Virus record (IMG/VR): IMGVR_UViG_3300048591_000147
Span: 62,001 to 126,000 of that record
Direction: 5' to 3' (one strand)
Length of the DNA stretch: 64,000 bases
Shown: piece after piece, positions 1-64,000 of the stretch
Numbering within the stretch: position 1 is the stretch's first letter
How the letters are laid out: each line of letters begins with the position of its first letter
Program-made: the position numbers and the translations under genes
Notes under the pieces: generated by a model
The model's input: the letters and a program-made list of their open reading frames with translations, nothing else
Database searches by the model: none
What the model was told of the DNA's origin: nothing

Positions 1-61
1 AGATACAGGCTTGACCGTGTCACTGTATCTGGCGTCGAAGAACTCGAATGGAATAAAAATC

Positions 62-253
62 ATGAGCACTAAATTCAAATATCTAATCAGAGATTATTCA
101 AGAGTTAACTATAATAGTATGCTTATTGAACGCAACATCAATATCCTCGGAGATGATGGATGGGAATTAGTAAGTGTTAGATGGGAAGGCGATCTCACGC
201 AGTGTTTCTTTAAGAAAACTATAAATATTATAGCAAACACTGGACCGAGATGA
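62..253 (+). CDS. small DUF4177-like protein
   Basis: GWELVSV motif followed by an FKK ending; start moved to the ATG at 62. Confidence 0.5.
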   Translation: MSTKFKYLIRDYSRVNYNSMLIERNINILGDDGWELVSVRWEGDLTQCFFKKTINIIANTGPR

Positions 254-561
254 AACGACCATTAAAATTGTCAATTAAATTAGATCTACCTTGCGGATGT
301 GTGGAAGAACACACCTTTGATGAGGGAGAGATAGTATATTTTATTGAGCGCGAAGATAAATTATTAGATCAAGAACTATTTGGTTTCTGGATCAACCAGA
401 AGATCAACAAACACCTGTGCGTTGCATCTACCGAAGATGTGGAAAGATATTTATTATTGGTTGTGAACGAAGCTTATAGAGACAGAACTGACTATGAAGA
501 AGATGTAGTCAGATTTTTAGCCAACATGTACGCGAAGAAAGAGCGTAAGAAAATTGTATGA
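250..561 (+). CDS. hypothetical protein
   Basis: 103-aa ORF, ATGA-coupled to the upstream ORF. Confidence 0.7.
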   Translation: MKRPLKLSIKLDLPCGCVEEHTFDEGEIVYFIEREDKLLDQELFGFWINQKINKHLCVASTEDVERYLLLVVNEAYRDRTDYEEDVVRFLANMYAKKERKKIV

Positions 562-730
562 CTTTATTTTACATTCTCCCACTAATAGTATTAATCACAA
601 TCGCCTGCTCAATTGACCATAGTTCTTTTGATGGTATAATTTTATTTGTTATAGCATTTGTCCCGATCATAAACATCCTTGTTCTGGTCTTCCTACTTTA
701 TTTGTTTATAACTTCCTACAGAAATCCTAA

Positions 731-1258
731 TTAAAAGAATTTCTTGAACCTATCCTTCCATGATGGAGGGGTTGTGCTAGGATCGGATGCTGTCTGAGCT
801 TTAAGAGAGGCAGCAGCTTCTGGTGATGTATTACGAGGTCCAACATTCAATGGAGCCAATGAACCGACATTTCGCCCGTTGCTGTTCTGTTCCATTTCAT
901 AATTATATCGGATATTATCTACGATATCATCGACAAGTTTGCCAGCGGTCTGTAGGTTGCTCATGATACGAGAGGTATTCTTTTTGACAGATTCCTTTCC
1001 AGCTTTGTATTTCTCTAGAGCTTCAGGGTCTTTGGCAAACTTTTCTTTATCCATTAAATAGAATTTGCTTAATTTCTTGACCAGTGCCATTCCACGTCTA
1101 GCGGCTTCCAATCGTGCGACAGCTAAATCAAACTGCTGATCTATGTCCATGCCTTCAGGAAGATCGCCTGTACCCTCGTTGATCTTCTCTAATTCATTCT
1201 GAAGGATTTCAACTTGAGTAGAACTCAAGTTGTCCTGTATCTCTTTAATTAAACTCAT
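731..1258 (-). CDS. hypothetical protein, probably late-expressed
   Basis: 175-aa ORF with AAGGA RBS and GATAAATA late-promoter-like site upstream on the minus strand. Confidence 0.7.
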   Translation of the reverse strand: MSLIKEIQDNLSSTQVEILQNELEKINEGTGDLPEGMDIDQQFDLAVARLEAARRGMALVKKLSKFYLMDKEKFAKDPEALEKYKAGKESVKKNTSRIMSNLQTAGKLVDDIVDNIRYNYEMEQNSNGRNVGSLAPLNVGPRNTSPEAAASLKAQTASDPSTTPPSWKDRFKKFF

Positions 1259-1292
1259 TTATCGATTCCTTAGATTTAATATATTTATCACA

Positions 1293-1910
1293 TTATGGAC
1301 TTATTTCGTCTAGAATAACCTGAGTGCCACGAATCGAAGCGATTCTGTATTTCTTAAAATCGATGGTATAAATCTTGTCGTGGAGAAAGGTGTCGTATTC
1401 GTGAGGAAGGTATTTTTTCAAAAATTTGGCTTTTGACATCCTAACACCTTCAACATAATACAAATATTGTGGTTTCTTCTGATCTGGATACTGAGTTATG
1501 GAAGCTGGGCCAGATATATTATGCTGTTTATGTCTAATCCACCACTCCCGATGAACGATTGAACCATCTTCAGCATAATAAATCACAGCAGGACCGTTTT
1601 CTCTATGTAATTTTCCTGCACGGTGCCAACGCTCAACGTCTGGCTGACCATTTCGATGATATGTTATCATTGCGGGTAAATCATTGCCCCTATGAAGAGC
1701 ACCATCAATGTAATATTCTTCTATTATCTTAAAGTTGGGTGTTGTGTGTACACCAAATCGTTGGACGGCTGGACCTGTTTCACAATGAAATATTTCACGC
1801 TCCGCATCTTTATATTTGTTTGCTTCAGCTAATCGCATTGGGTTATCGTAATAAATGTGCCCAACGAAACAACCATCAATAAATCCAAGGTCTTTGTAAA
1901 TTCTAGCCAT
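1293..1910 (-). CDS. LHRxxGPA-repeat (MORN/YwqK-like) protein
   Basis: Repeated LHRGNDLPAMITY / LHRENGPAVIYY / HNISGPASITQY units. Confidence 0.65.
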   Translation of the reverse strand: MARIYKDLGFIDGCFVGHIYYDNPMRLAEANKYKDAEREIFHCETGPAVQRFGVHTTPNFKIIEEYYIDGALHRGNDLPAMITYHRNGQPDVERWHRAGKLHRENGPAVIYYAEDGSIVHREWWIRHKQHNISGPASITQYPDQKKPQYLYYVEGVRMSKAKFLKKYLPHEYDTFLHDKIYTIDFKKYRIASIRGTQVILDEISP

Positions 1911-2005
1911 AATGTAATTCCAGTAGTCATTAGTGACGACGAGTCTAGCACAAGATCAAAAATTGCGCTACAATGTGCGTCACAAATCATACAAGGTAAT
2001 TTATT

Positions 2006-2335
2006 ATGAATGTTCAAATTATTCATAGAACAGAAGGGCGATACGTAACATATGAAGATTACTATGCGCAAATGGAAAGCCTGACGGATTCAATAAACAA
2101 ACTTCAGGCAGAAGTAGAGTCATATAAACCAAATGTGAATTCGTCGTTTATCATCAAATATCAGCATACACCAGTTCGGTCGCTGAACAACGAGGCATAC
2201 GCTGGAGACTATGCAACTCTTATAGCTAAGTTGCAAGAGTTAAATCATAGTAGCAACATTAGTTCCATAAGAGTCTTCGCATTGCATGAGTTGCCAGTAG
2301 TCACACAATCAATCACCGTTAAATTACCGGAGTGA
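2006..2335 (+). CDS. hypothetical coiled-coil protein, paralogue of 2342..2725
   Basis: G.YV.Y.D motif and a C-terminal FAL.E.P...LPE tail shared with the next ORF. Confidence 0.75.
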   Translation: MNVQIIHRTEGRYVTYEDYYAQMESLTDSINKLQAEVESYKPNVNSSFIIKYQHTPVRSLNNEAYAGDYATLIAKLQELNHSSNISSIRVFALHELPVVTQSITVKLPE

Positions 2336-2341
2336 AGAAAG

Positions 2342-2725
2342 ATGAGTATTGATAGATATTCACAACCAACCACAGCAGATCTTTATCCTTCTGCCAATGG
2401 CAAATATGTAAAATATGATGACCATCATAATGAGGTCATACGACTCAAAGAGATCATTAATAATTTATATGATCAGTTGAGTGAAATTAGCACACTCAAG
2501 GCTATGGTAGATACACTTAAGCCGACTGAAAATTCAAAGTTCGTGGTGATGTACAAAACCGAAAGTGGTGGGTATGATTACACGTTAAAATATCAAAGAT
2601 GGTTCAAGCATGCAGTTGAGCGTGTAAATCAATTACAAAAAGATCCAGACGTGTTTGACGTTAAAGCATTTGCATTGACCGAAGTACCTATAGTAGAATC
2701 ACTGACAATCCAACTACCAGAGTAA
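2342..2725 (+). CDS. hypothetical coiled-coil protein, paralogue of 2006..2335
   Basis: GKYVKYDDH motif and AFALTEVPIVESLTIQLPE tail. Confidence 0.75.
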   Translation: MSIDRYSQPTTADLYPSANGKYVKYDDHHNEVIRLKEIINNLYDQLSEISTLKAMVDTLKPTENSKFVVMYKTESGGYDYTLKYQRWFKHAVERVNQLQKDPDVFDVKAFALTEVPIVESLTIQLPE

Positions 2726-3468
2726 AGTTATGAGCGAATCCAATAAAAAGTACGTGTTGGTGATGAATCTGGTTGTTATGTGATTGAATGGTAAGTCCAA
2801 AAACAAAAACGTAATTTTATTCTTGACTATCCAAGCCACACCAGATATATTGGAGTGGTGGTAAAAAAGTCCACACCAACTATTTGATAGGGGGTGTAAG
2901 GGGTAACCCTAACGTATGCGTTAGTCTTTAATTAATAGATGGCTCTGGAGCGATCAGGATATACAAGGACGTCTAAATGATTGATATTAGGGCTATTTAT
3001 GAATATTTTGACATTTTTGGGAATTTTCTGGTAAGCGTGTGGCCGTTTTTTGAGTGTGGATTGTGTATAGAATTCAAGTGGTCAAATTGACCATGTGGGT
3101 GGCGTAATACGCCATGTGGGTAAAATGAGTGGGGGTTGGTGGTAATGTATGGGGAAAAGTGGTAAAGCCGATGAGTGGTATGTAAAGAACAAGTGTGGTA
3201 AAAATACCACAAACCTCAAGCAAAATGTTAAATGTTTTAGGAATGATATAAATAGATTTGTTGCGAAGTTGTGGCTGGTAATGTGTTGATAATATTGAAG
3301 AAAACAATTTAGTAATAATTTTGGAAATGAATTAAATTGTGGTAAAAATGAGACATACGGTGGCGATTTTGGAAGAACGTGTACAAAATTGAAGAGGGTA
3401 CTTCTCGTTCAAAATGTCTTTAAAATCAATGACTTAGCGCACTTTTTCCGCACGATATTCATCTTAAA

Positions 3469-3506
3469 TTAACACAATTTTAACGATATTTTAACGAAAT
3501 TTTAAC
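3469..3506. repeat. four TTAAC units at exact 11-bp period
   Basis: TTAAC at 3469, 3480, 3491 and 3502 inside a 1.4-kb region without credible genes. Confidence 0.75.
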
Positions 3507-3929
3507 ATTTCAGACCCTCCCTCAACCCTCCAGTATAGCATAAAAACCCTCATTTGTCAAGCTTTTTCGACGATTTTCACCATCTGTTACAATCATCGTT
3601 CAGTTTGGCTTAACATTTGAAGAAAATTCACATTTTTCTATAAATTTTGGTCAGACGCTCCGCCTACAAACAGCATACACGAGTAATATATTATTGTCAA
3701 GTCTTGACATGTAATCATTTATAGTGTAGGCGAAACCCTGTTCAGCGTCTGTTCAGGATTGGTATGCTAAAATAGGGTGGAGGTTGGGAGAACTGTGCAA
3801 AATTCTCATCAGAACAGTTTACAATCTCGTTACAAAGTAGGTTTTTCACTGGTATTTCATCGACTTTTTCACCCATTTTGCTTAAAATGTAAAGGAAACT
3901 TGACATTTTCTGTCAAATATTTCGAACGA

Positions 3930-3977
3930 TTCAGGTTCTGTTCAGCTATCATGTGCTAAAATGGGTGCGTGGTCGGA
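3930..3977 (+). repeat. dispersed element copy: tandem TTCAG + TAAAAT + GGGTGCGTGGTCGGA
   Basis: ttcag-gttctg-ttcag-N11-taaaat-gggtgcgtggtcgga; a degenerate copy lies at 3741-3790. Confidence 0.85.
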
Positions 3978-4328
3978 GGGATAGGTCGAATTTCTGGTAA
4001 AAATGTCGATGAACGGTATAAAAAGACCGACGAATGGTGTTTTGCACTAGTGTTTCATCAACTTTTTCGCCATAGTTGCATTAAATTGTCTCTCATGGTA
4101 TGCTTTAGGCTCATCCAACGATCAAAAAGGCACTAGATGAACCCTAATAAGAAGAAAGAAGAACAGTCTAGCAACATGATGGATATGGCAGAGTCTGTCA
4201 TTAGCATCGCTGCTGACATCGTGGAGCTTAGTGCTAGTGCTGCGACTACTGTAGTCGATCATGGCTGTAGCGCTGGCAAGGCTATTGTAGAGAGTATGTG
4301 TGATATCGGATCATTCTTGGATTGACCC

Positions 4329-5054
4329 ATGAAAATTTTTTCAAACTTCAAAGACTATTACGATCACGTTCAAGCCTTCGGGCAGGATGAGGATGTTTCC
4401 TATATCCGTGCTACCAAGACGTATTGCGATCCCTATCGCAACCATTCCTATTTTCGTAATAACAATAAATGGGATTCAAGATATGTCTGGTATAAGGTTA
4501 TTCTTGATGGGGATGGTCGAGAGACTCTAGTTCATCGTGATCCTGAAGAACATATTATAACTCATGCTGGTTGGGGTGGTAATGTCATCACTGTGCACTT
4601 TTGTGGCAAAGTGTATTACGCCATTGAGCATAATGTTCACTCTACCCTTAAGAAGGAATACTTCTACGATCCTGCCAAGTATGAGAAATGGTTTAACGAA
4701 ACCAATCGCAGTCGTTATGATCGGTATTATCTAAAATCCGAATTGGAATTGCTTGCCAGCAATGGTAAGGTTGATCAGCGAGAATTGAACAAGATCAATC
4801 GAACGCCTATCATTCTGATCAAGAAAACTTATGAAGGTTTGTATAATATCCACAATCCTCGTCTAAATGTAATTGAGTTTCAAAAGGTTGTTGATCCTTA
4901 TACTGCATTCATGGAATTGGATATGTTTCTTTCAGGTGTGCTTGGCAAGACTGGCGGGGATATGGTTACAATCTCTGACAAAGACAAGATTGACAAGCAT
5001 GGGTTTGACATGCAATATGGATTCCGTACTCGTCCTAAAGGTGTATCAGCGTGA
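4329..5054 (+). CDS. phage hypothetical protein
   Basis: 241-aa ORF beginning MKIFSNFKDYYD and ending KHGFD...GFR; coupled to its neighbours. Confidence 0.8.
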   Translation: MKIFSNFKDYYDHVQAFGQDEDVSYIRATKTYCDPYRNHSYFRNNNKWDSRYVWYKVILDGDGRETLVHRDPEEHIITHAGWGGNVITVHFCGKVYYAIEHNVHSTLKKEYFYDPAKYEKWFNETNRSRYDRYYLKSELELLASNGKVDQRELNKINRTPIILIKKTYEGLYNIHNPRLNVIEFQKVVDPYTAFMELDMFLSGVLGKTGGDMVTISDKDKIDKHGFDMQYGFRTRPKGVSA

Positions 5055-5368
5055 TCTTTGAGATTTCTTTTATAGCCGCAGCCATAGTGGTTGGGAGTGT
5101 TGTTGGATTCTGGATTGGCAAGTCCTATACAGATAACAAGACTACTGTGCGTCTGCGAAAGCGTGGTTACACCATAAAGAATGTGACTAGCTATGGCTAC
5201 CATGCTGGCTATAAATTTGTCTATAATGGTTTTAATGATAAGCTTCAGACGGTTCTATCAGAAGGTCCAACGTTGCCAGAATGGGATGATGCTGTGGCCA
5301 ATGCGGATGCCCACTATTACGCCAAGACCATCAAAGATTCACCGTTTGACATCAACAAAGTTTGTTGA
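5051..5368 (+). CDS. membrane-anchored hypothetical protein
   Basis: N-terminal hydrophobic segment; GTGA overlap with the upstream stop. Confidence 0.65.
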   Translation: MIFEISFIAAAIVVGSVVGFWIGKSYTDNKTTVRLRKRGYTIKNVTSYGYHAGYKFVYNGFNDKLQTVLSEGPTLPEWDDAVANADAHYYAKTIKDSPFDINKVC

Positions 5369-5439
5369 TATCATTTGTTTCACACAAATGATTCGCTACG
5401 CGATATCATTACATCCTACGAACTGAAGAGATAGATTAA

Positions 5440-5784
5440 ATGAATGTCCGACGATATAGGGTAAATCGCGCTGGTCAGCTTGAAGAATCTGACACTGGCT
5501 TGGTGCTCCGTGTTTGCGATCATTGGAAGGAAGTTGAGAGACTTCAGAAGATCATTGATGAACAAAGTGTGACCATTAAAAAGTTGAAGGCGAACAAACA
5601 GAGTTTCTTTCTTGTGCAGCGATGGTATGGTAGTTCTAACCCAGAAAGGGACGTCAAGGATTACAATGAATTGCAAAGCTTCCTTGACTATTTGGCAGAA
5701 GATAAATCCATCACTGCCATTACCGTCTGTGCATTGCAACCTATTAAGGTCACTTGTAAGCAAGTGTTGACAGTCGAACTGTAA
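5440..5784 (+). CDS. hypothetical protein, distant paralogue of 2006/2342
   Basis: Same layout: short N-terminus, coiled coil, C-terminal ALQPI...VLTVEL. Confidence 0.7.
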   Translation: MNVRRYRVNRAGQLEESDTGLVLRVCDHWKEVERLQKIIDEQSVTIKKLKANKQSFFLVQRWYGSSNPERDVKDYNELQSFLDYLAEDKSITAITVCALQPIKVTCKQVLTVEL

Positions 5785-5822
5785 TCATATACACTAGCTA
5801 CATCAAATCAGGAAGTAAGACA

Positions 5823-6080
5823 ATGTCTGAAGAAACCAAAGTCCTCCTGTTAAAGGAACAGTTGCGGGAGATTTCTACACGGGTGCGTAATGATCTGACT
5901 GAAAAGTTCATTGCCAGCCTTGTTGGATATCTCAGGAACCGTGCCTTGGGTGGCTACACATTCTATGAAAGTGGTCCCATTCCTGATAATATTTGTAAAG
6001 AACAGTTGAAGGAATGGTTCAAGAGCGAAAAGATGATTATGTCTGTCAGGCATGATGACTCTATTGCTGTATACTGGTAA
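5823..6080 (+). CDS. hypothetical protein, tandem paralogue of 6115..6384
   Basis: RALGGY...IPDNICKEQL versus RAQAGY...VPTNICRDTL. Confidence 0.7.
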   Translation: MSEETKVLLLKEQLREISTRVRNDLTEKFIASLVGYLRNRALGGYTFYESGPIPDNICKEQLKEWFKSEKMIMSVRHDDSIAVYW

Positions 6081-6114
6081 TCCATTAAACCCCATCACGT
6101 AAAGGTATAATAAA

Positions 6115-6384
6115 ATGAAAGTTCTTTTGATTCGCTCCATGACTCAGGTCGGTCGCGCTGAAAGCACTACCAATTTCTATGCGGTCATCCTTGACCTGAT
6201 TGTCAAGCGTGCGCAGGCAGGCTATGGTGATCTGAAGTATGAAAAGGTTCCCACGAATATTTGCAGGGATACCCTTGTCTCGCAATTGCGAAATGATGGC
6301 TTCGCGGCTTCAGTCCGTCCCTATGCTGGTTGTCTGTCAGGATTGCGTGAATGGGACGTCCTGAACGTCGAATGGACAAACTGA
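6115..6384 (+). CDS. hypothetical protein, tandem paralogue of 5823..6080
   Basis: Shared motifs as listed for 5823..6080. Confidence 0.7.
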   Translation: MKVLLIRSMTQVGRAESTTNFYAVILDLIVKRAQAGYGDLKYEKVPTNICRDTLVSQLRNDGFAASVRPYAGCLSGLREWDVLNVEWTN

Positions 6385-6606
6385 AATGTTTGAGTTCCTT
6401 TGCTGGCTGTTTGTAGTACTCACGTTCATGTTTCTTGCAACTTCTGATGCAGAGCAGCATGCGCAAATCAGTTCAGCACGTATCGAAGTAGCACAGAAAC
6501 TATGTGCTGAACGTGGAGTGGAGTGGATCTCTCTACGAAAGGTTAAGTGCAAAGACAATTCCGTGTATACTAACTACTATGTCGAAACGAACTAGGATAT
6601 AATCAA

Positions 6607-7122
6607 ATGAGTATTGAAGCGCGTATTGCTGCTGTCAAACAGGCATTGGAAGACTATAAGAAATCCTTTGTGCCTCCTGCCATCACTTGGGATGAATTCT
6701 GGGAACCGTACAAGGCGATCATTCCCCAGATTGCAAGTGGAGAGAACTTCACTTATGAGAATGAATGTGATGTGGAATTCACTCCATTCTATGATGACGA
6801 TATCGAAAAGTGGCGGCTATTCGCATATTCATTTGATCTTGAACGTAATGATGACGATGGCTTGTGTATCTTAATCTATTACTTCGATGGTGATTGTAGC
6901 TGGGAACCATTCGAACAGATCACTGTCGAGGATGATTTTAGTGATGCGTATAATCGATTCTTCAACACTGACGATTACTTTATCGGTTGGACTGAATACC
7001 ATCTCTGGTGTGCTGAGAATGGTGGCGTTGATCCGTTGAAAGAATTCTTTCACAGTGCAACTACTGTCGAGAATCATCTTAGCGCCGCTGAAGATACTAT
7101 CAGAGTCCTTTCTAAGCCCTAA
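6607..7122 (+). CDS. acidic hypothetical protein
   Basis: 171-aa D/E-rich ORF with AGGA RBS. Confidence 0.75.
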   Translation: MSIEARIAAVKQALEDYKKSFVPPAITWDEFWEPYKAIIPQIASGENFTYENECDVEFTPFYDDDIEKWRLFAYSFDLERNDDDGLCILIYYFDGDCSWEPFEQITVEDDFSDAYNRFFNTDDYFIGWTEYHLWCAENGGVDPLKEFFHSATTVENHLSAAEDTIRVLSKP

Positions 7123-7890
7123 TTGATTAAAAATGTCGGTTGACTTCCATGTGGGCTAGCGTATAATAGGCTTCACAAACGAGGATACAACCGATGGCAT
7201 ACGCAGATATTAAAGCATTGATCGAAAATTGTAATGACGTAAATGAATTGAATGCGCTTTTAGCAGAGTTAAGTGCTGCTTTAGCAAACTTGAATTAACA
7301 CCACGTCATAGCGCTACACAAAAAGCCCAAGCCCATCTTGGGCTTTTTGTTCATGTGGCGTTCAGGTTCAGGCCCGTATAATGTAATCTTACTCACTGGA
7401 GCAAAGATATGGCGATCATGCGGATCATGCGAGTTCAAAATGCGTTTAACGCATTCCTTTCCACCATCCGGGACGAAGTGTCGATCCCATCTGTCAACGC
7501 CACTGGCAACAATGATATTGCTTTTATCATTGCGGACGCTTTGGCAACGATCAATCCCGATGATGACAATGCGCAGCAGATTGCAACCAATCTGTCCTTT
7601 GTATTTGATAATATCGGTCGGAGCTATTAATCATGAAAACCGATAAAGACGAAGAGAAAAAGGTGATCGTTTATTCACTCAACATGGCGGAAGCTTGCGC
7701 GATAATTGCGTCACTTGCGAATCAGATGGCTGCGATAGACAAAGGTGTGTCGCATGGTGTTGTTTCAATGGGCTGTGATGGTGTGCGAATTGTTTTTGGT
7801 ATCAATTGTATAGCTTAATTCAGTTTCATTCAGCTACTGTTCAGTTTCATGTGATATAATTCAATCTTACTCACTAGGGCGAACATCATC

Positions 7891-8631
7891 ATGACTTTCA
7901 AATTGCTGGCAGTATCGGGTGATGCAAAGACCATCAAGGGCGAAAAGATCGGAATTCTTACGGGTGTGATGTATTTTGCACCCGTAGACTTGTCAGGATA
8001 TCAGGTGTGTGCGAAGGCTACGGTTGCATGTAGCGCAGCATGCTTGTTCACTGCTGGTCGTGGTGTGTATCAGAATGTTCGCAATGGTCGCATGCGCAAG
8101 ACTAAATTGTTTTTCGAAAATCGCGAATTGTTTATGTCCACGTTGTATGAGGATGTACGCAAGCTAGTGGTTCGCGCTAAGAATAAGAAAATGCGCGCGG
8201 TTGTCCGTCCGAATGGTACGTCTGATATTCCTTGGGAAAAGATCGCATTCACTCATAAGGGAAACTATTATCGTAATATCATGGAAGCATTTCCAGAAGT
8301 AACGTTCTATGATTATACGAAAATCATTAATCGTAAGGCTGCGCTGGTGGTCCCGAACTATCATCTGACGTTCTCTCTTGCCGATGGTAACGATAAGGAT
8401 GCACTCAAGGCGCTTGCAATGGGGTTGAATGTTGCCGCTGTCATTCGTTGCAAGCGAAAGGATATCAAGCCTGCTACATTTTCTGGTTTCCCTACGGTGG
8501 ATGGTGACAAGGACGATGCACGTTTCCTTGATAACAAAGGTAGTATTGTATTGTTGCGCGCCAAGGGCAAAGCACAGTATGATGCATCTGGATTCGTGAA
8601 GCCGCTGGATTATCAGATCAAGGGGATTTGA
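7891..8631 (+). CDS. gp88-like Cys-motif protein (putative Fe-S / radical-SAM-like)
   Basis: CAKATVACSAAC, RPNGTSDIPWE, FYDYTK and YHLTFS motifs resemble the phage gp88 family; tandem-TTCAG promoter at 7829-7860. Confidence 0.65.
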   Translation: MTFKLLAVSGDAKTIKGEKIGILTGVMYFAPVDLSGYQVCAKATVACSAACLFTAGRGVYQNVRNGRMRKTKLFFENRELFMSTLYEDVRKLVVRAKNKKMRAVVRPNGTSDIPWEKIAFTHKGNYYRNIMEAFPEVTFYDYTKIINRKAALVVPNYHLTFSLADGNDKDALKALAMGLNVAAVIRCKRKDIKPATFSGFPTVDGDKDDARFLDNKGSIVLLRAKGKAQYDASGFVKPLDYQIKGI

Positions 8632-9144
8632 CAAATGTTAGTAGAACTGGAAAATCACAAATTCGTTCTGGCGCGAGCAATTGATTTACAAATTGAAATG
8701 CTTGGCGAAGTCGCTAATCTGAAACTCAATAGTTATCTGACTATTGGCGATATGTTAACGATGGCCAAGGATTTCTTGATTGGCTATAAAACAATCTGGA
8801 TTAGTGATTGCCTCCGCTATATTGAAAAGGCAAAACACAAGCTTGGTGACAACGTTGGTTCACAAGGTGTTACATTCGAACATTACATTAATACAGTTGA
8901 TTTAGAAACTCGGTTGATCAAAGAGGCAAAACATCTCGGGTTCCGTTTCGTGTATTCAGACTGACCATGCTTGACAGTATAGGCTTTACCTTGTAGAGTG
9001 TAATCCATCGAAAGCGAATAGGTCGCAAATAGAAATTAAATTACAACTGAAACGAAGCGCTTGACAAAGTAATTGATTCAGAGTAGTATAATAAATGTGA
9101 CATCCCGTCACTACCAAACTTAACCATCACTAAGGATATAAATC

Positions 9145-9525
9145 ATGAGTACTGAAAACGCTGTTGAATCCGTTGAATCCACCACTGAAGTTGCTACTGC
9201 GGTTGCCACTGAAGTTGCTGCTGCTGTCGCTACTGAAGTTGCCACTGCCGTGGTTGCTAATGCTGCTGTCAGTGAATCCGAACTCGCTGAAGCCGTCGTG
9301 CATACCAGTGTATCAGCAGTGATCGAAGGTGTGAAGGCGAAGGGTAAGCCGGGTCGCAAGATTGTCCCCGGATCGAACCTCCAACGTGCCAAGTCGATTT
9401 TTACGCGCATGGCTGGTGCTGAACGCGCTGATGTTGTGGCTGCATTCGTCGCAGACAAGATTCCGAAGCCTTCTGCAAATACGTATTACCATTTGATCAA
9501 GAATGCGAGTAGCAATCCGTCCTGA
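9145..9525 (+). CDS. low-complexity acidic N-terminus plus basic putative DNA-binding domain
   Basis: TEVATAVA repeats, then KAKGKPGRK; TTGACA promoter at 9061; terminator at 9630-9661. Confidence 0.7.
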   Translation: MSTENAVESVESTTEVATAVATEVAAAVATEVATAVVANAAVSESELAEAVVHTSVSAVIEGVKAKGKPGRKIVPGSNLQRAKSIFTRMAGAERADVVAAFVADKIPKPSANTYYHLIKNASSNPS

Positions 9526-9629
9526 TCTGTAAGTAAATTGCAATGTGTCAGTTCAGTCATATCCCTAATAACTGACTACTGGAATCCGGCTTGTCCGTGA
9601 AGGTATTGGGAATGACGCATATTTAAAGG

Positions 9630-9661
9630 TGGCTGGCTATCAGACTCCAGCCACTTTTTTA
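9630..9661 (+). terminator. intrinsic terminator
   Basis: GTGGCTGG-loop-CCAGCCAC followed by a T run. Confidence 0.7.
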
Positions 9662-9691
9662 TTTTATTTTTTACATAACTAAAGATAGTCG

Positions 9692-9735
9692 TTGACATGT
9701 AATTAATTACATGCTAAAATGGGCTGGAGGTCGGA
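9692..9735 (+). repeat. dispersed element copy: TTGACA-N17-TAAAAT-GGGCTGGAGGTCGGA
   Basis: Exact sigma70 spacing, with palindromic spacer TGTAATTAATTACA. Confidence 0.85.
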
Positions 9736-9787
9736 ACACTATGGTGGGTAATAGACCTGTTAGTGCAAAGATCGTCGAAAATTTCTG

Positions 9788-9816
9788 TTGACTGATGCAT
9801 TGTATTAGTCTATGAT
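9788..9816 (+). promoter_or_regulatory. sigma70-type early promoter for rIIA (representative of many)
   Basis: TTGACT-N17-TATGAT followed by GAGGA RBS; similar sites at about 8971, 9061, 13990, 16731, 24571, 24868, 27698, 28191, 32394, 42244, 59672 and 61675. Confidence 0.75.
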
Positions 9817-9848
9817 CCTTCCATACTTCAACGACACGAGGAAATGAA

Positions 9849-12212
9849 ATGCTTCTGAATACAAATCACTTTGATGGTGCCATCTCCAACATTGGAGTCC
9901 AGAAGAATTTTGGATTCGCCAGTAATGGAAAGGCTTTCCGAACCTTGTTCGATACCCTGTATCAGGATAAGATTGGTTCCATCGTCCGCGAAGTCGGTTG
10001 TAATGCGTATGATGCGCATGTGTTCGCTGGCAAGAGTGATATTCCTTTCGAAATCCATTTGCCGTCCATGATGGAACCTTTCTTCTCTGTGAAGGATTAT
10101 GGTATTGGCATGGATGAAGAAACGATTGGTGAAGTCTTCACCATTATGTTTGCTTCTACCAAAGATAAGACCAATATTGGTGTCGGTGGTTTCGGTCTGG
10201 GCAGTAAGACTCCATTTGCTTATACTGATAACTTCACTGTTATCTCTACCAAGGATGGACTGCGTTCCACCTATACGATGTATATCACCCAAGACGGTAC
10301 TCCGGGTTATGTCAAACTGTCCGATGACCATACGTCTGATTGCAATGGCGTGGAAATCGTCATGCCAGTTAATGACTTGAAGGATCGCCGTGCATTCTCT
10401 GAAGCTATTGTCAACCAGTTGCACTTCTTTCCCGTGCGTCCAGAAATCAAGGGTGGCGATTATGGTCTTACTTGGATGGTGGAACCCGCTGACAGTAAGG
10501 CTAGCTTGATCCATAATAATATCAAGTTCTTCAATGATAATAATCTGGACTCTCAGGACCGCCATGGTTGCTTTGCGGTTGTTGGTCCGGTTGGTTATGA
10601 ATTGAATTTCAGGATTTTGTCTGAACGTCTTCCGCACCATGAAAAACTGCTTAACTGGATGGATGACCAGAATATCCGCATTTTCTTTGATATTGGCGAA
10701 GTGTCGGTTACTCCGTCCCGTGAAACTCTGTCATATGATCCGATGACGATTGCCGCATTTGATAATCGGTTCAATGGTCTTATCGATGAACTGACCAAGC
10801 AATATCGCGAAGATTTTAATGCATGTGCCTCACTGGCTGAGAAAGCCATTTTCATGGCACAGAATAATTCGTGGTCGCGTAAACTGGTTGAGAAATCATT
10901 TTTTGATGTGTTCAATAAGAGCATTTTCAAGCGTGATTATAGTGGCGCATATAACATTATTAGTGGCGAGCATATTGAATCGTTGATCGGTCATACTGGC
11001 GGTTGGAGTAACGTAAATTTCACCGCACTACAAGGTTTGACGGTATCAAAGAAAGCGTCTCGCAATGGTAGTCGAGAATTCAAGTTTCTGCGAACTGATC
11101 TGAACTTTTGTATCGTTGACGTAACGCGATTGGCTGACCGTCGTGCGATAACTGCTGGCACTTGTATGAATGCCGCAGAAACGTATGCAGTGCACATTAA
11201 CCGCCAGAGTTTGGATGATGCCGCATTCAACGCACTGGTAGCCAAGACAAAGGACTTGTTGGAGTCCTACGGGTTCACGGTACACCTGTTGTCCAAGTAT
11301 GCGCCAGCGAAGGTAGATCGTGATTATGGTGTGATCAAGACGCATGGCTATCGTATTAATGAATATGCCACGTTTAATAATGTCACTACCGCATTGTCTG
11401 GTTCAAGTGCATGGACGAAACTGGTAGCCAAGTCTGAGATTGAACCGGGTTTCTATGTTCAGTCCCATTATGGCAATATCCAAGATGCTGACGCTGCGAA
11501 AATCTGCAAGCTGTTGCAGTTGAAGGCATTCAAGATGCTGCCAGCGGAAATGATGGACGTGGATGTTTTTGCAATGCCTATTAAGGCTTGTGAGAAATTG
11601 CAGGCGGATGATGGTTGGATCAATCTGGCCGAATACATTGATAAGGTGGCGGATGTTAATGTCGCTGAACTCTGCTATGACGTATGGGTAGCAGAAACCC
11701 TTAAAGGTGTTATTGGTAGTATGGATACTGCATCGAAGCACACCTTGCAGATTTTCGATAAGATCCTCCCATTGCGCGCATTGTTTTCGGAATTGCGTTC
11801 GATTATGTTGGATAATGAGATTATGCTGAGCGGTTATGATCCTGATACTCTGCGGGTTATGATTAGCCTGAAGCCTCATGATTATGTTATCGCTGGTAAT
11901 AATATCCGTAATATGATTCAGCGTTATGTGATTGAAGTATTCAAGAAGTTTCCGCTGTTGCCTACGCATGATATCTTCTGCTACTCATATATGAATGCGG
12001 ATGTGAACCTCATTGCAGAGTATATGGAATATATCACCTACTTCGCTAATACCTATCCAGAACGGATGAATCATACGCCATTTGATGTGAATTCCATTAT
12101 GAGTAAATTCCCCAAGCTACCAGTGGTGAAAGTGATTCCAGTAACGGATATCGAAGATGAATTAGTGGCAGAAGCATTAGAAGAAATCGAAGAAGAAGTT
12201 GTTGACAGGTAA
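9849..12212 (+). CDS. rIIA: rIIA-like protein with N-terminal GHKL ATPase domain
   Basis: LYQDKIGSIVREVGCNAYDAH, DYGIGM and GGFGLGSKTPFAY motifs; 787 aa; directly upstream of rIIB. Confidence 0.9.
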   Translation: MLLNTNHFDGAISNIGVQKNFGFASNGKAFRTLFDTLYQDKIGSIVREVGCNAYDAHVFAGKSDIPFEIHLPSMMEPFFSVKDYGIGMDEETIGEVFTIMFASTKDKTNIGVGGFGLGSKTPFAYTDNFTVISTKDGLRSTYTMYITQDGTPGYVKLSDDHTSDCNGVEIVMPVNDLKDRRAFSEAIVNQLHFFPVRPEIKGGDYGLTWMVEPADSKASLIHNNIKFFNDNNLDSQDRHGCFAVVGPVGYELNFRILSERLPHHEKLLNWMDDQNIRIFFDIGEVSVTPSRETLSYDPMTIAAFDNRFNGLIDELTKQYREDFNACASLAEKAIFMAQNNSWSRKLVEKSFFDVFNKSIFKRDYSGAYNIISGEHIESLIGHTGGWSNVNFTALQGLTVSKKASRNGSREFKFLRTDLNFCIVDVTRLADRRAITAGTCMNAAETYAVHINRQSLDDAAFNALVAKTKDLLESYGFTVHLLSKYAPAKVDRDYGVIKTHGYRINEYATFNNVTTALSGSSAWTKLVAKSEIEPGFYVQSHYGNIQDADAAKICKLLQLKAFKMLPAEMMDVDVFAMPIKACEKLQADDGWINLAEYIDKVADVNVAELCYDVWVAETLKGVIGSMDTASKHTLQIFDKILPLRALFSELRSIMLDNEIMLSGYDPDTLRVMISLKPHDYVIAGNNIRNMIQRYVIEVFKKFPLLPTHDIFCYSYMNADVNLIAEYMEYITYFANTYPERMNHTPFDVNSIMSKFPKLPVVKVIPVTDIEDELVAEALEEIEEEVVDR

Positions 12213-12269
12213 GATCACTTGATGTACCATAGCTACACATTAAACAAAACCCCAGTCAGGAGAAACAAA

Positions 12270-13307
12270 ATGCCAGTTCCGTTTATTTTCACCCCTACCG
12301 CGATCACCGTCGTTGTCAATGGTCGCACGCAAGTTGTACCTGCAAGCTCGCATAACTTTGATGATCTCAAGGTAGCATTGCGTAAGAATGCAGATGAAGA
12401 TACGATCAAGAAGATTCTTAATATCAAAGCGTATATTGCACAGTTGTCTGAAGGTCGTGCAGATATCGTTGATGGTCGCCTGTACTTTGATGGTGCACCA
12501 TTGGCTGGCGTGCTTGCTGAACGTGTGCAGCAGATGTTCGCTGAAGGTCTGGGAGTTCTCCCGCTGTTGCGCTTCCTGAATCGTGTCCAGCTTAATCCGC
12601 GCAAGGATATTGCGGTAGAATTGTACGAATTCTTGGAATCGGGTAACCTTCCTATTACGGAAGATGGTTTCATCCTTGCATACAAGATGGTGCGCCCGAA
12701 TTTCTTTGACGTCCACAGTGGCACCATGGATAATAGTCCGGGCAAGGTTGTCAGTCTGCCGTCTTATGAGGCTGTTGACGCCAATCGTTATAATGATTGC
12801 TCGGTCGGTCTTCACTTCTGTTCGCTGGCGTATATCGAAGCTGGTCTGGCACGATTCGTTGAACCGGGTAACCGTCTGGTACAGCTTCTGATCGATCCCG
12901 CTGATATTGTTGCAATCCCAACGGATTACAACCGCTCCAAGGGTCGTGCATGGAAGTACACTGTAATCCGCGAACTGGATTGGAATGATCGAATCAAGGC
13001 AAACTTTGCATCGAATGCTCATCTCAATGGTGAAGATGAACCAGAGCTTGACGAGGATGAAGAGATTGAAGATGTAGAGCTTGACGAAATCGAAGATTCT
13101 GATGATAATGATTCTCCAGTAGAGAACAAGGCGCCAGCAGGATCGAAGCTTGATGAAGATGATGTACGCGAAATCCTGAAGCTGTTGGATGATGGTACAA
13201 GCACTCTGACCGCGATTGGTAAGCTGTACGATATCAGTCCACGTCAGGTAGCCCGAATCCGCGATGGTGAAGCTTGGGGTTGGGTTTCGGATGCCTACTA
13301 CAGCTAA
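12270..13307 (+). CDS. rIIB: rIIB-like protein with C-terminal HTH
   Basis: LPITEDGFILAYKMVR, CSVGLHFCS, IDPADIVAIPTDYN.SKGRAWKY; AGGAG RBS at 12258. Confidence 0.9.
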   Translation: MPVPFIFTPTAITVVVNGRTQVVPASSHNFDDLKVALRKNADEDTIKKILNIKAYIAQLSEGRADIVDGRLYFDGAPLAGVLAERVQQMFAEGLGVLPLLRFLNRVQLNPRKDIAVELYEFLESGNLPITEDGFILAYKMVRPNFFDVHSGTMDNSPGKVVSLPSYEAVDANRYNDCSVGLHFCSLAYIEAGLARFVEPGNRLVQLLIDPADIVAIPTDYNRSKGRAWKYTVIRELDWNDRIKANFASNAHLNGEDEPELDEDEEIEDVELDEIEDSDDNDSPVENKAPAGSKLDEDDVREILKLLDDGTSTLTAIGKLYDISPRQVARIRDGEAWGWVSDAYYS

Positions 13308-13341
13308 TACGTAACAAAGAATGGGAGGGGAAACCCTCCCA

Positions 13342-13389
13342 TTCATTTTATGTTCAGTATGGGAATGATAAAATGGGAGCGTGGTCGGA
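13342..13389 (+). repeat. dispersed element copy after the rIIB terminator
   Basis: ttcat-N6-ttcag-N11-taaaat-gggagcgtggtcgga; terminator hairpin at 13322-13341. Confidence 0.8.
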
Positions 13390-13428
13390 GATCTTTGATA
13401 TATAGATGTATACCTCGGAGATTTCTAC

Positions 13429-13950
13429 ATGAAAAATTTTATTAAAGTTGTATGCGCAACAGTCTTAGCATTCGCATCATTCACAGCAGTAGCAAAACCA
13501 ATCTATTTAACACTTCCACCAGTCCCAGTTTCCACTACAACTGTAGTTCCAGCGGACGCGTCTGGATATTGGGTTTCCCACCAAGTTGCTGGTCTTAGTT
13601 TGGTTCTAGCCTCTGGTAAATATTCTGCTGGTAGTTATGGTCCAGCAACCTGTGGTAAGGTCGTAAAGGCTACTGTGTCAATTCCTCGCGTATCGCCTAC
13701 TAATGGATGGCAGTTTGCGGCAGGCCATGTATATGATCCAACTAATACTGGCATCCCTTATGGTCAAACATTTAACTTATTGACTAAAGGTGCATTAGCT
13801 GGTACGATGAGTGTTGTAGCGTATGATTCAACTAATAACTATTTAACAATTCAGTTAAATACACCTGCTGGTGGACCTTCAGGTCAGTTTGTGTTAAACC
13901 GTGATTCATTAGTACCATACACAGCATTGATCGTTCCGAATTGTCCATAA
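13429..13950 (+). CDS. secreted or periplasmic beta-rich protein
   Basis: Signal peptide MKNFIKVVCATVLAFASFTAVA; GGAG RBS. Confidence 0.7.
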   Translation: MKNFIKVVCATVLAFASFTAVAKPIYLTLPPVPVSTTTVVPADASGYWVSHQVAGLSLVLASGKYSAGSYGPATCGKVVKATVSIPRVSPTNGWQFAAGHVYDPTNTGIPYGQTFNLLTKGALAGTMSVVAYDSTNNYLTIQLNTPAGGPSGQFVLNRDSLVPYTALIVPNCP

Positions 13951-14053
13951 GTGTAAATAATAAACAGTTGTAACATTCCGAAGGGGGAGCTTGACGCTCC
14001 CCTTCTTTTTTGGTATAGTTTGTACTCACTAGACAACAGGATGTAAAAACAAA

Positions 14054-14245
14054 ATGAGCAACCTGAACAATCTTCAGGCACGTTTGGTTACACTCTCCAA
14101 GCAACTGTCGGCTGCAAGGGCTGATGCGGAAGTCAACGAAGAGTTGATGTGGGACTTGGAAGATGAGATTGCAGATATCGAAGATGAGATTGAAGGTATC
14201 ATGCAAGATGATTATAATGACAAGCACGCAGCGCAGTGGCGCTAA
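14054..14245 (+). CDS. small acidic coiled-coil protein
   Basis: Own sigma70 promoter (TTGACG-N17-TATAGT) and AGGA RBS. Confidence 0.7.
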   Translation: MSNLNNLQARLVTLSKQLSAARADAEVNEELMWDLEDEIADIEDEIEGIMQDDYNDKHAAQWR

Positions 14246-14265
14246 TTATAATTACATTTACATGT

Positions 14266-14343
14266 GGCTCCGTAGCTTAGCGATCTAAAGCGGGTAATTC
14301 TAAACTACTGTCATCCTCGGTTTGAATCCGAGCGGAGCCACCA
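14266..14343 (+). tRNA. tRNA with CUA anticodon (amber-suppressor-like)
   Basis: GGCTCCG/CGGAGCC acceptor, ACCA end, loop TT-CTA-AA, T arm CTCGG-TTTGAAT-CCGAG. Confidence 0.75.
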
Positions 14344-14918
14344 ATATTTCTTCCACAATATGTTGAAGTTTGGCTATGACAATTTGGACATAACCATCTT
14401 AAATTTTCAATGCGATGATCATTCCGAATGCCATTTATGTGATCTAAATGTAATATTAATGGGCGCCCATTCCATATTAGTTCATTTGATAATATACATG
14501 AACTAATTGAACAATGATATGGAAGTAACGAATCTCTATGAATTCTACGTTTAACAACTGGCGTGTCTACAGTTGAATTTGCTTGAAATATATAAGAGTT
14601 TGGGTAATCCTTTTGCCCTGTGCATAATCGCTTTCTATCTATTGTTAGTTTTCCAGATTTAATCGCCAATGTTATAGCAGTAGGAGATATGCCAGTGGCC
14701 AATTTTAATTCTGTGATACACAGTCCTGTATCATATATTTTTTGAACTTCCACCCAATCATAATTTTTAGTTTTTACGCCGTGCTTCTTATTTAAAGAAT
14801 TTTGCCTAGCATGATAAGCTACGGTAGATTTTGCCACCCCAAGTTTATTGCAAATTTCACTATAAGTTTTTCCATCATTAATCATATTAATAATATCATC
14901 TTTTTTATTTGTCTTCAT
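14277..14918 (-). CDS. HTH + HNH homing endonuclease
   Basis: N-terminal HTH; LHLDHINGIRNDHRIENLRWLCPNCHSQT; GATAAATA upstream at 14949-14956. Confidence 0.85.
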   Translation of the reverse strand: MKTNKKDDIINMINDGKTYSEICNKLGVAKSTVAYHARQNSLNKKHGVKTKNYDWVEVQKIYDTGLCITELKLATGISPTAITLAIKSGKLTIDRKRLCTGQKDYPNSYIFQANSTVDTPVVKRRIHRDSLLPYHCSISSCILSNELIWNGRPLILHLDHINGIRNDHRIENLRWLCPNCHSQTSTYCGRNIGGSARIQTEDDSSLELPALDR

Positions 14919-15041
14919 TTCGAACCCTTTATAAGTAATAGTCTATACTATTTATCAAAGATTCGATAAAAAGCAGATAAATCTTGACAAACAAGTTCTG
15001 ATAGGCTAGGTTTTCTGGTAATCCTGACTAGGGGCGCCATA

Positions 15042-15647
15042 ATGTTTCGTTTTCTTGTTAAAGTTCCTAATAAAGTAGGCATTGCCTTTTCGGGTGGTGT
15101 CGATTCACTAGCTGTTGCACACTTCCTGAAGAAAGGTAAAAAGGATATTACTTTATACCATTTCAATCATGGTTGTGAGTATTCCAAAGACATCGAAGAC
15201 AAGTGTAGGGAGTCAGCAGAAAAGCTATCTCTTCCCATCATTGTGAGTGGTTATGATGGTGCTCGCCTGAAGGGCCAATCTCTTGAGGATGCATGGCGTA
15301 GAGCTAGGTATCGTTTCCTTAGATCGTTCGATGAGAAAATTATCACTTGTCATCATCTTGACGATGCTGTAGAGACTTGGGTTTGGTCCAGCATGCATGG
15401 TGAAGGTAAGTTGATCCCTGTAGAATCTGGCAACATTGTTAGACCATTTCTCACCACTGAAAAGTCAACTTTTGAGAACTACAGTAAAAACAATGACTTA
15501 GAAGTTGTCGAAGATGAAATGAACAAAGATCAGCACTTGATTCGAAACTACATGCGTGTTAATCTAATGCATCACTTGTATCACATCAATCCCGGTCTTC
15601 GAACAGTTATCAGGAAAAAGTATAATGAACTTCAAAGACACAGTTAA
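15042..15647 (+). CDS. tilS: tRNA(Ile)-lysidine synthetase-like PP-loop ATPase (catalytic domain only)
   Basis: AFSGGVDS, HFNHG, R.ARY.FL, TCHHLDDAVET, RPFL and RNY.R motifs. Confidence 0.85.
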   Translation: MFRFLVKVPNKVGIAFSGGVDSLAVAHFLKKGKKDITLYHFNHGCEYSKDIEDKCRESAEKLSLPIIVSGYDGARLKGQSLEDAWRRARYRFLRSFDEKIITCHHLDDAVETWVWSSMHGEGKLIPVESGNIVRPFLTTEKSTFENYSKNNDLEVVEDEMNKDQHLIRNYMRVNLMHHLYHINPGLRTVIRKKYNELQRHS

Positions 15648-16311
15648 GCACATGATGTTTAACTACCCCTCAATTTTTCCTACTCCGTTGGCTGCATGCC
15701 GTCAACTATTCTTCACTGTTGGCAATGGGATGGAATGGGTAAAGGGTGAATTGGTTACCACCATGCGCTATCCGGGCGAGAAGAATTCCGCCACGATGTT
15801 GTATGATGATATTGATGACAATATCAAACACTATAAAGAAATGGATTATATTGTTTCAAAGCGGTACATTCTGGAAGAAGAATTGCGCAGGCTCAATCGC
15901 AAGTTCATTGAAGAACATATCGATGAATTCATTAGCGATAACTGCATGATCAATCTAACTGACCGAAGTAGCACCTGTAATGGTCATTATGAATTGAATA
16001 TTGGTGATTATGCAAAAGTCCTTTGTGTTCCCAATAATGTTAAAAAGGATTGGGGGCAAGCCGCGTTAGATGCTATCGATTGGGCATTTGTCAACCTCAA
16101 TATGGTCTATGGTGTTGCTAACCAAAAGCCGTATGATGCGCATTGGCCAGACAGTGCAAAGCAGACCCATAGCAATCTCATGAAGGCAAGAGACAAGATT
16201 AGAAATATCATGAAACTCCCCACTCAGCAGCAGTTGGACGATATTGCTGATAAAATCATCACCGAAATTTTAAACGAAGAGAAACTGGAGAAAGAAAATG
16301 CTCAAGCTTGA
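15625..16311 (+). CDS. hypothetical protein
   Basis: 228-aa ORF coupled to tilS. Confidence 0.75.
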   Translation: MNFKDTVKHMMFNYPSIFPTPLAACRQLFFTVGNGMEWVKGELVTTMRYPGEKNSATMLYDDIDDNIKHYKEMDYIVSKRYILEEELRRLNRKFIEEHIDEFISDNCMINLTDRSSTCNGHYELNIGDYAKVLCVPNNVKKDWGQAALDAIDWAFVNLNMVYGVANQKPYDAHWPDSAKQTHSNLMKARDKIRNIMKLPTQQQLDDIADKIITEILNEEKLEKENAQA

Positions 16312-16753
16312 CAGTAATGGTTACATCTATCATTTGCTACTGAATTACTCATCGCGTAATCCGTATTACATTAACAACCTATGTGATGTCATTAAAGGGC
16401 TGATGTCATCAGTAATTGTCATTTGCCTCACGATTCTACTAGCAGTAGGCGTGTCAATGGTTCTATTTACATGGGTCGTCGCATTAGCCGCATGTGGATT
16501 TTCATGGGACTTGGCAATAGATGAACCAGCGTTTAAATTCTCATTGTCAGCTTTCGCGTTTGCTGTCGTTCTGTGTTTTCTTGGATGGGTAGATATCAAG
16601 ATTGCAGCAGCACGTCGAGAACGCATCAATAAATTGTATGAACAGGGATTGCGTCCAGATGGAGGCCCATCGTTGTTTGCGGCTTGGTACGATGGTGTGA
16701 AAAATAAGTACTGTCCTCGCGTAGAATTTGTTGACAAGAGCGAAGACGTATAG
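16298..16753 (+). CDS. membrane protein
   Basis: Two hydrophobic segments; overlaps the upstream stop. Confidence 0.7.
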   Translation: MLKLDSNGYIYHLLLNYSSRNPYYINNLCDVIKGLMSSVIVICLTILLAVGVSMVLFTWVVALAACGFSWDLAIDEPAFKFSLSAFAFAVVLCFLGWVDIKIAAARRERINKLYEQGLRPDGGPSLFAAWYDGVKNKYCPRVEFVDKSEDV

Positions 16754-16788
16754 TATTATAGTTACATCAACTCAACGGAGACATCCAA

Positions 16789-17913
16789 GTGAACCAGTTC
16801 CAGCAGACTCTTTACAATGATCTCATGAAGCTTTGTGAGAACGAAGCTTTCTATTATGTAGATCAACAGGTAGATGGTAAGGTGTTCCGTGTCTTCACGT
16901 ATCGGTTGGCATCTTACACTGAGTTCCTGCTTCCGAATGCGATGGAATGCCGTGGTCACACTTTCTTGGTGGCTGGCGATGTTCCCTTGGCGCTGGTGTG
17001 CTTGCCTCCTGCAAAGTTTTTCAATGCTTATGAGAATCCATTCGTAATGGATGTGGATTTCTCCAAGTCATTGATTTATATGGATAAGAAGGATGGCTCA
17101 CTGATTTCGTCAGTGCGTGATGCTCTTTCGCAGTGGGGTTTCCGTCTGAAGTCCAAGACTTCATTCACTTCTTCTCAGGCGAAGGATGCTGAACGTTTGC
17201 TGAATAGCCATCCAGTACTTGAAAAGTTTATCCTTGATCAGACTGCATTGGATCGTACCGTGAACATGGAATATTGTTCGCCTGCGAACCGGATTGTGAT
17301 TGGTTATGCTGAACCGCACCTGACCATTCTCAATGTGCGCGATAACAAGACTGGTGAAACTTTTTACCCACATGATTTTTGGCATATTGAATCTATCCGC
17401 AAGTATTTGGTGATGTATCTAACCAATCTTGAAGTGCAGTATTCTTATGATGAAATTCTGGCGATGACTGGCATCGAAGGTTTCGTGGTTCTGTTTGATG
17501 ATGGTCGTGTATGCAAGGTGAAGACCGAAGCGTATTGCGTGCTTCACAAGACCAAGGATTCTATCAACAACCCGAAAGCATTGTTCCAAGCGTGTTTGTA
17601 TGAAACTTCTGATGACTTGCGTTCATTGTTCCACGATGATGCGCTGGCGATGATTCAGATCAACAACATGGAGACTTTGGTTCGGTTGCACTACAACCAC
17701 ATTTCTTCACAGTTGCAGAAGTTTTACATTCAGAACCACTTGCTTTCGAGAAAGGATTACGCTATCTTAGGTCAACAAACTTTCACCGATGGCACCTTCT
17801 CTCTGGCGATGAATCTCTATCTTGGAAAGGATATGGGGTTGAAAGATTGGATGATGAAGGAATACCGTCGATTTGGTATCAATGATGCCCCAGTAGTGGA
17901 ACCGGAGAACTAA
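16789..17913 (+). CDS. rnlA: RNA ligase 1 (T4 gp63-like)
   Basis: FTYRLASY, ECRG, KFFN, motif I KKDGSLI, EY..P.NRIV, EGFV and KVKT..Y; own sigma70 promoter. Confidence 0.9.
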   Translation: MNQFQQTLYNDLMKLCENEAFYYVDQQVDGKVFRVFTYRLASYTEFLLPNAMECRGHTFLVAGDVPLALVCLPPAKFFNAYENPFVMDVDFSKSLIYMDKKDGSLISSVRDALSQWGFRLKSKTSFTSSQAKDAERLLNSHPVLEKFILDQTALDRTVNMEYCSPANRIVIGYAEPHLTILNVRDNKTGETFYPHDFWHIESIRKYLVMYLTNLEVQYSYDEILAMTGIEGFVVLFDDGRVCKVKTEAYCVLHKTKDSINNPKALFQACLYETSDDLRSLFHDDALAMIQINNMETLVRLHYNHISSQLQKFYIQNHLLSRKDYAILGQQTFTDGTFSLAMNLYLGKDMGLKDWMMKEYRRFGINDAPVVEPEN

Positions 17914-18311
17914 GGTGAATCTGATTCAAAAGGCTGGCGCTGTAACCAACACGGTGACAACCATTGCGGTTCTGGTATTCGCGTTCACTAACCCCGCTGC
18001 CGCCCTGATTGGGGCGGCAGCAATAGTCGCAATCAAAGATGCTGTTAAGGATAAGAAATGAAAACCGATGATGAACTGTTCAATAATCTCTACGCCCTTT
18101 ACTATGCTGAGCATATTTTTAAGAGCCAATGCAAGATGTTTTGGCACGATCTAGGTGAAGGACGAACGCCACAAGAACTCTGCGCAAAGTTGATGGAATT
18201 GAAAACTCGTTATGACCAACAGGTATGTGACGGTCAGATGAGTAACTTGCCAAGTGAATTGGAACTTAGTTTAGTTTTCTTAAGGGATGCAGTGCGGCAA
18301 GGAAATGTCCA

Positions 18312-18779
18312 ATGAAACCCGCTATGGTACAGTATACAGGTGACTTCAAGTCTCTTATCCCATCTGGATGGAGGTTTCAGAAGCTGTATGCCAAGAACTA
18401 TAGGGCATATATGAAAGATGATATGATCATCTGGCAAGGTGGACGTGAGTTTAAAATCGATGACTATGGTGAATACACCAGTGTACTGATTAAACATATC
18501 ATGGAACATGGTTCTAAATCATTGGCGTATCATGATACGATGTTCGGTGAGAATAACGTTCGCTATTGGATAACTCTCGATAGGAAGAATCTGAAGTTAA
18601 TCCCGTATCGTTCCCCAGAATATGATGCATGCAGGCGTTCATTTTATACCGCTATCAGTGATGAGCAGATTGATGCATATTATGAGCAGTATCGGGAAGC
18701 TAATGTGTCCCAAGCTACTATAGACTTGTTGGAAGACTTCATCTATACTGGCAAACTGACCGTGAAGGAAATGAAATGA
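18312..18779 (+). CDS. hypothetical protein
   Basis: 155-aa ORF, ATGA-coupled. Confidence 0.7.
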   Translation: MKPAMVQYTGDFKSLIPSGWRFQKLYAKNYRAYMKDDMIIWQGGREFKIDDYGEYTSVLIKHIMEHGSKSLAYHDTMFGENNVRYWITLDRKNLKLIPYRSPEYDACRRSFYTAISDEQIDAYYEQYREANVSQATIDLLEDFIYTGKLTVKEMK

Positions 18780-19542
18780 GTGCTAAACTAACTGAAAATG
18801 AATGGTATGGCGTTGCACTAGCTATGCTGATCCTCGGAGTAATTTGCACGGTCTTTGGAATTTGGCTGGGGCAGATATCGTCATGCAACCTATAATCAAA
18901 TATGCCAAAATTCAAGCAGAAGACCCAAGGACAGTTCTTACTCCTGTAACACCAGAAGAGTGGGAAGATTATAGGGCTAAAGCCAATAAGTTCTTGAGTG
19001 GTATCACAAAGCATGTATACCATGACTGCAAGCGTGTTACTGCCGCAGGCATAGCAGAATACATGGCGTTCTTAGACGGAAAGAAAGTAGTAAGGGATAG
19101 CTTACCATGAGATACTTTGCAATCGCAGTGATGTGGGCAAGTGTTGCAGCCATCGCCATATTTGGTGGTCCTGATGGTGGATCAGTGGCACTGTTCCTTG
19201 GATTTTTTGCTTTCATAGCAACATGCACCGCAATGGAGAATTAAATGAAAGTTGTAGGCATCTGTATACTATGGGTGGTTATAGTGATCACAGCCTTTGT
19301 CGATCCATTATTTGGAATGGCGCTAGCATTTTGTGGTGTAATCGTAACTGAAGAGATCATGAAATCGTGAACACCAAAAGGGCAGCAGAGTTGGCGTTCA
19401 AATACAGGGATATGATGGGTGAAACTATTATTGCGCTGTATGGTCGTCCAGCATTAGATGAAGCATTTATAGCTCTTCGTGTACTACAAGAAGCTAGAGA
19501 TAATGGAGAAGCTATTGATCCAGAAATCTTGGAATTAATTCA

Positions 19543-19863
19543 ATGAGTGCATTATATTACGAATCGCATATCACAATCGAACCAGTTGATGAAGATGGTA
19601 GAGCGAAGATTGACGTAATTGTAAATTCGTGTGGATTCAGGCTGGCCAAGTTGTTGATGCAGAAAAGAGATGTTGACACACCAGAACGATCCAAGTATGA
19701 TACATTTTGCACTGGACACAGTACAGATGAGCCGAAATTGATCCTCCACATGGTTAGATGTGTCAAAGCGTTACAATCTGCTGGGTATCAAGTATGGCGC
19801 TACAAGATTGAATGTGTTACCATAGATTCTCGAAATGCAGACTCACTCAACCTACTGAGCTAG
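19543..19863 (+). CDS. phage hypothetical protein
   Basis: YYESHITIEP...GYQVWRYKIE; sits in a tightly coupled operon. Confidence 0.7.
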   Translation: MSALYYESHITIEPVDEDGRAKIDVIVNSCGFRLAKLLMQKRDVDTPERSKYDTFCTGHSTDEPKLILHMVRCVKALQSAGYQVWRYKIECVTIDSRNADSLNLLS

Positions 19864-20270
19864 TAAATGAAAACCATCCTCCAGTTATATCCGAATGAAG
19901 ACGTGTTTGGTTTCGAACACGGTGACGAGTTTGTGTACTGGGTTGCTGTCAATGACAACCAGAAAAGCATCATCACCGCAATCAACTGGTTGATGTGCTC
20001 AGAGATTGACGTACATGAGAATATCGATTATGATATCTCAAACGGTGGTATTGGCGAAGCGTTGAACGTGTTGAATCAAATTCTAACTGACCTAAACTAA
20101 GGATTAAACGAAATGGCCGAAGAACGAAAGACTGGTATGGATTACCCGGAGTACAAGACTCCGAAGAGCATCGCAATGTGCTTGCGAGTTGACGAAATTT
20201 GTCGTAAGCTCACCGAAGAGCGCATGGCAATTCAGCGTAAGTTGTTGAATCGTCACGGAAAGTTGCGCAA

Positions 20271-20744
20271 GTGAAGATACGGGTTGACCTGAACGTCTTT
20301 GTCTCTGGCGATGCGGACGATGTAGATGACTTGATCGTCAGTTCCATGACGTCTGATGACAATGATGATAATGCATGGCCAGAGTTGACCGCATTGATGC
20401 CGTCTGGTTGCTGCGAATGGCTCAATGTAATCCGCGAGGCTGGTGAACCACCTGATGAGTGGGATATTGTCGGGATGGACGATTCTGATGATGTGACTGC
20501 TGCATTGACATTATCATTTTACCTTCCGAAGATGGAGAACTGGTTGGAAGTGTACAATGCATTGGGGGATATCAGTAGAGAATATCCTCTATTGGAGATC
20601 ACCCACGAAGTGGTTATCGAAAAGTTTCAGATAGCAGAAAAGACGACCATGAAAGATGGTGTGTTAATTTCTGAAGAATCATATGAATGGGATAGTGACG
20701 AAGGCATTGCACTTCGCGAAAGTCTGGGATGTGATATCGAATGA
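20271..20744 (+). CDS. acidic hypothetical protein
   Basis: 157-aa D/E-rich ORF, coupled on both sides. Confidence 0.7.
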   Translation: MKIRVDLNVFVSGDADDVDDLIVSSMTSDDNDDNAWPELTALMPSGCCEWLNVIREAGEPPDEWDIVGMDDSDDVTAALTLSFYLPKMENWLEVYNALGDISREYPLLEITHEVVIEKFQIAEKTTMKDGVLISEESYEWDSDEGIALRESLGCDIE

Positions 20745-21556
20745 ATCTGAAGATTACACCTGATAAGCATTTTCGTAATACGTATCTGTTGGAGGATGGT
20801 AAGGCATTCATCGGCATAGTGCACGAAGACTATTCTGACCTTACTAAAAGAGAACTGTCTTTAACACGTAATCGTATGGCTGTAGAAGACATTCAGGAAA
20901 TTCTGGACTTCATCAAAAGTTACGATAAGTGGTTGACAGACGATCAGTGGTGATGTAGAATTCTTACATGGTCGCAAACATATGAGATTGAAAATCTCAT
21001 TCAACAAAGTTGATATATAGATGTACTAAAGAATAAATGATAACATCGTTTGGCCGATTGGTGCCTCACAAGGGGAACGATGAGCAAGATAAAAGACGAC
21101 TCCATAGTTTGTCTTGGCACTAGAGCGATACTTTACTGGGATATGATATACTCTAGTGAAAAATTAATCCCTCGCGGTTTTTTGAATTGTGAAATGGGTT
21201 TAGAAGTACATCGAGTACGGGTTGTCGAGTCGGCTACTAAGTGGGACTGCCAGCGCGCAAAATATTGCTGGAGGAAGGTAAACCTGCCACACTCGCATTT
21301 CACAATGTTTCATTATCAACTGGAAAGAAAATGGGCTATAAAGAACTTGCTGAAGGATGGCTCGCCAAGAAAGAAAAAGAATTTAGTGTGTTATTGACTA
21401 CTGCCAATGATGCTGTTAGCATTGCTCCCACAACGGTTGAGCAGTTAAACGAAGCGATTGAAAAATCAATGGTTGCCGTCAATAGAGCATTAGTTGTCGC
21501 TCACGAAATAGAGATGGAAAAGCTAAGAATCAAAAAGACTAAATAGTATCATTAAT

Positions 21557-21632
21557 GGCCCGGAAGCTTATTCGGTCAAGCATCGAACTCATAATTCGGA
21601 GAAAGTGGGTTCGAATCCCACACGGGCCACCA
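21557..21632 (+). tRNA. tRNA-CAU (Ile2-like or Met)
   Basis: Cloverleaf with loop CT-CAT-AA; GGCCC acceptor resembles enterobacterial tRNA-Ile2; CCA encoded. Confidence 0.85.
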
Positions 21633-21682
21633 AACTACATGTTGACGGTTACACTAAATAGATGTATGATGGCAACACAACT

Positions 21683-21760
21683 CGGGGATTGGCGCAGTCT
21701 GGCTAGCGCATCTGCTTTGGGAGCAGAGGGTCGTAGGTTCGAATCCTACATTCCCGACCA
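21683..21760 (+). tRNA. tRNA-Pro(UGG)
   Basis: TCTGC-TTTGGGA-GCAGA arm, C1, CCA. Confidence 0.92.
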
Positions 21761-21771
21761 AAATTACATGT

Positions 21772-21848
21772 GCGTCCGTGGCCCGAATGGATTAGGCAAC
21801 GGTCTTCTAAGCCGAACTACGTAGGTTCGAATCCTACCGGGCGCGCCA
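21772..21848 (+). tRNA. tRNA-Arg(UCU)
   Basis: Loop CT-TCT-AA, canonical T arm, CCA. Confidence 0.88.
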
Positions 21849-21853
21849 AATAT

Positions 21854-21930
21854 CTCTCGTTAGCTCAATTGGATAGAGCATCGTCCTTCTAAGACGAGGG
21901 TTACAGGTTCAAATCCTGTACGGGGGGCCA
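21854..21930 (+). tRNA. tRNA-Arg(UCU), second copy
   Basis: TCGTC-CTTCTAA-GACGA arm, CCA. Confidence 0.9.
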
Positions 21931-22064
21931 GTTCTTAGCCAAGGATATAAAATGGAAACCATTAAGCTGATCCTGTCTTCAATCGTAATTCTAATCTTCC
22001 TTGTCCCTTTCTGGTGGACTCTGGTGATTTAATATAAATAGAGGTATTCATAGATGAGTACCTC

Positions 22065-22547
22065 ATGTTCAAATATATTTCAGTAATACTTCTTTCACTA
22101 AGCTTGTTTGCGTGTGCTTCAACAGAAATAAGAGACAAAGCATATCCAACCGCAATAGTCCACAGTACAGAACAAACGGAACAAATCCAACAATCGATAA
22201 AGATAGCATCAAAGAATGACATAGAAACTTCTTTGGGTTTGGTGTTTGATAAAGCTGAATGGACTAGACAAGAAAAAATAGCATTCACATTATCCACGCT
22301 AGCGCACTTAGCCGATCTTGGATCATCTTTGGCTAGTGATGAAAGATGTGAAGAGTCTACACCACTTTTAGGAAAGAATCCAAGTAATGGTGCGCTGATA
22401 GGTGTTAAAGTATTAGCGATAGGATTTGAGTACTGGTTGTATAACAATCCTAGATTCGGTAGTGGTACGCACTTTTATGGCTATACAGCAGCATTGTTCC
22501 ATGGTATAACTGCATATCAAAATAGTAGAAATGATTGTTACGACTAA
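22065..22547 (+). CDS. late-expressed lipoprotein
   Basis: Lipobox LFA-C; TATAAATA at 22033-22040. Confidence 0.7.
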   Translation: MFKYISVILLSLSLFACASTEIRDKAYPTAIVHSTEQTEQIQQSIKIASKNDIETSLGLVFDKAEWTRQEKIAFTLSTLAHLADLGSSLASDERCEESTPLLGKNPSNGALIGVKVLAIGFEYWLYNNPRFGSGTHFYGYTAALFHGITAYQNSRNDCYD

Positions 22548-22659
22548 ATGAGAGATTGACATGGACATTGATGCAGAGTATGATTCAACCTTCAAACAAC
22601 TGATGATCATTACACTAATAGTGCTCATCGCATTCTAATCTAATTTCAGGTAACACAAA

Positions 22660-23175
22660 ATGAACACCAATGTTTACGCAGTTCTGAAGAATGTTGCAAC
22701 CAACAAGACCACTACCGTTCTTGTTCGGAATGGAAAGATTTCTCACCGCCAATGTCACGAAGCTATCAAGCGCGTCAGTAATGGTGATAGCAATCGCTTT
22801 AATATTACCAGCGATAGAACCATCAAGGTGTTGGGATCGACTCTGATCATTACTCCGAATGGACCAACGATTGATAACGTTGATCATATCATTCAGAATT
22901 CCCAGAAGCGTTATACGGTTGTGTACCGTATTGACGAAACCAGTAATAATAACTTCCGAATCAATTATGGTCTGGCATTGACTGCACCTAACGATAATTT
23001 CTCGCGAAAGCTTGGTCGCACTATTGCCACTGGTAGGCTCAATAGTGGTAAGGCTGGAAATGTTTCCAGTATTGAACTCACTGGTGCCAAGATTCCTTCC
23101 AATGGAAAGCAGTGGCATGATCTTGAAAAGTTCATCATGCAAGTGGTAGAATCCAAGCATCGCCGCAAGGGTTGA
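22660..23175 (+). CDS. hypothetical protein
   Basis: 171-aa ORF with a G.AL..P.DNFSRKLGR.IA.GRL segment. Confidence 0.75.
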   Translation: MNTNVYAVLKNVATNKTTTVLVRNGKISHRQCHEAIKRVSNGDSNRFNITSDRTIKVLGSTLIITPNGPTIDNVDHIIQNSQKRYTVVYRIDETSNNNFRINYGLALTAPNDNFSRKLGRTIATGRLNSGKAGNVSSIELTGAKIPSNGKQWHDLEKFIMQVVESKHRRKG

Positions 23176-23372
23176 AATGCTTCAACATCTGGAATGTGAT
23201 TTCAAGATTGGTGAAATGGTGCGCGTGCGAGGTTTAACAGACTTCATGATTGTTAAATCTCTTGCACCTAAACGATCTAATAAGGGCTATACATTCTGGG
23301 AAGTTTATTGCGAAGATGTTGACACTGATGAAGTGAAGATGTATCATGAGTGGCAGATAGTATCTAACGAGG

Positions 23373-23573
23373 ATGATAGCTGATATGAAGAACATTTTGA
23401 TTTTGATCGTGGCTTGTATTGCACTGGTTGGTTGTGGTAAGGCTAGTCGCATGGAAGCAGCACTAACGGGTTATAGTGAAGAATGTGTTGATGGAGTTGT
23501 CTACTTGCAGTTTACATCGGGTGTCACTGTCAAGTATAATCGCGATGGAACACACGCTACCTGTAAAGAATGA
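23373..23573 (+). CDS. small lipoprotein
   Basis: LVG-C lipobox; CVDGVVYLQF...YNRDG motif. Confidence 0.7.
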   Translation: MIADMKNILILIVACIALVGCGKASRMEAALTGYSEECVDGVVYLQFTSGVTVKYNRDGTHATCKE

Positions 23574-23585
23574 GTAGGGATAAAA

Positions 23586-24116
23586 ATGGATCGTATAGTG
23601 CTGACTGCTGATGTGATGGAATCGCTGTATAACGATGACTGGCATATCAATTTTGCTTGCACGAATGATGAATCAGTTCATGGGCTAACTTTAGAAGACA
23701 TTCTAAACATGAGCGATCAGTGGTGGGAACAATGTCATTGCTTCATTCAGATAATTTTCCCCAATCCAATGCCCAGCAAGATGAATCCTGATGCGCCAAT
23801 CATCGAAGACTTCTCAGTGTTTGATGGTGTGCTTAGGTATGAGGTTGCAGTAATGGTTGGAAGGTTCCTCAAGTTCCTTGGTGTGAACATTCGTAAACCA
23901 AAATACAGCAATTATGACAGAGTTGCTGAATGGTTCCGCCCAGATAATCACAACATCCTACGAGTTACAAGGCTGTTGATTTTTCTGAAAGGTGTTGGTA
24001 TGATTGCTGAAATGAACAAGTTGAAAGAGTTTCTGGCAAATTACCAATATGAACTTGCTGATGGTGAATTGCGTAACAGAATGTCATATACAATGACTAT
24101 CTGGCAGAATGTATAA
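23586..24116 (+). CDS. OGFr-like domain protein
   Basis: WEQCHCFIQIIFP, S..NP.AP and NHN.LR.TRLL motifs. Confidence 0.75.
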   Translation: MDRIVLTADVMESLYNDDWHINFACTNDESVHGLTLEDILNMSDQWWEQCHCFIQIIFPNPMPSKMNPDAPIIEDFSVFDGVLRYEVAVMVGRFLKFLGVNIRKPKYSNYDRVAEWFRPDNHNILRVTRLLIFLKGVGMIAEMNKLKEFLANYQYELADGELRNRMSYTMTIWQNV

Positions 24117-24132
24117 ATAGATGTTATGATGT

Positions 24133-24220
24133 GGGCTTGTGGCGAAATTGGTAAACGCGCTAGTCTTAGAAACTAGTCCCTGTAATGGGGTTGTCGGTTC
24201 GAGTCCGACCTAGCCCACCA
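24133..24220 (+). tRNA. tRNA-Leu(UAG)
   Basis: CTAGT-CTTAGAA-ACTAG, long variable arm, CCA; TATAAATA at 24112. Confidence 0.92.
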
Positions 24221-24235
24221 AGAATTGATTTAAAT

Positions 24236-24321
24236 GGGGTTGTGGCGAAATTGGTAGACGCAGCAGACTCAAAATCTGCCGCCCTCTGGGCGTGTCGGTT
24301 CGAGTCCGACCTACCCCACCA
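24236..24321 (+). tRNA. tRNA-Leu(CAA)
   Basis: GCAGA-CTCAAAA-TCTGC, long variable arm, CCA. Confidence 0.92.
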
Positions 24322-24674
24322 AAATAAGAGTATCACAATGCGAAAAATAATGGATCACGTTGATACCTGCAAAGAATGCGGTAGTAAAGAATTAACATGG
24401 TTCACTAGTTTGCAGAATAACGGTAGTGCTGTTGATGGTCGTTTGAAGTTGAATGAGGTTGGCTGTATATTTGTGTTAGGTTGCGACGAATGTTCTGAAA
24501 CCTTACAAATTGTACCCGCTGATCTTGTTGCTTCAGTAATGACAGAAAATCTTCGCTAGATTTTTAGTTGTTGACAAGCACTATATAGTAGTGTATGATT
24601 TAAAAAGTGGTCGAAGTTTAAGGGTTATCTCGCATATAGAAACTAGTCCTTAACGATGTCTTACCACTAAATTT

Positions 24675-24751
24675 GCAGATGTCTTCTAATTGGCTAGGAA
24701 AATTGACTTTCAATCAGTGAAATGACGGTTCGAATCCGTTCATCTGCACCA
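24675..24751 (+). tRNA. tRNA-Glu(UUC)
   Basis: ATTGA-CTTTCAA-TCAGT, CCA. Confidence 0.9.
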
Positions 24752-24768
24752 AAATTTGTAACAAATGT

Positions 24769-24854
24769 GCGCGTATGGCGGAATTGGTAGACGCCCGAGA
24801 CTTAAAATCTTGTTCCCTCTGGGAGTGTCAGTTCGACTCTGACTATGCGCACCA
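24769..24854 (+). tRNA. tRNA-Leu(UAA)
   Basis: Loop CT-TAA-AA, long variable arm, CCA. Confidence 0.9.
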
Positions 24855-24907
24855 AAATTTAGATGTTGACAAACACTAAATAGTACTGTAGAATTTTTAA
24901 GATAGTT

Positions 24908-24992
24908 GGATGTGACGTCACACGGGTAGTGACACCAGTCTGTAAAACTGGCGCCCTCGGGCATATAGGTTCGAGTCCTATGACATCCACCA
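24908..24992 (+). tRNA. tRNA-Tyr(GUA)
   Basis: CCAGT-CTGTAAA-ACTGG, long variable arm, CCA. Confidence 0.88.
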
Positions 24993-25000
24993 GAATGTAA

Positions 25001-25076
25001 GCCCTCTTAGCTCAGAGAAATAGAGCACTCCCGTTCTAGGGAGGGGTCGGTGGTTTAAGTCCATCAGAGGGCGCCA
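25001..25076 (+). tRNA. atypical tRNA with a 6-nt anticodon loop (GTTCTA)
   Basis: Perfect GCCCTCT/AGAGGGC acceptor, D and T arms, CCA; CTCCC/GGGAG encloses only 6 nt. Confidence 0.6.
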
Positions 25077-25297
25077 AAAGTTAAAGTTGTAAGCCGAACG
25101 AGAATAGGTTACCAAACAGAGAGCTAGGACGAGCAACAACAGCGCCTAAAATTGTCTGATACGAACATGCAAATGAGTATCATGTTTCCTTACAAGAATA
25201 TGGAACGTAACCAACAGGACTTAATTGACTTGTGCTGACACGAAAGTTAGCGTCCTATTTTCTTCACCTTGCTTATGATGGTTGTAAAATGAATTAA

Positions 25298-25373
25298 CAG
25301 TGTGTAATGTAGTCTGGTAACATCCAAGCCTTGGACGCTTGTATCGTAGGTTCGAATCCTATCACACTGACCA
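25298..25373 (+). tRNA. tRNA-Pro(UGG), second copy
   Basis: CAAGC-CTTGGAC-GCTTG, CCA. Confidence 0.88.
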
Positions 25374-25562
25374 GTTTGCCAGTATTCTAAAAACTGGACG
25401 TTATAGGTATTACGATACACCTTTCGGGCGGTGCGCTGGACGTTATGCAGTGTGACAATTTTCCGGGCGGTTAGGACAATCCGGTAGCCTCGCTCTAGGC
25501 TAAGATATAACCAACGTACATGGTGAATCTAAAGTTATTAGAAACATGAGTAAAAATTATAT

Positions 25563-25636
25563 GGTCCTGTAACTCAGAGGCAGAGTGTTGGTGTTACATA
25601 CCAAAAGCGAGATTTCGAAATTCTCCGGGACTACCA
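25563..25636 (+). tRNA. tRNA-Val(UAC)
   Basis: TTGGT-GTTACAT-ACCAA, CCA; weak T stem. Confidence 0.75.
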
Positions 25637-25640
25637 AATT

Positions 25641-25759
25641 TATATAAAGTCTATCGGTCTAATTCTGATTCAGCATTACAGATATATCGAAATAGTCTAA
25701 TTAACTATCGATAAAATGCTAGAGGACACATTGACGATGTCTTCGGTAGACTTTATATG
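25641..25759 (+). ncRNA. candidate structured RNA within the tRNA cluster
   Basis: 16-bp closing helix (25641-25656 with 25744-25759) enclosing further hairpins; no ORF. Confidence 0.5.
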
Positions 25760-25813
25760 TTTCTTACGAAACAAGCAACGCAGTTGATATAAATAGATTA
25801 AAATGTATACGAT

Positions 25814-25893
25814 GGGGTATGGGACTGCTGGGGGTGGTCACTTCACTTGCAATGAAGCTAAACAGGAGGGTTCGAATCCCTCATGCTCCACCA
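25814..25893 (+). tRNA. tRNA-Ala(UGC)
   Basis: CTTCA-CTTGCAA-TGAAG; G3:U70 Ala identity pair; CCA. Confidence 0.9.
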
Positions 25894-25903
25894 AGAATAC
25901 TGT

Positions 25904-25981
25904 AGCGGGATAAAATCAGCCCGGAAGATTGGCAGCCTCATAAGCTGTTACGCATTGGTTCAAATCCAATTCCCGCTACCA
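25904..25981 (+). tRNA. tRNA-Met(CAU)
   Basis: GCAGC-CTCATAA-GCTGT, CCA. Confidence 0.85.
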
Positions 25982-26005
25982 ATATTAGTTTCAAAAAGTT
26001 TCAGT

Positions 26006-26082
26006 GGTGGCTATAGTGTAATGGTTTCGCACAAGAGGCTGTGAACCTCTGAGAGAAAGTTCAAATCTTTCTAGTCACACCA
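26006..26082 (+). tRNA. tRNA-His(GUG)
   Basis: AGAGG-CTGTGAA-CCTCT; G-1 present; CCA. Confidence 0.85.
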
Positions 26083-26089
26083 AAATTGC

Positions 26090-26178
26090 GCCGGGGTAGC
26101 CAAGTGGTTGACGGCAATTGATTTGTAATCAATCGGGCTTTACGCCCCTCGCAGGTTCGAATCCTGTCCCCGGCTCCA
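26090..26178 (+). tRNA. tRNA-Tyr(GUA), second copy
   Basis: ATTGA-TTTGTAA-TCAAT, long variable arm, CCA. Confidence 0.9.
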
Positions 26179-26887
26179 ATTCTTTATTTCTAAAGTTATA
26201 AATCTTCATATCTATTCCAAGCAATTTAGCCCGCTTCCTGATAGAATTATCGGACACTCCAAATTTCTTTCCAACTGTGATTACAGGGAACTTAAGTAGT
26301 AGCTGTTCCAATTCTTCTTTAGTTACTGTAAATTTCAATGGTCTTTCATATTTTTCCAGTGGACTTGTTCTTTCATATTTCTTCACTCTCATTTTATTTT
26401 TACCACCCCATGTTTTGGTTTGGCTGTGGCAATTTGGACACAGAAAACATAAATTTTCTATACGATGATCATTAGAAACCCCATTTACGTGTTCTAACTG
26501 AAGTACTATTGGCTTTTCATTGTAAGTATTGATTATACCACAATCTCTGCAAATATATGGGATCAATTTATCAGTGATAACTCTTGCCTTAATGATTCCT
26601 CTAGTAATTTTACTATTGTCATGAAACATAGTTTCTGAACAATGTTTATGTGATGTTATAATATTATTCATATGTCTTTCTTTGTTCAATTTGTAATTAA
26701 TATTAAATTGATCAAGATTTACACTATCTTCTTTGATACGTTCATTCAAGGTAATGTAATTACCTGAAGAATAGCTAGAAAAAATTTTGAGTATGATTTC
26801 TTTATATGAATGATTTTCATCAAACAGTTTTTGAAACTCTTGTCTGCTTAGTTTCCATATTTTTGACCTTTTGACTTTTTGTTTCAT
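26129..26887 (-). CDS. HNH homing endonuclease with C-terminal HTH-like tail
   Basis: LQLEHVNGVSNDHRIENLCFLCPNCHSQT; TATAAATA at 26911-26918 (minus strand) and GGAG RBS. Confidence 0.85.
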   Translation of the reverse strand: MKQKVKRSKIWKLSRQEFQKLFDENHSYKEIILKIFSSYSSGNYITLNERIKEDSVNLDQFNINYKLNKERHMNNIITSHKHCSETMFHDNSKITRGIIKARVITDKLIPYICRDCGIINTYNEKPIVLQLEHVNGVSNDHRIENLCFLCPNCHSQTKTWGGKNKMRVKKYERTSPLEKYERPLKFTVTKEELEQLLLKFPVITVGKKFGVSDNSIRKRAKLLGIDMKIYNFRNKELEPGTGFEPARGVKPD

Positions 26888-28049
26888 TGTGAATTGCTCC
26901 TTGTTTATTCTATTTATAGCTGGTGCAATTCACTGTGCGATATGGTATCATGTTTTTGATAAATATATTTTTCGCAAATAATTAAAACTCTGGCAGGTAA
27001 CGTACCTTACGCCATAAGTGAAAAAACGTAACGGGAGTAGAGTCCTCCTAGCAATTTGCGAATTCTTCTGCTACAATCCCCCCTCCACACAATCAAGAAA
27101 AAGATCATGGAACTACAAATTGGTGATCGTGTAAAATATTATTCCATCACATCCAATTATGTTGGGACGGGTGTCATTGATGAGATTGGTGAAAAGAATG
27201 GCATGGTCGTTTATGACGTGCAACTAGACAACGGCGATCTGCGCTGGGGTTATGTTGATCAATTCAAAAGGGTGTAACCAAATGCCAATCAGAAACAACA
27301 TCAACTTTCTCGTAACCGATATCAAAGCATGTTGCAAGCGAAATAATATAGATATCACGCAGAAAATCGCCATAGCACTCATGGTGGAGTGGCTTGTAAC
27401 TGGTTGTGAACCAGACGATCTGCAAGATGTTTTCACAGAAAATGGTATTATCGATCCACCAAATGTTTGGGATTCTACGCTAGATGTACTCGAATATTTT
27501 GAAAGACTGAATCTCACGGTCCTGATCAAGCATATTGATTATACCAATAAGGGTGTGTCATATGTTAAATTTGATTTGGGTGGTGAACAGGCATATCTAG
27601 ATTTCTATATGACCCCATATCGTTCGGATTTTGTCAACGGATCATATGGTATTCGATTGATCGCAAATACTGATGGTTGGGTTAAAGGGTAATACCTGTT
27701 GACAAGGTTAAGCAGCCCATAGTATAATTGTTTCTCACTAGATTGATGGACCTTAAAATGACTAATGACCCAGTAACCGTAGACCTTGAGTCAACCCTTG
27801 ATTCAATCATGCGTCGAATCGGGGAAATGTCGCACCCAGATTGTTTTGATGACGTCAGGAACGATGCGAAGGAATTCATTGAAGAGGGTTGGTTGCCCAG
27901 TGAAATTGTGGATCATCTTCGTTGCCGTGAAGAAGTTGACAAAGAGCTTGAAGAAGATGTAGCATTGGCACGAATGGCTGTTATTGAGAAACGTGTTGAG
28001 GCACGGTTGCGCGCTGAACGTAATCAGCACTAAATAGGAATACATTTAT

Positions 28050-28138
28050 GGTAGTCTGGCCGTCTGGCTGAAGGCACCCGACTGATAATCGGTGAGTCTA
28101 ACGACTCTAGGTAGGTTCGATCCCTACGGCTACCACCA
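28050..28138 (+). tRNA. tRNA with GAU (Ile) anticodon and long variable arm
   Basis: Loop CT-GAT-AA; variable hairpin GAGTC-TAAC-GACTC; CCA. Confidence 0.8.
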
Positions 28139-28249
28139 ATATGCTGGAACACTCTTAAATATATTGTATAAATATATAACATAATAGTAGTTGACAGCAT
28201 CGCAATACAATGCTATGCTGTCTCCACACTAACAAGAAAGGAGAAAGCC

Positions 28250-28876
28250 ATGTATACGAAGCTCCTACTTCGTAGTATCTTGATCATGCTGTTCATCACT
28301 GAAGTCGGTTTCTTAGTGTTGCTGTCAGGATTCAACCCACATAACATCTACGCCAAAGAAGACGTAGCACTACCTGTACCCACCTTTTACTCTGTCGATG
28401 AAGTAGAAGAGCGACTGAGGCTCACAGAAGCAGCAACGGAAATCGTTGTTGAAAATCATGTAACATATATCAACGAGAAGGAATATGAATGTCTGGTAAA
28501 GAACATCTATTTCGAAGCACGTAACCAACCAATCAAAGGTAAGCAAGCTATTGCTGCTGTGACGTTGACCAGAGCAAACCACAAGAATTTCCCCAATACC
28601 ATTTGTAAGGTTGTTGCAGAGCAACGTAAACGTGGTGTGTGTCAGTTTTCATGGATGTGTGACGGTAAGTCTGACAATCCCAATCTTGATTCTAAAGAAG
28701 AACTGGCAGCGTGGAAACGTGCTAACGCAGTTGCTGAAGATGCTTTGCTTGGAAAGCTTGATAATATGCTTGACGGTGTAACCCATTTTCATGCATCATA
28801 TGTGAATCCAAGTTGGGCACGTAAGTTGACCAAGATTGGTAAAATTGGCGATCATATCTTTTATAAGGAAACATGA
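28250..28876 (+). CDS. SleB-like cell wall hydrolase
   Basis: ECLVKNIYFEARNQ, FPNTIC.VV, CQFSW, THFHA.YVNPSWA and IGDHIFY motifs. Confidence 0.9.
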   Translation: MYTKLLLRSILIMLFITEVGFLVLLSGFNPHNIYAKEDVALPVPTFYSVDEVEERLRLTEAATEIVVENHVTYINEKEYECLVKNIYFEARNQPIKGKQAIAAVTLTRANHKNFPNTICKVVAEQRKRGVCQFSWMCDGKSDNPNLDSKEELAAWKRANAVAEDALLGKLDNMLDGVTHFHASYVNPSWARKLTKIGKIGDHIFYKET

Positions 28877-30034
28877 ACATGGAACTCTTGTCTGATTTTT
28901 CCAATGATGTGCGAAAGATCGCCAGTGATATGCGCAAATATGCGAAGAAGTCTAAAGATGCTCCATATTTGTTGAATACTGCGACAAGACTTGAACGATT
29001 GGCAGAATCGTATAAAGAAACTGCTTGGGAAATTTCCATGGGCGAAGATCTGTGACATGAATGTCATCGTATCTACACATGCTGTTCAAAGATTGCGAGA
29101 GAGATTCTTCAATTACTTTCCAGTGTCATGCTTTTATACTAAGGCAGATACAAGAGCATTAATCTGCGCACAGATGAAACATGCTGTAAAACTTCGTGAG
29201 TGGAAGATGGTCCCGTTCTATGTTAATATGATGGGATGGAAGCATGGTCCTAACATTGAAGTGTATTATCGTGCTCCAGTATTCTACTTTGTGGAAGAAA
29301 CCGCAGAGAGAATGTGTGTGGTCACGGTGACCAAGAACTTTAGAAAGAATGAGAAAAAGAAATGAGCATTAAAGCAGTAGTTAGTATTAAGGGTAGTATT
29401 CGCAAGTTCTTTACTGGTGATGGTGTGTTGGGTAGCACACAAAGGGATGTGCATTTCATGAATGAGGTTGATGTAGAATCTTATGTCAAGATGAAGTTGC
29501 TATCTGGACATGAGTGCGCTATACTCTCAGCCGAACAGTTCGCATTCAATGAATTGATCCCCACATTCACAAAACCCTAATAATAACGTAAGGAAACAAG
29601 ATGACAAACGCATATAAGAAGGTAGTTGGGCTGCGCAAGATTTACTGGAACTTTTTCAATAATGGTCGTAGATTTCAGTTCGATCCGAACAAGCGTACAG
29701 TAGATATCAAGAACATGCCCACGACATTAGGTGATGTGCATCGCGAGTTGGTTCGCTCTGCAAATTCACCTTCTGTATTTCTTTTGAATGAACTCGGCGA
29801 ATCAATCGCCTGATCATGAGCGAGAAAAGACTACACCTATGGTATACCACGGGGATGAAAGGTATACCATGGGCAGTTTGCGGGAAATGTGGTTTGATTA
29901 GACTGAAGAATACAAAGACTGATAAGAAAGTTAGACAAGCTTGTCCGGGTTCTGAAGAAGACAAATAGTAGTTGACGAATCCCTGTTGGTTGCGGTAGAA
30001 TAAAATCTACTTCAATTAACAGGGATTTTTATTT

Positions 30035-30487
30035 ATGGCGACCTTCTCCAGAGCCCTCCAGATCGCTGTAGAAGCGCATTTCAATGTCTTAGACAAAGGT
30101 GGGCACTCCTACATTTTGCATCCCATACGGATCGCCATGCGCCTTCGTACACCGGATGAAGAACTGATGTCTGCTGCGGTCCTGCATGACGTCATCGAAG
30201 ACTCTAATGTTACCTTTGAGGATTTGTATAACTTTGGTTTCTCAGACCGAGTTGTTGGCATTCTCCGTCTTCTCACTCATCAAAAGGGTGTATCATACGA
30301 ACAGTACATCGAAAACATGCGTGGTAACTTGGGCGCACTACTGATCAAACGTGAGGACTTGCGTGATAACTCTGATATCACCCGATTGAAGAGTAAGGAA
30401 CCCACTGCAAAGGATATTGAGCGAATCATGAAATACCAGCGTGCATTCCTCAAAGTTGAAGCATTCATAAAGGAATTGATGCCATGA
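30035..30487 (+). CDS. HD-domain hydrolase (RelA/SpoT hydrolase-like)
   Basis: AH...DKGG.SY..HP.R.A and AAVLHDVIEDS motifs. Confidence 0.8.
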   Translation: MATFSRALQIAVEAHFNVLDKGGHSYILHPIRIAMRLRTPDEELMSAAVLHDVIEDSNVTFEDLYNFGFSDRVVGILRLLTHQKGVSYEQYIENMRGNLGALLIKREDLRDNSDITRLKSKEPTAKDIERIMKYQRAFLKVEAFIKELMP

Positions 30488-30856
30488 TTATCTATCACAC
30501 AGCAACTTTATTAATTCATACTGATTTGGATGAAGATGTATTACTACGCGAAATGGGTAAGTCTGACTGGATACTTGCATGTGCAAGTACAATAAATAAT
30601 GGCGCTGGCGCTAAATACTATTTCTACAAAGACATACCGAATTATTAATCAGGAGATGAACAATGAGTGAACAGCACGCTGATATCTTGGCAATCTTGGA
30701 AGTTTCTTGCCATGAATTGTTTGCATCGCCAGCGAATTCTGTTATACTTATTCCAGATGGCGAGGACGAACCTTGTGGTGAAGTTTACTTCCGCAATGAT
30801 AGGTTTGGTGCTCGTTTCGGTGACTACAATAAATCTCCAATCAAAAAGGTACTACC

Positions 30857-30976
30857 GTGATCAAGAATTCGCCAGTTGCAAAAAACATGAACAAGTTCAA
30901 CAAGCCCGCTGTGCATCGTGATCGCAAGGCGCAGTATTCCCGCAAGCATAAGCACAAAAAATCCGATCTACAATGA
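30857..30976 (+). CDS. small basic protein (ArfA-like C-terminus)
   Basis: 39 aa: MIKNSPVAKNMNKFNKPAVHRDRKAQYSRKHKHKKSDLQ; overlaps both neighbours. Confidence 0.55.
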   Translation: MIKNSPVAKNMNKFNKPAVHRDRKAQYSRKHKHKKSDLQ

Positions 30977-31433
30977 GCGAGTGTGGTATATTACATTGGC
31001 AGGGGATGTACGCATCCCCTAAAGATGCGGATGGGTGTGTATTACCTGACATCCATGATGGTCCACATTTGTTTATAGACGAGGATGGAGTTGAATGGTG
31101 TTGGGAAACGGATTGGAGTTGTGAATGTGAACATTGTATGAGTGCTGAAGGCGATTATTGCACAATATACTGGAAGAAATGATTAGGTTGAGTGCTCTAA
31201 GACGTTCTGGCTAAATACTCCTTCACAACTTTAGGAGATTCAATCGTGAGAAACTTACTTAACAACTGGCAAGACATCGTAATGCCCATTATCTGTTTGG
31301 GTTTGGGTACATTCATCATCGCGGTTATGTTGGATGCCGTATCGAAGTTTTAACAAAACAATGTAATTAAACATCTTGACCTGTAGATATACTTATGGTA
31401 TTCTACAGGTCAACTCATTTATGGAACAACGAA

Positions 31434-32396
31434 ATGTCCTTCCTCGACAAGTTCTTTGGATTCTTCACTCTTAAGACAAGTGCAGAATTGCGTGGGGATA
31501 TTGCCGATCAGCAAGTCATCGAAGAGCATAACAGCCCAGAGAATGATTGGCGTCGTGATCGAAAGAATCTTGATTACGTCACTAATGGCATCGTCAAGCA
31601 GTATACGGATTTCCTTGATAACCTTATGAAAAGTAAGGAAATTATCCATAACTTGCTGGGTACTGAATTGATCTGTTTGCTTAATAAGCCAATCCTGCAA
31701 CAGGCAATGGTCAATGATGACAAGAATGATGGTGCAATTCATCTGCAATGGGCTTCAGGTAACGCGCACGATGAAATGACTGTTATGTCAGTGGGCTTTA
31801 ATAATAAAGGTTTGTTCCGTCTGACTTGTGCTAGCAAGTGCATTGGCCCTGAATCCCAAGACAGTGGCGTGTATATGTCTGAATTCAGTGAAACCATTGA
31901 TGCACTTCCAGAATGGTTCAAGAATATCCTTGAATTGATTAAGGAAGCTCATATGGATCATGTACGCGAGCTTGATTCTGAATCGGATTTGGATTTGGAT
32001 AAGCTTATTAACGAAACCAAAGCTCAGTTTGAACCTCGGATTAAAGCCGCCAAAGTCTGTCACGATGTTATCAGTTATGTGCTGCATGATGAATATCAGG
32101 ATATGGCGTATTATCCTAAGATCAGTGGTTCTACCGTGTTCGATACGGATACGTCATTCGCTGTTTATCTTTTGTGGAATCTGGAGGGTGGGGACCATCT
32201 GCATATGCGAGTAGAATACTACTACCCGAGTGACTTGGGAATTACTGTAGCTTTCTATTACGAAACACGAAATAAGCTGGTGTCTATCTCTAGTGGATTG
32301 ACAGAAATGTCAGCAAAGAATGTGCGGATGCCGAAATGGTTCGCTAGTGTGCTGGACAAAGTAAAAAGTTCCACATTCGGTGACAATACCAATTGA
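31434..32396 (+). CDS. hypothetical protein
   Basis: Long ORF with TTGACC-N17-TATTCT promoter upstream. Confidence 0.75.
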   Translation: MSFLDKFFGFFTLKTSAELRGDIADQQVIEEHNSPENDWRRDRKNLDYVTNGIVKQYTDFLDNLMKSKEIIHNLLGTELICLLNKPILQQAMVNDDKNDGAIHLQWASGNAHDEMTVMSVGFNNKGLFRLTCASKCIGPESQDSGVYMSEFSETIDALPEWFKNILELIKEAHMDHVRELDSESDLDLDKLINETKAQFEPRIKAAKVCHDVISYVLHDEYQDMAYYPKISGSTVFDTDTSFAVYLLWNLEGGDHLHMRVEYYYPSDLGITVAFYYETRNKLVSISSGLTEMSAKNVRMPKWFASVLDKVKSSTFGDNTN

Positions 32397-32420
32397 CATG
32401 TAATTAATTATGGGCTATGC

Positions 32421-32780
32421 TTGGCACATGTTCAACGATCAAAGAAGATCATGTGTCAGGCAATCTCTCATAAAGTAAAGAATCTTTCTTGCTTGGCGCC
32501 ACCGATCAATCTACTCTACGCCTACCAGAATGCCAAGTGCTTCTATTGCAACAAGTACATGGAATTCTTCGCACATAGGGGTGGACATGTGCTACAGAAA
32601 GGTTATACAATTGACCACCTGTTCCCACGTTCCAAAGGTTTCCGCAAAGCTGGTAACAGTGTGTTGAGTTGTCGTAGGTGTAACGAAATCAAAGGTAATC
32701 GAATGCCAACCGTAAAAGAAATCAATAAGGCATTCGATCTTTATAAACTAATGGGTCGAACATTCATCTTGGAGGCTTAA
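32421..32780 (+). CDS. short HNH endonuclease
   Basis: CFYC...TIDHLFPRSKG...NSVLSCRRCNEIKG. Confidence 0.8.
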   Translation: MAHVQRSKKIMCQAISHKVKNLSCLAPPINLLYAYQNAKCFYCNKYMEFFAHRGGHVLQKGYTIDHLFPRSKGFRKAGNSVLSCRRCNEIKGNRMPTVKEINKAFDLYKLMGRTFILEA

Positions 32781-33296
32781 ATGTCACTTACTCATTATGG
32801 TGCGTCCATGCGCCCGAGTATGCTGAAATCGCAAGCGGTGATCATGGCTAATCGATTGGCTGACAAATATACCAGCAAAGATGACAGGCTTGTGTTATTC
32901 TATTCTGGTATGTCAGGGGTGGCCAGCGCAACTGCATTGTCTATCGTGATGGATGATGACCACAATTTTCCAGTGATTACTGCCATGGTTTACGTGCGTA
33001 AGCTAGGTGAAGTGTCACATGGCATTCATATTGAATCCAGTATCATTAATACCATTGAGCCAGCGCACAGACTTGTACCTATCTTTGTGGATGATTTTGT
33101 TTGTAATGGTACTACGTTCAAGTATGTTAAGCGTGAAGTGGCTAAGTACGTCAGGGACAATACTGTTTTGTTCTATGACTATAATGCCAATTCTATAAAA
33201 TTCTTCGATAAGTTATCTCGCGCAAGAAATTGGATGATAGCAGAAGTGGATCGTGGTTCATTGAAGTCCCCAGACAAGGCCCTAGAAGATGCTTGA
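32781..33296 (+). CDS. phosphoribosyltransferase-like protein
   Basis: SGMSG, VRK...SHG and the PRPP-binding loop IFVDDFVCNGTT. Confidence 0.7.
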   Translation: MSLTHYGASMRPSMLKSQAVIMANRLADKYTSKDDRLVLFYSGMSGVASATALSIVMDDDHNFPVITAMVYVRKLGEVSHGIHIESSIINTIEPAHRLVPIFVDDFVCNGTTFKYVKREVAKYVRDNTVLFYDYNANSIKFFDKLSRARNWMIAEVDRGSLKSPDKALEDA

Positions 33297-33631
33297 CAAG
33301 GCTGAAGCAAAAGGTTATATTGTATACCTCAAGACGCTGTTCCTATCCGATGAGGATGTAGCAGAGTCAAAACGCGGACTTCGCGAATATCTAGCACAGG
33401 ACGATGAAGAGTCATGTTTACCTTTGGAGACATTGTTGAAGGCATAACCGCCATACTGAGTGTGTATGTCGAAGTTTTCCTTAAGGCAATCGGAATGGTG
33501 TTTGGCATCCTTGGGTTGCACCTAATAGGTGTGGTGTTGTTCTTTCCCATCTTTGGTGCTCTGATCTGGTGCACATATTACATCTTCATAGGTATAGGAA
33601 ATGTTCTATACTTTATTGGACATTTGTTTTA

Positions 33632-34042
33632 ATGCCCACAATCGTTCCAACTACTAGGCAAATGCGTTTCTTTACCCGTGCCTGTCTAGCCATGAAAAAA
33701 TCCACACATCACACGCCTACTGGGTGTGTGATTGTGTCTGGAAACTATGTGGTGTCTGAAGGATTCAATCAAAAAAAATCTCACACAATTCAGCATCGAA
33801 ACGATAGAAAAGTTGACTATCATGCCGCATACGCTAATATTCATGCAGAAGTCAATGCATTGATCAAGTCCAAGTTTTTCGATTTGAGTAATTGCGAATT
33901 GTATTTGTATCGTGAAGACAAACTTGGCATGATTGCCAATAGTAGGCCATGTATTTCTTGTATGCCAGCACTGATTACTGCTGGTGTCAGGCATTTATAT
34001 TACACAGACAAGTTTGGTTATTGCTATGAGCGAGTGGGCTGA
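33632..34042 (+). CDS. zinc-dependent cytidine/dCMP deaminase-fold protein
   Basis: HAEVNAL and PCISC motifs. Confidence 0.8.
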   Translation: MPTIVPTTRQMRFFTRACLAMKKSTHHTPTGCVIVSGNYVVSEGFNQKKSHTIQHRNDRKVDYHAAYANIHAEVNALIKSKFFDLSNCELYLYREDKLGMIANSRPCISCMPALITAGVRHLYYTDKFGYCYERVG

Positions 34043-34953
34043 CCATCATTAGCCGACCATTCATTATTAATATAATTTAGATTATGTCCAAATTTTGATA
34101 TTATTCGCAGAAGACTTCTCTTATTTAATCCGATAGTTCTACTAGCTAATGATATAGATGCGTATACAACATTGTTTATAGTAATGGATTTATTTGTACT
34201 ATGTTGTATCAATGGTAATTGTACTTTTGGATTGTCATTATTATACCACATTCTATTGGATAGCAATAAGTGTCTACCAAATTTATTGATCGCATTAGTA
34301 ATTGCATGTGTGCCCATATCTATGGCCTTTGACGCATTCAATATTGATGGATACATCACATCATTGATGGATATTGGTTTAGACTTCGGATGAGTTTCAC
34401 TGGAATAAGTAGTTTTGTTAGCTACTACATATTCTGATTTATTCTTTTGCTTACGGCCGCCTCGTGGTCGTCTCATTTTGTCTATTGTTTCTTTGGAAAA
34501 TATTCTACCTTTCATCGCATTTGATAATTTCTCTCTCGTTTCTTTAGATTTTATCTTACCTTTCATCTTCTCCCTTGTTTGTAAAGAATGTTTCTTACCT
34601 AGTCTGGCTAAACGCCTTTTTTCTTTAGTTGCTTCAGATGTTGGCTGTTTCTTTTCTGTTGGACCGCCTTGACCACCGGGTGCGACATTATATCCTATGG
34701 CCGGATTTCTAGCATCTAATTGCACTATCAATGTCTGTTCCATATCTAAAATTGTTTGTTTGTCATCTGATTCAAAAAGAATTTCTGATTGAAAATTCTC
34801 AAATCCGTATAAATGTAATGCATGTTGAAAATGAGATTTACCTTTATTTCTCTTACAATGTTTCTCAAAACGTTCTTCTATATTTTTAGATGTATAGCCG
34901 ATGTAAAACTTACCATCTATACGATTAGTTACTTTGTATACTATGTATTTCAT
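34024..34953 (-). CDS. free-standing GIY-YIG homing endonuclease with NUMOD3-like repeats
   Basis: IVYKVTN..DGKFYIG, GYN and HSLQTREKM / KSKETREKLS repeats; TATAAATA at 34975-34982 (minus strand). Confidence 0.88.
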   Translation of the reverse strand: MKYIVYKVTNRIDGKFYIGYTSKNIEERFEKHCKRNKGKSHFQHALHLYGFENFQSEILFESDDKQTILDMEQTLIVQLDARNPAIGYNVAPGGQGGPTEKKQPTSEATKEKRRLARLGKKHSLQTREKMKGKIKSKETREKLSNAMKGRIFSKETIDKMRRPRGGRKQKNKSEYVVANKTTYSSETHPKSKPISINDVMYPSILNASKAIDMGTHAITNAINKFGRHLLLSNRMWYNNDNPKVQLPLIQHSTNKSITINNVVYASISLASRTIGLNKRSLLRIISKFGHNLNYINNEWSANDGQPTRS

Positions 34954-35052
34954 ATTTTTGCTCCCATGATCTTCTATTTATATCAAAATGCATTCAGTGT
35001 TCATTCAGGCTGAATTTGATAGACTATAGGCCGATCAACTAGGAATCTTTAA

Positions 35053-35526
35053 ATGATAAAGATAATCAAGAAAGATGTAACGACTGTGACATCTGGTGTT
35101 GTAGCACATGGAGCGAACGCAGTTTCTGTTATGGGAAGTGGGGTAGCATTAGCTATTGCAGGGAAATGGCCCAAAGTCTTTGAACAATACAAAATATATT
35201 TGGCAACTTACGGAAAGGATTTCCATAAAGCATTAGGAAACACACAGCTAGTCATACTAGATGACAATCTATGGGTGGTAAATTGCATTACTCAAGTGTA
35301 TACTGGTTTTGATAAGTTTGGCAATCCTCCAGCTAGCCTAGATGCAATTGAGAGATCATTGCGGGAGACTATCATACACTGTAATACGCTTAATTTAGAT
35401 CTTTATACACCACAGATTGGTTGTGGTCTTGGTGGTCTAGACTGGGAAACTCAAGTGAAGCCAATCTATGAAAAGCTTTCTGAAGAGTTGAGCGATGGTT
35501 TGAACTGGTATGTTTGCACAATCTAA
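35053..35526 (+). CDS. macrodomain (ADP-ribose processing) protein
   Basis: AHGANA...MGSGVALAI and PQIGCGLGGLDW motifs. Confidence 0.85.
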   Translation: MIKIIKKDVTTVTSGVVAHGANAVSVMGSGVALAIAGKWPKVFEQYKIYLATYGKDFHKALGNTQLVILDDNLWVVNCITQVYTGFDKFGNPPASLDAIERSLRETIIHCNTLNLDLYTPQIGCGLGGLDWETQVKPIYEKLSEELSDGLNWYVCTI

Positions 35527-35952
35527 GGGATGATTATGAACGAAAATGTAAAAGATGGCACCTACAATGAAAGTAATGAACGTCAGCGCATGTTGAACAA
35601 TTTGGCAAAGAATGGTTTGCGTGGTGATGATGTCCATGGTAAGCTTGCTTGGAACATTGTGACACAGACTCACGAACTTGCGTATAAACAGGAAGACCTC
35701 TTCGCTGAATTATGCAATCTAATCAACAAGATACGTAACTCGAAGCGATAAAATGCGCAAGTTAGATAATGACGAATGCTGTGCAGCCTGTCGGGGTTGG
35801 ATGGGTAATGTTGAGTGGGAGTCTAGCGTTTACTCACCGAATAGGCGATTTTTGTTATGTGAGTATTGTGGGCAAAATGAAGAAGCAATGATCGACCAGA
35901 AAGGTTGTAATGATCTTCCTGAACTTATTAAACTATATGAGAGTAATGTTAT

Positions 35953-36270
35953 ATGAACATCCAACGCCTGCGAACCCTTACCACTCGTAAACTCCATGCT
36001 GACATCGGTTTCGTCTATGATGACATTGAATACTTGAGTGGTGCTCCGGGGATCATGACACACCACATTCCCGCTGCAATGGCTGCACTACAACCATACC
36101 TGCGAGCACAGATCACTGATCCTCGTTTCTGGGATGGTGAATATGATGACACGCATACGGGTGAAATTGATCTTCGTCCGATGAATGAGGAAGAGCTTGA
36201 GGCTTTCTGGAAAGAATTTGAAGTCCAGATCAACAAGTTTTGGGATGCGGTTGAAGAATCAAAAACGTAA
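35953..36270 (+). CDS. phage hypothetical protein
   Basis: 105-aa ORF in a coupled operon. Confidence 0.7.
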   Translation: MNIQRLRTLTTRKLHADIGFVYDDIEYLSGAPGIMTHHIPAAMAALQPYLRAQITDPRFWDGEYDDTHTGEIDLRPMNEEELEAFWKEFEVQINKFWDAVEESKT

Positions 36271-37099
36271 TTTTATTCTACGCTACCCACAATAATATGT
36301 GGGTAGCGTGCTTGGTATAATAAGCCACACCAGAGTTTTTAGCAGGGTATAGGTGGGGTATACTTACGTAAGCGTTAGCATTTAATGATCACCAAGGGCC
36401 ATAGCAATGACTACACATCAAAACTGTTATGCGACAAGAGCCGAAGCTTTTGAGCGCATTGATTTCTGCTTGCGTAGATCGACATTGCTTTATAAAATAC
36501 TTGGGATTGTAGCGCGATTCACCGTCAAGTATTATGGCCATGACATCCCACTAGTATTGAAGCATCGTTTAGCTTCATTAAGAAACAACATGACATACTA
36601 TTATGATCAGGTGTTCTACGTAAGGTGGGATGGATATTCTGCCGCTGAACACTTAGCTTATATCAAGCGGCAAAGAGAAGAGCTAACTGTCAAGATGTGT
36701 CGAAAGACTTTCAGAAAGAAATTCTACTTCTCCAAGTCCAATAGGATATTAAGCAAATATCTTGGTAATCGATATCCACCAGCATTGCAGAATGCAGGAT
36801 TTGTGTGGGATGAGTTTACCAATCTACCAGTAAATTCTGATGACGATTATACAACCAGTTATAACTCAGAAGATTATAAGATGCCTTGGTGGCATGTCGG
36901 TTGGGATGCAACCTGAACGCAGGCTGAACAGAATTTCGCGGCCATGGTTCTCGCCAACCCTTGATAATAGCTGACTCATTCTGAACCTACGCTGAACGGA
37001 ATTACTTCTTTTATAAATTTAATAAGAATTTACAATTCGGTGAGGGTTCAGCATGGCAGGTTGAAGCTGAATGAACTCTGAACAGAATTCAAAAGTCGC

Positions 37100-37143
37100 T
37101 TGACTTATAATCAATTATAAGGTAAAATGGGTGCGTGGTCGGA
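37100..37143 (+). repeat. dispersed element copy
   Basis: TTGACT-N17-TAAAAT-GGGTGCGTGGTCGGA; two mismatches relative to the copy at 60360-60403. Confidence 0.9.
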
Positions 37144-38079
37144 GAGAGTAGTTATCGATTGGGAGTGTGGTAAAAATACAACACCCCGTGCGCATTTGTT
37201 GCACAAATACAACAAAATAAAGCTTGCATTGTTTTATAAGTGGTGTAGAATACAATACATACACGGGAGACAAGAAATGAACGCACAACATCTCTGCAAC
37301 TTGCACGCCTTGGAAGAACTGCGCTCTGATTATACCAAGCCCATGACTCGTGAAGAATTCATTGCATATTGGCTCAACTGTGGCAATGATCCTTATGATA
37401 TGCCCGCTCTGGAATCATGCATCGAAGGAATCGGTGAAAGCATCAGTGAATTTGGGAGCGAGTGCGCCTTGTTTGGTGATGCTGGTCCCGGTTCTCTTTA
37501 TCATATTCAACGCAGAATCGAACGCATTCAGGGTGTTGTACATCGCTTGAATGAATTTGGTTGCAATATTACGATGCCGCAGTTTCGTATTCCGATGCTT
37601 GGTGCTCATGCTGCATACGATGATCGTTATTGATTCAGCAACTGTTCAGGTTCAACCCGTATAATACATTACATCACCAATCAGGGGTCCGATAACATGA
37701 AGAAATTCAATAGGGTAAAGGATACCGTAGAGTCGGTGATGGAACGGCTCACCGATATTCATCATATGTATTATGATCCCATTGACAAGAGCACTATCGA
37801 TTATCCGAAAATGTGTAGGCATCTTGACTTCCAGAAGGGAGAAGTTAAGAATTACCTAGCCAGAGGTTGGTACGGTGGTGAAATTGTTGCGTTTTTGCAA
37901 CACTTAAAGGAAATTAACCCGCATCAACCCGAAGAACTCGCAATAGCGAACATGACCAGTATTCGCGATATGGTATGCAGGCGTTTTGGTCTTCCGCTTA
38001 CAACACGTCAAATGTGATATTCAGCAACCGTTCAGCTAATTACGTTATAATAGCACCATACCAACCAAGGACAAACGCC

Positions 38080-38613
38080 ATGACCATCGAAACTGATCTG
38101 CGCGCTGCTTTCACTCGTCACATGGACAATGCTTGCCGTTTGTATCCTGATCTGGCTCGCATCAGCAGCAGGGTGATGTTTGAGATCAAGTATAACATGG
38201 GGCGACGGGCAGGAACTGCATACGGTCACAGTCGGGTGTGTGTCAATCTCGCCATGGCTCGCCAGAATTTCGGTCACATTGCAAACGATACGATTCCTCA
38301 CGAAATTGCGCATATCATCTGCTCATATTTCAATTGGGACAATGGGCACGGACGCATGTGGAAGCGTGTGGCTGCAAGCCTTGGAATCGTCCCGAATCGT
38401 TGCTTTTCCACTGTTGACACTGGCATCAAAGCTGTTACCATGCGTCAGCGGACTAAGTACCTGCACAAGGCAACGTGTGGAACTGAAATTTGGGTGGGTG
38501 ACGTGCTCCACAAAAAGATCATGAACGGTGATAATAGTCGTTTGCTCAGGAATACGGGTGGTCGATTGTCTGCCAGCACCTACACGGGGAAGTTTAACCT
38601 TTCACGCTCCTGA
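38080..38613 (+). CDS. SprT-like zinc metalloprotein
   Basis: HEIAH and GHGRMWK motifs; tandem-TTCAG promoter at 38021-38047. Confidence 0.85.
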   Translation: MTIETDLRAAFTRHMDNACRLYPDLARISSRVMFEIKYNMGRRAGTAYGHSRVCVNLAMARQNFGHIANDTIPHEIAHIICSYFNWDNGHGRMWKRVAASLGIVPNRCFSTVDTGIKAVTMRQRTKYLHKATCGTEIWVGDVLHKKIMNGDNSRLLRNTGGRLSASTYTGKFNLSRS

Positions 38614-38662
38614 TCAAATAGTTCTTGATTCTCAGCAACAGATAGTCTATAGTTGATTCTCT

Positions 38663-38770
38663 GGGAGCGTGGCCAAGTGGTAAGGCAGCAGACTTTTTAA
38701 GTATTTTTACAGTCATTAAGAATACTTAGAAATCTGTTTATCGTGGGTTCGAATCCCACCGCTCCCACCA
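38663..38770 (+). tRNA. tRNA (probably Lys-UUU) with a 33-nt insertion in the anticodon loop
   Basis: Perfect acceptor, D and T arms and CCA; 40 nt between the GCAGA and TCTGT anticodon stem strands. Confidence 0.75.
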
Positions 38771-38826
38771 AATATTCAAAAAGTCGAACCACTCGTATAA
38801 ATACTTTCATACGAGTGGAGTTCGAT

Positions 38827-39447
38827 ATGAAAGAATGTAAAAAGTGTAATAAGGGGTTTTTACCAAGTAAAGGGTTAGTCAGTTACTGTTCGCTACAATG
38901 TAGAAACTCAAGAGTCTTTTCTGAAGAAACTAAAACCAAAAAGAGAGAAGCATCGGTTATATATTGGAACTCATTAACCGATGAACAACGTGTGGCAATT
39001 TCCAAGAGTATTCACTCCAAAGAAAGAGTTGAAAAATCACGTCAGACCTACAGAAAAAAATTGTTGGCGGCAGATTTTGAGTCGCTAGGTTCTGGTGGAC
39101 AAAGAACTAGAATTATACATGAACAGGATAACACTTGTAATAGATGTAAAAACGCAGAATGGTTGGGTTTCCCTATCATTCTAGAAATTGATCATATAGA
39201 TGGTAACAATTTGAATAATGCAAGGGACAACCTAGAAGGCATATGTCCCAATTGTCATTCTTTAACGCCTACGTGGCGCGGTAGGAACAAACCGTCACGA
39301 AATGGTTTAGTGAAAGTTACTGATGAAGAGTTGTTGAAAAATATTTCAGAGTATGGTAACATAAGACAAGGTCTTCTAGCTTCCGGTATTGCTGCAAAGG
39401 GTAGCAACTATGAGAGAGCAAAGAAGTTATTAAATATTGACAAATAA
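38827..39447 (+). CDS. HNH homing endonuclease with N-terminal zinc finger
   Basis: C..C...YCS..C; LEIDHIDGNNLNNARDNLEGICPNCHS; TATAAATA at 38796-38803. Confidence 0.85.
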   Translation: MKECKKCNKGFLPSKGLVSYCSLQCRNSRVFSEETKTKKREASVIYWNSLTDEQRVAISKSIHSKERVEKSRQTYRKKLLAADFESLGSGGQRTRIIHEQDNTCNRCKNAEWLGFPIILEIDHIDGNNLNNARDNLEGICPNCHSLTPTWRGRNKPSRNGLVKVTDEELLKNISEYGNIRQGLLASGIAAKGSNYERAKKLLNIDK

Positions 39448-41043
39448 AGGAAGTTACACATGCTAGCAATCGTCTCAATTTTACTATTTCTTTGCGTTGG
39501 AATTCCATTGGCATTCTACAATGGTGTCATTGTTGCAGATGCTTGGAATTGGTTCATCAAAGATCCATTTGGTCTACCTGCACTCTCTAGCCTTCAGGGT
39601 TGGGGTATGATGCTGTTCATTAGCTCCACCACGATCTTCAGGGAAGTTCAACGAGTACTTGCCCAGAAGAAAGAGAATGAACCCGATTTTGAAGAAGCTT
39701 TGGGCAAGACTCTCTTACTTTTCATTACATTCTTTATCACTGCACTATTCGTCCATGGTTACATGTGGGCCATTCACACTTTATTCTGGTGAAAACTTGT
39801 GAATAATCAATACTTTATCTCGAAACCATTTTACGATGCTGTCGAGAGTGCATGCAAAACGCTGGAAAATTCGAAAATCAGTGTGGAGCGAGAAATGGCG
39901 GCACAAAGTCCGCCATATGCTGGTGAAGTGTTGAATCTATTGTTGACAAGGTTAGCCGAAATTGACTTAGAAATCAGTGCCTTACAGGTTTTCTTGAAAC
40001 AATTTCAGTATTTGTTCAGGCGCCATTCAGTCAATTGATGGTATCATAGCTTTAACAACTGGAGATTGACATGTACGAACAAATGATCGGCAAGAAAGTC
40101 ACCAAGCTGCGGGATGGTAAGAACCCCAAGCCGTTCAAGTCACGGTTGATCGTGAACACTGTCAAGGGTATCATCAATCATCCCATCCTGAACAGGCCAG
40201 CATTCACATTCGAAGAAGATGACTCATTCGTGGAATGTCGCCGCTGCTATGCACAATCTGATGAAGGTGATTCTGACAGATGGTGTCAGTAAAGAATTCA
40301 TAGAAAATGGTAAAGCCGAGGATTTTGAACCCCATGAGCACTCGTAAACAAGTCTGGTATTTCAAGTTCAATTATTGTATACTTGGCCCTATCATTTGGC
40401 AAGCAAAATGGGCGGGTAGGGAGTATAATCCAGAAGATTTACCGGATTATGTTTATGCGGCACTCGGAATGGCTGGACATGTTCGCCTCACCCGTGCTAG
40501 AATGTATCCTGATTTGAATCAGTTTGAAAGCGAGAGTAAGTTGGGTAGAACATACCCGCTACACTGGCGCTGGAACCGTGTAGAAATTCAACCGGAGTAA
40601 CTGAAATGGCTCAGATGAACATCGAATGTATTGATATACAGGAATTCCTGAATGTTATCAAGGGCTTAGTCATGCGAGGCTTGACATTCGACGCCAATGC
40701 GACTACATTCAAGATCAAACTTACTGGAGGATTTTAACATGACACAAGCAATAATCCGCGTGAAGGGTGATCCAAGCGTTGGAATCAAGCATCAAGACTT
40801 CATTGTTGATGACCTTGAACTCATGGACCAAGCACATGCTACGGATGTTGCCTTGGCGTTGCGTCAATGCTTCGCGAGGATCACTGGAGAACATGTCAAT
40901 GATGTTACTGTCAGGTTTGTCAATGATGAAATTGTGGCAGATGAACGAGCATTGGATGATCGCATGGGTAGCTGGAAAGTCGAAGGGTTGACTGACACCT
41001 ACCTCAACGAACAGCGCAATTAATCGCGCTTTTCCTAGTCTCC

Positions 41044-41090
41044 CCGACCTCCAACCCATTTTACCATATCAATACTGAACAATAGCTGAA
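41044..41090 (-). repeat. dispersed element copy (minus strand)
   Basis: Reverse complement reads ttcag-N6-ttcag-N11-taaaat-gggttggaggtcgg. Confidence 0.85.
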
Positions 41091-41112
41091 TGGGCCATTT
41101 CTGGCCCATTCT

Positions 41113-41334
41113 TTAGAACCAACCGATGATGCAGCCAATCGGCCAGAGGAAGATTGCAACGATTCGTACCATCGTTTCACCATCAATGACTGATGCATTC
41201 CATACAGCCTTGACGTTCAACACCCATCCCCATGCCATCGCGGCAATAAACAGGCCAACCAGTGTTACGGTGATCCAGTTGGTCATACGATCAAGAAACC
41301 GCTTGCGCTTCGATACTCCTACCCAGTTAGCCAT
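41113..41334 (-). CDS. small membrane protein
   Basis: Two hydrophobic helices; TTGACT-N17-TATAGT promoter and GAGGA RBS on the minus strand. Confidence 0.7.
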   Translation of the reverse strand: MANWVGVSKRKRFLDRMTNWITVTLVGLFIAAMAWGWVLNVKAVWNASVIDGETMVRIVAIFLWPIGCIIGWF

Positions 41335-41530
41335 GTATGTTCCTCGTTGTGTGTGATAGAAACTATACGCCAACCATATCCTATAGTCAATGATCAATTC
41401 AGATTCATTCAGAAATGATTAACGAATCTGTTACAAAAAAGGTGTTGCATCTTTTAGAACTAAAGACTATGATTGCTCCACGGTGGTGATGAGCACTACC
41501 GACCAACCCCAAATATGAAGGAGTTTCACC

Positions 41531-42238
41531 ATGAACGTCAATGATCTGGTCCAGTTTGGTCTGAAGGGTAATTCCGCTGCTTCGGATGTCAATTTCATCA
41601 AGAAGAATGCGGATGTCGCGGAAGCGCTCTGCACGTTTTTCAACCTGACCGTGGAAGATGGTCAGCCCAAGATTCAGGCTGCACAGTACGCTGTCAACGA
41701 ATCCTACCGCAACAATGGTGATGATGCAGTCACCGTCGAAACGATTGCCGCAACGGTTCAGAGCAAGATGGAAACGTACCGCAGCAAGCTCCGCAAGCTG
41801 GTCGCTCCGGTTGTCACTCCCGAAGTCGTGGAAACTCCGGTGGAAGTGGTTGTGCCCGTCGAAGCCGCAGAAGTTCCCTCTGGTGAAGTCGCAGCGGAAG
41901 CAACGGTTGAACTGACCGAGTTCGATCCCGCTGCAAATGTTCCGAACGAAACTCCGGTTGTCAAGCGTGGTCGTGGTCGTCCGCGAAAAGATCCGAATGC
42001 TCCGGTGGTCGCGAAGGTCGCCAAGAATCCGGGTTCGGGCAAGGGTCGCCCCAAGCTGGCTGCTGGTCTGTCGCAGTATGACCGAGTTGTGACGTGGGTC
42101 AATGGTTCCAAGTTCGTCGGAATCGTGGACAAGGATCGCAATGCCGCTGCACTGGCTTGCGCTGTCGAGACTTCCATCCCGGTTGGTTCGATTCTGGTGT
42201 ACTTCTCCAAGGGCATCAAGGCTGGATTGTTCAGCTAA
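41531..42238 (+). CDS. AT-hook putative nucleoid/DNA-binding protein
   Basis: KRGRGRPRK AT-hook, acidic E/V/P/T linker, AAGGAG RBS. Confidence 0.75.
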   Translation: MNVNDLVQFGLKGNSAASDVNFIKKNADVAEALCTFFNLTVEDGQPKIQAAQYAVNESYRNNGDDAVTVETIAATVQSKMETYRSKLRKLVAPVVTPEVVETPVEVVVPVEAAEVPSGEVAAEATVELTEFDPAANVPNETPVVKRGRGRPRKDPNAPVVAKVAKNPGSGKGRPKLAAGLSQYDRVVTWVNGSKFVGIVDKDRNAAALACAVETSIPVGSILVYFSKGIKAGLFS

Positions 42239-42602
42239 GTAGTTGACAAGCGTCGATGGCTGGAGTAATCTAGCCATCGACGTATCAACAAACATTAATT
42301 AAATCAAGGAGTTACACCATGGCAGTCCGCGCAATTACAGTTTACGAAGCATCCGATGGCAAGAAGTTTGACACGCAAGAGAAGGCGCACGCATACGAAT
42401 TCGCCTCCACTCGAATCAACAACTTCCGGCGAATCCTCGCAAATCCCAACATCATCCGCGCCCCTGAAGGTCTTGCGGTTGACCTGTTCAACAGTCCAGC
42501 GATTCTCGAAGAATTGCGCGATGCTTGCAACAAGGGACTTGACTATCACCGTCGTTACGGGAAGCTCAAGGGTGTAACGCCAGCCAAGTAACAATAGTCG
42601 AG

Positions 42603-42684
42603 TAAGATGAACAAAGCCTGAATGACCTTCAGGCTTGTTCTTTACTTATAATCAATTATAGTGTAAAATGGGTGCGTGGTCGGA
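42603..42684 (+). repeat. long dispersed element copy (hairpin + promoter + G-rich core)
   Basis: First 34 bp identical to 48535-48568, then TTTACT-N17-TAAAAT-GGGTGCGTGGTCGGA. Confidence 0.9.
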
Positions 42685-42782
42685 ACAATAGTGGGATAAA
42701 TTCCGTCCCACTGAGAAATGTTTTCTGTTCAGCTACCATTCAGTCTAGTGTGATACCATATACTTAACAACTGGAGAACACC

Positions 42783-43094
42783 ATGACGTACAAACTGTTT
42801 CTGGATGACGAGCGATTCCCGCCAGAAGATGGTACGGTCTGGATCATCGTTCGTAACTATGCAGAATTTTTGAAGTGTATTGGCACCTATGGGATACCTT
42901 CGTTCATTTCGTTTGACCATGATCTTGGTGAAGGCAAGGATGGTTACGATTGTGCTACGTGGTTGGGTGACTTTTCCATTGACTGTGATCTTGACTTGCC
43001 TGATTTCTATGTGCATAGTCAGAATCCTATTGGCGCTGCTTCCATCAATGGATATCTGAATTGCCTCAAGAAGTTTCGAAAAGAGAACCGTTAA
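42783..43094 (+). CDS. cyclic-phosphate processing receiver-domain protein
   Basis: KLFLDDERFP, ISFDHDLG...GYD and VHSQNP.GA motifs. Confidence 0.75.
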   Translation: MTYKLFLDDERFPPEDGTVWIIVRNYAEFLKCIGTYGIPSFISFDHDLGEGKDGYDCATWLGDFSIDCDLDLPDFYVHSQNPIGAASINGYLNCLKKFRKENR

Positions 43095-44189
43095 GGTATT
43101 GTTCAGCTAGCATGTAGTATCATATCCTTAACAACTGGAGAACAGCATGGCCCGTTTGACTTACAGTGACATCGCGAACCTGCCGCAGAACCATCCTGAC
43201 TACATCCGTTTCATGAAGGAAAACAATGACTTGGATGATGCATATGCAAGCGCATCCGTTTTTGATTTCTTCTGTGAAGATGAAGATGAAGATTATGATG
43301 ATGAAGGGTCGTTGGAGCATTTTGACCGCTACATTGCAGGGGATCGGTAATGAGTCGCGTGTTTGACGACAGTATGGTGTATGATCACGGCGAAGTGATT
43401 TACCTGATTCTGGAGGCGGTCCAGTATTATTCTGGTGATTACATCATTGCAACGTTCTTGGATAAAGAGCTTGCGGAACGGTGGCTTGCCAAGTATAATG
43501 CAGACTTGTCGCATGCGCCCGGTTATTTGGCAACTCACTTTATCACAACGTCACAGCCGAAGGAATTTCCATCGTGAACGTCTACGAAGTCATCGAAGCA
43601 CGCTCCTACGTTCATCCTGAAAAGAATTACAAGGTTAGCATCTATGGTTGCCCACCTGTTGGTGATGGTTGGGAAGTCAAGACATGTGGTTACACAGTTT
43701 ACAACAATGAACGTGGAACCGTTGGCATTGGTCGTGTACCATGGACGAATCGTGAAGATGCGCAGAAGTGGGTTGATGCTGAGCATGCACGGTTGAGTGC
43801 TATCAGGAATCGAAAATGAACATAGAGACAACGGAACGTGGTTTTGGTATCGTGAGGTTCCAAGATGCATATGGTTACAAATGTAGTCTGCAAGAATCTT
43901 CATGTAGTGAAAAGCGCCTTTGGTTTGGTGTGAGTGGTGCTGGCGCAACTGCACAGATATTGGCGCCTGACGCCCGTGCACTGGGAATCCCCACTCATAT
44001 GGCTCTTGGGTGGATTCCATACCATATCCCAAAGGAAGTGATGTTGCATGATCGTATGCTGCTTTCACGGGAACAAGTCAAGGAACTGTTGCCCCTCTTG
44101 CGGTATTTTGTAAAGACTGGCAGGCTGCCTGATCCACCAGAAGAGGAAGTTGTTCAGTAACGGTTCAGCTTCACAATGATAGAATGGTT

Positions 44190-44460
44190 TTGCTGAGTTG
44201 GGACAGATATCCCAATAGTCCCTCAGAACTGGTCTGGGTATGTCGTAGGGATCGTTGCCTAACTACGAAAGAAGCTGCAACGGATGTAGCCACGGTGTAG
44301 ACTGAAATATCGCGGAGCATCCATATTGATGGCGTTCAGTCGGGGGAGTGGAGGCGAAAGCCGTGGAAGCATTGATCCCGCCAAGTTTCGTGTGACTTAT
44401 ACACGATAGATGATCTACCATCGAAAATTTGAGAGCAAGACCCTCCCGGTAGATCGGGAG
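44190..44460 (+). ncRNA. candidate ~270-nt structured RNA
   Basis: Own tandem-TTCAG promoter (-10 at 44180); no RBS-led ORF; dense nested helices. Confidence 0.55.
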
Positions 44461-44782
44461 ACAAATTCAGGAACCATTCAGGTTAGTAATGATAGAATGG
44501 TTTCAACAAATGAGGAAGAGATACCGTAACTTAGATTGTCACCCTCCGGTTGGGTTAACGATGGTTCGATTCCATCTGACAATGTAAGCGCCCACGGGTA
44601 TATGTCTAACGAGGCTCGGACATACCATTTCAGTGCGATGTGACCGTTACACAAAGGTAAGAGAGTTTGGTGAGATTACACCATTCAGGTATGTCTAGTC
44701 ATGCCCCATCGCCCAATTACACTAGGTAAGCCATGGCCATGGTGAAGCCTACACGTAGAGTCATGATCTATGTGGTGTTGCG

Positions 44783-44855
44783 TCCAGATTCTTCTAGTGG
44801 TTAGGAAAGGCCCCCGATTGCGGGCTTAACACAGGTTCGAATCCTGTATCTGGAC
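44783..44855 (+). tRNA. tRNA-like element with 8-nt anticodon loop and no encoded CCA
   Basis: TCCAGAT/ATCTGGA acceptor, AGTGGTT D loop, ACAGG-TTCGAAT-CCTGT T arm. Confidence 0.55.
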
Positions 44856-45215
44856 TAAGTTCTTCAATCAAATCAAGAGGTTATCGTGAAAATTTTTCTG
44901 CAAATATTCTCTGCCGTACTACTGATAATTGCGATAACCGCAGTGAACAAAGCGTTACAGTCGCCTATGAATGGTATGCCTTTTGTAGCTGGTGCATGTG
45001 TCACAGCATTCATCGAAGTATTCCGCGCCTATTGCAGGAAGGATTAACATGAACGTCATCCGCTCAAACCTTGAAACATATTTTTACATGGCTCTGCAAA
45101 CTTCGCGGGAAGTTGATCAACGGATTGGCGAAAACTTCAAGTCCATTCAGACAGCAGCAATCGAAGATACACTGAAAGCCGTCCAAGATGGCGAACAACT
45201 GTGGATTGTAGAATA

Positions 45216-45794
45216 ATGTATCGCTATAATCAAACATTCATTCAACGGTACTGGGGCTGGAGCATCCCGATTGCTCTAGCCTTGGTGTTTACATATTTTG
45301 CATGGCCTCGCCAACATGTGGCTGAGATCATTGGTATTGAATGGACTCGATATTATCAAATTCAGATTCTCAAGACTGTAACTCATTATAACGATGAATC
45401 TCCACCAAGTGGTGCCAGAATTTTCAATGAAGATTCATCGTATGAATGTAGTGGCGAAGGTAAAGATGAAGAGTGTGAATGGGAGACAGAATACGATTAT
45501 GAGATCGAAGAGTATGTAAACAATCGTGTAGTAGCTGCGAATGCTATCTATCCTGTTCATCCATACTGGCCCAAGTACACGCTCAGTGGCCCTAGTGGAG
45601 AGCCATATGGCGTAGGTCATGAAGTTATAGGAAGTGCTGTAGAACGCTACACGCTCACGTTTAAGACCAAGGATGGAACCATCTACACGGATGATCTACC
45701 AATGGCAGAATGGATGCTTTACATACCACATCAAGTGGTGTATCTTACCATATCTCTTGGAAGTGTTGTAAAAATACGACAACTGGAAAGCTAA
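45216..45794 (+). CDS. membrane-anchored hypothetical protein
   Basis: N-terminal transmembrane segment and an acidic Cys-containing loop. Confidence 0.7.
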   Translation: MYRYNQTFIQRYWGWSIPIALALVFTYFAWPRQHVAEIIGIEWTRYYQIQILKTVTHYNDESPPSGARIFNEDSSYECSGEGKDEECEWETEYDYEIEEYVNNRVVAANAIYPVHPYWPKYTLSGPSGEPYGVGHEVIGSAVERYTLTFKTKDGTIYTDDLPMAEWMLYIPHQVVYLTISLGSVVKIRQLES

Positions 45795-46637
45795 TATGAG
45801 TCATGATAAGAAAGTCAAGGAACATCTAATTGCGCGAATGAAACAGTGTGAACTGTACGCGCTCCATTGGATGCATAGTGCTAGCAATGGTACATGCTTG
45901 AATCGTACCATGTATCGCTATAACGATGCTGGTGAAGAAGTCCTATTGACTCCCGATGAACTTCGTCAGGATGCCATGCGTACATCACAACGTCACATTG
46001 AGAATTTTAACCAAGCCATGGATGATCTCATGGGTTTGCCTGATGAAGCATTCAGCTAGCGTTCAGGTGACTATGGTATAGTTACTATACACAAACGGGG
46101 GTCACCATGAAAAACTACAAGATCACACTTGAAGATAAATTTCTGGTGACGGATGAAAAGTCAACCTCCAATTTCATTTGGGCTCTGACTGGTGGTGGCA
46201 TGTCAAAGGCAGCAACCATCAGAGCACTGAACGCATCGCGCGTACTGGACAATGATGGTCGATTGGAACTGAAGACCAAGGATGGCAAGATCGTCCTGTT
46301 CGAAACCATTCCGAAGTAAATCAAATGGATATGCACGATACAATTTTTGAGCTTGGAGAAAAATGTAAGTCATTACATGGACAACTTCGTGAATTGGGCG
46401 TGTCATCATTTGATACACCCGAAAAATTCCATGTGTATTGTATCCTGAATGCTGCATGGATTTGGACTGCATCCTATCACAGGCTATGCGAATATGGTAT
46501 AACTGATGAGATTGAAGAATCACTTGATGACGCTGAAAGATATCTGAATAAGATTAGAAGGACATAACTTAACGATTCTTCAAGTCAAAAGTCAATGGGG
46601 GCCTAGCTTCCGTTGACTGTTTCTTTACGATACTTCC

Positions 46638-46685
46638 CCGACCACGCACCCATTTTAACATAACTATTCTGAACGATAGCTGAAT
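46638..46685 (-). repeat. dispersed element copy (minus strand)
   Basis: Reverse complement ttcag-ctatcg-ttcag-N11-taaaat-gggtgcgtggtcgg. Confidence 0.88.
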
Positions 46686-47063
46686 GGAGAGCGCCCTGTT
46701 CGGTATATGCAACTCCGACAAACGCTCCCCATTCATTTTGTTACAAACTGACCTTGGCGTCAGCGGGCCATCCCAGATTGGTAGGAAACTTCACCTTTTT
46801 CGCCCCCACTTTCTCTCTTGGGCAGGGGTTGCCCACAACCTGTATCGTAGGTTGCTATCGCTACGGGCTATGGCCATCAGATACAACTCATTATACGAGT
46901 CCTTTGCCTTCTGGCTGCTGTGCTTTAGTGTGGAGCCAGTATGACACCGTGATACTGAACGAACCATGAATAGATTGTATTATCGCTCGTTACATTCTAT
47001 TCAGCAATGATTCAGTTAAGATGTCCCATAATGGATACACACTAAAGCAACGGAGCAAGCGTC

Positions 47064-47939
47064 ATGAGCAAGGTTCATCAGATTCTGACTGACAAAGTGC
47101 TGGCCATGATTGACGGTGGTGTTGCCCCTTGGAAGCGTCCTTGGCGCGCTGCTGGCCGTCCGCGCAACATTCGTGGCACCAACTATCATGGCATCAACTA
47201 TTTCATGCTGTCGATGGTTGCTGAAATGAATGGCTGGTCGAATGTGTGGATGACGTTCAATCAGATCAAGGAAAAGGGTGGCACGATCAAAGAAGATCAG
47301 AAGAAGAATGGAACGTGTGCATACTTCTTCAAGATGCTGGAACGTGAGAATGCCATCACTGGCGATATGGAAAACAGCCACCCGATTTTCCGATTCTTTC
47401 TGGTCTTCAATCTGGATCAGGTTGACGGAATCATCGTCAAAGGGGTGAATGATCAGACTGGCACTGTGCATGCTGAATTGCCCGCTCCGCAGAGCATCGT
47501 GGATGGCTACCAGAATGCGCCTGAGATTCGTTTCGGTGGTGGTGCGGCATACTACCAGCCTGTAACCGATAAGGTCACCATGCCGCTTCTGAGTGCATTC
47601 CATACAGCGGAACAGTACTATGCCACCATGTTCCACGAATTGGCGCACAGCACTGGTCATCTGACTCGCTTGAACCGCAAGGAAATCATGGACCCGGTTG
47701 GATATGCGTCACATGAATACTCGCTTGAAGAATTGGTTGCTGAGCTTACCAGTGTCTACTTGTGTGATGAATGTGGTATCACGAATAATCGCACGCTGGA
47801 AAACTCTGCTGCATACCTTGCAAACTGGTACAGCGCACTGAAGAATGATCCGAAAATGTTCGCCACTGCTGCCGCGCGAGCACAGAAAGCCGCAACGCAT
47901 ATCCTTGGCAAGGTCGAGGATGCTGCGCAAGAGGATTGA
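47064..47939 (+). CDS. ardC: ArdC-like antirestriction / ssDNA-binding protein
   Basis: PWKRPW, Y.GIN, W.TFNQ, FLVFN.DQ and HELAHSTGH...EELVAEL zincin motif. Confidence 0.85.
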   Translation: MSKVHQILTDKVLAMIDGGVAPWKRPWRAAGRPRNIRGTNYHGINYFMLSMVAEMNGWSNVWMTFNQIKEKGGTIKEDQKKNGTCAYFFKMLERENAITGDMENSHPIFRFFLVFNLDQVDGIIVKGVNDQTGTVHAELPAPQSIVDGYQNAPEIRFGGGAAYYQPVTDKVTMPLLSAFHTAEQYYATMFHELAHSTGHLTRLNRKEIMDPVGYASHEYSLEELVAELTSVYLCDECGITNNRTLENSAAYLANWYSALKNDPKMFATAAARAQKAATHILGKVEDAAQED

Positions 47940-48534
47940 TTCAGAATCCATTCATCTAGTGTGTAGTATCATAGCTACACACTAGAGCAAACGGAGAACG
48001 AAATGTCCGATGAACAGGTTCTGGCAGTGCTGGCACGAATGGCTGAAGACGCTGGCGATTATGCGGAAGCTGATCGCCTTCGCGAACCCTCCTACGATCA
48101 ATCAAAGGAAGTGTGATGAACCTTCCCACCAACATCCAGAATTTGATTGCCACTGCCCTCCCGGTTGACCCCGGAAACTACAACAATTCGATTGAAGCAT
48201 ATGACGGTGGTTATCGCGATGCGATGGAATCAATCGCCATGGCGTTGACTGGCACCATTCCAGAAGGATTGTTGTTGGATGCGGTGAATGCTGCACTGGA
48301 CGCATTCGCCAACAATTGTGCTGATGGTGATTTCGAGGATGATGGCCAGCCATCTGAACAGCAAGAATGGCGCGATTACGATCCTGACTGTTAAGCTGGC
48401 ATTCAGGTAGGTAGCGTATAATACAATACATCAACCAAGAGGGGAACGTCATGCAGGAAACAGAAGATCTGTGGGAAGCTGAATGGAACGCTTGGATGGA
48501 ATCGCAGGAAGATGAAGAGTTGGACTGCTGTCTG

Positions 48535-48615
48535 TAAGATGAACAAAGCCTGAATGACCTTCAGGCTTTTTCTTTACTTGTAATCAATTACATGCTAAAA
48601 TGGGTGCGTGGTCGG
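48535..48615 (+). repeat. long dispersed element copy upstream of the tail-fibre-like cassette
   Basis: Near-identical to 42603-42684. Confidence 0.9.
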
Positions 48616-48661
48616 GGAAAACTCCTTTAAGATAAATAGATAGAAAAGGAGTTTTACAAAA

Positions 48662-49213
48662 ATGGCAAATACAAAGATTAGTGCGTTACCTGCTGCGACC
48701 AACCTGACAAGTGCTGAGTTACCTATAGCACAAGGTGGTGTCACTAAGAAGATTTCAGCCGCAGACCTTAACACACATATTCAAACTACGCTTGTTTCTA
48801 CTACTATAAGTCTAGGTGTGGTAGAATTAGCAACAACGGCTGAAGTTAGCGCTGGAACAGACACTGCTCGCGTATTGACTCCAGACACATACAGAAATGC
48901 TATTCCCTATTACATTAGCAGAAGCACATCCTACAATCTAGCGCTTACTGACAGAAACACTGACCAATGGTGTACTGCTGCTCTTACTGCCAACATCCCC
49001 GCAGAGAGTGGTGTAGCATTTGACATTGGCACTTCAATACCATTTCTTCGCATAGGTTCTGGTACTGTTACTATTGACGCCAACGGTGCAGTAACTTTGA
49101 ATGGTGTGCTTGGTGGTTCCTGTACCATACGCACACAATATCAAGGTGCCCTGTTAAAGAAAATCGGCAACGATAATTGGGTGATCAGTGGTGACGTGAG
49201 TGCTGTTGTATGA
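48662..49213 (+). CDS. tail-fibre-like structural protein
   Basis: TKISALPAAT start, GVVELATTAEV..GTDT.R.LTP repeat, Y....L.K...D.W...GD end; GATAAATA at 48631. Confidence 0.7.
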   Translation: MANTKISALPAATNLTSAELPIAQGGVTKKISAADLNTHIQTTLVSTTISLGVVELATTAEVSAGTDTARVLTPDTYRNAIPYYISRSTSYNLALTDRNTDQWCTAALTANIPAESGVAFDIGTSIPFLRIGSGTVTIDANGAVTLNGVLGGSCTIRTQYQGALLKKIGNDNWVISGDVSAVV

Positions 49214-49956
49214 ATAATTCTCAATACTATACTACAAGGCGCAATAAACTTGGTATTTTTATGATGGAGGAATTGTATACTGGTACAAGCACTTCATCTA
49301 TTCCAAATTATGAAGGATATACCCTATCATTCACTACGGCGCCAGCAGTAGGTCAATTGATAGTATTAACCACTCACTCAAGAAATTTCAATGTGGTTGG
49401 TGGTGTTGGTCCTGCGCCAACAATAGGCGGTCAACCTTTCCTATTAGCCGCTAGGGGTGGAACATATGGCGCTATCAGCCCCGGTGCAAGATCATACATG
49501 GCTGAGATATGGTATAGAACTGCAACTGCTGCTGATGCTGCAAATTCGTATACCGTATATTTCTGGGCGGATGGTGTCAATATGCTATCAGCTACAAAAT
49601 TCTCTGGTGGTACATATTGGGGTACACCAGAAGACCCAAACGTAACACCTGATTCAACATATGCTAATAGAGCGGCTACTGGTTCGACTTCTACCATTAT
49701 TGCTGGTGCGACTGGCGTCAATGTGTCTACAGGTGGTTTTGTTATTGCCGCTGGTGCAAGATTCACAAGTACATCCACGCCAACAGTCAACAATTCATTT
49801 TCATTAACATCACAGTCTTATAGTGAAGCAAGTTTTGGCGCGTTCCATGTTGCACGTAGAGATAACTATGACGCTGCGGCAGTCGCACAGAATACGACAT
49901 TCTCCTATAGTGGAAATGACTACATGGCATCTGCAATAGCAGCATTCAATCCTTGA
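49210..49956 (+). CDS. T/A/S/G-rich beta-strand protein, putative virion or receptor-binding component
   Basis: 248 aa with composition typical of fibre domains; ATGA-coupled to the preceding ORF. Confidence 0.6.
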   Translation: MNNSQYYTTRRNKLGIFMMEELYTGTSTSSIPNYEGYTLSFTTAPAVGQLIVLTTHSRNFNVVGGVGPAPTIGGQPFLLAARGGTYGAISPGARSYMAEIWYRTATAADAANSYTVYFWADGVNMLSATKFSGGTYWGTPEDPNVTPDSTYANRAATGSTSTIIAGATGVNVSTGGFVIAAGARFTSTSTPTVNNSFSLTSQSYSEASFGAFHVARRDNYDAAAVAQNTTFSYSGNDYMASAIAAFNP

Positions 49957-50003
49957 CCGACCACGCACCCATTTTAACATACTCATCCTGAATGAAATCT
50001 GAA
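49957..50003 (-). repeat. dispersed element copy (minus strand) abutting the stop codon at 49956
   Basis: TGA followed directly by CCGACCACGCACCC-ATTTTA, then two CTGAA boxes. Confidence 0.9.
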
Positions 50004-50022
50004 CGTAATTTATTGATTACGT

Positions 50023-50217
50023 TCAGAATTTCAATTTGGATTCATAGATAGCTTCTTCAACCTTGGCTGCTTCGGTAGCTTTCTCAAGCGTATACCATTC
50101 CGATTTTGGCTTGATAGGAATATCAAATGCTGAAAACACTCCCCACATATCTTGTTCTTCAAGGTATGCAACGAAGTGATTTGATAGTTGAAACGCCGCT
50201 TTAGATTCTCCACTCAT
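50023..50217 (-). CDS. small hypothetical protein with a ~260-nt structured leader
   Basis: GGAG RBS; TTGCAA-N17-TATAGT promoter at about 50520-50492 (minus strand). Confidence 0.65.
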   Translation of the reverse strand: MSGESKAAFQLSNHFVAYLEEQDMWGVFSAFDIPIKPKSEWYTLEKATEAAKVEEAIYESKLKF

Positions 50218-50609
50218 AATATTCTCCAATAGAATCGCCCCACCCGGTTGACTAGACACGGATGGGGCAGCCCTGTAGCAATATTTATCAAGGGACTTTT
50301 TGTCGAAGGATTCGTCCCAGTCTTTCTACCTTGCAGCCGACTTTAGGGGCGCTGCTAACCTTCCGGCTTTACCGTTACCTATATGAGGGCCAAGTCATGT
50401 CTTAGGTTCTCTCTAATGCGTCCGTAGACTAATTTGATGCTCTGACCATCTCCGTTTCGATGGGGTTGTTGTTACCCCGTCGATGGATTGAACTATAGAC
50501 CCATCAATTGATTATTGCAACGACTATTTTGTAACAAGTTATGTTGCATTTCATTCAGCTATGATTCATGTTCATGCTGTAGAATTGATCATAACAACTG
50601 GAGAGACAA

Positions 50610-50846
50610 ATGAAAAAGATCATGTTGGCCCTGTGTGTGGGCCTGTTGCTTGGCGGATGTGATGCAACCACAACTGAAGTTCATGGCTTTATCCTACCAG
50701 AAGGTCTGAAAGACTGTAAGATCTACCGACTGCGAGATGGCATTAGCCACATCACTGTCACCCGATGCCCGAATTCCTCCACATCCACACAGTATCAGAC
50801 GGGTAAGACTACCAGTAGCTCAACGCTTGTGGAAGATTCTCCGTGA
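50610..50846 (+). CDS. small lipoprotein
   Basis: LGG-C lipobox; TTCAG-type promoter and TAACAACTGGAG leader. Confidence 0.7.
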   Translation: MKKIMLALCVGLLLGGCDATTTEVHGFILPEGLKDCKIYRLRDGISHITVTRCPNSSTSTQYQTGKTTSSSTLVEDSP

Positions 50847-52260
50847 GCAAATTCAAGGAAATGCCTGTTGCAACGTGGACCACAGTTGTGGCATCATACG
50901 TCTACTGTCTGTTGACAGCTATCTAAACCTCTATCAACCAAGGAACTCCAATGGGCTATTACATCGAAACAAACAGTAACAAGAACAAGGCGCAGTACAT
51001 CGCTGCCAATCATGGTGGCAAGATTGTCAGCCGTCAAGAGCTTCTGGCTGCTGACGTGAACGCCAATGGTCTGGTCGTTGTTGTCAACAATGGCTTTTTC
51101 GAGGCTGCTGCATTCTGCTTCAGTGATCGCGAACGTCAGGAATTCACTGATCTGAACGATCATCGCCCGAAGCAGTATGTGATCATGGACCGCAAGCTCG
51201 CTGAACAGTTGACCGGATACCGCTAAACAATCCATTCAGCTACGGTTCAGGCTTCGCACTATATAATATTATCCATAGTCAAGGAGAATATTAGATATGC
51301 GAAGCCTGATTGCTGTTCTGATCTTCACCCTGTGCGCCAGCGCGAATGCTGCCACAGTAACAATCGTTGATTTTTCAAAGACTTACGAGCATCAATTTTC
51401 GAATTGCTCAATCAATCTGTATAACACAGAATTTCTATATGCTTCTTGTGAACGATACGCTGCGCCATTCGCCAGTGCATCAGCATCAGATTGGTCGTCA
51501 CCACTGTTCGATGAGATTGGTATCAATGGTGTTTACTGGCATGGCTGCAAGCTGACTGGCGATCCTTCGCTGTCAATTCGCTTTGAATGTAATGTTCCAG
51601 TATCGCCCATGGAATTTGAAGTTGTCGATGAATATAACAATCCTGTTCAGGATTGGTTCAGGTTCTATCGTCCATACTATGGTCCATACACTCACTGATC
51701 GGGAAGACGCCATGAATAACCTGAATGAGTACATCCGCACCAAGAACTTCCGCCTCAAGATGTTTGGTCAGGCTTGCTTGGAACTTCCGAAGGATGCCAA
51801 GAAGATCATGGAGATGCTGGATTCGGATATGTCGCCTGAGAATGTTTCGTGTGATGGTGAACTCAGTCGCGCCGAAGTGGCTCGCAAGATGAAGTTTTTC
51901 AAGAGTGTGGAACAGGAACTCGGGGCATACCAATGATGAGAGTCATAACAGCAGTTGGATTTTGCAGATACAAAGGCTGGCTCGTATCTTTCTCTGATAA
52001 TGCGCCAGTGACTGGACGGTGGAGCGCTACCAAGTATGGTATCAGCATATGTAACACAACCGAGGATGGTTTGAAGCAAATGATTGATATCAATGTCCAT
52101 GACAAATGGCATGCAACCGCTCACCTTCCACGATAGTCTGAACGGGAACGGCTAGGTCTGTAAACCTAACACAATGGGAGAAGTGACTCCCCATCAGAGT
52201 GATGGTCTATCTGGTAAGGATAGACAGGCCGGGTATAAACCGGGTTCCTTATTACCTCTT

Positions 52261-52308
52261 CCGACCTCCAACCCATTTTATACTAACCAACCTGAACAGA
52301 GTCTGAAT
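52261..52308 (-). repeat. dispersed element copy (minus strand)
   Basis: CCGACCTCCAACCC-ATTTTA followed by two CTGAA boxes. Confidence 0.85.
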
Positions 52309-53541
52309 GATAAGTGATTGATTCTGTTACAAAATAGTTGTTGACAGCCAAACAATTGTCAGGCATCATAGCACCATACTGAATCGGAACACGATCATGA
52401 ACGAGGGCACAAGCCGAAAGGTGTTGAAACTGGCCGAACAGAATTATGTTGCGCTTTTGCAACATCCTCATGATAATTGGCGCATTCGCAATCAGCGTAC
52501 ATTATGTGATGCTCGTGAACTGGTGTCCATATTGACTGGCGAGACTGGTCAGGAAGTGCAAGATCGTTTCGAGAATGTGCTTTGGGATGTTCATGAGCTT
52601 TGCGATATGTTGAATAGGAAAGTATGATATGAGCGAACCGCTTAAAGATTGGGAAACATTCACCCATACACTATCAACTGGCACCACTGTTGTGGCTGGT
52701 CTTTGCCATGATACTGGCGATTTCGGTGCAGAATTTTCAAAAGATGGTGTAGAAACTCTGAAATTTTCTTTGTCTGATGAAGCGGTAGAAGTGTTGATTC
52801 AGCTTTGGATCAACCTCAAATATGGTAAAGGTATTACCGAAGGCAAATTCTATGATGTTGCATTCGACTTGGTTGAATGGGTGAAACCGAAATGAACATG
52901 ATCAAAGAAACACGTAAAATACCGCTGAACGAATCGAACGAATTATGTCCGATTGCATATATAAAGCCCATTGCTGGGGAATATTTCGATACTGCATCAA
53001 TCGGCTATGAATGGGGCTATGGGCTGGTATTGGTCTGGCAGCGTCCAGAAACCCAAGCCGAAATGGATGCACGTTTGGCAAGGTCTGCAAGGACCAAAGA
53101 GAATACACGCTTGAACATGCTTGAACAAGTGGCTGCAATCGAAAAGCGAATTGCAAAAGATCAACAAAAATTGCAAAACGTGAAGAAAACCATTGCGGAC
53201 CACTATTCCGAGTGATATAATTCATCCATACTGAAATGGAGCAGAACGATGGACCCGGATTTCACAATCAGTGTCAGCGATGCTGCGGTGCATGTGCATT
53301 ATAAACCGTGGACGATGATTTATAGCAATGAGGATTTTGATCGGGTGAGTCGTCTTTCAAGTGATCTTCTTGCTACTGGTAAGCTCAATTATCAGCAATG
53401 CTTGACGCTTGCAAACGTGGCGATCAAGACTGCCAACCAGAATTCTGTGAAGCATGACCCAACCATGAGTCACATGATGATGTTCAGCAACGATTCAGGT
53501 AAGTAGAGTATAATTCATCCATACCAACTAGGGGACAAGTC

Positions 53542-54408
53542 ATGCGAACTGACATTCATCGTAAAGGTGCTATCGTTCCCGCTGATTACAGCTATGTGAT
53601 GAGCTACAGTCTGTCCACAAGTCAGGATGGCTGGCCCGTTCCGTCATACAATGTCAATTGCATCATTGACACGCATCATACCAAGACCACGCATAGTGGC
53701 AACTGCTGCCTGATCGGGATGTTCAGCGATCCCACCAAAAAGTTTGCAAAGCATGGTAGCACTGGTAAGTGCACCATCTGTGGTGCTGCATACGTCTATG
53801 GTGACGTGTGGCAGCATGGTCCCACTGGTGAATACATCCATGTTGGGCACGATTGTGCGGACAAAATGAATTCTCAGGACCGTCGCGCTTTCGAGCATGG
53901 TCGTGTGAAGTACATCAATGGGCAGATCAAGCTGGCACGGTTGGCAAAGTTTTGTGAAGAAAATGAGGGCATGAAGCTTGTGTTCTCCTGTGCTGACAAA
54001 AATCATATCATCGCTGATATGCGTTCCAAGGTCATGGAATGGGGCAACTTGTCCGAAAAGCAGATTGCTTTTGCAAAGAAATTGGCCGATACCATCCTCA
54101 ATCCTGCGCCCACTGAGGACGAACCAGAACCGCTTCTGCTGAAGGATGGTCGTGGGGAATATACTGGTCGCTTCGTAGCATTCAAATCCAGTGAAGGCCC
54201 GTATGGTTACGTCATGAAGGGGTTGTTTATCGTAGTGCAGGATGGTAAGCAAGCCAAGGTCTGGATGACTGTCCCGAGTGGCTATGGCGATGAAAAGAAT
54301 GTGGAAGCCACCATTGTAGTGGCATTGTCCAAGGGTGACAAAGCTGGATTCTACTTCGGGAATCGCCCCAAGCTGTTGAAAGTGCTTGACACCGTAGAAT
54401 GTAATTGA
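53542..54408 (+). CDS. hypothetical protein with Cys/His motifs
   Basis: C.ICG, HVGHDCA and LSEKQIAFAKKL; tandem-TTCAG promoter at 53484. Confidence 0.75.
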   Translation: MRTDIHRKGAIVPADYSYVMSYSLSTSQDGWPVPSYNVNCIIDTHHTKTTHSGNCCLIGMFSDPTKKFAKHGSTGKCTICGAAYVYGDVWQHGPTGEYIHVGHDCADKMNSQDRRAFEHGRVKYINGQIKLARLAKFCEENEGMKLVFSCADKNHIIADMRSKVMEWGNLSEKQIAFAKKLADTILNPAPTEDEPEPLLLKDGRGEYTGRFVAFKSSEGPYGYVMKGLFIVVQDGKQAKVWMTVPSGYGDEKNVEATIVVALSKGDKAGFYFGNRPKLLKVLDTVECN

Positions 54409-54965
54409 TATGATAGTTTCACACTGAATGAGGGGCACGAAATGGCGATGAAGCTCTGGCGGTTGGATATGACTGATCATGAACATAACGATCATTACCA
54501 AGATGGCTGTCACAATTACGCCGATGGACATTATGTCATCGCTGAAACTGAAGCCCAAGCGCGTGCGATGATTGATGATCCCCGAACACCCGGAGTATGG
54601 GGAAATCCCGAATATTCTGCATGTGAAGAAATTGACATGACCGAACCACGGTATCTCACTTGCGAATATGATGTTCACTAATTGGAGAAAATACAATGCT
54701 TATCACCCGAGTTTCCCCGTGGAACGGTAAAGTAAATGAGCGCGATCTCCCTGTTACGGATGCACAGATGGAACGCTTCGCGAGGCGTGAAGATCACATT
54801 CAGAACATTTTTCCCGATCTGAGTGCTGGTGACCGCGAGTTCATCATGACCGGATACACTGAACAGGACTGGGACGAGTTGTTCCCAGAGGATGATGATG
54901 AAGCATAACTGAACGAACCCTGAATGATCTTCAGTGTTCTTCTTTACATCTATAACATAATATAG

Positions 54966-54986
54966 TAAAATGGGTGCGTGGTCGGA
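54966..54986 (+). repeat. dispersed element copy
   Basis: TTTACA-N17-TAAAAT-GGGTGCGTGGTCGGA. Confidence 0.88.
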
Positions 54987-55073
54987 GGGAGTCGAACCCT
55001 CTAGGTGATCAAGCCTTGTCTCCGTAAGCTGCACATTCAAGTGCTGTGCGAATCAACACACGCCATCTAGCCC
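54985..55073 (-). pseudogene. degenerate class-II tRNA lacking its 3' acceptor strand
   Basis: GGGCTAG start, D-like, anticodon-like (CTTGAAT) and variable arms, GAGGG-TTCGACT-CCCTC T arm, then the repeat element. Confidence 0.5.
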
Positions 55074-55079
55074 ATATAA

Positions 55080-55229
55080 TCAATCAACCTGTTCAATCCT
55101 GACATATGCTTCTTTTTCGTAGTCGTACATTGCGAATGCGTCGTACCGTGGGCCGATCATGATCTTATCATAATCCGCATCTGCTGGCAACATTCTGATC
55201 AACTCAGCCAGACTAAACTCTCTACTCAT
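55080..55229 (-). CDS. small acidic protein (49 aa)
   Basis: MSREFSLAELIRMLPADADYDKIMIGPRYDAFAMYDYEKEAYVRIEQVD; in the minus-strand operon. Confidence 0.55.
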   Translation of the reverse strand: MSREFSLAELIRMLPADADYDKIMIGPRYDAFAMYDYEKEAYVRIEQVD

Positions 55230-55404
55230 TCGCTTTATGATAGTGCGGTTTGCCATTTCAGGTTCTCGTTACGCATCTTTGCATCCTCATCCGCAGTCCA
55301 TTGGCATGCCCATGAACTATACGCATGTACTTCAGCATCGTCAACATTGAAAACACACCATAGTGCTGTGTCTTCATCGTAATCGGCATAGTACGGACCA
55401 TCGT

Positions 55405-55605
55405 TCATTCTTCTACTCCACACGCCTTGATGAACTTCGCTTTATCGAAATTCGGATTGGTGGCTGCTAAATCATCAGCCAATCCCGGAATGAAATTAAA
55501 ATCAAACTGGTTGAGGAAATTTCCAGAACCGTATCGGGTTATGCCTGTGCGCACTGCTGACATCTGCAATGCAATAAACTCGAAGTGTTGCCGACTCATC
55601 TTCAT
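55405..55605 (-). CDS. small hypothetical protein
   Basis: MSRQHFEFIA...NPNFDKAKFIKAC; AGGA RBS. Confidence 0.7.
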   Translation of the reverse strand: MKMSRQHFEFIALQMSAVRTGITRYGSGNFLNQFDFNFIPGLADDLAATNPNFDKAKFIKACGVEE

Positions 55606-55628
55606 GATATATCCTATTGATCTAAAAA

Positions 55629-55785
55629 GGAAGGGGCTGGCAGGATTCGAACCTACTAGTATCTCTCGCCTTGTAAGGTGAGCGCAAAACTGTCCATCAG
55701 TCGGAAAGATCCCTCATTATGCTATGAGTTATCATATCGAGTAGAACGTGATCAGCGCCCTACTGTTTCCTCCGACATCAGCCCC
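55629..55785 (-). ncRNA. 153-nt tRNA-mimic RNA (acceptor stem + T arm + large internal domain)
   Basis: GGGGCTG/CAGCCCC stem, GTAGG-TTCGAAT-CCTGC T arm; own tandem-TTCAG promoter at about 55831-55805. Confidence 0.65.
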
Positions 55786-56265
55786 GTTGTTGAGATGAAC
55801 TATACCATAGTTACCTGAACACAAGCTGAACAAGACATTCAGGAATCATTCATATTAGTGTGGTATAATGCGCCGAAATCATCAAGTACGCTACAAAGAC
55901 CCGGAGAATACAAATGTCCAATAATTTTGTCTATCGTGTGATGCGCAATGCTGACAGCACCGAAGGTCGTGGCCCCATGATCTATGTCGTCACATTCGAA
56001 ACCTTTGCTGCTGCAAATGCCTACGTCATGCACAAAGGTTCGCCATATGGTCACAAACTCACCGCTTCTCGCAACACAGACGGTGATAAATGGTCGTATG
56101 ATGGGTGGTATGATGTTCACAAGGATGAAGTGTTGCAAGAGTATGACATCGAACAAGTGAAAAAGAACCTAGCAGAATTGAGGCAGATTGAAGAGCGTGC
56201 AGCAGTCTTGCGCGCACTGACCAAGCTGTAATATACTACCAATCCAACATTAGAGAATTACACAA

Positions 56266-57003
56266 ATGAGTGAAATGATCGCCTTTCCATCCATCGAATC
56301 TTTGCGCCATGTTGTCAAAGGCACGGAAATTCGTTGCAAAATCAATAACTTGCAGTTGCCCAAGGTCGAGTACATTGGCACTGTCAAGCTCCATGGCAGC
56401 AATGCGTCTGTGCGATTCACTGCGGATGGCCAGATCATCCCACAATCTCGCAACCGTGTGCTGAGCGTTGGCGATGACAATTTCGGCTTTGCCGCATTCG
56501 TTGAAAAGAACAAACCACTTTTCAAGCATTTCCAAGACATCATTCCCGAAAATGAATTCACAGTTTACGGTGAGTGGTGTGGTGGTAGTGTTCAACCCAA
56601 GGTAGCATTGGAGCAATTGGAAAAGCATTTTGTCATCTTTTCCATCTTGATTGATGGTGTCATGTGCCCAGTGGTGCTGGGTGGTGATGTGTTTGTCTGG
56701 AATGAAGCTGGAATCTGGTGTGTCAGTCAAATTCCAACGTATAAGATCACAGTCGATTTCAGTCGTCCAGAAGATGTGGTTGATGAACTGACCGGTCTTA
56801 CCATCGCTGTAGAAAAGGAATGTCCATGGGGTAAATTCCGTGTGCAGAAGGATTTCAACAATACTTGCACCATTAACAATGGTAATATCACATGGGATAA
56901 TGATATTGCGGATTGCAAACTAAAGGATGAAATAGAATCAAAGATTATCCGATATGTCCAAGCAAATAACTTGCTTAGTAAGAGAATTACCATTTCTGTT
57001 TGA
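56266..57003 (+). CDS. rnlB: RNA ligase 2 family, N-terminal fragment
   Basis: FPSI..LR, motif I KLHGSN, QSRNR, DN.GFA and GEWCG; conserved part ends after ECPWGKF. Confidence 0.8.
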   Translation: MSEMIAFPSIESLRHVVKGTEIRCKINNLQLPKVEYIGTVKLHGSNASVRFTADGQIIPQSRNRVLSVGDDNFGFAAFVEKNKPLFKHFQDIIPENEFTVYGEWCGGSVQPKVALEQLEKHFVIFSILIDGVMCPVVLGGDVFVWNEAGIWCVSQIPTYKITVDFSRPEDVVDELTGLTIAVEKECPWGKFRVQKDFNNTCTINNGNITWDNDIADCKLKDEIESKIIRYVQANNLLSKRITISV

Positions 57004-58006
57004 TAAAGGTATATTCATTATACTGAATTTCATCAGGATGGCGCAACAATCGTTTAATTGTCTTATCATTGGCTCCAAGTTTGGTAAGAAACTTCCCAAT
57101 GCTGATAATGGTAAACTCGCTATTATCAGCATTGTTTTTTACTATGTACTTGTTTGATGATAATGGAGCATATTCACCGCTGACGAATCTATCATCTAAT
57201 ACTGACATGCGACATACTTGATTGTTTATATTTCTAACAGTCATCATTTTCTGGCGCATATTACTCAATTTCTGTTTTGTTTCTTCTGAATGTTTCATGC
57301 CTTTATTATGATGCTTGAATATTTCACTAGAATACTCAGAAGTTTTGATTCTACATTTGTTACCACGCACATCAAATACAGTAACATATCCTTTGGAATG
57401 TCCTACAAGATTAGGATTACTTGCAAATTCAGAATTATTAACCAATATCTTGTTGCCGCTTGTGATATCTAACGCCACAACCTTGTTAGTATTACACGGT
57501 ATCATATATGAACTATCAAAGTCTTCACTCGTTATCTGCCGTATGATACCGTTATTGGTATCGAACACTTTGAATTTACCTTTGGTAATACCAACATACC
57601 CATCCGTAGACTCACCAGTTTTAACTATCTCCGGTTTCATGGTAGTTGTGTTCAACATCAATCGATTATTCTTGTTCCTACTATGCTGAAGACTGCATGA
57701 AAATCCTCTAGAAGTTTGTTTTGCTTTATTATAGAATGATGGGTTAGTATCTACATTGAATCTTTTATGTAAACGAATCTCCAAGTTCAATGCTTTAGTT
57801 TTTTCTGTAGTTGTGTATAGTACAATATATTTGTAGTGTGATCTATTGGTTAATTGATCTTTTACAAATTCTTTGTCCTTGGATGATGAAAAATATTTAA
57901 CTCCCAAGTCATTGACAGGTAACACATTTGATGGTATGCTTCTGTATCCATAGTAATGTTTACCAAGTAATTTATTGGTAATGCGATACACATAATAAAT
58001 TCTCAT
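56987..58006 (-). CDS. GIY-YIG homing endonuclease inserted antisense in the RNA ligase 2 gene
   Basis: YYVYRITN...HYYGYRS, YFSSS, FYN.A and HSEETKQKLS; TATAAATA at 58068-58075 (minus strand). Confidence 0.85.
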   Translation of the reverse strand: MRIYYVYRITNKLLGKHYYGYRSIPSNVLPVNDLGVKYFSSSKDKEFVKDQLTNRSHYKYIVLYTTTEKTKALNLEIRLHKRFNVDTNPSFYNKAKQTSRGFSCSLQHSRNKNNRLMLNTTTMKPEIVKTGESTDGYVGITKGKFKVFDTNNGIIRQITSEDFDSSYMIPCNTNKVVALDITSGNKILVNNSEFASNPNLVGHSKGYVTVFDVRGNKCRIKTSEYSSEIFKHHNKGMKHSEETKQKLSNMRQKMMTVRNINNQVCRMSVLDDRFVSGEYAPLSSNKYIVKNNADNSEFTIISIGKFLTKLGANDKTIKRLLRHPDEIQYNEYTFIKQKW

Positions 58007-58020
58007 CTAGGACTCTCCAT

Positions 58021-58470
58021 ATGCAAATTTGTATAACGAAAATTGATGAAACTCCCGTCAACATACCTATTTATAGCTTTTCCAATTTTATCGGTGAAGG
58101 CATTGTGTGGGCACCAGTGGATAACAGCCTACCATTTGAAATGTGGTTCAAGACCAAGGGCTTGGAGCATAAGAAGGGAGCGAAGGCACCAAAGGTTGAA
58201 GTGGCCCCAGAAGTCATGCAGACGCAACGTGAGCTAGCAGAAAAGCTGTTGCCTGACTGGCGGTTGGAACAAGGTATCAGTGTCCTGCGCGAGCGTGGGT
58301 TGGATATTGAGCCCAAGAATATTGGTGTATATCTACAGTGGATCAGTGAAGACATTCTGAAAGAGGAACAGGATGTGATGGCTGCAAATGGTGTGGAGTG
58401 GAAAAAGATCAATCCTATCGTACTCCAACGTGCTCGCCAGCACATTCTGGAACTCTGTAAGAAGTTCTGA
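58021..58470 (+). CDS. rnlB: RNA ligase 2 family, C-terminal fragment
   Basis: Motifs IV and V: IGEGIVW, WFKTKG; AGGA RBS upstream. Confidence 0.75.
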   Translation: MQICITKIDETPVNIPIYSFSNFIGEGIVWAPVDNSLPFEMWFKTKGLEHKKGAKAPKVEVAPEVMQTQRELAEKLLPDWRLEQGISVLRERGLDIEPKNIGVYLQWISEDILKEEQDVMAANGVEWKKINPIVLQRARQHILELCKKF

Positions 58471-59738
58471 TTCAGCAACCATTCAGGATGGATAGGCTAT
58501 CATGCTATCCATCCTGAACACATAGAGAAATCCGATGTATATCGTACTGGAACGCGAAGTAGATCACGACGGGGAGAGTGGTAACAATCGTTGTCTAGGT
58601 GATACGTTTGGCCCATTTGCCACATATGAGGGGGCGTCAATATTCGCTGACTACAAGTCCGATCTCTCATCCAACAAAACCATTTGTGGTCAACATTACA
58701 TGGACTATTGTGTAATTGAACTGACCCACCCAAAGGTAGACTGAAATGACTGACCTGACCGATCTTGACTATGCTTTCATTCTGTGCTTCAAACAGTGCA
58801 ACCATGACAATGCTACGCTGTTGCGCAGGTTGATGGCTGAACAGGCTGAATGGGCAGGCATACCAGTCAGTTCCATTGGTGTCAATGATGTTGCATACAT
58901 GATCAATGGGACCGTGGCACGTCTAGGGATTCTCAGTGATTATTACAAAATCCATCGCTGGTATGATGGTATGCGAACGGATGCACTGTCCAACCAGATT
59001 TCTGGCTACAATCCCATGAATGCTATCTTTGATGAACTGGAAACGCCAGATCATTATAAGGTATTGGCAGAGTTTTACATTCGCCACATTCTGAGCTTTG
59101 CAGATGCCATCCGATGGACAATGGCCAAAGACATTCCCGGTCTGGCTGAATATCGTGAAGCTCACAAGGAAAAATATCCTATCCGAGCACTTGACAAACT
59201 TGTGGATGCTGATAGTATTACATCACACAAGCAAGAGCAGGCATCATGAAACTCCAACATTGGACCACCTACGAAAGAAAGCCTGCCGTATCTATTGACA
59301 GGGATGATGGTGTGTATGTTACTACCATATACGGCGAAAAAGGTGCCGATGATCTGTTGAAGCTGGCTGCCATCCTGTTGGTTGAACACATGCACGCAAA
59401 TGGAGTAAGATAATGTTTCCACCGATGGTCTTGATAGCTGTTCTTTGTGTCAGTCTATTCTTTCTTGGCGTATGGATGGTAAAGCTCAAGAATGACGATG
59501 GCGCTGAACGGCTGGAATCCAAAAACGTAATTTTATTCTCCGCACCACTGTTGTTTTTCTGCAACGGTGGTGTTGTTTTTATGCCACACCAACAAAATAA
59601 TACCACATTTCTGAGACAATTGCTTTAACAATCAATGACATAGCATCACAAAACATCTGCAATATTGTTGTTGACAGTGCTCTGTAATGGTGTATAATAC
59701 ATTACATCAACCAGCAACTACACTCAAAGGACCAGACG

Positions 59739-60134
59739 ATGAACAAGTCAGTCAGCAGCAATCTCCACTCACCTGAGAATAAGCTGTTCGGTTTGAACCT
59801 TCGTCTGAGCGATGGTAAGACCTATCATATCCCAGTGTATGAGCGAAATGTGCGAACCCACAATGGTGGTGTAGCATACACCTTCAACGTGCTGGAACGT
59901 TCCAGTACGAATCATCACAACATCATCTTCACCAACATGGTTGGATCATTCTCACCGTGCCACGCATGTGATGGTGACGATGCAAAGCGTCAAGTGTTGG
60001 AACATCTGGCAATGAAACCGGGTGACACTGACGATGAATTCTTCGAAGGATATTCGAAAGAACAATTGGATTTTGTCGATGACTTCAGCGATGAAATCAA
60101 GACGCTTGCTTGGGATCGCTACGGAGAAGGTTGA
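59739..60134 (+). CDS. hypothetical protein
   Basis: Own sigma70 promoter and AAGGA RBS. Confidence 0.75.
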   Translation: MNKSVSSNLHSPENKLFGLNLRLSDGKTYHIPVYERNVRTHNGGVAYTFNVLERSSTNHHNIIFTNMVGSFSPCHACDGDDAKRQVLEHLAMKPGDTDDEFFEGYSKEQLDFVDDFSDEIKTLAWDRYGEG

Positions 60135-60359
60135 ATCGTCTAGGGATCATGGGGGGTTGGGTGGCTGAAGATGCCCAACCCCGAATTGTATCACAGCCAA
60201 CCTGAACGGTAGCTGAATGAAATAATCATGTGACAACCTGTTACAATCCTGTGCGGTGTCAGGATTAAGGAAAGTCAACAACCAGCATCATACTCCAATC
60301 GAATTGAGAGCACAAGTAGAAAATATCAGCCGTGCTGAATCTTACTTGTAAGATAATGC

Positions 60360-60403
60360 TTGACGTATAAACAATTATAAGGTAAAATGGGTGCGTGGTC
60401 GGA
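60360..60403 (+). repeat. dispersed element copy
   Basis: TTGACG-N17-TAAAAT-GGGTGCGTGGTCGGA. Confidence 0.9.
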
Positions 60404-60825
60404 GGAAGTGGTGCACAAGATGTGTGGTAAAAATACAACACATTTGTTCAGCTAGCATTCAGCTTCATACTGTATAATTGTTTTATCAAATAAGGAGAGC
60501 GGTCATGGATTGGAAGTATTCGATGCTCGGTATCTGGCACATTGGCACCATGTGTGGGATTGACAAGGGCCGTACAGCTAGCATTGAAGTCCATGGCAGT
60601 GGTGAAGCTGACACGGGTGGCTTTTGCATGCTCAACCGTTTCCCGAAGATCGGTGACAAAACCATTGGCCATTGGTCCATTGAACGACTCTACTGCGATT
60701 CACTGGAAAAAGCCAAGACGATTGGTCGCCACTGGGTGGAGAATGGCATCCTCTAAAGCCGATTTGTTCAGCCAGCGTTCAGGTTGATCCCGTATAATAC
60801 AATTCAACAACAACGGAGAGCGAAC

Positions 60826-61182
60826 ATGAACCCCATCGAACAATATGGCAACGTGGTTTCCGGTATCCTCGCCACCACGTATCCGAAGCCTGATGCAGTC
60901 GTAGGTGATGAGGCAACCATCCTGAATGGTCGTGATCGTGAACCCGCCAAGATCGTCGAGATCATCCGTCGAAAGGATGGCCGCAAGATCATCGGTTACT
61001 TGCTGCAACAATTCAAGTGGACCATGGACTCGGAGTCTGAAGGCTACGCCAAAGAGATCCACTGGGACCAACCGTCAGGCGAGCCAAGGGTTTATGCGGT
61101 GGTCACCCATGGTAAGCTGAAGGGCACGGTGAAAGGGGCTTACATTGGCAAGGCAAACCCCTTCTATGACCGATCATTCTAA
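60826..61182 (+). CDS. hypothetical protein
   Basis: Tandem-TTCAG promoter at 60767, GGAG RBS, terminator at 61187-61216. Confidence 0.75.
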   Translation: MNPIEQYGNVVSGILATTYPKPDAVVGDEATILNGRDREPAKIVEIIRRKDGRKIIGYLLQQFKWTMDSESEGYAKEIHWDQPSGEPRVYAVVTHGKLKGTVKGAYIGKANPFYDRSF

Positions 61183-61186
61183 CGGA

Positions 61187-61216
61187 AGAAGCGCCCTTCG
61201 GGGCGCTTTCTTTTTT
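61187..61216 (+). terminator. intrinsic terminator
   Basis: AGCGCCC-TTCG-GGGCGCT followed by a T run. Confidence 0.8.
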
Positions 61217-61230
61217 GCCCAACGATGCTT

Positions 61231-61278
61231 CCGACCTCCAGCCCATTTTAGCATATCATTCCTGAACGCATGATGAAT
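61231..61278 (-). repeat. dispersed element copy (minus strand)
   Basis: CCGACCTCCAGCCC-ATTTTA followed by CTGAA and ATGAA boxes. Confidence 0.85.
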
Positions 61279-61727
61279 GGGGTATCCATCTGGGTGATCT
61301 TCCCATTTGGAACCCCATTCAGGTACAGATGTTCGCGGTTCCCCCAACATCACTCTATCAGTCTGTCGATAGAGGTACTTCATAATCATTATTTTTTTAT
61401 ATTCCTAATTTATAGTGGTTCGTCCAGTCAAAGACTGTTACCTTAGTCAGGTCCAAGTCATGTTCTATGCCCTCCATTCTGTCTTTAGTGGGTTCATTTA
61501 TTACATTTTAGGCGAGTATCGCAGACTATGTAAGTTTGATTAGAGGTTAGAAGACACTTTCTCCTTGGTGGGTGTGTGTGTTGCTTTAGTGTGGAGCCAG
61601 TATGACACCATCAAGCTGAACGGTTGCTGAACAAATTGTAATGTAAATCGTTGATTTCGTTACAATTCAGTGCTTGACTGCATAACATAATAGGTCTATT
61701 ATTCAATCATACCAAGTGGAGAACGAC

Positions 61728-62204
61728 ATGCGCAAGAATTACAAGGTTGGATATATCGGACGCAAGCCAGTATTTGTGTCGGTGGAATACGCCAATAACG
61801 CGCTGTCGATTACGGGTGTAGTCAATCCCAATCGCTGCGGCAATTGTGATAGCTGCGGGCAGATTGTCTCATCCCTGCCGGAGATTGACACGTTCACAGG
61901 TGAATGGACGCAAGCGGATATTAATCAACTGTTGTTCTATTGGGAACGCTGGCACCTGAACGATATGCGGGCAGGGTCGCAGGTACAAGAGGACTATTTG
62001 CGCAAGAATCCAGTTAGCGTGCGCTATCCTGAGTCGTATTATGTCAAGGCATCGGACGCACTGGCTGAGGCTGGTATTAACCCTGATGCTGATGGCTACA
62101 AGTATGGCAGCGCGTGGAAGTTTGAAGCTGTACCAGCTCGGGTGATTGCGTGGTTATTCTCTTTTGAGATGGCAGATGATCTGCCAGTAGTGTGGGCTAG
62201 ATGA
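61728..62204 (+). CDS. phage hypothetical protein
   Basis: WERWHLNDMRAG and YKYGSAW motifs; sigma70 promoter and GGAG RBS. Confidence 0.75.
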   Translation: MRKNYKVGYIGRKPVFVSVEYANNALSITGVVNPNRCGNCDSCGQIVSSLPEIDTFTGEWTQADINQLLFYWERWHLNDMRAGSQVQEDYLRKNPVSVRYPESYYVKASDALAEAGINPDADGYKYGSAWKFEAVPARVIAWLFSFEMADDLPVVWAR

Positions 62205-62213
62205 CCAAAACTG

Positions 62214-62245
62214 TTCAGCAATCGTTCAGCTAAGTGATGTATAAT
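62214..62245 (+). promoter_or_regulatory. tandem-TTCAG promoter (representative of about 40 sites)
   Basis: TTCAG-CAATCG-TTCAG-CTAAGTGATG-TATAAT, followed by an A/C-rich leader and AAGGA RBS. Confidence 0.8.
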
Positions 62246-62271
62246 TCAATCATACCAACAAGGAACAGACC

Positions 62272-62517
62272 ATGAACTCCAGCGAACTCAAGCGCAACAT
62301 CGAACGTAACAATCCCGGTAGCCTGTTCTTTTCGCGTGGTGCCATGCAGAATGGCGGTGACACGATGCGCAACTATGGCGTCTGCACTGCAAAGATCATG
62401 ACCCCAGATGGTGAAAAAGAGGTATGGGAATTGTATCGCCGTCAAGCCACCCCACGGGGTTACACTAGCTCAGTGTATTGGGACAAGGCAACATTCAAAG
62501 TGGTCTACAAGGTCTGA
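62272..62517 (+). CDS. small hypothetical protein
   Basis: NPGSLFFSRGAM..GDTMRNY; monocistronic cassette. Confidence 0.75.
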   Translation: MNSSELKRNIERNNPGSLFFSRGAMQNGGDTMRNYGVCTAKIMTPDGEKEVWELYRRQATPRGYTSSVYWDKATFKVVYKV

Positions 62518-62577
62518 TTCAGCTAACGTTCAGGTTCTGAGCGTATAATACATTACATCAACCAAGGGAATGCAGCC

Positions 62578-62967
62578 ATGATCCTGAACACTGTCGAAGC
62601 CACCATCGCTTGCGAAGCTGCAACCACCATTCTGCTGGGGCATTTCCCGCATTTCATGGTCAATATTCGGGTGACGAGAATTCTTGGCGAGGTCGTTCAG
62701 TTCACCGTTGCCAACGTTCCCACCGAAAAGGATGCGCCCTATGGGATCATCCACAATGCATCCTTTCTGCTCAAAGGTCTGATCCAGACTGACCGCAAGG
62801 GAGCATACATGGAGAATCCGATTCTGTCTGGCCGTCACCTGAAGTTCCGCAAGATCAGCGGTTCCAGTGAAGCCGAAGTGTTGCAAAAGTTCGTGGCATG
62901 GTGTGTCAAGAACAAGGCGGAAATTCTCGCCATCGTCCCGAAACTTCGCGGGTATGAGGTCAGTTAA
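62578..62967 (+). CDS. hypothetical protein
   Basis: Tandem-TTCAG promoter at 62518-62549 abutting the previous stop codon. Confidence 0.75.
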   Translation: MILNTVEATIACEAATTILLGHFPHFMVNIRVTRILGEVVQFTVANVPTEKDAPYGIIHNASFLLKGLIQTDRKGAYMENPILSGRHLKFRKISGSSEAEVLQKFVAWCVKNKAEILAIVPKLRGYEVS

Positions 62968-63245
62968 GCTGGCGTTCAGGTTGTGGGGGTATAATACAAC
63001 ACATACCAAGGGAGAACGCAAAATGTCAAAGAAACGACGTGTCATGGTTCGCGAGACAACGATACGTTTCTCCCCAGTCTTCGAGTGTGAGTGTTGCGGG
63101 AAGGTAGAGGTTGGAGTTGCATTCTCTCAGACATTCTATCATCGTCTACCAGAGCTTGACGAGATAGATGTTCCAGCGCATACGCTGCCACCCGGCTGGA
63201 TAATGTTTCACAATCTCCAGTACTGCGTCAATTGTAACATCGAAT

Positions 63246-63270
63246 GAGCCCTTCGGGGCTCTTTTTTATT
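63246..63270 (+). terminator. intrinsic terminator
   Basis: GAGCCC-TTCG-GGGCTC followed by a T run. Confidence 0.8.
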
Positions 63271-63285
63271 GTGCCACCACTTCCT

Positions 63286-63332
63286 CCGACCACGCACCCA
63301 TTTTACTACACCCACCCTGAACAGAACCTGAA
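63286..63332 (-). repeat. dispersed element copy (minus strand)
   Basis: CCGACCACGCACCC-ATTTTA followed by two CTGAA boxes. Confidence 0.9.
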
Positions 63333-63410
63333 CGACAAGTCATTGATTTTGTTCAGCTTGTGTTCAGCTAACTACTGTAGAATACTGACTATACCCAATG
63401 AGGATAGATT

Positions 63411-63788
63411 ATGAACACTGCTGAAAGTCGGCTGAAAGAAACGATGTTCATCGTCGAGGCGACCTCATTCGAACGGCATATGCTCTGGGAAACCAATCAC
63501 ACGAAAGTCAAGTGGGAACAGATTTACGATGGATGGCTGGTGACAGTGGGTAAGCTGGATGATCGTCCCTGCTGTATCGATACTTCATGGGCGCGCATCA
63601 ATGGACAATTGGTCATGTTCTATGAACAGTGTAGCCAAGTGACTGACTGTCTTCAGACTGATGCATGGTTGGATGATCATTTCAATGGTACATGGGATAA
63701 CGGTCACCGTCGAGCGCGAACAGATGCGCAGAATTTTCATCTTTGTTTGAACGCGATCAGGGATGCAAATAACCCGGAGGCATTGTAA
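63411..63788 (+). CDS. phage hypothetical protein
   Basis: Tandem-TTCAG promoter at 63352-63383 and GAGGA RBS. Confidence 0.75.
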   Translation: MNTAESRLKETMFIVEATSFERHMLWETNHTKVKWEQIYDGWLVTVGKLDDRPCCIDTSWARINGQLVMFYEQCSQVTDCLQTDAWLDDHFNGTWDNGHRRARTDAQNFHLCLNAIRDANNPEAL

Positions 63789-64000
63789 TATGCAAAAGTC
63801 AGTTGTGATTGATTTGACAGTTCCCATCATGTTCATTACCAGTACGCTGGTGATTCTGAAATTTGTTGGAGCAATCAATCTACCATGGTTGTGGGTCTTT
63901 TTTCCTATCTGGGGCACCTACCTTCTTTTGTTTGTCATCTGGATGATGATCGCCTCCTTTGTTCTTATCATGGTGTTTCTTAAAATTACCCGTTGACACC

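What the first reader, a model, noticed from the sequence alone, without database searches (positions are those of the whole stretch)
3768..63305. Dispersed promoter-linked G-rich element bracketing gene blocks as inverted pairs
Seen: 15 copies of TAAAAT-GGG(TGCGT/YTGGA)GGTCGG. Plus-strand copies are at 3768 (degenerate), 3957, 9715, 13369, 37123, 42664, 48596, 54966 and 60383; minus-strand copies at 41063, 46657, 49976, 52280, 61250 and 63305. All are intergenic and preceded by a correctly spaced upstream element: TT(G/T)AC with an often palindromic 17-bp spacer, or tandem TTCAG (all six minus copies). From 37 to 50 kb they alternate +/-/+/-/+/-, enclosing 3.9, 4.0 and 1.4 kb blocks. Most copies have no RBS or ORF of their own, because downstream genes carry separate promoters, and the minus copies point into the 3' ends of plus-strand genes. 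Established: T4 origins are middle promoters making persistent R-loops, and promoter/stem-loop cassettes (PeSL) mediate modular shuffling in some T4-type phages; this sequence resembles neither. Inference (alternatives): distributed G-rich R-loop primers or origins, a family of short RNAs with a common 5' end, or recombination/inversion sites delimiting exchangeable modules. This is the best candidate for an undescribed system in the window.
Basis: partly seen in the sequence, partly recalled or inferred. Interest (0 to 1): 0.9.

Follow-up and report, generated by a model that had tools for sequence, protein, structure and literature searches.

The report
Shared start-site box of phage promoters
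A 20-base G-rich sequence repeated 15 times in this uncultured jumbo phage is the -10/start-site core of a family of host-type promoters; these sit in terminator-promoter cassettes between gene blocks, so it is a real, strongly conserved variant of known T4-type regulatory cassettes whose G-rich part remains unexplained, with no sign that it is a replication or recombination system.

Summary
In detail: 15 copies of TAAAAT-GGG-(TGCGT|YTGGA)-GGTCGG lie at the stated coordinates, against 0.1 expected by chance. All are intergenic, and each has a correctly spaced upstream promoter element. The window is part of a 315-kb IMG/VR jumbo-phage contig. I found 79 distinct copies in at least five related uncultured phages and none in the closest cultured relatives.

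Gene-sense copies mostly have a TTGAC/TTTAC -35, a 17-bp spacer and often an upstream terminator hairpin, which is the architecture of a PeSL (promoter-early stem-loop). Antisense copies use the phage's own TTCAG-N6-TTCAG box (37 copies in the window) in place of a -35. They sit just behind the terminator of the preceding gene and fire back into it.

Whole cassettes bracketed by convergent copies are present or absent between relatives. However, ordinary promoters of the same region mark mosaic junctions just as often, so the box is not a special recombination site. I found no support for R-loop origins, Chi sites or a coding function.

Best reading: a promoter family sharing a discriminator and an invariant +3..+8 GGTCGG, read by RNA polymerase (RNAP) or a common factor. 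A subset would give roughly 40-70-nt RNAs. This is a new variant of a known kind, of moderate interest.

The parts
3741..3787 (+). Class B G-box promoter, degenerate: TTCAG-N6-TTCAG-N11-TAAAAT-A-GGGTGGAGGTTGG. It lies in the 1.4-kb non-coding region.
   Evidence: The ortholog keeps the same variant in relative L013 2303-. A similar single promoter occurs in phage RAS14.
3930..3976 (+). Class B G-box promoter, allele TGCGT
9692..9734 (+). Class A G-box promoter (TTGACA-N17-TAAAAT, allele CTGGA). It is followed by a second sigma70-like promoter and then rIIA.
13342..13388 (+). Class B G-box promoter just after the rIIB terminator hairpin. It directly precedes the RBS and ATG of gene 13429-13950.
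37100..37142 (+). Class A G-box promoter (TTGACT-N17-TAAAAT) at the start of a 3.9-kb block. It is followed by an A-loop hairpin (GTGTGGTAAAAATACAACAC) and a second promoter.
41044..41090 (-). Class B G-box promoter pointing back into the terminator and 3' end of gene 40739-41023. It is preceded on the minus strand by the terminator of gene 41113-41334(-).
42614..42683 (+). PeSL-like unit: terminator hairpin (42614-42636) + TTTACT-N17-TAAAAT + G-box, followed by a TTCAG promoter for gene 42783.
   Evidence: (D10)
46638..46684 (-). Class B G-box promoter facing the plus-strand terminator at 46590-46618
   Evidence: Against relative R1, homology ends 3 nt beyond the core.
48545..48615 (+). PeSL-like unit: hairpin 48545-48569 + TTTACT-N17-(TG)TAAAAT + G-box. 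It is the only promoter for gene 48662.
49957..50003 (-). Class B G-box promoter abutting the stop codon of gene 49210-49956, downstream of minus-strand gene 50023-50259
52261..52307 (-). Class B G-box promoter (allele TTGGA) facing a plus-strand hairpin
54913..54985 (+). PeSL-like unit (hairpin + TTTACA-N17-TAAAAT + G-box) pointing at the 3' end of the minus-strand block 55080-55605 and a tRNA-like T-arm
60360..60402 (+). Class A G-box promoter (TTGACG-N17-TAAAAT), followed by an A-loop hairpin and then a TTCAG promoter for gene 60505
61231..61277 (-). Class B G-box promoter (allele CTGGA) 21 nt behind the plus-strand terminator 61188-61209
63286..63332 (-). Class B G-box promoter 24 nt behind the plus-strand terminator 63246-63261. 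It is back-to-back with the TTCAG promoter of gene 63411.
60185..60220 (-). Probable decayed copy: TTCAG boxes + TACAAT + TCGGGGTTGGGC
   Evidence: (D11)

Best explanation
The element is the core of a family of host sigma70-type phage promoters. TAAAAT is the -10 hexamer, GGG is the discriminator, the predicted start is the invariant G 7 nt after the -10, and GGTCGG occupies +3..+8, followed by a purine-rich stretch. This core is built into composite terminator-promoter cassettes of the PeSL/PmSL kind, and these punctuate the hyperplastic, small-gene arm of an uncultured 315-kb jumbo phage.

Gene-sense copies mostly carry a near-consensus -35 and often an upstream terminator hairpin. They act as early promoters that launch transcription into a gene block, commonly in tandem with a second, gene-proximal promoter. 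Copies of the second type replace the -35 with the phage's TTCAG-N6-TTCAG direct repeat, which I infer to be a binding site for an activator of the PhoB/MotA type. Many of these sit immediately behind the terminator of the preceding gene and fire back into it. They would give either roughly 40-70-nt RNAs ending at the bidirectional terminator or antisense RNA to the gene's 3' end, and would also oppose read-through from the preceding block.

The same box follows two unrelated upstream architectures. Conservation peaks at +1 and +3..+8 and dips at -3..-1. I therefore infer that what is selected is the start-site and 5'-leader sequence itself, read by RNAP (open-complex stability, or early pausing at C+6/G+7) or by one common factor acting on the DNA at the start site or on the RNA 5' end.

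Shown: the copies, their promoter anatomy, their placement, their conservation and their confinement to this region. Inferred: promoter activity, the start site, and the role of the box.
For: 15 copies against 0.1 expected by chance.

Every copy has a correctly spaced -35 or TTCAG tandem box, and class A copies rank among the best sigma70 matches.

TTCAG-N6-TTCAG occurs 37 times against 0.25 expected. About 22 of these are stereotyped gene promoters with TATAAT at N10-11 and an ATG 55-63 nt downstream, so the box is a genuine promoter element of this phage.

Terminator hairpins lie directly upstream of 42664, 48596 and 54966. This matches the published PeSL and PmSL definitions (PMC4122927).

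79 distinct copies occur in at least five related phages, with the core invariant while spacers and flanks vary.

Upstream class correlates with orientation: class A is sense in 16 of 19 copies, class B antisense in 16 of 25.

13 of 16 class B antisense copies meet a GC-rich hairpin within 45 nt of the core, against 1 of 9 class B sense copies. In the window, plus-strand terminators lie 20-35 nt before 46657-, 61250- and 63305-.

GTGGTCGG never occurs outside these promoters (10 of 10).

All exact copies lie within about 65 kb of the 315-kb genome.

The ATG inside the box opens only short, unrelated ORFs.
Against: No transcription data exist, and the host is unknown.

General promoter function does not require an invariant GGTCGG at +3..+8 or an invariant TAAAAT rather than TATAAT. 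A specific reader is therefore implied, but none was identified.

Three copies just outside the window have CAAAAT, a weakened -10, while keeping the G-box.

Convergent pairs only 50-60 bp apart are awkward for a purely transcriptional reading.

The predicted 5' end shows no special structure or accessibility compared with shuffled controls.
Confidence: 0.55

Rival explanations
1. The terminator-facing copies are genes for a family of small non-coding RNAs of about 40-70 nt. These would share a 5' 'seed' (G-N-GGUCGG-purines), followed by an A-rich linker and a Rho-independent terminator, and would act in trans on host or phage RNAs or titrate an RNA-binding protein.
For: 12 copies have a hairpin plus T-rich tail in their own direction, predicting RNAs of 39-68 nt. 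Examples are L006 729+, L008 4217+ and L032 35+. Conservation is highest in the predicted transcribed positions +1 and +3..+8 and extends as purines to about +13. Convergent mini-pairs conserved between two phages would make short RNAs.
Against: Only 12 of 79 copies have a convincing own-direction terminator. The bodies are unrelated, because they are simply the reverse complement of whatever terminator lies there. The 5' end is no more accessible than in shuffled controls. The complement CCGACCAC occurs nowhere else in the window, so there is no phage target. Sense copies with the same box clearly lead into mRNAs.
Confidence: 0.2
2. The G-rich box is a dispersed asymmetric DNA operator overlapping the start site. 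It would be bound by one phage (or host) protein that switches this whole promoter set off or on together, as the P1 C1 repressor does at its scattered 17-bp operators.
For: The box sits at a fixed position over -6..+8 in every copy regardless of upstream architecture. TAAAAT is invariant instead of the TATAAT used by the other promoters. The box is kept even where the -10 is weakened to CAAAAT. There are two discrete alleles, as would be expected for operators of graded affinity.
Against: No candidate binding protein was identified. Conservation dips at -3..-1 and +2, in the middle of the putative site. There is no symmetry. None of this distinguishes DNA reading from RNA reading.
Confidence: 0.2
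3. The copies are recombination sites: inverted 20-bp repeats, or targets of a site-specific nuclease or recombinase, that delimit mobile or invertible gene cassettes.
For: Convergent pairs bracket four blocks in the window. A whole [G+ ... G-] cassette lies between homologs of genes 48003 and 48116 in two relatives but is absent from the window, where those genes overlap. Three different contents abut the conserved 46657- copy in three phages. 18 of 21 inter-phage pairs share homology on one side only.
Against: Control TTCAG/TATAAT promoters give the same one-sided fraction (27 of 31, p=1). The junctions at the inserted cassette are not clean, show no target duplication, and the neighbouring gene's N-terminus has diverged. 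In the about 40 genes compared, no bracketed block is inverted in any relative; the one orientation mismatch, the 55235 homolog in relative R1, lies at a different site. The box is always tied to a complete promoter in fixed register, which a recombination site would not need. Inverted repeats cannot excise the DNA between them.
Confidence: 0.08
4. The copies are distributed replication origins or primers: transcripts with G-rich 5' ends form persistent R-loops (or G-quadruplex-stabilised hybrids) that prime DNA synthesis, as at T4 oriF and oriG.
For: Many copies make no obvious mRNA. Class B copies resemble activator-dependent 'middle' promoters like those at T4 origins. Allele 2 (GGG-CT-GG-A-GG-TC-GG) fits a two-tetrad G4 pattern. 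Two copies lie in a 1.4-kb non-coding, repeat-rich region.
Against: There is no G-rich or AT-rich zone beyond +13: downstream GC skew is +0.116, as in the window generally (+0.03 to +0.15 in most 2-kb bins), with A+T about 56%. Antisense copies hit a GC hairpin within 45 nt. Runs of only two Gs are weak R-loop or G4 initiators. Twenty-odd origins packed into 65 kb of a 315-kb genome is implausible. Cumulative GC skew shows no inflection.
Confidence: 0.04

Closest known systems
PeSL / PmSL composite terminator-promoter cassettes of T4-type phages (Arbiol et al. 2010, PMC2839356; Comeau et al. 2014, PMC4122927)
   Same: Both have a stem-loop or terminator directly upstream of a sigma70-type early promoter (TTTAC/TTGAC-N17-TAWWAT), plus a parallel version in which a phage activator box replaces the -35. 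Both are repeated many times in the hyperplastic small-ORF region and lie next to indels and gene swaps between close relatives.
   Different: The window's elements carry an invariant G-rich box from -6 to +8 that PeSLs lack. Most are not followed by the SD and start codon of a gene. The activator box is a TTCAG direct repeat, not TGCTT. About a third to a half point against the genes, directly behind a terminator, so that blocks are bracketed by convergent rather than tandem copies. That arrangement cannot yield the mini-circles proposed for PeSLs.
T4 early and middle tandem promoters, and MotA-box or PhoB-box promoters where an activator site replaces the -35
   Same: Both show an upstream early promoter plus a gene-proximal activator-type promoter before the same gene. 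In both, the activator box lies 10-12 bp upstream of the -10. The TTCAG boxes have an 11-bp direct-repeat periodicity like Pho boxes (from general knowledge).
   Different: The box sequence differs, and no MotA, AsiA or PhoB homolog was identified here. Conserved initially transcribed sequence is not a feature of those promoters.
Dispersed asymmetric operators of the phage P1 C1 repressor
   Same: Both are non-palindromic sequences of 14-17 bp scattered over many promoters of one phage, overlapping the promoter or start site.
   Different: No repressor is known here, and the resemblance is recalled from general knowledge, not tested.
T4 replication origins oriF (uvsY) and oriG (34)
   Same: Both involve an activator-dependent promoter that gives a non-coding transcript.
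   Different: There is no downstream DNA-unwinding element. The copy number is far too high, and transcripts run straight into terminators.

Membership tests
PeSL (promoter-early stem-loop) | Stem-loop (terminator-like) immediately upstream of the promoter | tested here: met
   Hairpins at 42614-42636, 48545-48569 and about 54916-54938 abut the -35, as in many relatives. This is not seen at 9715, 37123 or 60383.
PeSL (promoter-early stem-loop) | Sigma70-like early promoter: -35 TTGACA/TTTACW, N17, -10 TAYWAT | tested here: met
   Six plus-strand copies have TTGAC/TTTAC-N17-TAAAAT.
PeSL (promoter-early stem-loop) | Shine-Dalgarno and start codon of the downstream gene at the 3' end of the element | tested here: not met
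   Among the PeSL-type (class A) copies only 48596+ has an adjacent RBS and ATG; class B copy 13369+ also does. The others are followed by a hairpin, a second promoter or the 3' end of an opposing gene.
PeSL (promoter-early stem-loop) | Concentrated in hyperplastic regions and adjacent to indels or replacements between close relatives | tested here: met
   All exact copies lie within about 65 kb of 315 kb. Cassette presence/absence and content swaps occur at copies, but no more often than at control promoters.
PeSL (promoter-early stem-loop) | Recombination between tandem copies producing mini-circles | not testable with these tools
   This needs PCR or long reads on phage DNA. The bracketing copies here are inverted, so this mechanism cannot apply to them.
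PmSL (promoter-middle stem-loop) | Mot box (TGCTT) at about -30 plus a -10, with an upstream stem-loop | tested here: not met
   The layout is the same: hairpin GAATGG..CCATTC overlapping the first box, and the box 11 nt from the -10. But the box is TTCAG-N6-TTCAG, not TGCTT.
T4-type R-loop origin | Middle promoter followed by a DNA-unwinding element and a persistent R-loop | tested here: not met
   Downstream composition is ordinary (GC skew +0.116, A+T about 56%), and hairpins lie within 45 nt. The R-loop itself is not testable here.
Hfq-type trans-acting sRNA | Discrete short transcript with an accessible conserved seed and a Rho-independent terminator with a U-tail | tested here: inconclusive
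   12 of 79 copies have a hairpin plus T-tail (39-68 nt). The seed is no more accessible than in controls, and there is no complementary site in the window.
Chi-like recombination hotspot | Short G-rich word scattered through the genome, including coding DNA, independent of promoters | tested here: not met
   GTGGTCGG occurs 10 times, all inside G-box promoters. Hits in bacterial genomes are at chance level.
Protein-coding or leader-peptide ORF starting at the ATG in TAAAATGGG | Conserved reading frame and product | tested here: not met
   The ORFs are mostly 7-40 aa, with a few longer read-throughs into unrelated sequence, and their tails are unrelated. There is no SD, and the ATG lies upstream of the predicted start site.

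The most novel reading that the evidence does not exclude
Inward-facing G-box promoters define self-contained expression cassettes. The back-firing copy behind each terminator would make an RNA of about 50 nt with a family-wide 5' tag (G-N-GGUCGG), or hold a poised RNAP. That would actively insulate or silence the early cassette in concert with all the others through one tag- or box-reading factor. This would be a phage-wide regulatory layer not described for T4-type or jumbo phages.
Probability: 0.2. Interest if true: 0.65.

Novelty: new variant of a known kind. Interest (0 to 1): 0.4.

Why it matters
If the box is read by a single factor, as DNA or as an RNA 5' tag, it defines a regulon of at least 19 promoters in the early arm of an uncultured jumbo-phage clade. 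That would offer a handle on how such phages time and insulate dozens of small accessory-gene cassettes. The convergent 'promoter behind terminator' design would extend the PeSL concept from a recombination scaffold to an active insulator or antisense device. If the box is only a promoter-intrinsic sequence, the finding is a useful annotation: a promoter and cassette grammar for this clade, including the TTCAG-N6-TTCAG activator box. It would not be a new system.

Tried and rejected
Coding ORF from the internal ATG: rejected, because the ORFs are short and unrelated.

tRNA origin of the box: one copy (54966) abuts a minus-strand T-arm-like hairpin, and a relative has the same hairpin 20 nt further away. 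But ARAGORN and Rfam find no tRNA there and the fold is no better than shuffles. I take this as adjacency to a decayed or tRNA-like 3' element, not the origin of the box.

Known RNA family: Rfam finds only tRNAs.

Known phage DNA: no megablast hit in 50,697 phage records. The closest cultured relatives (Stenotrophomonas phages RAS14 and CM1, Xanthomonas phage Xoo-sp13; 36-47% aa identity) lack the family; RAS14 has only one similar promoter.

Host identification through bacterial genomes: the 5 hits are chance level and have no promoter context.

Chi-like site: rejected.

R-loop or G-rich zone and 5' structure: no signal.

Specific association with synteny breaks: the raw result looked striking (18 of 21 one-sided) but vanished against the control promoters.

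Complementarity of UGGUCGG to the ...CCGACCA 3' end of tRNA-Pro, resemblance of TGGTC to a T7-type primase site, and a two-tetrad G4: noted as coincidences. None can be tested here and none is statistically compelling.

Literature search for the motif or this phage group found nothing relevant.

Full report
OBSERVATION. Allowing 3 mismatches adds only two intragenic hits, which is chance level. The variable pentamer has two discrete forms, TGCGT and YTGGA. Oriented flanks show two upstream architectures in fixed register with TAAAAT.
- Class A has TTGAC/TTTAC, a 17-bp A+T-rich and often palindromic spacer, and frequently a TG extended -10. Copies: 9715, 37123, 42664, 48596, 54966, 60383.
- Class B has TTCA(G/T)-N6-TTCAG-N11. 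Copies: 3768, 3957, 13369 and all six minus copies.
Against public gene calls for the same phage all copies are intergenic. The alternation and the block sizes of 3.94, 3.99 and 1.38 kb are as stated.

WHAT THE DNA IS. The window is identical to part of IMGVR_UViG_3300048591_000147, a contig of 314,956 bp. It encodes rIIA and rIIB, RNA ligases 1 and 2, an ArdC-like protein, about 20 tRNAs, homing endonucleases and many small ORFs, nearly all on the plus strand. No phage in INPHARED is similar at the DNA level. The nearest cultured phages are the roughly 310-320-kb Stenotrophomonas phages RAS14 and CM1 and Xanthomonas phage Xoo-sp13, at 36-47% amino-acid identity. Exact copies of either allele occur only between window positions 3.7 kb and 67.7 kb. 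The second figure lies just past the window end and was read through L011 and L019. No exact copies occur elsewhere in the 315 kb.

THE ELEMENT IS A PROMOTER CORE. TTCAG-N6-TTCAG occurs 37 times against 0.25 expected. About 22 of these are stereotyped gene promoters: the boxes, then N10-11, TATAAT, a G-poor CA-rich leader, an SD, and an ATG 55-63 nt from the first box. The tandem box is therefore this phage's own replacement for a -35. Its 11-bp periodicity and 10-12-bp distance to the -10 recall activator boxes such as Pho or Mot boxes (general knowledge; inference). The G-box copies use either this box or a near-consensus -35, always with TAAAAT in the canonical -10 position. Class A copies are among the best sigma70 matches in the region. 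GGG directly after the -10 is the discriminator that favours stable open complexes in E. coli (general knowledge). The predicted start is the invariant G seven nucleotides after the -10, so GGTCGG is +3..+8. The ATG inside TAAAATGGG opens only short, unrelated ORFs, mostly 7-40 aa, so the box is not coding.

IT IS BUILT INTO TERMINATOR-PROMOTER CASSETTES. Copies 42664, 48596 and 54966 share an 82-nt unit of GC hairpin, T-run overlapping TTTAC, N17, TAAAAT and G-box (D10; hairpins scored as terminator-like). Many class B copies have a hairpin (GAATGG...CCATTC) whose 3' arm is the first TTCAG box. This is the layout published for PeSLs and PmSLs in T4-type phages, namely a stem-loop followed by an early or Mot-box promoter, clustered in hyperplastic regions (PMC4122927). 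There are three differences from PeSLs: the invariant G-rich box, the usual absence of an adjacent SD and ATG, and the orientation pattern.

ORIENTATION AND SURROUNDINGS. Plus copies lead into gene blocks. They usually have a second promoter 40-90 nt downstream (9715, 37123, 42664, 60383), and twice they sit directly before an RBS (13369, 48596). Five of the six minus copies lie 20-35 nt behind a plus-strand terminator hairpin and point back at it; the sixth abuts a stop codon. Four of the six are themselves preceded on the minus strand by a short minus-strand gene or promoter-leader unit. Several are back-to-back with the TTCAG promoter of the next plus gene, for example at 63286-63392.

COMPARISON ACROSS RELATED PHAGES. 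Scans of the viral and metagenome collections found the exact core only in related large phage contigs. Hits in bacterial genomes are at the chance rate and lack any promoter context. Among 79 distinct copies from at least five lineages:
- Class A copies are gene-sense in 16 of 19 cases and class B copies antisense in 16 of 25 (Fisher p=0.002; the copies are not independent).
- 13 of 16 class B antisense copies meet a GC-rich hairpin starting within 45 nt of the core, against 1 of 9 class B sense and 4 of 16 class A sense copies.
- 12 copies have a T-rich tail in their own direction, predicting RNAs of 39-68 nt.
Three kinds of convergent pair only 50-60 bp apart exist. One is conserved between two lineages (window coordinates 67619+/67689-, L009 2854+/2954-).

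CONSERVATION PATTERN. The pattern search itself fixes part of the core, so only relative values are meaningful. Information content is maximal at the -10, at GGG, at +1 and at +3..+8. It is lower at -3..-1 and +2, the positions where the two alleles differ. It continues as a purine preference to about +13 and then drops to zero. Spacers, -35 regions and everything downstream vary freely. GTGGTCGG occurs ten times in the window, and every occurrence is inside a G-box promoter.

(a) Recombination and modules. Relative R1 and the window lose homology within 3 nt of the core at 46635 and 54988. Gene-order maps and sequence show a complete unit between the homologs of genes 48003-48116 and 48116-48394 in relatives R1 and R3. 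The unit consists of hairpin, class A G-box, TTCAG promoter, one or two genes, terminator, class B G-box pointing back, and a divergent promoter. In the window the two flanking genes overlap (ATGA) and no such unit is present. Three different gene sets abut the conserved 46657- copy in the window, R1 and R3. Of 21 inter-phage copy pairs with detectable flank homology, 18 are homologous on one side only. The control removes any specificity, however: ordinary TTCAG/TATAAT promoters in the same loci give 27 one-sided of 31 (p=1). Mosaic junctions therefore fall at intergenic promoter cassettes in general, as in the PeSL model, and not at the G-box in particular. No bracketed block was found inverted in a relative. 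The one orientation mismatch, a homolog of 55235 in R1, lies at a different site and looks like a paralog.
(b) R-loop origins. The 60 nt after the box have a GC skew of +0.116 and about 56% A+T, much like the rest of the window. Antisense copies immediately meet GC hairpins. Cumulative skew shows no inflection. There is no support for this reading.
(c) Short RNAs. This is plausible for the subset with own-direction terminators. However, the bodies are simply antisense to the local terminator, the 5' end is no more accessible than in shuffled controls, and no complementary site exists elsewhere in the window.

ORIGIN. RAS14 has no such family: one weak hit in 50 kb, which is chance level. That hit lies in the equivalent long non-coding, G-rich-repeat region a few kb upstream of rIIA. 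It reads TTGACA-N17-TAAAAT-AGGTGGGAGGCCGG and is followed by a second sigma70-like promoter. It resembles the window's degenerate copy at 3768 and that copy's ortholog in R1. A single ancestral early promoter may have been the seed of the family (inference).

MECHANISM. Shown: a repeated, conserved promoter core in two upstream contexts, embedded in terminator-promoter cassettes, confined to the accessory-gene arm, with a strong tendency of the activator-type copies to face terminators. Inferred: class A copies are immediate-early host-RNAP promoters for cassettes. Class B copies fire after an activator appears and give short or antisense RNAs that oppose read-through. The invariant +3..+8 GGTCGG, with GGG, is read either by RNAP itself (a very stable open complex, or early pausing at C+6/G+7, from general knowledge of initial-transcription pausing) or by one common factor acting on start-site DNA or on the RNA 5' end. 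I cannot separate these readings with sequence alone. I put about 0.55 on the transcription-signal reading as a whole, about 0.2 each on the more specific sRNA and operator versions, and below 0.1 each on dedicated recombination or replication functions.

VERDICT. This is a real and unusually well conserved feature. It is best filed as a new variant of PeSL/PmSL-type regulatory cassettes in an undescribed jumbo-phage clade, with an unexplained start-site box and an unusual convergent arrangement. Interest is moderate.

Noticed in passing
window 2726-4136: A 1.4-kb stretch with no called gene. It is rich in TGGTAAAAA / GTGG..AAAA..CCAC hairpin-like repeats (8 exact TGGTAAAAA in the window against 0.74 expected, 4 of them here) and contains a ~198-bp duplicated unit. 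The same A-loop hairpin (GTGTGGTAAAAATACAACAC / GTTGCGAAAAAACAAC) follows several class A G-box promoters here and in relatives. RAS14 has a comparable G-rich non-coding region upstream of rIIA. This may be a protein-binding array, an origin, or a nut-like RNA hairpin.
   Followed up: partly
whole window, e.g. 37634, 38020, 53483, 60767, 62214, 62518, 63352: TTCAG-N6-TTCAG (37 exact copies against 0.25 expected) is the phage's main promoter box. In about 22 copies it replaces the -35, sits 10-11 nt before TATAAT, and is followed by a conserved G-poor leader, an SD and an ATG at 55-63 nt. It is probably the site of an activator binding direct repeats one helical turn apart.
   Followed up: partly
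L019 18855-18975 (window coordinates about 67600-67720); L009 2854-2973; L001 341-433; L040 118-236: Convergent G-box pairs only 50-60 bp apart enclose GC-rich hairpins. One type is conserved between two phage lineages. Both strands would be transcribed into complementary RNAs of about 90 nt.
   Followed up: partly
window 54986-55085 (minus strand): A perfect T-arm-like hairpin (GAGGG-TTCGACT-CCCTC) on the minus strand directly abuts the G-box of 54966+. The relative L033 has the same hairpin 20 nt from its copy, and L009 8068+ faces what looks like the 3' end (T-arm and acceptor strand) of a minus-strand tRNA. ARAGORN and Rfam call no tRNA in the window at this site, so it may be a decayed tRNA or a tRNA-like 3' end of the minus-strand transcript.
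   Followed up: partly
window 38663-38767: Rfam scores a full-length tRNA (61 bits) spanning 105 nt that ARAGORN missed. It probably carries an insertion or intron, and it overlaps the start of a called ORF.
   Followed up: no
window 14266-14343: A tRNA with anticodon CTA (an amber-reading suppressor type, labelled Pyl by ARAGORN). RAS14 also carries a tRNA-Sup-CTA. This may hint at stop-codon reassignment or suppression in this phage group.
   Followed up: no
window 46915-46970 and 61580-61631 (minus strand): A third repeated promoter-leader unit on the minus strand: TTCAG boxes, then CATACT, then GGCTCCACACTAAAGCA. It heads about 300 nt of sequence with only tiny ORFs and ends at a class B G-box copy. 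These may be decayed genes or non-coding RNAs.
   Followed up: no
window 34024-34953(-), 56987-58006(-), and other minus-strand ORFs such as 14277-14918 and 26129-26887: Free-standing homing-endonuclease-like genes (PHROG hits for the first two) lie on the minus strand among plus-strand genes. The relative R1 lacks the 55.9-58.5 kb segment that contains RNA ligase 2 and the HNH gene.
   Followed up: partly
window 42783-43094: A small protein with a cREC_REC (cyclic-phosphate-processing receiver) domain (E=3.6e-23). It sits among the RNA ligase, CCA-adding enzyme and tRNA genes, suggesting an RNA-repair theme in this arm.
   Followed up: no
window 9184-9268: 12-nt tandem repeats (ACTGAAGTTGCY and similar) inside gene 9145-9525, giving a repetitive peptide.
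   Followed up: no

What the first reader, a model, noticed from the sequence alone, without database searches (positions are those of the whole stretch)
3741..63383. Novel promoter class: TTCAG-N6-TTCAG-N10/11-TANNNT at gene junctions
Seen: about 28 plus-strand sites (e.g. 3741, 3930, 7829, 34993, 37634, 38021, 42728, 44153, 44466, 46051, 47000, 47940, 51235, 53484, 55848, 58471, 60447, 60767, 62214, 62518, 63352) and at least 10 minus-strand sites. Two TTCAG boxes one helical turn apart replace the -35 hexamer at a fixed distance from a good -10. The first box often abuts or overlaps the previous stop codon (TGA-TTCAG at 37631, 47937, 58468, 62515), so many small genes form self-contained promoter-leader-ORF cassettes with shared leaders (ACATCAACCAAGG, TAACAACTGGAG). 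Established: T4 middle promoters use a MotA box at -30, and PhoB/OmpR-type activators bind 11-bp direct repeats; this motif matches neither consensus. Inference: a third temporal class driven by an unknown phage activator or a host response regulator, possibly also a recombination seed for cassette shuffling.
Basis: partly seen in the sequence, partly recalled or inferred. Interest (0 to 1): 0.8.

Follow-up and report, generated by a model that had tools for sequence, protein, structure and literature searches.

The report
Tandem TTCAG-box jumbo-phage promoters
About forty promoters in one part of an uncultured 315-kb wastewater phage carry two TTCAG boxes 11 bp apart where the usual -35 element should be, which points to a still unidentified transcription factor controlling a block of small accessory genes.

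Summary
TTCAG-N6-TTCAG occurs 37 times against 0.25 expected, only at that spacing. 27 of the 37 exact sites, plus 10 one-mismatch sites, are followed after 10 or 11 bp by a near-consensus -10. Plus-strand sites sit about 17-27 nt upstream of an SD and ATG. None has a usable -35, and 46% have an extended -10 (TGn). In orthologous promoters of related phages the boxes stay conserved while the spacers drift. The class is confined to about 62 kb of the 315-kb genome and to one clade of uncultured jumbo phages. It is absent from about 116 kb sampled from two cultured relatives. A canonical TTGACA class coexists with it and swaps with it on identical core and leader sequences. Best reading: sigma-70-type promoters in which a factor bound to tandem boxes at about -36 and -25 replaces the -35 contact. 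This works like T4 MotA, PhoB/CreB or lambda CII promoters, but the sequence matches none of them. No regulator was found and no transcript data exist, so the activator, its origin and its timing are all inferred. It is a new variant of a known kind.

The parts
3741..3773 (+). TTCAG promoter, N11, -10 TAAAAT, G-rich variant downstream; lies in a 1.4-kb ORF-free region
   Evidence: conserved in L003 and L005
3930..3962 (+). TTCAG promoter, N11, TAAAAT plus G-rich module; no ORF follows directly
7350..7382 (+). TTCAT/TTCAG promoter, N11, TATAAT, drives ORF 7409-7630
   Evidence: the ortholog in L001 has TTGACT-N17-TATGCT instead
7829..7860 (+). TTCAG promoter, N10, TATAAT, drives the GP88-family gene 7891-8631
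   Evidence: orthologs in L001 and L003 carry TTAAG..TTCAG
13342..13374 (+). TTCAT/TTCAG promoter, N11, TAAAAT plus G-rich module, drives ORF 13429-13950 (after rIIB)
   Evidence: orthologous in L001, L003 and L005
34993..35025 (+). TTCAG promoter, N11, TAGACT, drives ORF 35053-35526
37634..37665 (+). TTCAG promoter, N10, TATAAT, abuts stop TGA, drives ORF 37697-38017
38020..38051 (+). TTCAG promoter, N10, TATAAT, drives the SprT-like ORF 38080-38613
   Evidence: ortholog in L018
40004..40047 (+). three in-phase TTCAG boxes (40004, 40015, 40026), N11, TATCAT, drives ORF 40071-40292
42728..42759 (+). TTCAG promoter, N10, TACCAT, leader TAACAACTGGAG, drives ORF 42783-43094
43091..43123 (+). TTAAG/TTCAG promoter, N11, TATCAT, overlaps the previous stop, drives ORF 43147-43350
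   Evidence: ortholog in L037 also has TTAAG
44153..44185 (+). TTCAG promoter, N11, TAGAAT; no ORF downstream (ORF-free stretch before the tRNA at 44782)
44466..44498 (+). TTCAG promoter, N11, TAGAAT, preceded by a hairpin; no ORF downstream
46051..46082 (+). TTCAG promoter, N10, TATAGT, drives ORF 46107-46319
47000..47032 (+). TTCAG promoter, N11, CATAAT, drives the ArdC-like/zincin gene 47064-47939
47940..47972 (+). TTCAG/TTCAT promoter, N11, TATCAT, abuts TGA, drives ORF 48003-48116
48391..48422 (+). TTAAG/TTCAG promoter, N10, TATAAT, drives a small ORF 48451-48537
50554..50585 (+). TTCAG/TTCAT promoter, N10, TAGAAT, drives ORF 50610-50846
51235..51267 (+). TTCAG promoter, N11, TATAAT, drives ORF 51297-51698
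51646..51678 (+). TTCAG promoter, N11, CATACT, drives ORF 51712-51936
53483..53514 (+). TTCAG promoter, N10, TATAAT, drives ORF 53542-54408
55838..55869 (+). TTCAG/TTCAT promoter, N10, TATAAT, drives ORF 55914-56231; back-to-back with 55830(-)
58471..58503 (+). TTCAG promoter, N11, TATCAT, abuts TGA, drives ORF 58535-58744
60447..60478 (+). TTCAG promoter, N10, TATAAT, drives ORF 60505-60756; 64 nt downstream of a canonical G-rich promoter
60767..60798 (+). TTCAG promoter, N10, TATAAT, drives ORF 60826-61182
62214..62245 (+). TTCAG promoter, N10, TATAAT, drives ORF 62272-62517
62518..62549 (+). TTCAG promoter, N10, TATAAT, abuts TGA, drives ORF 62578-62967; same -10 and leader as canonical promoter 59671
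62964..62995 (+). TTAAG/TTCAG promoter, N10, TATAAT, drives ORF 63023-63247
63352..63383 (+). TTCAG promoter, N10, TAGAAT, drives ORF 63411-63788; back-to-back with 63332(-)
36913..37082 (-). cluster of three tandem-box pairs (37082, 36996, 36928); only 36996 has a -10 (TATTAT, N11)
41058..41090 (-). TTCAG promoter, N11, TAAAAT plus G-rich module; points antisense into the 3' end and hairpin of plus-strand gene 40739-41023
42591..42622 (-). doubtful site (TTCAG/TTCAT, TATTGT) that overlaps a hairpin
46652..46684 (-). TTCAG promoter, N11, TAAAAT plus G-rich module; no minus-strand gene downstream
49971..50003 (-). TTCAG promoter, N11, TAAAAT plus G-rich module; antisense to 49210-49956
52275..52307 (-). 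TTCAG promoter, N11, TAAAAT plus G-rich variant; no minus-strand gene downstream
55799..55830 (-). TTCAG promoter, N10, TATAGT, upstream of the minus-strand gene cluster 55605-55080
   Evidence: ortholog in L037
60185..60217 (-). TTCAG promoter, N11, TACAAT, reads straight into a GC-rich hairpin
61245..61277 (-). TTCAT/TTCAG promoter, N11, TAAAAT plus G-rich variant, faces a plus-strand terminator
61599..61631 (-). TTCAG promoter, N11, CATACT, followed by an SD-like AAGGAG
63300..63332 (-). TTCAG promoter, N11, TAAAAT plus G-rich module, faces a plus-strand terminator
   Evidence: ortholog in L037

Best explanation
These are promoters read by the host sigma-70 RNA polymerase through a near-consensus -10, often with an extended TGn. 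The -35 contact is replaced by a sequence-specific protein bound head-to-tail to two 11-bp units (R-TTCAG-S-W-W) centred near -36 and -25. Because the boxes lie a fixed 10-11 bp from the -10, the protein would touch the polymerase (sigma region 4 and/or alpha) and recruit it. That is class II, or sigma-appropriation-like, activation. The factor is most likely phage-encoded and made from the canonical TTGACA promoters that coexist in the region. If so, the TTCAG class would be a delayed-early or middle class driving about 40 small accessory genes. What is shown: motif, spacing, position, conservation and distribution. What is inferred: that they fire, that a protein binds, that it activates, that it is phage-encoded, and the timing. 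A secondary role is that the roughly 60-bp promoter-leader cassettes act as homology patches where gene modules are exchanged between related phages.
For: The motif is overwhelmingly non-random and specific for one spacing. The -10 matches at least 5/6 in 34/37 sites. TGn occurs in 17/37 against an 8.6% background. No site matches a -35 better than 3/6, so the 20 sites without TGn should be weak on their own. Plus-strand sites lie about 17-27 nt upstream of an SD and ATG in roughly 25 of 29 cases. Phylogenetic footprint over 21 orthologous pairs at roughly 70-97% nucleotide identity: box positions are conserved in 18-21 of 20-21 pairs, the N6 spacer drops to 12/21, and the box2-to-(-10) stretch drops to 9/20. 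Only three box substitutions occur together with a -10: C3A in box 1, and G5T in either box. The same -10 and leader appear with either TTGACA or the TTCAG boxes (59671 against 62518). An orthologous gene has TTCAT..TTCAG here and TTGACT-N17 in L001. So the boxes stand in for a -35. The class is regional: 9/9 strict sites lie within about 62 kb of a 315-kb genome. It is clade-specific: present in the 315, 307, 350, 173, 130 and 72 kb contigs and absent from 116 kb of RAS14 and Xoo-sp13. [quoted passage not shown]
Against: There are no transcript 5' ends. The only runs that hold the phage are wastewater libraries that behave as DNA and are kept as contigs. No DNA-binding regulator, MotA, AsiA or sigma factor was found among the 117 ORFs submitted from the window or in 20 kb of flanks; about 230 kb of the genome was not examined. 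Nearly half of the sites have TGn with a consensus -10 and could fire without help. Many sites are paralogous copies that share leaders, so the count overstates independent origins. The host is unknown.
Confidence: 0.55

Rival explanations
1. A host response regulator of the OmpR/PhoB family (CreB/BlrA-like) binds the tandem boxes, so the phage wires this gene block to a host signalling state.
For: 11-bp direct repeats placed 10-11 bp from the -10 are the signature of pho-box-type promoters. [quoted passage not shown] No phage regulator was found.
Against: TTCAC-N6-TTCAC occurs 0 times, and position 5 is G or T and never C at any site that has a -10. Making about 40 promoters of a lytic phage depend on a conditionally active host regulator is unusual. 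The motif is absent from cultured relatives that infect Stenotrophomonas and Xanthomonas, which have CreBC-type systems. The host is unknown.
Confidence: 0.12
2. The boxes are operators for a phage (or host) repressor or shut-off factor. The promoters fire on their own through the -10/TGn and are later silenced.
For: 46% have TGn with a near-consensus -10, which can suffice for sigma-70. Boxes at -39 to -23 would occlude the polymerase. Box clusters without a -10 exist (36913-37082).
Against: 20 of 37 sites have neither TGn nor any -35. The spacing to the -10 is fixed at 10 or 11 bp, which an operator does not need. The boxes swap with a TTGACA -35 on identical cores, which implies a positive, -35-like role.
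Confidence: 0.13
3. The boxes are read directly by an alternative or phage-encoded sigma-like subunit, or by a remodelled sigma-70, without a separate DNA-binding activator.
For: Invariant upstream elements at fixed distance from a start-site-proximal element are what sigma-specific promoters look like. Some jumbo phages redirect or replace host polymerase.
Against: The -10 with TGn is of the standard sigma-70 type. A duplicated 5-mer at an 11-bp period does not fit a single region-4 contact. Spacings of 9-10 and 20-21 bp from either box to the -10 fit no known sigma. No sigma domain was found in the window or its flanks.
Confidence: 0.08
4. The repeat is mainly a mobile or recombinogenic cassette (PeSL-like). 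The boxes are hitch-hiking parts of a recently amplified promoter copy and have no binding function of their own.
For: Promoter-leader units fall into sequence families. Homology-block ends lie on cassettes at 9/28 against 2.8 expected. Strain contigs join at the boxes. PeSL is a precedent (PMC2839356, PMC4122927).
Against: In orthologs the boxes stay fixed while the 6-bp gap and the 10-11 bp linker diverge. The N6 gap differs among copies while both boxes are invariant. The box sequence is the same in genomes only about 55-65% identical in the GP88 protein. Stem-loops, part of the PeSL definition, are not enriched.
Confidence: 0.07

Closest known systems
Phage T4 middle promoters (MotA box plus AsiA-remodelled sigma-70, 'sigma appropriation')
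   Same: A phage-specific upstream element at a fixed distance replaces the -35. The -10 is stringent and sigma-70-type. About half carry TGn. There are dozens of copies inside the early/accessory gene region, alongside canonical early promoters. The genome also carries T4-like rIIA, rIIB and Rnl1 (PMC2988021).
   Different: T4 has a single 9-bp box (a/t)(a/t)(a/t)TGCTTtA centred at -30, read by a monomer. Here there are two 5-bp boxes at an 11-bp period, centred near -36 and -25 and ending 10-11 bp from the -10. TGCTT at the right distance occurs once in the window. No MotA or AsiA domain was detected.
[quoted passage not shown]
   Same: Two direct repeats with an 11-bp period on one DNA face, lying about 10 bp upstream of the -10 in place of the -35. 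The cre/blr tag has the same N6 gap and shares TTCA (PMC13214185; pho-box geometry is from general knowledge).
   Different: The fifth base is G (or T), never C. The cre tag and the pho box are both absent from the window. No receiver plus winged-helix regulator is seen in the phage region. The host is unknown.
Lambda/P22 CII-dependent promoters (TTGC-N6-TTGC straddling the -35)
   Same: A phage-encoded activator binds a short direct repeat with a 6-bp gap across the -35 region of promoters that lack a usable -35 (PMC2629481). The register relative to the -10 is nearly the same, by my own calculation from the pRE sequence recalled from memory.
   Different: CII uses 4-bp boxes at a 10-bp period on three promoters of a temperate phage, each with a poor -10. 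Here there are 5-bp boxes at an 11-bp period on about 40 promoters with excellent -10 elements, in a large, apparently virulent phage. TTGC-N6-TTGC occurs once.
PeSL cassettes (promoter-early stem-loop) of T4-type phages
   Same: Repeated promoter cassettes concentrated among small ORFan genes in a plastic genome region. Cassette sequences coincide with the junctions of gene-content differences between relatives (PMC2839356, PMC4122927).
   Different: PeSLs have consensus sigma-70 -35 and -10 elements plus a terminator stem-loop. The TTCAG cassettes lack a -35 and have no enriched stem-loop. The canonical G-rich promoters at 42641 and 48573, each preceded by a hairpin, come closer to a PeSL.

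Membership tests
T4-type middle promoter (MotA/AsiA) | MotA box (a/t)(a/t)(a/t)TGCTTtA 12+/-1 bp upstream of the -10 | tested here: not met
   TGCTTnn-N11-13 followed by a -10 occurs once in 64 kb. At the TTCAG sites that position is occupied by box 2.
T4-type middle promoter (MotA/AsiA) | Stringent sigma-70 -10, about half with TGn, no -35 | tested here: met
   -10 at least 5/6 in 34/37; TGn in 17/37; best -35 match no better than 3/6.
T4-type middle promoter (MotA/AsiA) | Genome encodes MotA and AsiA homologs | tested here: inconclusive
   No such Pfam or PHROG hit among the 117 submitted window ORFs or in the flanks. About 230 kb of the genome was not examined.
OmpR/PhoB-type promoter (pho box, cre/blr tag) | Two direct repeats at a 10-11 bp period placed about 10 bp upstream of the -10, replacing the -35 | tested here: met
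   The period is exactly 11 bp; the gap to the -10 is 10 or 11 bp.
OmpR/PhoB-type promoter (pho box, cre/blr tag) | Half-site consensus (CTGTCAT for PhoB; TTCAC for CreB/BlrA) | tested here: not met
   0 copies of TTCAC-N6-TTCAC and 0 of CTGTCA-N5-CTGTCA. Position 5 is G in 27 pairs and T in 7, never C at sites with a -10.
OmpR/PhoB-type promoter (pho box, cre/blr tag) | A cognate receiver plus winged-helix regulator binds the site | not testable with these tools
   The host is unknown. The only receiver-like hit is a cREC_REC RNA-repair domain, and no Trans_reg_C hit was seen.
Lambda CII-dependent promoter | TTGC-N6-TTGC across the -35 and a CII homolog | tested here: not met
   TTGC-N6-TTGC occurs once, which is chance level. 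No CII-like HTH was detected.
PeSL cassette | Consensus sigma-70 -35/-10 promoter joined to a terminator stem-loop | tested here: not met
   No -35. Hairpin within 60 nt upstream in 16/37 sites against 32% of random windows.
PeSL cassette | Cassettes flank ORFans and mark insertion, deletion or replacement junctions between related phages | tested here: inconclusive
   9/28 homology-block ends lie within 15 nt of a cassette against 2.8 expected, P about 0.001, and contig joints fall at the boxes. But any gene-boundary mosaicism would look similar, and k-mer assembly breaks at repeats.

The most novel reading that the evidence does not exclude
A clade of uncultured jumbo phages encodes a previously undescribed transcription activator, with no detectable homology to MotA, CII or OmpR-type proteins. 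It binds as a head-to-tail pair to TTCAG-N6-TTCAG and takes over the -35 function of host sigma-70 polymerase at about 40-50 promoters. That would be a second, independently evolved form of sigma appropriation. A subset of these promoters would fire G-rich antisense or non-coding transcripts, whose role could be transcriptional insulation or R-loop priming.
Probability: 0.4. Interest if true: 0.65.

Novelty: new variant of a known kind. Interest (0 to 1): 0.55.

Why it matters
Transcription programmes of jumbo phages outside the phiKZ and T4 groups are almost unknown. A cis-element this sharp (two invariant 5-mers, fixed phase, about 40 copies, conserved across genomes whose proteins have diverged to about 55-65% identity) is a ready handle for fishing out its reader by DNA pull-down. 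It would also be a compact, orthogonal promoter/activator pair for engineering. The coexistence and interchange of TTGACA and TTCAG upstream modules on identical cores shows how phages re-time genes by swapping a 25-bp module. If instead the promoters prove constitutive, the finding reduces to an unusual repeat family.

Tried and rejected
1. Megablast against INPHARED phages found no near relative. Protein searches place the phage near XacN1, Xoo-sp13, CM1 and RAS14.
2. Transcript evidence: the only runs holding the phage are wastewater 'RNA-Seq' libraries that behave as DNA and are stored as contigs. They give no 5' ends and no strand.
3. Regulator hunt: Pfam at E<=1e-3 and <=0.05 and PHROGs on 117 submitted ORFs, direct scans of 40 mid-size or canonically promoted ORFs, and precomputed Pfam for 20 kb of flanks. 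All of this yielded only a weak HTH in rIIB and an RNA-repair receiver domain. The rest of the genome was not walked because look-ups are limited, and structure prediction of arbitrary ORFans was judged unlikely to pay off.
4. Hybrid promoters: no TTCAG half-site lies upstream of the canonical TTGACA promoters.
5. Co-variation of the box sequence among relatives: none seen. All clade members use TTCAG, so phage and host origin cannot be told apart that way.
6. Host lead from the clade-specific 20-mer in 596 Gb of bacterial genomes: two hits, both inside ordinary coding sequence, with about one expected by chance.
7. Rfam at a permissive threshold has no family for the G-rich module.
8. RNA-level reading of the boxes (a processing or binding signal in read-through mRNA) was rejected. 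It does not explain the fixed distance to the -10 or the minus-strand copies.
9. Restriction-site or integron attC readings were rejected on sequence grounds. The base before the box is A or G and never C, so it is not CTTCAG, and GTTCAGG does not fit GTTRRRY.
10. One failed script and one oversize query carried no information.

Full report
WHAT THE WINDOW IS. The window is positions 62,001-126,000 of IMG/VR contig 3300048591_000147, which is 314,956 bp long. It is an uncultured jumbo phage found in wastewater, sludge and freshwater metagenomes. It encodes rIIA, rIIB, a T4-type RNA ligase 1, a GP88-family protein, homing endonucleases and about 20 tRNAs. No phage in INPHARED is close in DNA. 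By protein, the nearest cultured phages are Stenotrophomonas phages CM1 and RAS14 and Xanthomonas phages Xoo-sp13 and XacN1, at 55-59% for GP88. Closer uncultured relatives exist at 64-89%. My codon-usage gene map gives 137 ORFs, nearly all on the plus strand.

TTCAG-N6-TTCAG occurs 37 times against 0.25 expected. Only the 6-bp gap is enriched: 22 plus and 15 minus sites, with 0-3 at every other gap. 27 of the 37 are followed by TANNNT after exactly 10 or 11 bp. One box mismatch adds 10 sites, and three exact sites use CATAAT or CATACT. The total is 29 plus-strand and 11 minus-strand sites. An unbiased scan for any 5-mer repeated at period 10-12 upstream of a good -10 recovers TTCAG alone, apart from frame-shifted versions of the same boxes. 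The true repeat unit is wider than the pentamer. The base before each box is always A or G, the base after is mostly C (box 1) or G (box 2), and two A/T-rich positions follow.

THEY LOOK LIKE PROMOTERS, AND THE BOXES STAND WHERE THE -35 SHOULD BE. The -10 matches TATAAT in at least 5 of 6 positions at 34 of 37 sites. TGn precedes it at 17 of 37 sites, against an 8.6% background. At 16-18 bp spacing, no site matches TTGACA better than 3 of 6. With the -10 at -12 to -7, box 2 lies at about -27 to -23 and box 1 at about -38 to -34. On the plus strand, about 25 of 29 sites are followed by a Shine-Dalgarno sequence and a start codon 17-27 nt after the predicted start point. One leader is 38 nt and one is 48 nt. 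N10 sites mostly have TATAAT. N11 sites have TAAAAT, TATCAT or TAGAAT. All of this is sequence inference; no transcript ends were available. The four 'RNA-Seq' wastewater runs that hold the phage are flagged as probably DNA and are kept only as contigs.

SELECTION ACTS ON THE BOXES THEMSELVES. I aligned 21 orthologous promoter pairs from related contigs (L001, L003, L005, L018, L037). Box positions are conserved in 18-21 of 20-21 pairs. The gap between the boxes falls to 12 of 21, and the stretch between box 2 and the -10 falls to 9 of 20. Across the window, only three single substitutions occur together with a -10: TTAAG in box 1, and TTCAT in either box. The same boxes, gap and distance recur in contigs of 307, 350, 173, 130 and 72 kb. 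So the motif is not just a recently copied repeat.

A SECOND, CANONICAL CLASS COEXISTS AND INTERCHANGES. About 45 sites follow AGnnS-TTGACA-N16-18-TAtgAT. They are dense at 0-40 kb (rIIA, rIIB, Rnl1, tRNAs), whereas the TTCAG class is dense at 32-64 kb. The promoter at 59671 (TTGACA) and the one at 62518 (TTCAG boxes) share the same -10 and leader. The gene at 7409 has TTCAT..TTCAG here and in L005, but TTGACT-N17-TATGCT in L001. So the tandem boxes and a -35 hexamer are alternative upstream modules on one core. This is the best sequence-level argument that the boxes supply a positive, -35-like function.

DISTRIBUTION. A strict pattern (both boxes, N10, TATAAT) scanned over IMG/VR hits this genome nine times, the 307-kb and 350-kb relatives three times each, and other contigs once each, which is chance level. 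Eight of the nine own-genome hits are inside the window. The ninth is 0.8 kb beyond its right end. The 10 kb to the left has none, and the class stops about 1.8 kb beyond the right end. About 116 kb sampled from RAS14 and Xoo-sp13, including the regions around GP88, rIIA/B and the tRNAs, has neither TTCAG promoters nor any analogous tandem-repeat promoter.

WHO READS THE BOXES. I found no candidate. Pfam and PHROGs on the 117 ORFs I submitted give RNA-repair, nuclease, deaminase, lysis and anti-restriction domains, but no HTH or winged-helix regulator, MotA, AsiA or sigma factor. The exceptions are a weak HTH match in rIIB and a cREC_REC receiver domain of RNA-repair systems. The flanks are equally blank. 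All clade members use the same box, so co-variation cannot separate a phage factor from a host factor. The host is unknown, and a 20-mer scan of bacterial genomes gave only two chance hits inside coding sequence.

MOST LIKELY MECHANISM. Three features fit a sequence-specific protein bound as a head-to-tail pair that contacts the polymerase and replaces the -35 contact. The distance to the -10 is fixed. The two boxes lie on one face of the helix. More than half of the sites have no -35 and no TGn. Three known systems work this way. T4 MotA has its box 12+/-1 bp from a stringent -10, with about half TGn and about 60 promoters inside early regions (PMC2988021). [quoted passage not shown] Lambda CII uses TTGCN6TTGC (PMC2629481). 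The sequence matches none of them: there are 0 cre tags, 0 pho boxes, 1 CII-like site and 1 MotA-like site in the window. I put 0.55 on activation by a bound factor, probably phage-encoded and made from the canonical promoters, which would make this a delayed-early or middle class. The rivals are a host response regulator (0.12), an operator for shut-off (0.13), direct reading by another sigma (0.08) and a purely recombinational repeat (0.07).

CASSETTE SHUFFLING. Ends of homology blocks between the window and the 307-kb relative fall within 15 nt of a cassette 9 times out of 28, against 2.8 expected. In the wastewater contigs, joints and loose ends fall on the boxes. One example is a contig that carries the 37634 promoter fused at 62542; another is a joint between the two minus-strand promoters at 63305 and 60202. 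This fits the PeSL model of T4-type phages (PMC2839356, PMC4122927). It is not decisive, because any gene-boundary mosaicism or k-mer assembly break would look similar. Unlike PeSLs, the TTCAG cassettes lack a -35 and show no enrichment of stem-loops, so most are not insulated units.

A SUBCLASS WITH A G-RICH MODULE. All nine TTCAG sites whose -10 is TAAAAT (all N11) continue with GGG-N5-GGTCGG-RR. Six further copies sit behind a TT[GT]AC -35 with a palindromic spacer. The module is therefore independent of the upstream element. Six of the TTCAG-linked copies are on the minus strand with no gene downstream. They face the terminators or 3' ends of plus-strand genes. Exact copies are confined to the same genome region and clade. 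Rfam has no match. Its function is open: it could be an initial-transcribed or discriminator element, an antisense or insulating transcript, or an R-loop-prone leader.

VERDICT. The finding is a real, clade-specific promoter family with a new upstream element. In architecture it is a new variant of activator-dependent or sigma-appropriation-type promoters.

Noticed in passing
window 3957, 9715, 13369, 37123, 42664, 48596, 54966, 60383 (+); 41063, 46657, 49976, 52280, 61250, 63305 (-): A conserved module, TAAAAT-GGG-N5-GGTCGG-RR, follows the -10 of about 15 promoters, behind either TTCAG boxes or a TT[GT]AC -35. The minus-strand copies have no gene downstream and point into the ends of plus-strand genes. 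It resembles the 5' end of the tRNA at 38663 and could form two-tier G-quadruplexes. There is no Rfam match. It is confined to this genome region and clade.
   Followed up: partly
window 9-34 kb mainly (e.g. 12202, 16731, 19673, 20933, 22556, 24571, 24866, 28191, 29972): There is a second promoter family, AGnnS-TTGACA-N17-TAtgAT. It often has CACTAAATAG in the spacer and drives rIIA/B, Rnl1 and the tRNA clusters.
   Followed up: partly
window 42614-42636 and 48545-48569: A hairpin, AAGCCTGAA-N5-TTCAGGCTT, contains the TTCAG pentamer as an inverted repeat. It sits directly upstream of two canonical G-rich promoters, a terminator-promoter composite closer to a T4-type PeSL.
   Followed up: no
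window 2725-4137 and 44160-44780: These are ORF-free stretches. The first holds five promoters: plus-strand 2823, 3741 and 3930, and minus-strand 3560 and 3700. The 3741/3930 pair is conserved in L003 and L005. These may be non-coding RNA genes or a regulatory or replication hub.
   Followed up: no
window 63332(-)/63352(+) and 55830(-)/55838(+): Back-to-back divergent TTCAG promoters form palindromic arrays of four boxes. Three box pairs are clustered at 36913-37082 (-), and three boxes lie in phase at 40004-40030 (+).
   Followed up: no
window 14266-14343: A tRNA with anticodon CTA (an amber suppressor, which ARAGORN calls tRNA-Pyl). RAS14 also annotates a tRNA-Sup-CTA. This raises the possibility of stop-codon read-through or recoding in this phage group.
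   Followed up: no
window 38663-38767 and 38827-39444: A 105-nt tRNA has an insertion of about 30 nt in the anticodon region (Rfam 61 bits; ARAGORN missed it). An HNH endonuclease ORF follows it.
   Followed up: no
window 56266-58470: An RNA-ligase-domain ORF (56266-57003) is followed by a minus-strand NUMOD3 homing-endonuclease ORF (56987-58006) and then a 149-aa plus-strand ORF. This may be a gene interrupted by an endonuclease insertion. A GIY-YIG endonuclease lies on the minus strand at 34024-34953.
   Followed up: no
window 15042-17913 and scattered ORFs: The window holds a rich RNA-repair-type gene set: PP-loop ATPase, Rnl1, a second RNA ligase, cREC_REC receiver domain, HD, Macro and deaminase. 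The DUF7487 gene is 557 aa in relatives but appears here as two shorter overlapping ORFs (15625-16311 and 16298-16753).
   Followed up: no
L003 7510-7560: In the 173-kb relative, five TTAAC pentamers lie at an exact 11-bp period. This is an iteron-like or ArcA-box-like array, unrelated in sequence to TTCAG.
   Followed up: no
L049 4692-4711 and L048 7920-7939: The 20-mer TAAAATGGGTGCGTGGTCGG also occurs in two bacterial MAG contigs inside ordinary coding sequence; in L049 it translates as HKMGAWS. About one chance hit was expected, so I treat this as coincidence.
   Followed up: yes

What the first reader, a model, noticed from the sequence alone, without database searches (positions are those of the whole stretch)
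14266..14343. Amber-anticodon (CUA) tRNA in a genome that appears to use the standard code
Seen: complete cloverleaf with encoded CCA and loop UU-CUA-AA, but with an A31-C39 mismatch, no GG in the D loop and T loop UUUGAAU. Long genes here contain no in-frame TAG and several short genes end in TAG. Established: CUA tRNAs accompany TAG recoding in some large phages. Inference: a conditional readthrough device, an early stage or relic of recoding, or a decoy. Late HNH transcription would produce antisense RNA against it.
Basis: partly seen in the sequence, partly recalled or inferred. Interest (0 to 1): 0.65.

Follow-up and report, generated by a model that had tools for sequence, protein, structure and literature searches.

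The report
Phage amber-suppressor tRNA, standard-code genome
A giant bacteriophage that reads the ordinary genetic code carries a well-formed, evolutionarily conserved tRNA whose anticodon matches the UAG stop codon; this puzzle was already reported for related jumbo phages, and no target gene can be found.

Summary
Window 14266-14343 (+) is a complete tRNA with anticodon CUA and an encoded CCA. ARAGORN calls it and it scores 48.5 bits on the Rfam tRNA model.

- G19 to A and C56 to U together keep the 19-56 tertiary pair.
- The A31·C39 mismatch recurs in 6 of 26 relatives.

The tRNA belongs to a phage-specific family. I collected 26 distinct members, mostly from jumbo-phage contigs. Their stems covary strongly. 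The search pattern hit only 2 of about 185,000 cellular species genomes. CUA tRNAs of Xanthomonas phage XacN1 and Stenotrophomonas phage RAS14 score nearly as high on the family model.

The 315-kb genome and a complete 307-kb relative both use the standard code. No 10-kb segment gains meaningful coding density if TAG is read as sense. No extension after a TAG stop is conserved, and there is no excess of tandem stops. I found no release factor above the family threshold and no phage synthetase in the families searched.

The HNH gene is a recent selfish insertion. It is absent from all three relatives that share the local gene order, so antisense control is incidental.

Best reading: a working UAG-decoding tRNA charged by host enzymes, with no dedicated target gene. 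Expression and charging could not be tested. Verdict: a new member of a known, unexplained kind.

The parts
14266..14343 (+). tRNA with anticodon CUA (anticodon at 14300-14302), A73, encoded CCA. Member of the phage 'type A' CUA family defined here.
   Evidence: ARAGORN. Rfam tRNA 48.5 bits. Family model R1 79 bits. Family covariation.
14277..14918 (-). HNH homing-endonuclease ORF of 213 aa (N-terminal HTH, HNH motif near residues 156-184). Its last 22 codons are the antisense of the tRNA. Lineage-specific insertion between the tRNA and the TilS-N gene.
   Evidence: PHROG 10822, E 8e-31, and weak Pfam HNH hits. Absent at this place in L003/L036, L037 and L044. Four paralogues, all within 650 nt of tRNA genes.
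15042..15647 (+). Stand-alone N-terminal (PP-loop) domain of tRNA(Ile)-lysidine synthetase, 201 aa, with no C-terminal tRNA-binding domains. In relatives it starts 2-8 nt after the CUA tRNA.
   Evidence: TIGR02432 lysidine_TilS_N 110.3 bits (cut-off 93.6). PF01171. Synteny.
14054..14245 (+). 63-aa ORF of unknown function. Ends 20 nt before the tRNA and is conserved upstream of the tRNA in all relatives.
13429..13950 (+). 173-aa ORF of unknown function, part of the conserved block rIIB / p173 / p63 / tRNA / TilS-N.
14190..14218 (+). Sigma-70-like promoter match (TTGAAG, 17 nt, TATAAT) 47 nt upstream of the tRNA. A consensus match only.
   Evidence: The number of such sites in the region is not above the shuffle expectation.
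21557..21632 (+). tRNA(CAU) with a tRNA-Ile2-like acceptor stem (GGCCC..., C4:G69 and C5:G68). The likely ordinary substrate of the phage TilS-N.
   Evidence: The E. coli TilS identity elements are quoted in PMC12514573.
16789..17913 (+). T4 Rnl1-type RNA ligase (tRNA repair). Neighbourhood context only.
   Evidence: PF09511 and PF20819. It lies directly after rIIB in XacN1 and RAS14.
9849..13307 (+). rIIA (9849-12212) and rIIB (12219-13307), which open the block that holds the tRNA.

Best explanation
This is a functional elongator-type tRNA of a phage-specific family, and its job is to pair with UAG.

Proposed mechanism (all steps inferred except where noted):
1. It is transcribed together with the plus-strand block rIIA / rIIB / p173 / p63 / tRNA. 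In relatives the block runs straight on into TilS-N.
2. It is cut out of that transcript. The CCA end is already encoded (shown).
3. Host synthetases charge it, because the phage encodes no synthetase in the three families searched. Lysyl- or glutaminyl-tRNA synthetase is most likely, since both key on U35.
4. It competes with release factor 1 at UAG codons.

The genome uses the standard code and has no gene that needs UAG decoding. The effect would therefore be a general, low-level readthrough of the few TAG-terminated genes, usually to a back-up stop about 9 codons on, and of any amber mutations. It is not a programmed extension of one protein.

The HNH gene beside it is a later selfish insertion.
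For: Shown:
- Cloverleaf with an intact tertiary set: U8, A14, A21, G15/C48, G18/U55, A19/U56, U54/A58, G53/C61.
- Orthologues in the same gene order in three further phage lineages, with compensatory changes in the acceptor stem (2-71, 6-67), at 27-43, and at 19-56.
- Family of 26 distinct CUA tRNAs: 96.9% of cells paired, 17 of 21 pairs with changes on both sides, 0 of 500 shuffles as good. Sliding the partner drops pairing to 28-48%.
- 19/56 is G/C in 23 members and A/U in 3, with no mixed cases.
- Loop YUCUAAA throughout. CUAAA was fixed by the search pattern; Y32 and U33 were not.
- Phage-specific: 34 metagenome hits and 7 IMG/VR hits (contigs of 65-435 kb), against 2 hits in about 185,000 cellular species genomes.
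- Some phages carry 2-3 different CUA tRNAs in tandem, which argues for real decoding demand.
- XacN1 and RAS14 carry CUA tRNAs that score 73-76 bits on the family model.
- No phage Glu/Gln, Lys/Asp/Asn or Trp/Tyr synthetase and no release factor above the family threshold.

Background:
- E. coli LysRS and GlnRS both accept CUA suppressor tRNAs, and the 31-39 pair shifts the balance between them (PMC1483225).
Against: - No expression, charging or readthrough data. The only public runs that hold the sequence are wastewater assemblies kept as contigs, which show presence only.
- The genome shows no adaptation to a suppressor. Extension lengths after TAG equal those after TAA and TGA. Tandem stops are not enriched (Fisher p = 0.40).
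- The discriminator base varies in the family (A in 20, G in 6), and the direct orthologue in L003 has G73 and no encoded CCA. Uniform aminoacylation identity is therefore doubtful.
- The anticodon stem is imperfect here (A31·C39) and carries two U·U pairs in L003 and L044.
- A general benefit of weak suppression is hard to argue from selection.
Confidence: 0.6

Rival explanations
1. A transitional state on the way to, or back from, reassigning TAG to an amino acid. In this route a rare TAG stop comes first, then a suppressor tRNA is acquired, and later in-frame TAGs appear in late genes.
For: TAG is the rarest stop: 8.7% of ORFs, 3.9% of conserved genes, and none among ORFs of 400 aa or more. 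This route, including standard-code relatives that have acquired a suppressor tRNA, is described in 10.1101/2021.08.26.457843. The T arm of a crAss-like phage CUA tRNA is nearly identical.
Against: The family persists in deeply diverged standard-code jumbo phages. XacN1 is described by its authors as having only ordinary TAG stops. Neither complete genome has a single 10-kb segment that gains more than 0.10 in coverage with TAG read as sense. GC is 39%, not extremely low. No release factor 2 or other code-change genes were found.
Confidence: 0.12
2. Programmed readthrough of one or a few specific phage genes, producing a C-terminally extended isoform.
For: This is the classic use of stop-codon suppression in viruses. 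46 ORFs end in TAG.
Against: Only 7 of 46 extensions reach 30 codons or more, the same share as for TAA and TGA. The two with positive coding score are simply the next gene in the same frame. Among orthologous pairs with G001, TAG is rarely retained and no extension is conserved. The one apparent case is a short conserved intergenic stretch, and the next gene starts in a different frame in this genome. The XacN1 authors found the same negative result.
Confidence: 0.1
3. A role outside decoding: a decoy or antidote for host tRNA-targeting defence nucleases, or a processing signal for the neighbouring mRNA.
For: It lies 2.4 kb upstream of an Rnl1-type tRNA repair ligase. The scaffold is shared with phage tRNA-Lys(UUU), which scores 60-76 bits on R1. 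In relatives, the Shine-Dalgarno-like GGAG(G) of TilS-N lies inside the acceptor 3' strand.
Against: In the 26 collected members the anticodon and the A37 A38 context match. This is partly because the search pattern fixed CUAAA. Full EF-Tu/ribosome-type architecture and the CCA end are kept, and a decoy would not need all of these. Rnl1 sits next to rIIB in XacN1 and RAS14 without the tRNA, so that adjacency is historical.
Confidence: 0.08
4. A substrate of the adjacent phage TilS N-domain enzyme. C34 would be converted to lysidine, changing the codon read from UAG to UAA and/or the charging identity.
For: The tRNA and TilS-N are 2-8 nt apart in three lineages. More distant TilS-N homologues (36-40% identical) are each followed within about 40 nt by a tRNA(CAU), an enzyme-plus-substrate cassette. 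The enzyme lacks the C-terminal domains that cellular TilS uses to pick its tRNA. The D-arm scaffold is shared with many phage tRNA(CAU) genes.
Against: XacN1 and RAS14 have the tRNA but no TilS-N. G002 has TilS-N but no such tRNA in the 60% of its genome that is held. The four adjacent cases are one related clade, so they count as one event. No TilS-N lies near the other family members. The phage has a tRNA-Ile2-like CAU tRNA as an ordinary substrate. A lysidine-U-A anticodon would read TAA, which is the main stop here (53% of ORFs).
Confidence: 0.05
5. A decaying, functionless tRNA pseudogene.
For: A31·C39 mismatch, a 6-nt variable loop, an HNH ORF running over it, and an orthologue in L003 without CCA and with U·U pairs.
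Against: Compensated tertiary and helical changes, 95% identity with L037 including a U43-to-C change that improves pairing, strong family covariation, and Rfam scores of 48.5 and 56.2 bits for the window and G001 copies.
Confidence: 0.05

Closest known systems
CUA 'suppressor' tRNA genes of Xanthomonas jumbo phage XacN1 (Yoshikawa et al. 2018, PMC5852040) and of Stenotrophomonas phage RAS14
   Same: A jumbo phage with the standard code, a large tRNA set and a CUA tRNA. No readthrough target was found in silico. The tRNAs score 73-76 bits on the family model built here and have the same loop, CUCUAAA, and A73 or G73 plus CCA. These phages are distant relatives of the window phage (rIIA 36-37% identical, same rIIA/rIIB/RNA ligase order).
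   Different: In those phages the tRNAs lie in the big tRNA cluster (in XacN1 within the terminal repeats, two in tandem, next to a tmRNA gene). Here a single copy lies between rIIB and the RNA ligase, next to a TilS N-domain gene. The D stem in XacN1 is GCUC/GAGC rather than GCUU/AAGC.
Suppressor tRNA(CUA) of TAG-recoded phages (crAss-like, Lak, other code-15 phages)
   Same: A phage-encoded CUA tRNA charged by host enzymes. The T arm of the cr272_1 tRNA is nearly identical to the window's, including the UUUGAAU loop.
   Different: Those genomes have in-frame TAG in conserved late genes and sometimes encode RF2. This genome and G001 have neither.
Laboratory and natural amber suppressors of E. 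coli and T4 (supE, su+7 from tRNA-Trp, T4 psu)
   Same: A CUA anticodon with A37 A38. Competition with RF1. Charging driven by U35, giving Gln or Lys (otherwise my own knowledge).
   Different: Those are single-mutation derivatives of a resident sense tRNA. This one is a separate gene family, conserved over many phages, with no sense-anticodon twin in the same genome.
T5 tRNA-Ile1(GAU) and other phage tRNAs that share the GCUU-AGNGNNCUA-AAGC D arm
   Same: Identical 17-nt D arm and the same A19/U56 pairing in T5 tRNA-Ile1. The scaffold is common in phage tRNA(CAU), Ile, Lys, Asp and Trp.
   Different: Those have sense anticodons. The scaffold does not reveal which amino acid the CUA form accepts.

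Membership tests
Canonical elongator tRNA (Rfam RF00005) | Cloverleaf scoring above the family's gathering threshold | tested here: met
   48.5 bits against 29. ARAGORN call.
Canonical elongator tRNA (Rfam RF00005) | 7-nt anticodon loop with U33, and the D-loop/T-loop tertiary pairs 18-55 and 19-56 | tested here: met
   Loop UUCUAAA. G18/U55 is present. 19-56 is A-U instead of G-C, and the two positions covary perfectly in the family (23 G/C, 3 A/U).
Canonical elongator tRNA (Rfam RF00005) | The mature RNA is made and aminoacylated | not testable with these tools
   Only contig-level wastewater assemblies hold the sequence.
Phage 'type A' CUA tRNA family (defined here, model R1) | G1-C72, D arm GCUU-AGNGNNCUA-AAGC, loop YUCUAAA, short variable loop ending AUC, purine 73 | tested here: met
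   79 bits on R1; members score 75.8-97.1. Deviations: a 6-nt variable loop instead of 4, and A19/U56. Sense tRNAs on the same scaffold score up to 85 bits, so the anticodon is part of the definition.
Suppressor tRNA of a TAG-recoded (code 15) phage | In-frame TAG codons in conserved genes, and a clear gain in coding density when TAG is read as sense | tested here: not met
   Cover 0.922 against 0.930. Largest gain in any 10-kb window is 0.08, which is about what TGA-as-sense gives (0.07).
Suppressor tRNA of a TAG-recoded (code 15) phage | Accompanying code-change genes (RF2, a dedicated synthetase) | tested here: not met
   Only a sub-threshold RF-1-like fragment without GGQ. No class Ic, IIb or Ib synthetase.
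tRNA-Pyl (the label ARAGORN gives any CUA tRNA) | Short D loop, 6-bp anticodon stem, 3-nt variable loop, atypical T loop (features from my own knowledge) | tested here: not met
   9-nt D loop, 5-bp anticodon stem, 6-nt variable loop. The label is only a default for CUA.
tRNA-Ile2, the TilS substrate | Anticodon CAU, with C34 converted to lysidine. In E. coli, C4:G69 and C5:G68 are identity elements. | tested here: not met
   The anticodon is CUA and the 4-69 pair is U-A. The nearby tRNA(CAU) at 21557 does meet these features. Modification itself is not testable here.

The most novel reading that the evidence does not exclude
The CUA tRNA and the domain-minimal TilS gene that directly follows it in relatives form an enzyme-substrate pair. 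Lysidine at C34 would retarget the tRNA from UAG to UAA or switch its charging identity. That would be a phage-controlled, modification-dependent stop-codon suppressor.
Probability: 0.05. Interest if true: 0.85.

Novelty: new member of a known kind. Interest (0 to 1): 0.42.

Why it matters
Natural stop-codon-reading tRNAs in phages that do not recode any stop have been noted several times, for example in XacN1, Stenotrophomonas phage Summit and Klebsiella phage phiKp24, and never explained.

This case adds three things:
- The CUA tRNA is one of a conserved, structurally constrained and almost exclusively phage-borne family, so it is under selection rather than an accident.
- Two complete genomes carrying it show no trace of TAG recoding or of adaptation to suppression.
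- A compact, well-behaved natural amber suppressor with encoded CCA is easy to test in a reporter strain, and could be useful as a suppressor scaffold.

If its role were found, it would explain a recurrent feature of jumbo-phage tRNA sets. Candidate roles are relief of termination at UAG, tolerance of amber mutations, anti-defence, or a link to lysidine synthesis.

Tried and rejected
- **Close phage relatives by DNA.** Megablast of the 3-kb region against GenBank phages found nothing. A blastn search with the tRNA gave only partial hits: the T5 tRNA-Ile D arm and a crAss-like CUA tRNA.
- **Origin inside the genome.** Pairwise comparison with the genome's other 33 tRNAs found no paralogue from which it could derive by one anticodon change.
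- **Reads.** The sequence occurs only in wastewater assemblies labelled RNA-Seq but probably DNA, and kept as contigs. Laying 5,401 bases confirmed the tRNA-HNH junction with zero mismatches in two runs. It showed no HNH-less joint and says nothing about expression.
- **TAG readthrough candidates.** The candidates at genome 65969 and 126480 are adjacent genes that happen to lie in the same frame. The conserved "RS.." after the TAG at genome 108059 is a short intergenic stretch.
- **Tandem stops.** Not enriched after TAG.
- **tRNA remnant upstream of TilS-N.** A suspected 3' remnant at 14995-15039 scores only 1.3 bits, so I dropped it.
- **Ancestry from model scores.** Lys, Ile, CAU and Trp tRNAs on the same scaffold all score 60-85 bits, so the ancestral amino-acid identity cannot be read off.
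- **p228 as split TilS C-terminal domains.** The ORF at 15625-16311 has no TilS_C hit and is not conserved in relatives.
- **Caveat on the family's host genomes.** Loci of 5-15 kb around other family members look standard-code. Recoded phages keep their early regions in standard code, so only the complete genomes G000 and G001 and the published XacN1 analysis count for this point.
- **Alternative codes.** TAG-as-sense was used only as a counting control in scripts. No sequence was translated or searched under another code.
- **Tools not needed.** Complex prediction, structure prediction and the large protein searches.

Full report
**1. The object**

ARAGORN finds 19 tRNA genes in the window. 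One is a 78-nt gene at 14266-14343 (+) with anticodon CTA. The sequence folds as follows:
- acceptor GGCUCCG/CGGAGCC
- D stem GCUU/AAGC with D loop AGCGAUCUA
- anticodon stem GGUAA/CUACU with loop UUCUAAA
- a 6-nt variable loop
- T stem CUCGG/CCGAG with loop UUUGAAU
- A73 and an encoded CCA

A local Rfam scan scores it at 48.5 bits on the tRNA model (E 1.2e-9, gathering score 29) and marks only the 31-39 pair as non-standard. The whole-window scan with Rfam's fast filters missed it.

**2. The genome and its code**

The window is bases 62001-126000 of a single 314,956-bp contig with direct terminal repeats, rated 100% complete. GC is 39% and ARAGORN finds 34 tRNA genes covering all 20 amino acids. 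It is a jumbo phage. By rIIA, the nearest named phages are Stenotrophomonas phages CM1 and RAS14 and Xanthomonas phages Xoo-sp13 and XacN1, at only 36-37% identity. The sequence occurs in wastewater metagenomes.

Evidence that the code is standard:
- A greedy set of code-11 ORFs covers 91.5% of the genome.
- TAG ends 46 of 529 ORFs. That is 12% of ORFs of 50-100 aa, 4.3% of those of 200-400 aa, and none of the 36 ORFs of 400 aa or more.
- TAG ends 3.9% of the 258 genes that have a reciprocal best hit in the relative G001.
- Reading TAG as sense raises stop-to-stop coverage only from 0.922 to 0.930. The largest gain in any 10-kb window is 0.08, about the same as the meaningless TGA-as-sense control at 0.07.

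The complete relative G001 (306,759 bp, which I fetched in full) behaves the same way. Neither genome recodes TAG, in late genes or anywhere else.

**3. No readthrough target**

- After a TAG stop, the next in-frame stop lies a median of 9 codons downstream, the same as after TAA (9) and TGA (7.5). Seven of 46 extensions reach 30 codons, a share no higher than for the other stops.
- The two extensions with a coding-like codon score are simply the next gene lying in the same frame.
- Only 5 TAG-ending genes have orthologues in G001 whose alignment reaches both C-termini, and 2 of these keep TAG. None of the 20 orthologous pairs in which either partner ends in TAG shows a conserved extension. 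The single look-alike is a short conserved intergenic stretch, after which the next gene starts in a different frame in this genome.
- Immediately adjacent back-up stops are not enriched after TAG (9 of 86 against 71 of 934, p = 0.40).
- The genome encodes no release factor above the family threshold and no Glu/Gln, Lys/Asp/Asn or Trp/Tyr synthetase.

**4. The tRNA is conserved and constrained**

The neighbouring 201-aa protein led to relatives. Three further lineages share one gene order:
- L003/L036/G001
- L037, on a 173-kb contig
- L044

The order is rIIB, a 173-aa ORF where the contig reaches that far, a 63-aa ORF, then a CUA tRNA, then this protein starting 2-8 nt after the tRNA.

The L037 copy is 95% identical to the window's. 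It keeps A31·C39, and its 27-43 pair is G-C where the window has G·U. The G001 copy is about 70% identical. It has compensatory changes at acceptor pairs 2-71 and 6-67 and scores 56.2 bits on Rfam.

A pattern taken from the D arm and anticodon loop found 34 metagenome stretches and 7 IMG/VR contigs (65-435 kb, four of them over 300 kb). It found only 2 stretches in one genome each of about 185,000 bacterial and archaeal species.

ARAGORN found a complete CUA tRNA at most of the metagenome sites. That gave 26 distinct sequences of one family, counting the window and L003, which I call type A. After alignment to a covariance model:
- 96.9% of stem cells are standard pairs.
- 17 of 21 pairs show changes on both sides; the four invariant pairs are the D stem fixed by the search pattern.
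- No shuffle out of 500 reaches the observed values.
- Sliding the 3' partners drops pairing to 28-48%.

This is purifying selection on a cloverleaf.

The search pattern fixed the letters CUAAA, so the invariance of the anticodon within this set is partly by construction. Y32 and U33 were not fixed and are also invariant.

**5. The supposed defects**

- **D and T loops.** The D loop has G18 but A at position 19, and the T loop has U at position 56. In the family, 19/56 is G/C in 23 members and A/U in 3 (window, L037, and independently L021), with no mixed cases. T5 tRNA-Ile1 has the identical D arm with U56. Phage tRNA(CAU) genes on the same scaffold appear to show a third combination, U19/A56, judged by eye from the sequences. 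The tertiary pair is therefore maintained, not lost.
- **31-39 mismatch.** A31·C39 occurs in 6 of 26 members. Two more have other mismatches at this one position, while the other four anticodon-stem pairs are almost always paired. It is a tolerated, possibly selected, property of the family. In E. coli the 31-39 pair tunes whether LysRS or GlnRS accepts a CUA suppressor (PMC1483225).
- **What is particular to the window and L037.** Only the 6-nt variable loop, where the family has 4 nt.

**6. Relation to known cases**

The family model scores the two tandem CUA tRNAs in each terminal repeat of XacN1 at 72.9 bits. It scores the one in RAS14 at 76 bits. The XacN1 paper reports these suppressor genes. 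It states that in-silico readthrough of the 18 amber stops found nothing and that no target could be identified (PMC5852040). Similar unexplained suppressor tRNAs are reported for Stenotrophomonas phage Summit and Klebsiella phage phiKp24.

In recoded gut phages, suppressor tRNAs accompany in-frame stops. Standard-code relatives carrying a suppressor have been proposed as precursors of recoding (10.1101/2021.08.26.457843). Here the state is shared by phages as far apart as 36% rIIA identity, which argues for stable coexistence with the standard code rather than a transition.

**7. Which amino acid**

This cannot be decided here. The D-arm scaffold alone, searched without any anticodon constraint in IMG/VR, belongs mostly to these anticodons:

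| Anticodon | Count |
|---|---|
| CAU | 53 |
| GAU (Ile) | 20 |
| UUU (Lys) | 10 |

Asp, Trp, His and Ala appear a few times each. Sense tRNAs on this scaffold score 60-85 bits on the family model. The highest is a tRNA-Trp whose loop, CUCCAAA, is one change from CUCUAAA.

The discriminator is A in 20 members and G in 6. With no phage synthetase in the families searched, host enzymes that key on U35 are the likely chargers. That points to LysRS (which favours A73) or GlnRS. This step is inference.

**8. The neighbours**

- **TilS-N.** The 201-aa protein is the N-terminal catalytic domain of tRNA(Ile)-lysidine synthetase (TIGR02432, 110.3 bits, above its cut-off). It lacks the C-terminal domains by which cellular enzymes recognise their tRNA. 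Homologues at 36-40% identity in eight other viral contigs are each followed within about 40 nt by a tRNA(CAU), an enzyme-with-substrate cassette.
- **The tempting link.** This makes the tight tRNA(CUA)/TilS-N adjacency interesting, and in relatives the GGAG(G) of the acceptor 3' strand sits at Shine-Dalgarno distance from the TilS-N start codon.
- **Why I rate it low.** XacN1 and RAS14 have the tRNA without TilS-N. G002 has TilS-N without the tRNA in the part of its genome that is held. No TilS-N lies near the other family members. The phage has its own tRNA-Ile2-like CAU tRNA at 21557, with C4:G69 and C5:G68. A lysidine-modified anticodon would read TAA, the commonest stop here. I keep this as the novel reading, at about 5%.
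- **HNH.** The HNH ORF (14918-14277, minus strand) is present only in the window. Its last 22 codons are simply the antisense of the tRNA, and in L037 the only tblastn match to HNH is that antisense stretch. It has four paralogues in the genome. All five copies lie within 650 nt of a tRNA gene, while 6.9% of the genome does; random placement gives p of about 1e-5. It is a homing endonuclease that targets tRNA-gene neighbourhoods. Any antisense effect on the tRNA is a by-product in this one lineage.

**9. Verdict**

The tRNA is real, selected, and built to read UAG. The genome uses the standard code and offers no target for it. The most likely mechanism is general low-level amber suppression by a host-charged phage tRNA. 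Its benefit remains unknown, as in the published XacN1 case.

Expression, charging and readthrough are untested, because only contig-level metagenome data exist.

Noticed in passing
window 25001-25076 (+): tRNA-like gene (Rfam 43.8 bits) with a 6-nt anticodon loop GUUCUA, for which ARAGORN reports a two-base anticodon 'tc'. Its D arm resembles the phage's tRNA-Arg(UCU). It also has a D loop without GG and a T loop with U56. It could be a damaged Arg tRNA or an unusual decoder.
   Followed up: partly
window 38663-38767 (+): tRNA (Rfam 61.4 bits) with a 36-nt insertion in the anticodon loop, apparently an intron-containing tRNA(UUU). ARAGORN did not call it. An HNH paralogue lies about 390 nt downstream.
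   Followed up: partly
window 26090-26178, 28050-28138; genome 34337-34423: tRNA-Thr(UGU), tRNA-Ile(GAU) and tRNA-Lys(UUU) are 87-89 nt long with long variable arms. That is unusual for these amino acids.
   Followed up: no
window 15042-15647; loci L005-L012 around 6001-6700: Phage-encoded lysidine synthetase reduced to its N-terminal domain (201 aa). In a second clade of viral contigs the homologue is directly followed by a tRNA(CAU), a portable TilS plus tRNA-Ile2 cassette. Three of those contigs also carry a tmRNA gene about 1.3-2 kb upstream.
   Followed up: partly
genome 20305-20547, 49060-49497, 76280-76918, 88396-88629, 101160-101288: All five HNH paralogues lie 0-649 nt from a tRNA gene (random placement p about 1e-5). 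This suggests a homing-endonuclease family that targets tRNA genes.
   Followed up: yes
L037 4970-5050 (-), L044 368-450, L003 5920-6003: In relatives the TilS-N start codon lies 2-8 nt after the tRNA, so its Shine-Dalgarno-like GGAG(G) is the 3' strand of the tRNA acceptor stem. tRNA folding or processing and TilS-N translation may therefore be mutually exclusive.
   Followed up: partly
L003 8272-8379; L037 2600-2695: A second copy of the last 32-36 codons of TilS-N lies 1.7-2.3 kb downstream of the gene, flanking an inserted ORF (557 aa in L003). It looks like the footprint of another mobile insertion.
   Followed up: no
genome 234786-235469 (+) (locus L197 786-1469): A 227-aa ORF ending in TAG has a sub-threshold match (E about 1e-4) to the RF-1 domain of release factors at residues 131-189. 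The match includes HLPTG but lacks the GGQ motif. No reciprocal-best orthologue in G001.
   Followed up: partly
L051 2655-3075 (XacN1); L018 1469-1800; L026 5250-5588; L032 6410-6808: Phage tmRNA genes lie within 0.6-3.6 kb of CUA tRNAs in several phages that carry the family. Some of these phages hold two or three different CUA tRNAs in tandem, and the second type looks tRNA-Trp-like.
   Followed up: no
window 44782-44856 (+): ARAGORN calls a tRNA-Asn with anticodon ATT. It is not found by Rfam at the gathering score and has no U33 in the obvious loop register. Doubtful gene.
   Followed up: no
window 14368-14411: In the wastewater assemblies, a stretch of about 40 nt inside the HNH gene has 10- to 50-fold higher summed contig depth, with many contigs diverging on both sides. 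It is a short segment shared with other elements in the sample.
   Followed up: no

Follow-up and report, generated by a model that had tools for sequence, protein, structure and literature searches.

Introns of bacterial and phage tRNA genes are thought to be self-splicing ribozymes, while protein-catalyzed tRNA splicing is regarded as an archaeal and eukaryotic trait. Bacterial group I introns in tRNA genes sit in the anticodon loop, can be mobile, exceed 200 nt, and feature a conserved P3-P9 catalytic core, a terminal G and a U-G pair at the 5' splice site (PMC3984707). Archaeal and eukaryotic introns removed by proteins (EndA/Sen endonuclease plus RtcB or Trl1) are short, pair with the anticodon, reside at position 37/38 of the anticodon loop, and carry a bulge-helix-bulge at the splice sites; T4 Pnkp plus Rnl1 can replace yeast tRNA ligase. 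Short, non-group-I inserts in the tRNA genes of Lak megaphages and other huge phages have been reported only as "enigmatic" introns, conserved between samples, polymorphic for presence and absence, one being itself tRNA-like (Devoto et al., 10.1101/356790). In collaborative homing a free-standing endonuclease gene flanks a gene interrupted by an ORF-less group I intron, present or absent among relatives, as F-CphI with the psbA intron of cyanophage S-PM2 (PMC6083498) and mobE with the nrd genes (PMC2790892; reviewed in PMC2988022). Homing endonuclease genes are also nested in phage tRNA clusters, as T4 SegB (PMC2988022, PMC13096335) and the HNH genes of T5-like phages (Salmonella phage Kenya-K16), and presumably target tRNA-gene DNA. 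RNase III excises hairpins inserted in bacterial 23S rRNA by a double-strand cut, and the rRNA fragments are not re-joined; in the T4 repair pathway of PrrC, Pnkp and Rnl1 a phage ligase seals a broken tRNA-Lys anticodon loop, in response to host damage.

The locus analyzed here lies in a window of 64,000 nucleotides (positions 62,001 to 126,000 of IMG/VR record IMGVR_UViG_3300048591_000147) from the 315-kb genome of a jumbo phage. A tRNA gene, read as Lys(UUU), is interrupted in the anticodon loop by a conserved 33-nt hairpin, which probably has to be cut out and re-ligated by proteins, a process not known for bacteria or their viruses. Like the Lak inserts, it is short, unrelated to group I introns, conserved between samples, and belongs to a set polymorphic for presence and absence, which includes 50-nt Asn inserts that are tRNA-like; no structure rule, link to homing endonucleases or mechanism was given for the Lak inserts, whereas the insert described here is part of a defined hairpin family in tRNA-Lys with an inferred 2-nt 3' overhang geometry, HNH linkage and a matching ligase inventory. 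As in collaborative homing, the insert has no ORF, the endonuclease gene lies next to the interrupted gene, and is controlled by a hairpin that hides its ribosome-binding site and holds a late-promoter-like TATAAATA; yet the intervening sequences are 26-33 nt hairpins with no ribozyme core, which cannot self-splice, and homologues of the endonuclease tolerate uninterrupted loops. In T4 and T5 the tRNA genes neighboring the endonuclease genes are uninterrupted. As in archaeal and eukaryotic introns, the insert pairs with the anticodon and any removal must be protein-catalyzed, but its position is 36/37, and the setting is bacterial-type (sigma-70 promoter, T4-like genes). RNase III excision and ligase sealing have precedents in 23S rRNA and in T4, respectively, and their combination into a splicing pathway is the new proposal.

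Structure of the interrupted tRNA gene

The first-pass annotation had described an otherwise perfect tRNA with its own sigma-70 promoter and a 33-nt hairpin insertion in the anticodon loop, devoid of a bulge-helix-bulge, and this description was confirmed. The Rfam tRNA model (RF00005) matches window 38663-38767 at 61.4 bits (E 7e-11; gathering threshold 29 bits), all 71 model positions being matched, with a 36-nt unaligned block inside the anticodon loop. The score is among the five best tRNA scores in the genome. ARAGORN misses the gene under default settings, and with introns allowed finds 38663-38770 with a 33-nt intron. The minimum-energy fold is a cloverleaf whose anticodon stem continues into a 16-bp hairpin, with only C32 bulged, to form a 21-22 bp helix (-43.6 kcal/mol, z = -6.7; 0 of 200 shuffles fold as well). 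Features of the locus are listed in Table 1, where L017 is a relative, L006 a syntenic relative and L020 a metagenomic contig; numbers preceded by "genome" are positions in the phage genome.

Table 1. Coordinates of features in the 64,000-nt window
Feature	Position	Strand	Description	Support
Promoter	38625..38653	+	Sigma-70-like (TTGATT, 17-nt spacer, TATAGT), about 9 nt upstream of the tRNA 5' end	Promoter scan (9 of 12 matches); conserved in L006 (TTGACT-17-TATAGT)
tRNA exon 1	38663..38697	+	Acceptor strand, D arm, 5' anticodon-stem strand, C32 U33 U34 U35 U36	Rfam alignment, ARAGORN
Insert	38698..38730	+	33-nt hairpin; first base pairs with third-from-last base, last two bases (G, A) pair with U36 and U35; 7-nt apical loop	Folding, variants; arm sequences found once each in 315 kb
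tRNA exon 2	38731..38770	+	A37 A38, 3' anticodon-stem strand, 5-nt variable loop, T arm, acceptor strand, A73, encoded CCA	Rfam alignment, ARAGORN
Hairpin upstream of HNH gene	38783..38826	+	Contains TATAAATA (38796-38803), buries the GGAG ribosome-binding site of the HNH gene; resembles I-TevI-type control of T4 homing-endonuclease genes (PMC2988022)	Fold z = -5.1; almost invariant in L006, L017 and L020, one compensatory pair change in L006
HNH gene	38827..39447	+	Free-standing homing endonuclease, 206 aa	Weak Pfam HNH_3 match; HNH core 63% identical to a paralogue; about 490 homologues
Rnl1 gene	16789..17913	+	T4 Rnl1-type RNA ligase with tRNA-specific C-terminal domain, candidate sealing enzyme	Pfam RNA_lig_T4_1 (3.6e-11), T4_Rnl1_C (2.7e-19)
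SprT-like gene	37975..38613	+	Metalloprotease, upstream neighbor, synteny anchor to L006	Pfam; L006 gene table
ORF	15625..16311		Between the TilS-like gene and the Rnl1 gene	No Pfam match, poor Atlas model only
tRNA	14266..14343		CUA anticodon	ARAGORN

Removal of the insert yields the loop CUUUUAA, as stated in the first-pass annotation, which had also mentioned registers giving UUA or UGA. The Lys(UUU) reading is supported by L006, which carries an uninterrupted tRNA with loop CUUUUAA between the same promoter and the same downstream hairpin and HNH gene, and by paralogues at genome 34337 (loop CUUUUAA) and genome 35367 (CUCUU, insert, AA), which have 100% identical bodies. In the sequences L007 and L008, HNH homologues sit next to a tandem Lys(CUU) and Lys(UUU) pair. 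The mature anticodon and lysine charging were not observed, and these data leave the identity of the product undecided. The UGA register, and any rule that the intron ends in G, fail in L017 and L020, which have A where the window has G.

Variants of the insert and insert-less alleles

The insert is present in independent assemblies (L017, L018 and L019; L020; contigs of runs X6 and X7), and is not an assembly artefact. Freshwater and wastewater sites hold this phage (runs X1-X13). Members of the insert family reside in at least three different Lys-tRNA bodies, those of the window, genome 35367 and L020, and the family looks mobile. Between the window and L017 the exons are 75/75 identical, against about 13 changes expected at the divergence of the neighboring gene, the insert 19/33 with 7 additional gaps, the HNH gene 508/621 (82%), and downstream DNA about 52%. 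The exons thus show no relaxed constraint, and the condition under which the first-pass annotation would have called the gene a pseudogene, an insert absent or unconserved, was not fulfilled. The L017 variant scores 62 bits with the Rfam tRNA model. Contigs from runs X6 and X7 have identical stems in different flanks, their only indels being in the apical loop.

The helix is kept while its sequence is not. The apex is UUCG in L017 and UACG in genome 35367, and is a 7-nt loop in the window; this lack of conservation rules out that the apical loop acts as a displaced anticodon loop. G-C pairs change to G-U and to A-U, U-G to U-A, and 9 of 21 pairs of the consensus fold have changes on both sides. 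Since the arm sequences are not repeated in the genome, the insert is not a dispersed palindromic repeat or MITE. A group I intron was similarly ruled out: neither intron nor ribozyme families of Rfam, known small ribozymes included, match the inserts, and the U36-G pair, present in the window and in genome 35367, is replaced by U-A in L017 and L020, with no G near the 3' junction there.

Intron-less alleles in relatives had been named in advance as a point to check. L006 has a normal loop at the same locus, though in a different tRNA body, and exact insert-less alleles were found for sister inserts: Asn2 carries an insert in this genome and none in the sequence L254, Trp an insert in the sequence L255 and none in this genome. 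No insert-less copy of this exact tRNA body was found in metagenome, viral and GTDB genome collections. L020 also carries, just upstream, a truncated tRNA 5' half that ends in its anticodon loop. Close relatives sought in GenBank phages and IMG/VR by DNA and by peptide patterns were not found, or are masked. A specific pattern (insert base plus T arm) gave 0 hits in IMG/VR and JGI metagenomes, and a loose insert-base pattern 117 hits in IMG/VR, all chance matches with no T arm nearby.

Linkage to homing endonuclease genes

All 5 HNH and 3 GIY-YIG paralogues found by phmmer in the phage abut or overlap tRNA genes, and both plus-strand HNH genes directly follow insert-bearing tRNAs. The HNH gene of the window starts 57 nt after the CCA, and the same layout is seen in L017 and L020. 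In nearly every context examined, homologues of this HNH sit beside a tRNA with a Lys-type anticodon loop. The link between insert and adjacent HNH, suggested in the first-pass annotation, is real and general. Simple immunization of the gene against the adjacent HNH, also suggested there, is weakened, since close HNH homologues coexist with uninterrupted Lys or Asn anticodon loops (L006, L254 and the sequences L012 and L015), and the insert persists without an adjacent HNH in genome 35367 and in the run X7 contig. As HNH homologues coexist with uninterrupted loops, the insert is not needed for self-protection. Cleavage of the insert-less allele by the HNH was not assayed, and the only indirect hint is the truncated tRNA half in L020.

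Junction geometry and enzyme inventory

For the window, L017, L020, genome 35367 and the L255 Trp insert the junction was fixed independently, by synteny, a paralogue or an insert-less allele. In each case the first insert base pairs with the third-from-last base, and the excised hairpin would carry a 2-nt 3' overhang, which is RNase III geometry. Helices measure 17-22 bp including the anticodon stem, a size in line with the roughly two turns of double-stranded RNA of RNase III substrates. The rule is not universal: the insert of the sequence L010 fits only if that tRNA is read as Val(UAC), not Lys, that of the sequence L196 fits only in a slipped register, and the 50-nt Asn inserts, which have a different architecture, do not fit. 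A survey in IMG/VR of 38 single-hairpin arms was too noisy to decide, many being eukaryote-type Tyr introns of giant viruses and the true junctions not being known; the overhang criterion as a whole is left undecided. The stem above the presumed cut varies from 8 to 12 bp, which argues against measurement from the loop.

The enzyme inventory fits 3'OH/5'P chemistry. In addition to Rnl1, three RNA_ligase-family genes score above the Pfam cut-off, plus one weak hit. RtcB, Tpt1, the PNK 3'-phosphatase, EndA and RNase III were not found in the phage; the EndA family (PF01974) is absent from the complete genome, while the controls hit four archaea. The ORF next to Rnl1, tested as a candidate nuclease, gave no informative match.

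Interpretation of the insert

What the data show is a phage tRNA gene, read as Lys(UUU), interrupted between U36 and A37 by an ORF-less hairpin of a family of short structured inserts in the anticodon loops of this phage lineage's tRNA genes; as members occur in different tRNA bodies, show presence/absence polymorphism, and lie beside free-standing homing-endonuclease genes, they look like homing-associated introns. The rest is inferred. The precursor cannot decode, because the anticodon is buried in the helix, and the strongly conserved exons imply that the insert is removed from the RNA. A double-strand-specific endonuclease, most likely host RNase III, would cut both strands at the base of the hairpin, leaving U36-3'OH and 5'P-A37 held together by the anticodon stem, and the phage's own ATP-dependent ligase (Rnl1, or an Rnl2-type enzyme) would seal the break directly, with no end-healing. 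The adjacent HNH most likely drives inheritance of the tRNA-plus-insert-plus-HNH cassette by cutting related tRNA-Lys genes in co-infecting phages (collaborative homing). This reading as a whole is tentative, with a probability of about 0.45; that the gene is functional and its insert removed is somewhat more likely than not, while RNase III plus phage ligase, given removal, falls slightly short of even odds. Splicing itself is unproven: a spliced junction in RNA had been proposed as the test, but the only runs labelled RNA, from wastewater, behaved as DNA and are probably DNA, and showed no 38697-to-38731 joint; one 38688-to-38740 joint has a short side and probably comes from another organism's tRNA. 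No endonuclease is identified, RNase III being assumed to come from an unknown host. Exon identity could reflect recent gene conversion rather than selection for decoding, and the uninterrupted Lys(UUU) gene at genome 34337 could make this copy dispensable. The interpretation in the first-pass annotation is therefore supported in part: the Lys reading, conservation and the HNH link hold, immunization is weakened, and protein splicing with phage ligases remains an inference, neither Rnl dependence nor nuclease activation having been tested.

Removal by a different route, be it a dedicated phage endoribonuclease among the many unannotated ORFs, the neighboring HNH acting on RNA, or a host anticodon nuclease, with sealing possibly after end-healing, is unlikely but has some support. 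The insertion point is not constant across families (36/37 here, 35/36 in Asn and Trp, 34/35 if L010 is Lys), and the Asn-type inserts have a conserved three-way structure with a T-arm-like hairpin, which does not look like an RNase III substrate. A stand-alone P-loop kinase exists (L004:1444-1953), and both plus-strand HNH genes follow interrupted tRNAs; yet the lack of 3'-phosphatase, Tpt1, RtcB and EndA, the HNH homologues flanking uninterrupted tRNAs, and the insert at genome 35367 without adjacent HNH weigh against this view. Also unlikely is that the insert is never removed, being a scar or shield that breaks the recognition site of a homing endonuclease or an RNA-level nuclease, the RNA being inert or a tRNA-shaped decoy kept by homing and gene conversion while decoding relies on genome 34337. 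The backup gene, the tight association of homing endonucleases with tRNA genes, the lack of an identified splicing enzyme, and insertions that need no removal in other tRNAs of this phage (Lys, Thr and Ile tRNAs have long variable arms) agree with this possibility. However, three different insert-bearing bodies all keep perfect cloverleaves with compensatory stem changes, exon identity exceeds that of the neighboring gene, the hairpin is itself kept by compensatory changes that a mere site disruption would not need, and HNH homologues tolerate uninterrupted loops next door. Moreover, Asn(GUU) is encoded in this genome only by insert-bearing genes, the sole other Asn call being a dubious ARAGORN-only AUU gene at genome 106782, and an inert reading would leave the otherwise complete tRNA set without Asn.

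An ochre suppressor (anticodon UUA), made by cutting one base earlier on each side, with genome 35367 giving an amber suppressor (CUA), is very unlikely. The register CUUU plus AAA is arithmetically possible in every variant, and the phage already has a tRNA with a CUA anticodon, but no sign of stop-codon recoding was found (code 11 gives full coding density, and long ORFs do not grow when any stop codon is read as sense), synteny and paralogy point to Lys, and this register gives a blunt cut rather than the shared overhang. A chance hairpin, an assembly artefact or a recently killed pseudogene, favored only by default tRNA finders skipping the gene, is contradicted by the occurrence in at least six independent assemblies with conserved exons and pairing, and by the fold z-score.

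In a broader and unlikely view, phages of bacteria run a protein-only tRNA splicing pathway, in which hairpin mini-introns spread between tRNA genes with the help of free-standing homing endonucleases, are cut out by host RNase III, and the exons are joined by phage Rnl1 or Rnl2. If this holds, it would reveal a new maturation pathway. Phage RNA ligases would then have a housekeeping role in tRNA maturation, and not only be repair enzymes against anticodon nucleases, which would explain why tRNA-rich phages carry them, and a mobile intron could be reduced to a hairpin of about 30 nt. The masked anticodon may also keep the precursor safe from tRNA-Lys-specific host nucleases. The locus offers a concrete and testable system, with a defined hairpin family, junctions fixed by insert-less alleles, a cut geometry shared by several inserts, a candidate nuclease, a candidate ligase in the same genome and a homing-endonuclease partner. 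Annotation is affected as well, as default tRNA finders skip these genes, which here include the only Asn(GUU) tRNAs of the phage.

TATAAATA was also monitored as a genome-wide late promoter. It is not enriched overall (26 observed, 24 expected), but lies before 4 of 8 endonuclease genes.

Structure of the interrupted tRNA-Lys gene

The 314,956-bp virus record, of which the window spans bases 62001-126000, is complete, has direct terminal repeats, and is a jumbo phage. The Rfam tRNA model scores 61.4 bits on the interrupted gene over all 71 positions, leaving a 36-nt block unaligned inside the anticodon loop. ARAGORN skips the gene at default settings, and reports a 75-nt tRNA plus a 33-nt intron when introns are allowed. 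The minimum-energy fold is a cloverleaf, the anticodon stem of which continues, after a bulged C32, into a 16-bp AU-rich helix capped by a 7-nt loop (-43.6 kcal/mol, z = -6.7; z = -6.0 for the anticodon arm folded alone). The gene encodes CCA, and is preceded by a TTGATT-17-TATAGT promoter. The first-pass annotation, which had described an otherwise perfect tRNA with its own promoter and a 33-nt hairpin in the anticodon loop, is accurate on these points, and the observation is confirmed.

Coordinates of the features described in the text (window and genome positions refer to the stretch analyzed and to the complete phage record, respectively; L001 and L002 positions are the equivalent positions of the same features; L017, L020, L254 and L255 are loci of relatives)
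Location	Strand	Feature
window 38625-38653		TTGATT-17-TATAGT promoter
window 38663-38770		tRNA gene with 33-nt insert, read as Lys(UUU)
window 38783-38826		stable hairpin burying GGAG upstream of the HNH start
window 38796-38803		TATAAATA inside the hairpin
window 38827-39447		ORF for the downstream HNH protein
window 14266-14343	+	tRNA with anticodon CUA (amber-suppressor type, called Pyl by ARAGORN)
window 14277-14918	-	HNH ORF overlapping the CUA tRNA on the other strand
window 15042-15647, 16789-17913, 35053-35526, 47064-47939, about 56368-56655		set of tRNA- and RNA-related genes: PP-loop ATPase (TilS/TtcA-like) three genes upstream of Rnl1; Macro-domain protein; ArdC-like anti-restriction metallopeptidase; RNA_ligase-family hit
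window 25001-25076 and 44782-44856		one tRNA with an abnormal anticodon loop that ARAGORN could not assign; one "Asn(AUU)" call made by ARAGORN only
window 26090-26178, 28050-28138; genome 34337		tRNA-Thr, tRNA-Ile and tRNA-Lys with long variable-arm hairpins (87-89 nt genes)
genome 34337-34423 (L001:2338-2424)		uninterrupted tRNA, loop CUUUUAA
genome 35367-35479 (L001:3368-3480)		tRNA with 26-nt insert, presumed Lys(CUU) precursor
genome 48532-48654 and 48668-48806 (L002:2033-2155, 2169-2307)		two tRNA-Asn(GUU) genes, each with a 50-nt insert
genome 48336-48411		uninterrupted tRNA-Trp
genome 48433-48511		tRNA-like gene between Trp and Asn1; also in L255
genome 106782 (window 44782)		Asn(AUU) call, ARAGORN only
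genome 100827 (window 38827), 48862		HNH paralogues
genome 76277-76918 (window 14277-14918), 20008-20736, 88129-88887	-	HNH paralogues
genome 23158, 33438, 47537		GIY-YIG paralogues
genome 33410		TATAAATA upstream of an endonuclease gene
genome 20764, 88911	-	TATAAATA upstream of endonuclease genes
L254:1130-1214		insert-less tRNA-Asn allele
L255:2488-2590		tRNA-Trp(CCA) with 29-nt hairpin insert
L017:2650-2835		promoter and RNA of roughly 190 nt upstream of tRNA-Lys
L020:1071-1109		truncated 5' half of another tRNA

Other interrupted tRNA genes in the genome

Four genes of the phage pass the Rfam tRNA cut-off while carrying large inserts in the anticodon loop, the gene described above, one at genome position 35367, and two near 48.6 kb. 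The body of the 35367 gene is 100% identical to that of the uninterrupted gene at 34337, and both are unusual, class-II-like bodies with a long variable arm. The loop reads CUCUU, a 26-nt hairpin capped by UACG, then AA, which would make this gene Lys(CUU) beside Lys(UUU). A GIY-YIG gene lies just upstream of the 34337 gene. The inserts of the two genes near 48.6 kb, found between U35 and U36, are made up by a closing stem, a small hairpin and a T-arm-like hairpin with a UUCGAAU loop, a tRNA-like shape suggesting that RNase P or RNase Z could be involved. Apart from the dubious Asn(AUU) call, not reported by Rfam, these are the only Asn tRNAs of the genome. The hairpin arms of the Lys inserts occur only once each in the genome, so that the element is not a dispersed repeat.

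Further variation was observed among the tRNA genes of this phage. tRNA-Thr, tRNA-Ile and tRNA-Lys are normally class I, yet carry here long variable-arm hairpins, insertions which would need no removal. The tRNA-like gene located between Trp and Asn1 has acceptor, T arm and CCA, but a 9-nt A-rich anticodon loop, and is called neither by Rfam nor by ARAGORN. No sign of genome-wide stop-codon recoding was found to accompany the tRNA with the CUA anticodon.

Distribution of the insert in relatives

Close relatives are absent or masked in GenBank phages and IMG/VR. The insert was therefore monitored in contigs of public sequencing runs aligned to window positions 38000-39600, and in contigs encoding homologues of the downstream HNH protein. 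Freshwater DNA contigs (runs X6 and X7) carry the tRNA plus insert with at most one substitution and two one-base indels, both in the apical loop, while their flanks are diverged or unrelated. Wastewater contigs (runs X1 and X4) are about 90% identical overall and have a rewritten insert. These runs are labelled RNA but behave as DNA, and the spliced joint, named in the first-pass annotation as the test of removal, was not seen in them.

Among the contigs encoding HNH homologues, L017, L018 and L019 have exons identical to those of the window, and a 26-nt insert featuring the same 8-bp base, a UUCG-capped apex, and A in place of the G that pairs with U36. Upstream of the tRNA-Lys of L017 lies a promoter and an RNA, the two ends of which form an acceptor stem plus T arm plus ACCA around a large internal insertion, with no Rfam match. 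L020 has a different tRNA body, with compensatory changes in the acceptor and anticodon stems, and a 27-nt insert whose 5' half is identical to that of the window. A truncated 5' half of another tRNA, ending in its anticodon loop, lies directly before the L020 gene, and may be a footprint of endonuclease-induced recombination. L006 is syntenic, with SprT, the same promoter, the same downstream hairpin and an HNH 67% identical, but its tRNA-Lys(UUU) has a normal 7-nt loop and a variable-arm hairpin. Uninterrupted tRNA-Lys or Lys-like genes flank the HNH homologue in L012, L015, L016, L007 and L008. An unrelated 31-nt hairpin insert is found in L010 and L011, and an unrelated 36-nt hairpin after CUUUU in a Lys-like tRNA of the IMG/VR locus L196.

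Alleles lacking the insert, which the first-pass annotation had asked to be sought among relatives, are found for sister inserts. Asn2 is uninterrupted in the relative L254 (loop CUGUUAA), and interrupted in this genome and in L255. In contrast, tRNA-Trp is interrupted by a 29-nt hairpin, between C35 and A36, in L255, and is uninterrupted in this genome and in L254. L254 and L255 hold further tRNA-like genes with large D-region insertions.

Evidence for sequence constraint

In the comparison of the window with L017, identity is 75/75 in the exons, 19/33 plus 7 gaps in the insert, 53/56 in the spacer hairpin, 508/621 in the HNH gene, and about 52% in the next 300 bases. At the divergence of the HNH gene about 13 exon changes would be expected, and none is seen. 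The insert helix survives sequence turnover, G-C changing to G-U and to A-U, and U-G to U-A. The apex of the 35367 insert (ACUUU-UACG-AGAGU) is homologous to that of L017. A consensus fold of six arms has 21 pairs, 9 of them with changes on both sides, and the Asn-type insert has 20 pairs, 9 of them compensatory, across four sequences in three or more tRNA bodies. A dead gene or a mere site disruption would not need any of this.

Association with homing endonucleases

Five HNH and three GIY-YIG paralogues were detected in the genome by phmmer, Pfam matches being examined as well, and every one abuts or overlaps a tRNA gene. The three minus-strand HNH ORFs end antisense inside tRNA genes (Cys, the CUA tRNA, Thr). 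The start of the HNH gene next to the interrupted tRNA-Lys is preceded by a stable hairpin (z = -5.1), which buries the GGAG and contains TATAAATA, the arrangement described for T4 I-TevI (PMC2988022). TATAAATA, the T4 late-promoter consensus, sits inside hairpins just upstream of 4 of the 8 endonuclease genes, but is not enriched genome-wide (26 observed, 24 expected). The cassette is nearly invariant in L006, L017 and L020, whereas the upstream flanks are unrelated.

Taken with the presence/absence polymorphism of the sister inserts, this looks like the signature of homing-associated introns with a free-standing endonuclease, known as collaborative homing (PMC2988022, PMC6083498). Endonuclease genes inside phage tRNA clusters are known from T4 SegB and from T5-like phages. 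The link to the HNH gene is real, but more complex than the immunization against the adjacent HNH considered in the first-pass annotation. Self-immunity is not the whole story, as HNH homologues sit next to uninterrupted loops (L006, L012, L015, L254), and the insert persists without an adjacent HNH (the 35367 gene and the X7 contig).

Possible route of removal

No ribozyme family matches the inserts. The insert is too small for a group I intron, the terminal G is not conserved, and there is no bulge-helix-bulge. The phage encodes Rnl1 with its tRNA-specific C domain, three RNA_ligase-family genes above the Pfam cut-off plus one weak hit, and a stand-alone P-loop kinase. EndA, Tpt1, RtcB, a PNK 3'-phosphatase and RNase III are absent from the phage. 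The sealing chemistry available is therefore 3'OH plus 5'P.

Where the junctions were fixed independently, by synteny, a paralogue or an insert-less allele, the first base of the excised hairpin would be paired to its third-from-last base. This holds for the window, L017, L020, the 35367 gene and the Trp insert of L255, and results in a 2-nt 3' overhang, the hallmark of the products of RNase III, an enzyme that also leaves 3'OH and 5'P ends. The helices are 17-22 bp long, and AU-rich around the presumed cut. The fit does not extend to all inserts, and leaves the overhang rule undecided: L010 conforms only if read as Val(UAC), L196 only in a slipped register, Asn-type inserts do not conform, the stem above the cut varies from 8 to 12 bp, and a wider survey was uninformative. 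Host RNase III has been implicated in the processing of T4 tRNA precursors, T4 Rnl1 seals broken tRNA-Lys anticodon loops, and T4 Pnkp plus Rnl1 can replace yeast tRNA ligase. A cut by host RNase III, followed by sealing by the phage ligase, is therefore proposed.

The interpretation put forward in the first-pass annotation is supported in part. A Lys(UUU) gene carrying a mini-intron is the best supported reading. The interrupted gene, the evidence for constraint on it and its link to the HNH gene rest on the sequences compared, while removal of the insert, and the enzymes involved, are inferred, splicing itself not having been demonstrated. Short introns in phage tRNA genes and collaborative homing are both already known, the locus differing from the former in its link to homing endonucleases and from the latter in the small size of its insert, and there is a realistic chance that it reveals a new splicing route in bacterial viruses.

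Short inserts in other viral tRNA genes

Short introns in tRNA genes of Lak megaphages, including one that is tRNA-like, have been reported as enigmatic (10.1101/356790), and no mechanistic follow-up was found in the literature. A pattern scan of IMG/VR for class-I tRNAs with 45-72 bases between the D and T arms returned more than 116 loci, so that short inserts in viral tRNA genes are common. Some of these are eukaryote-type Tyr introns of giant viruses, others form recurrent families. Many viral tRNA-like genes (IMG/VR loci L138-L251, for example L152, L155, L177, L184, L195, L199 and L241) have 20-45 extra bases in the anticodon region, and one recurrent family features a hairpin followed by a conserved ACAGCAA motif just before the 3' stem strand.
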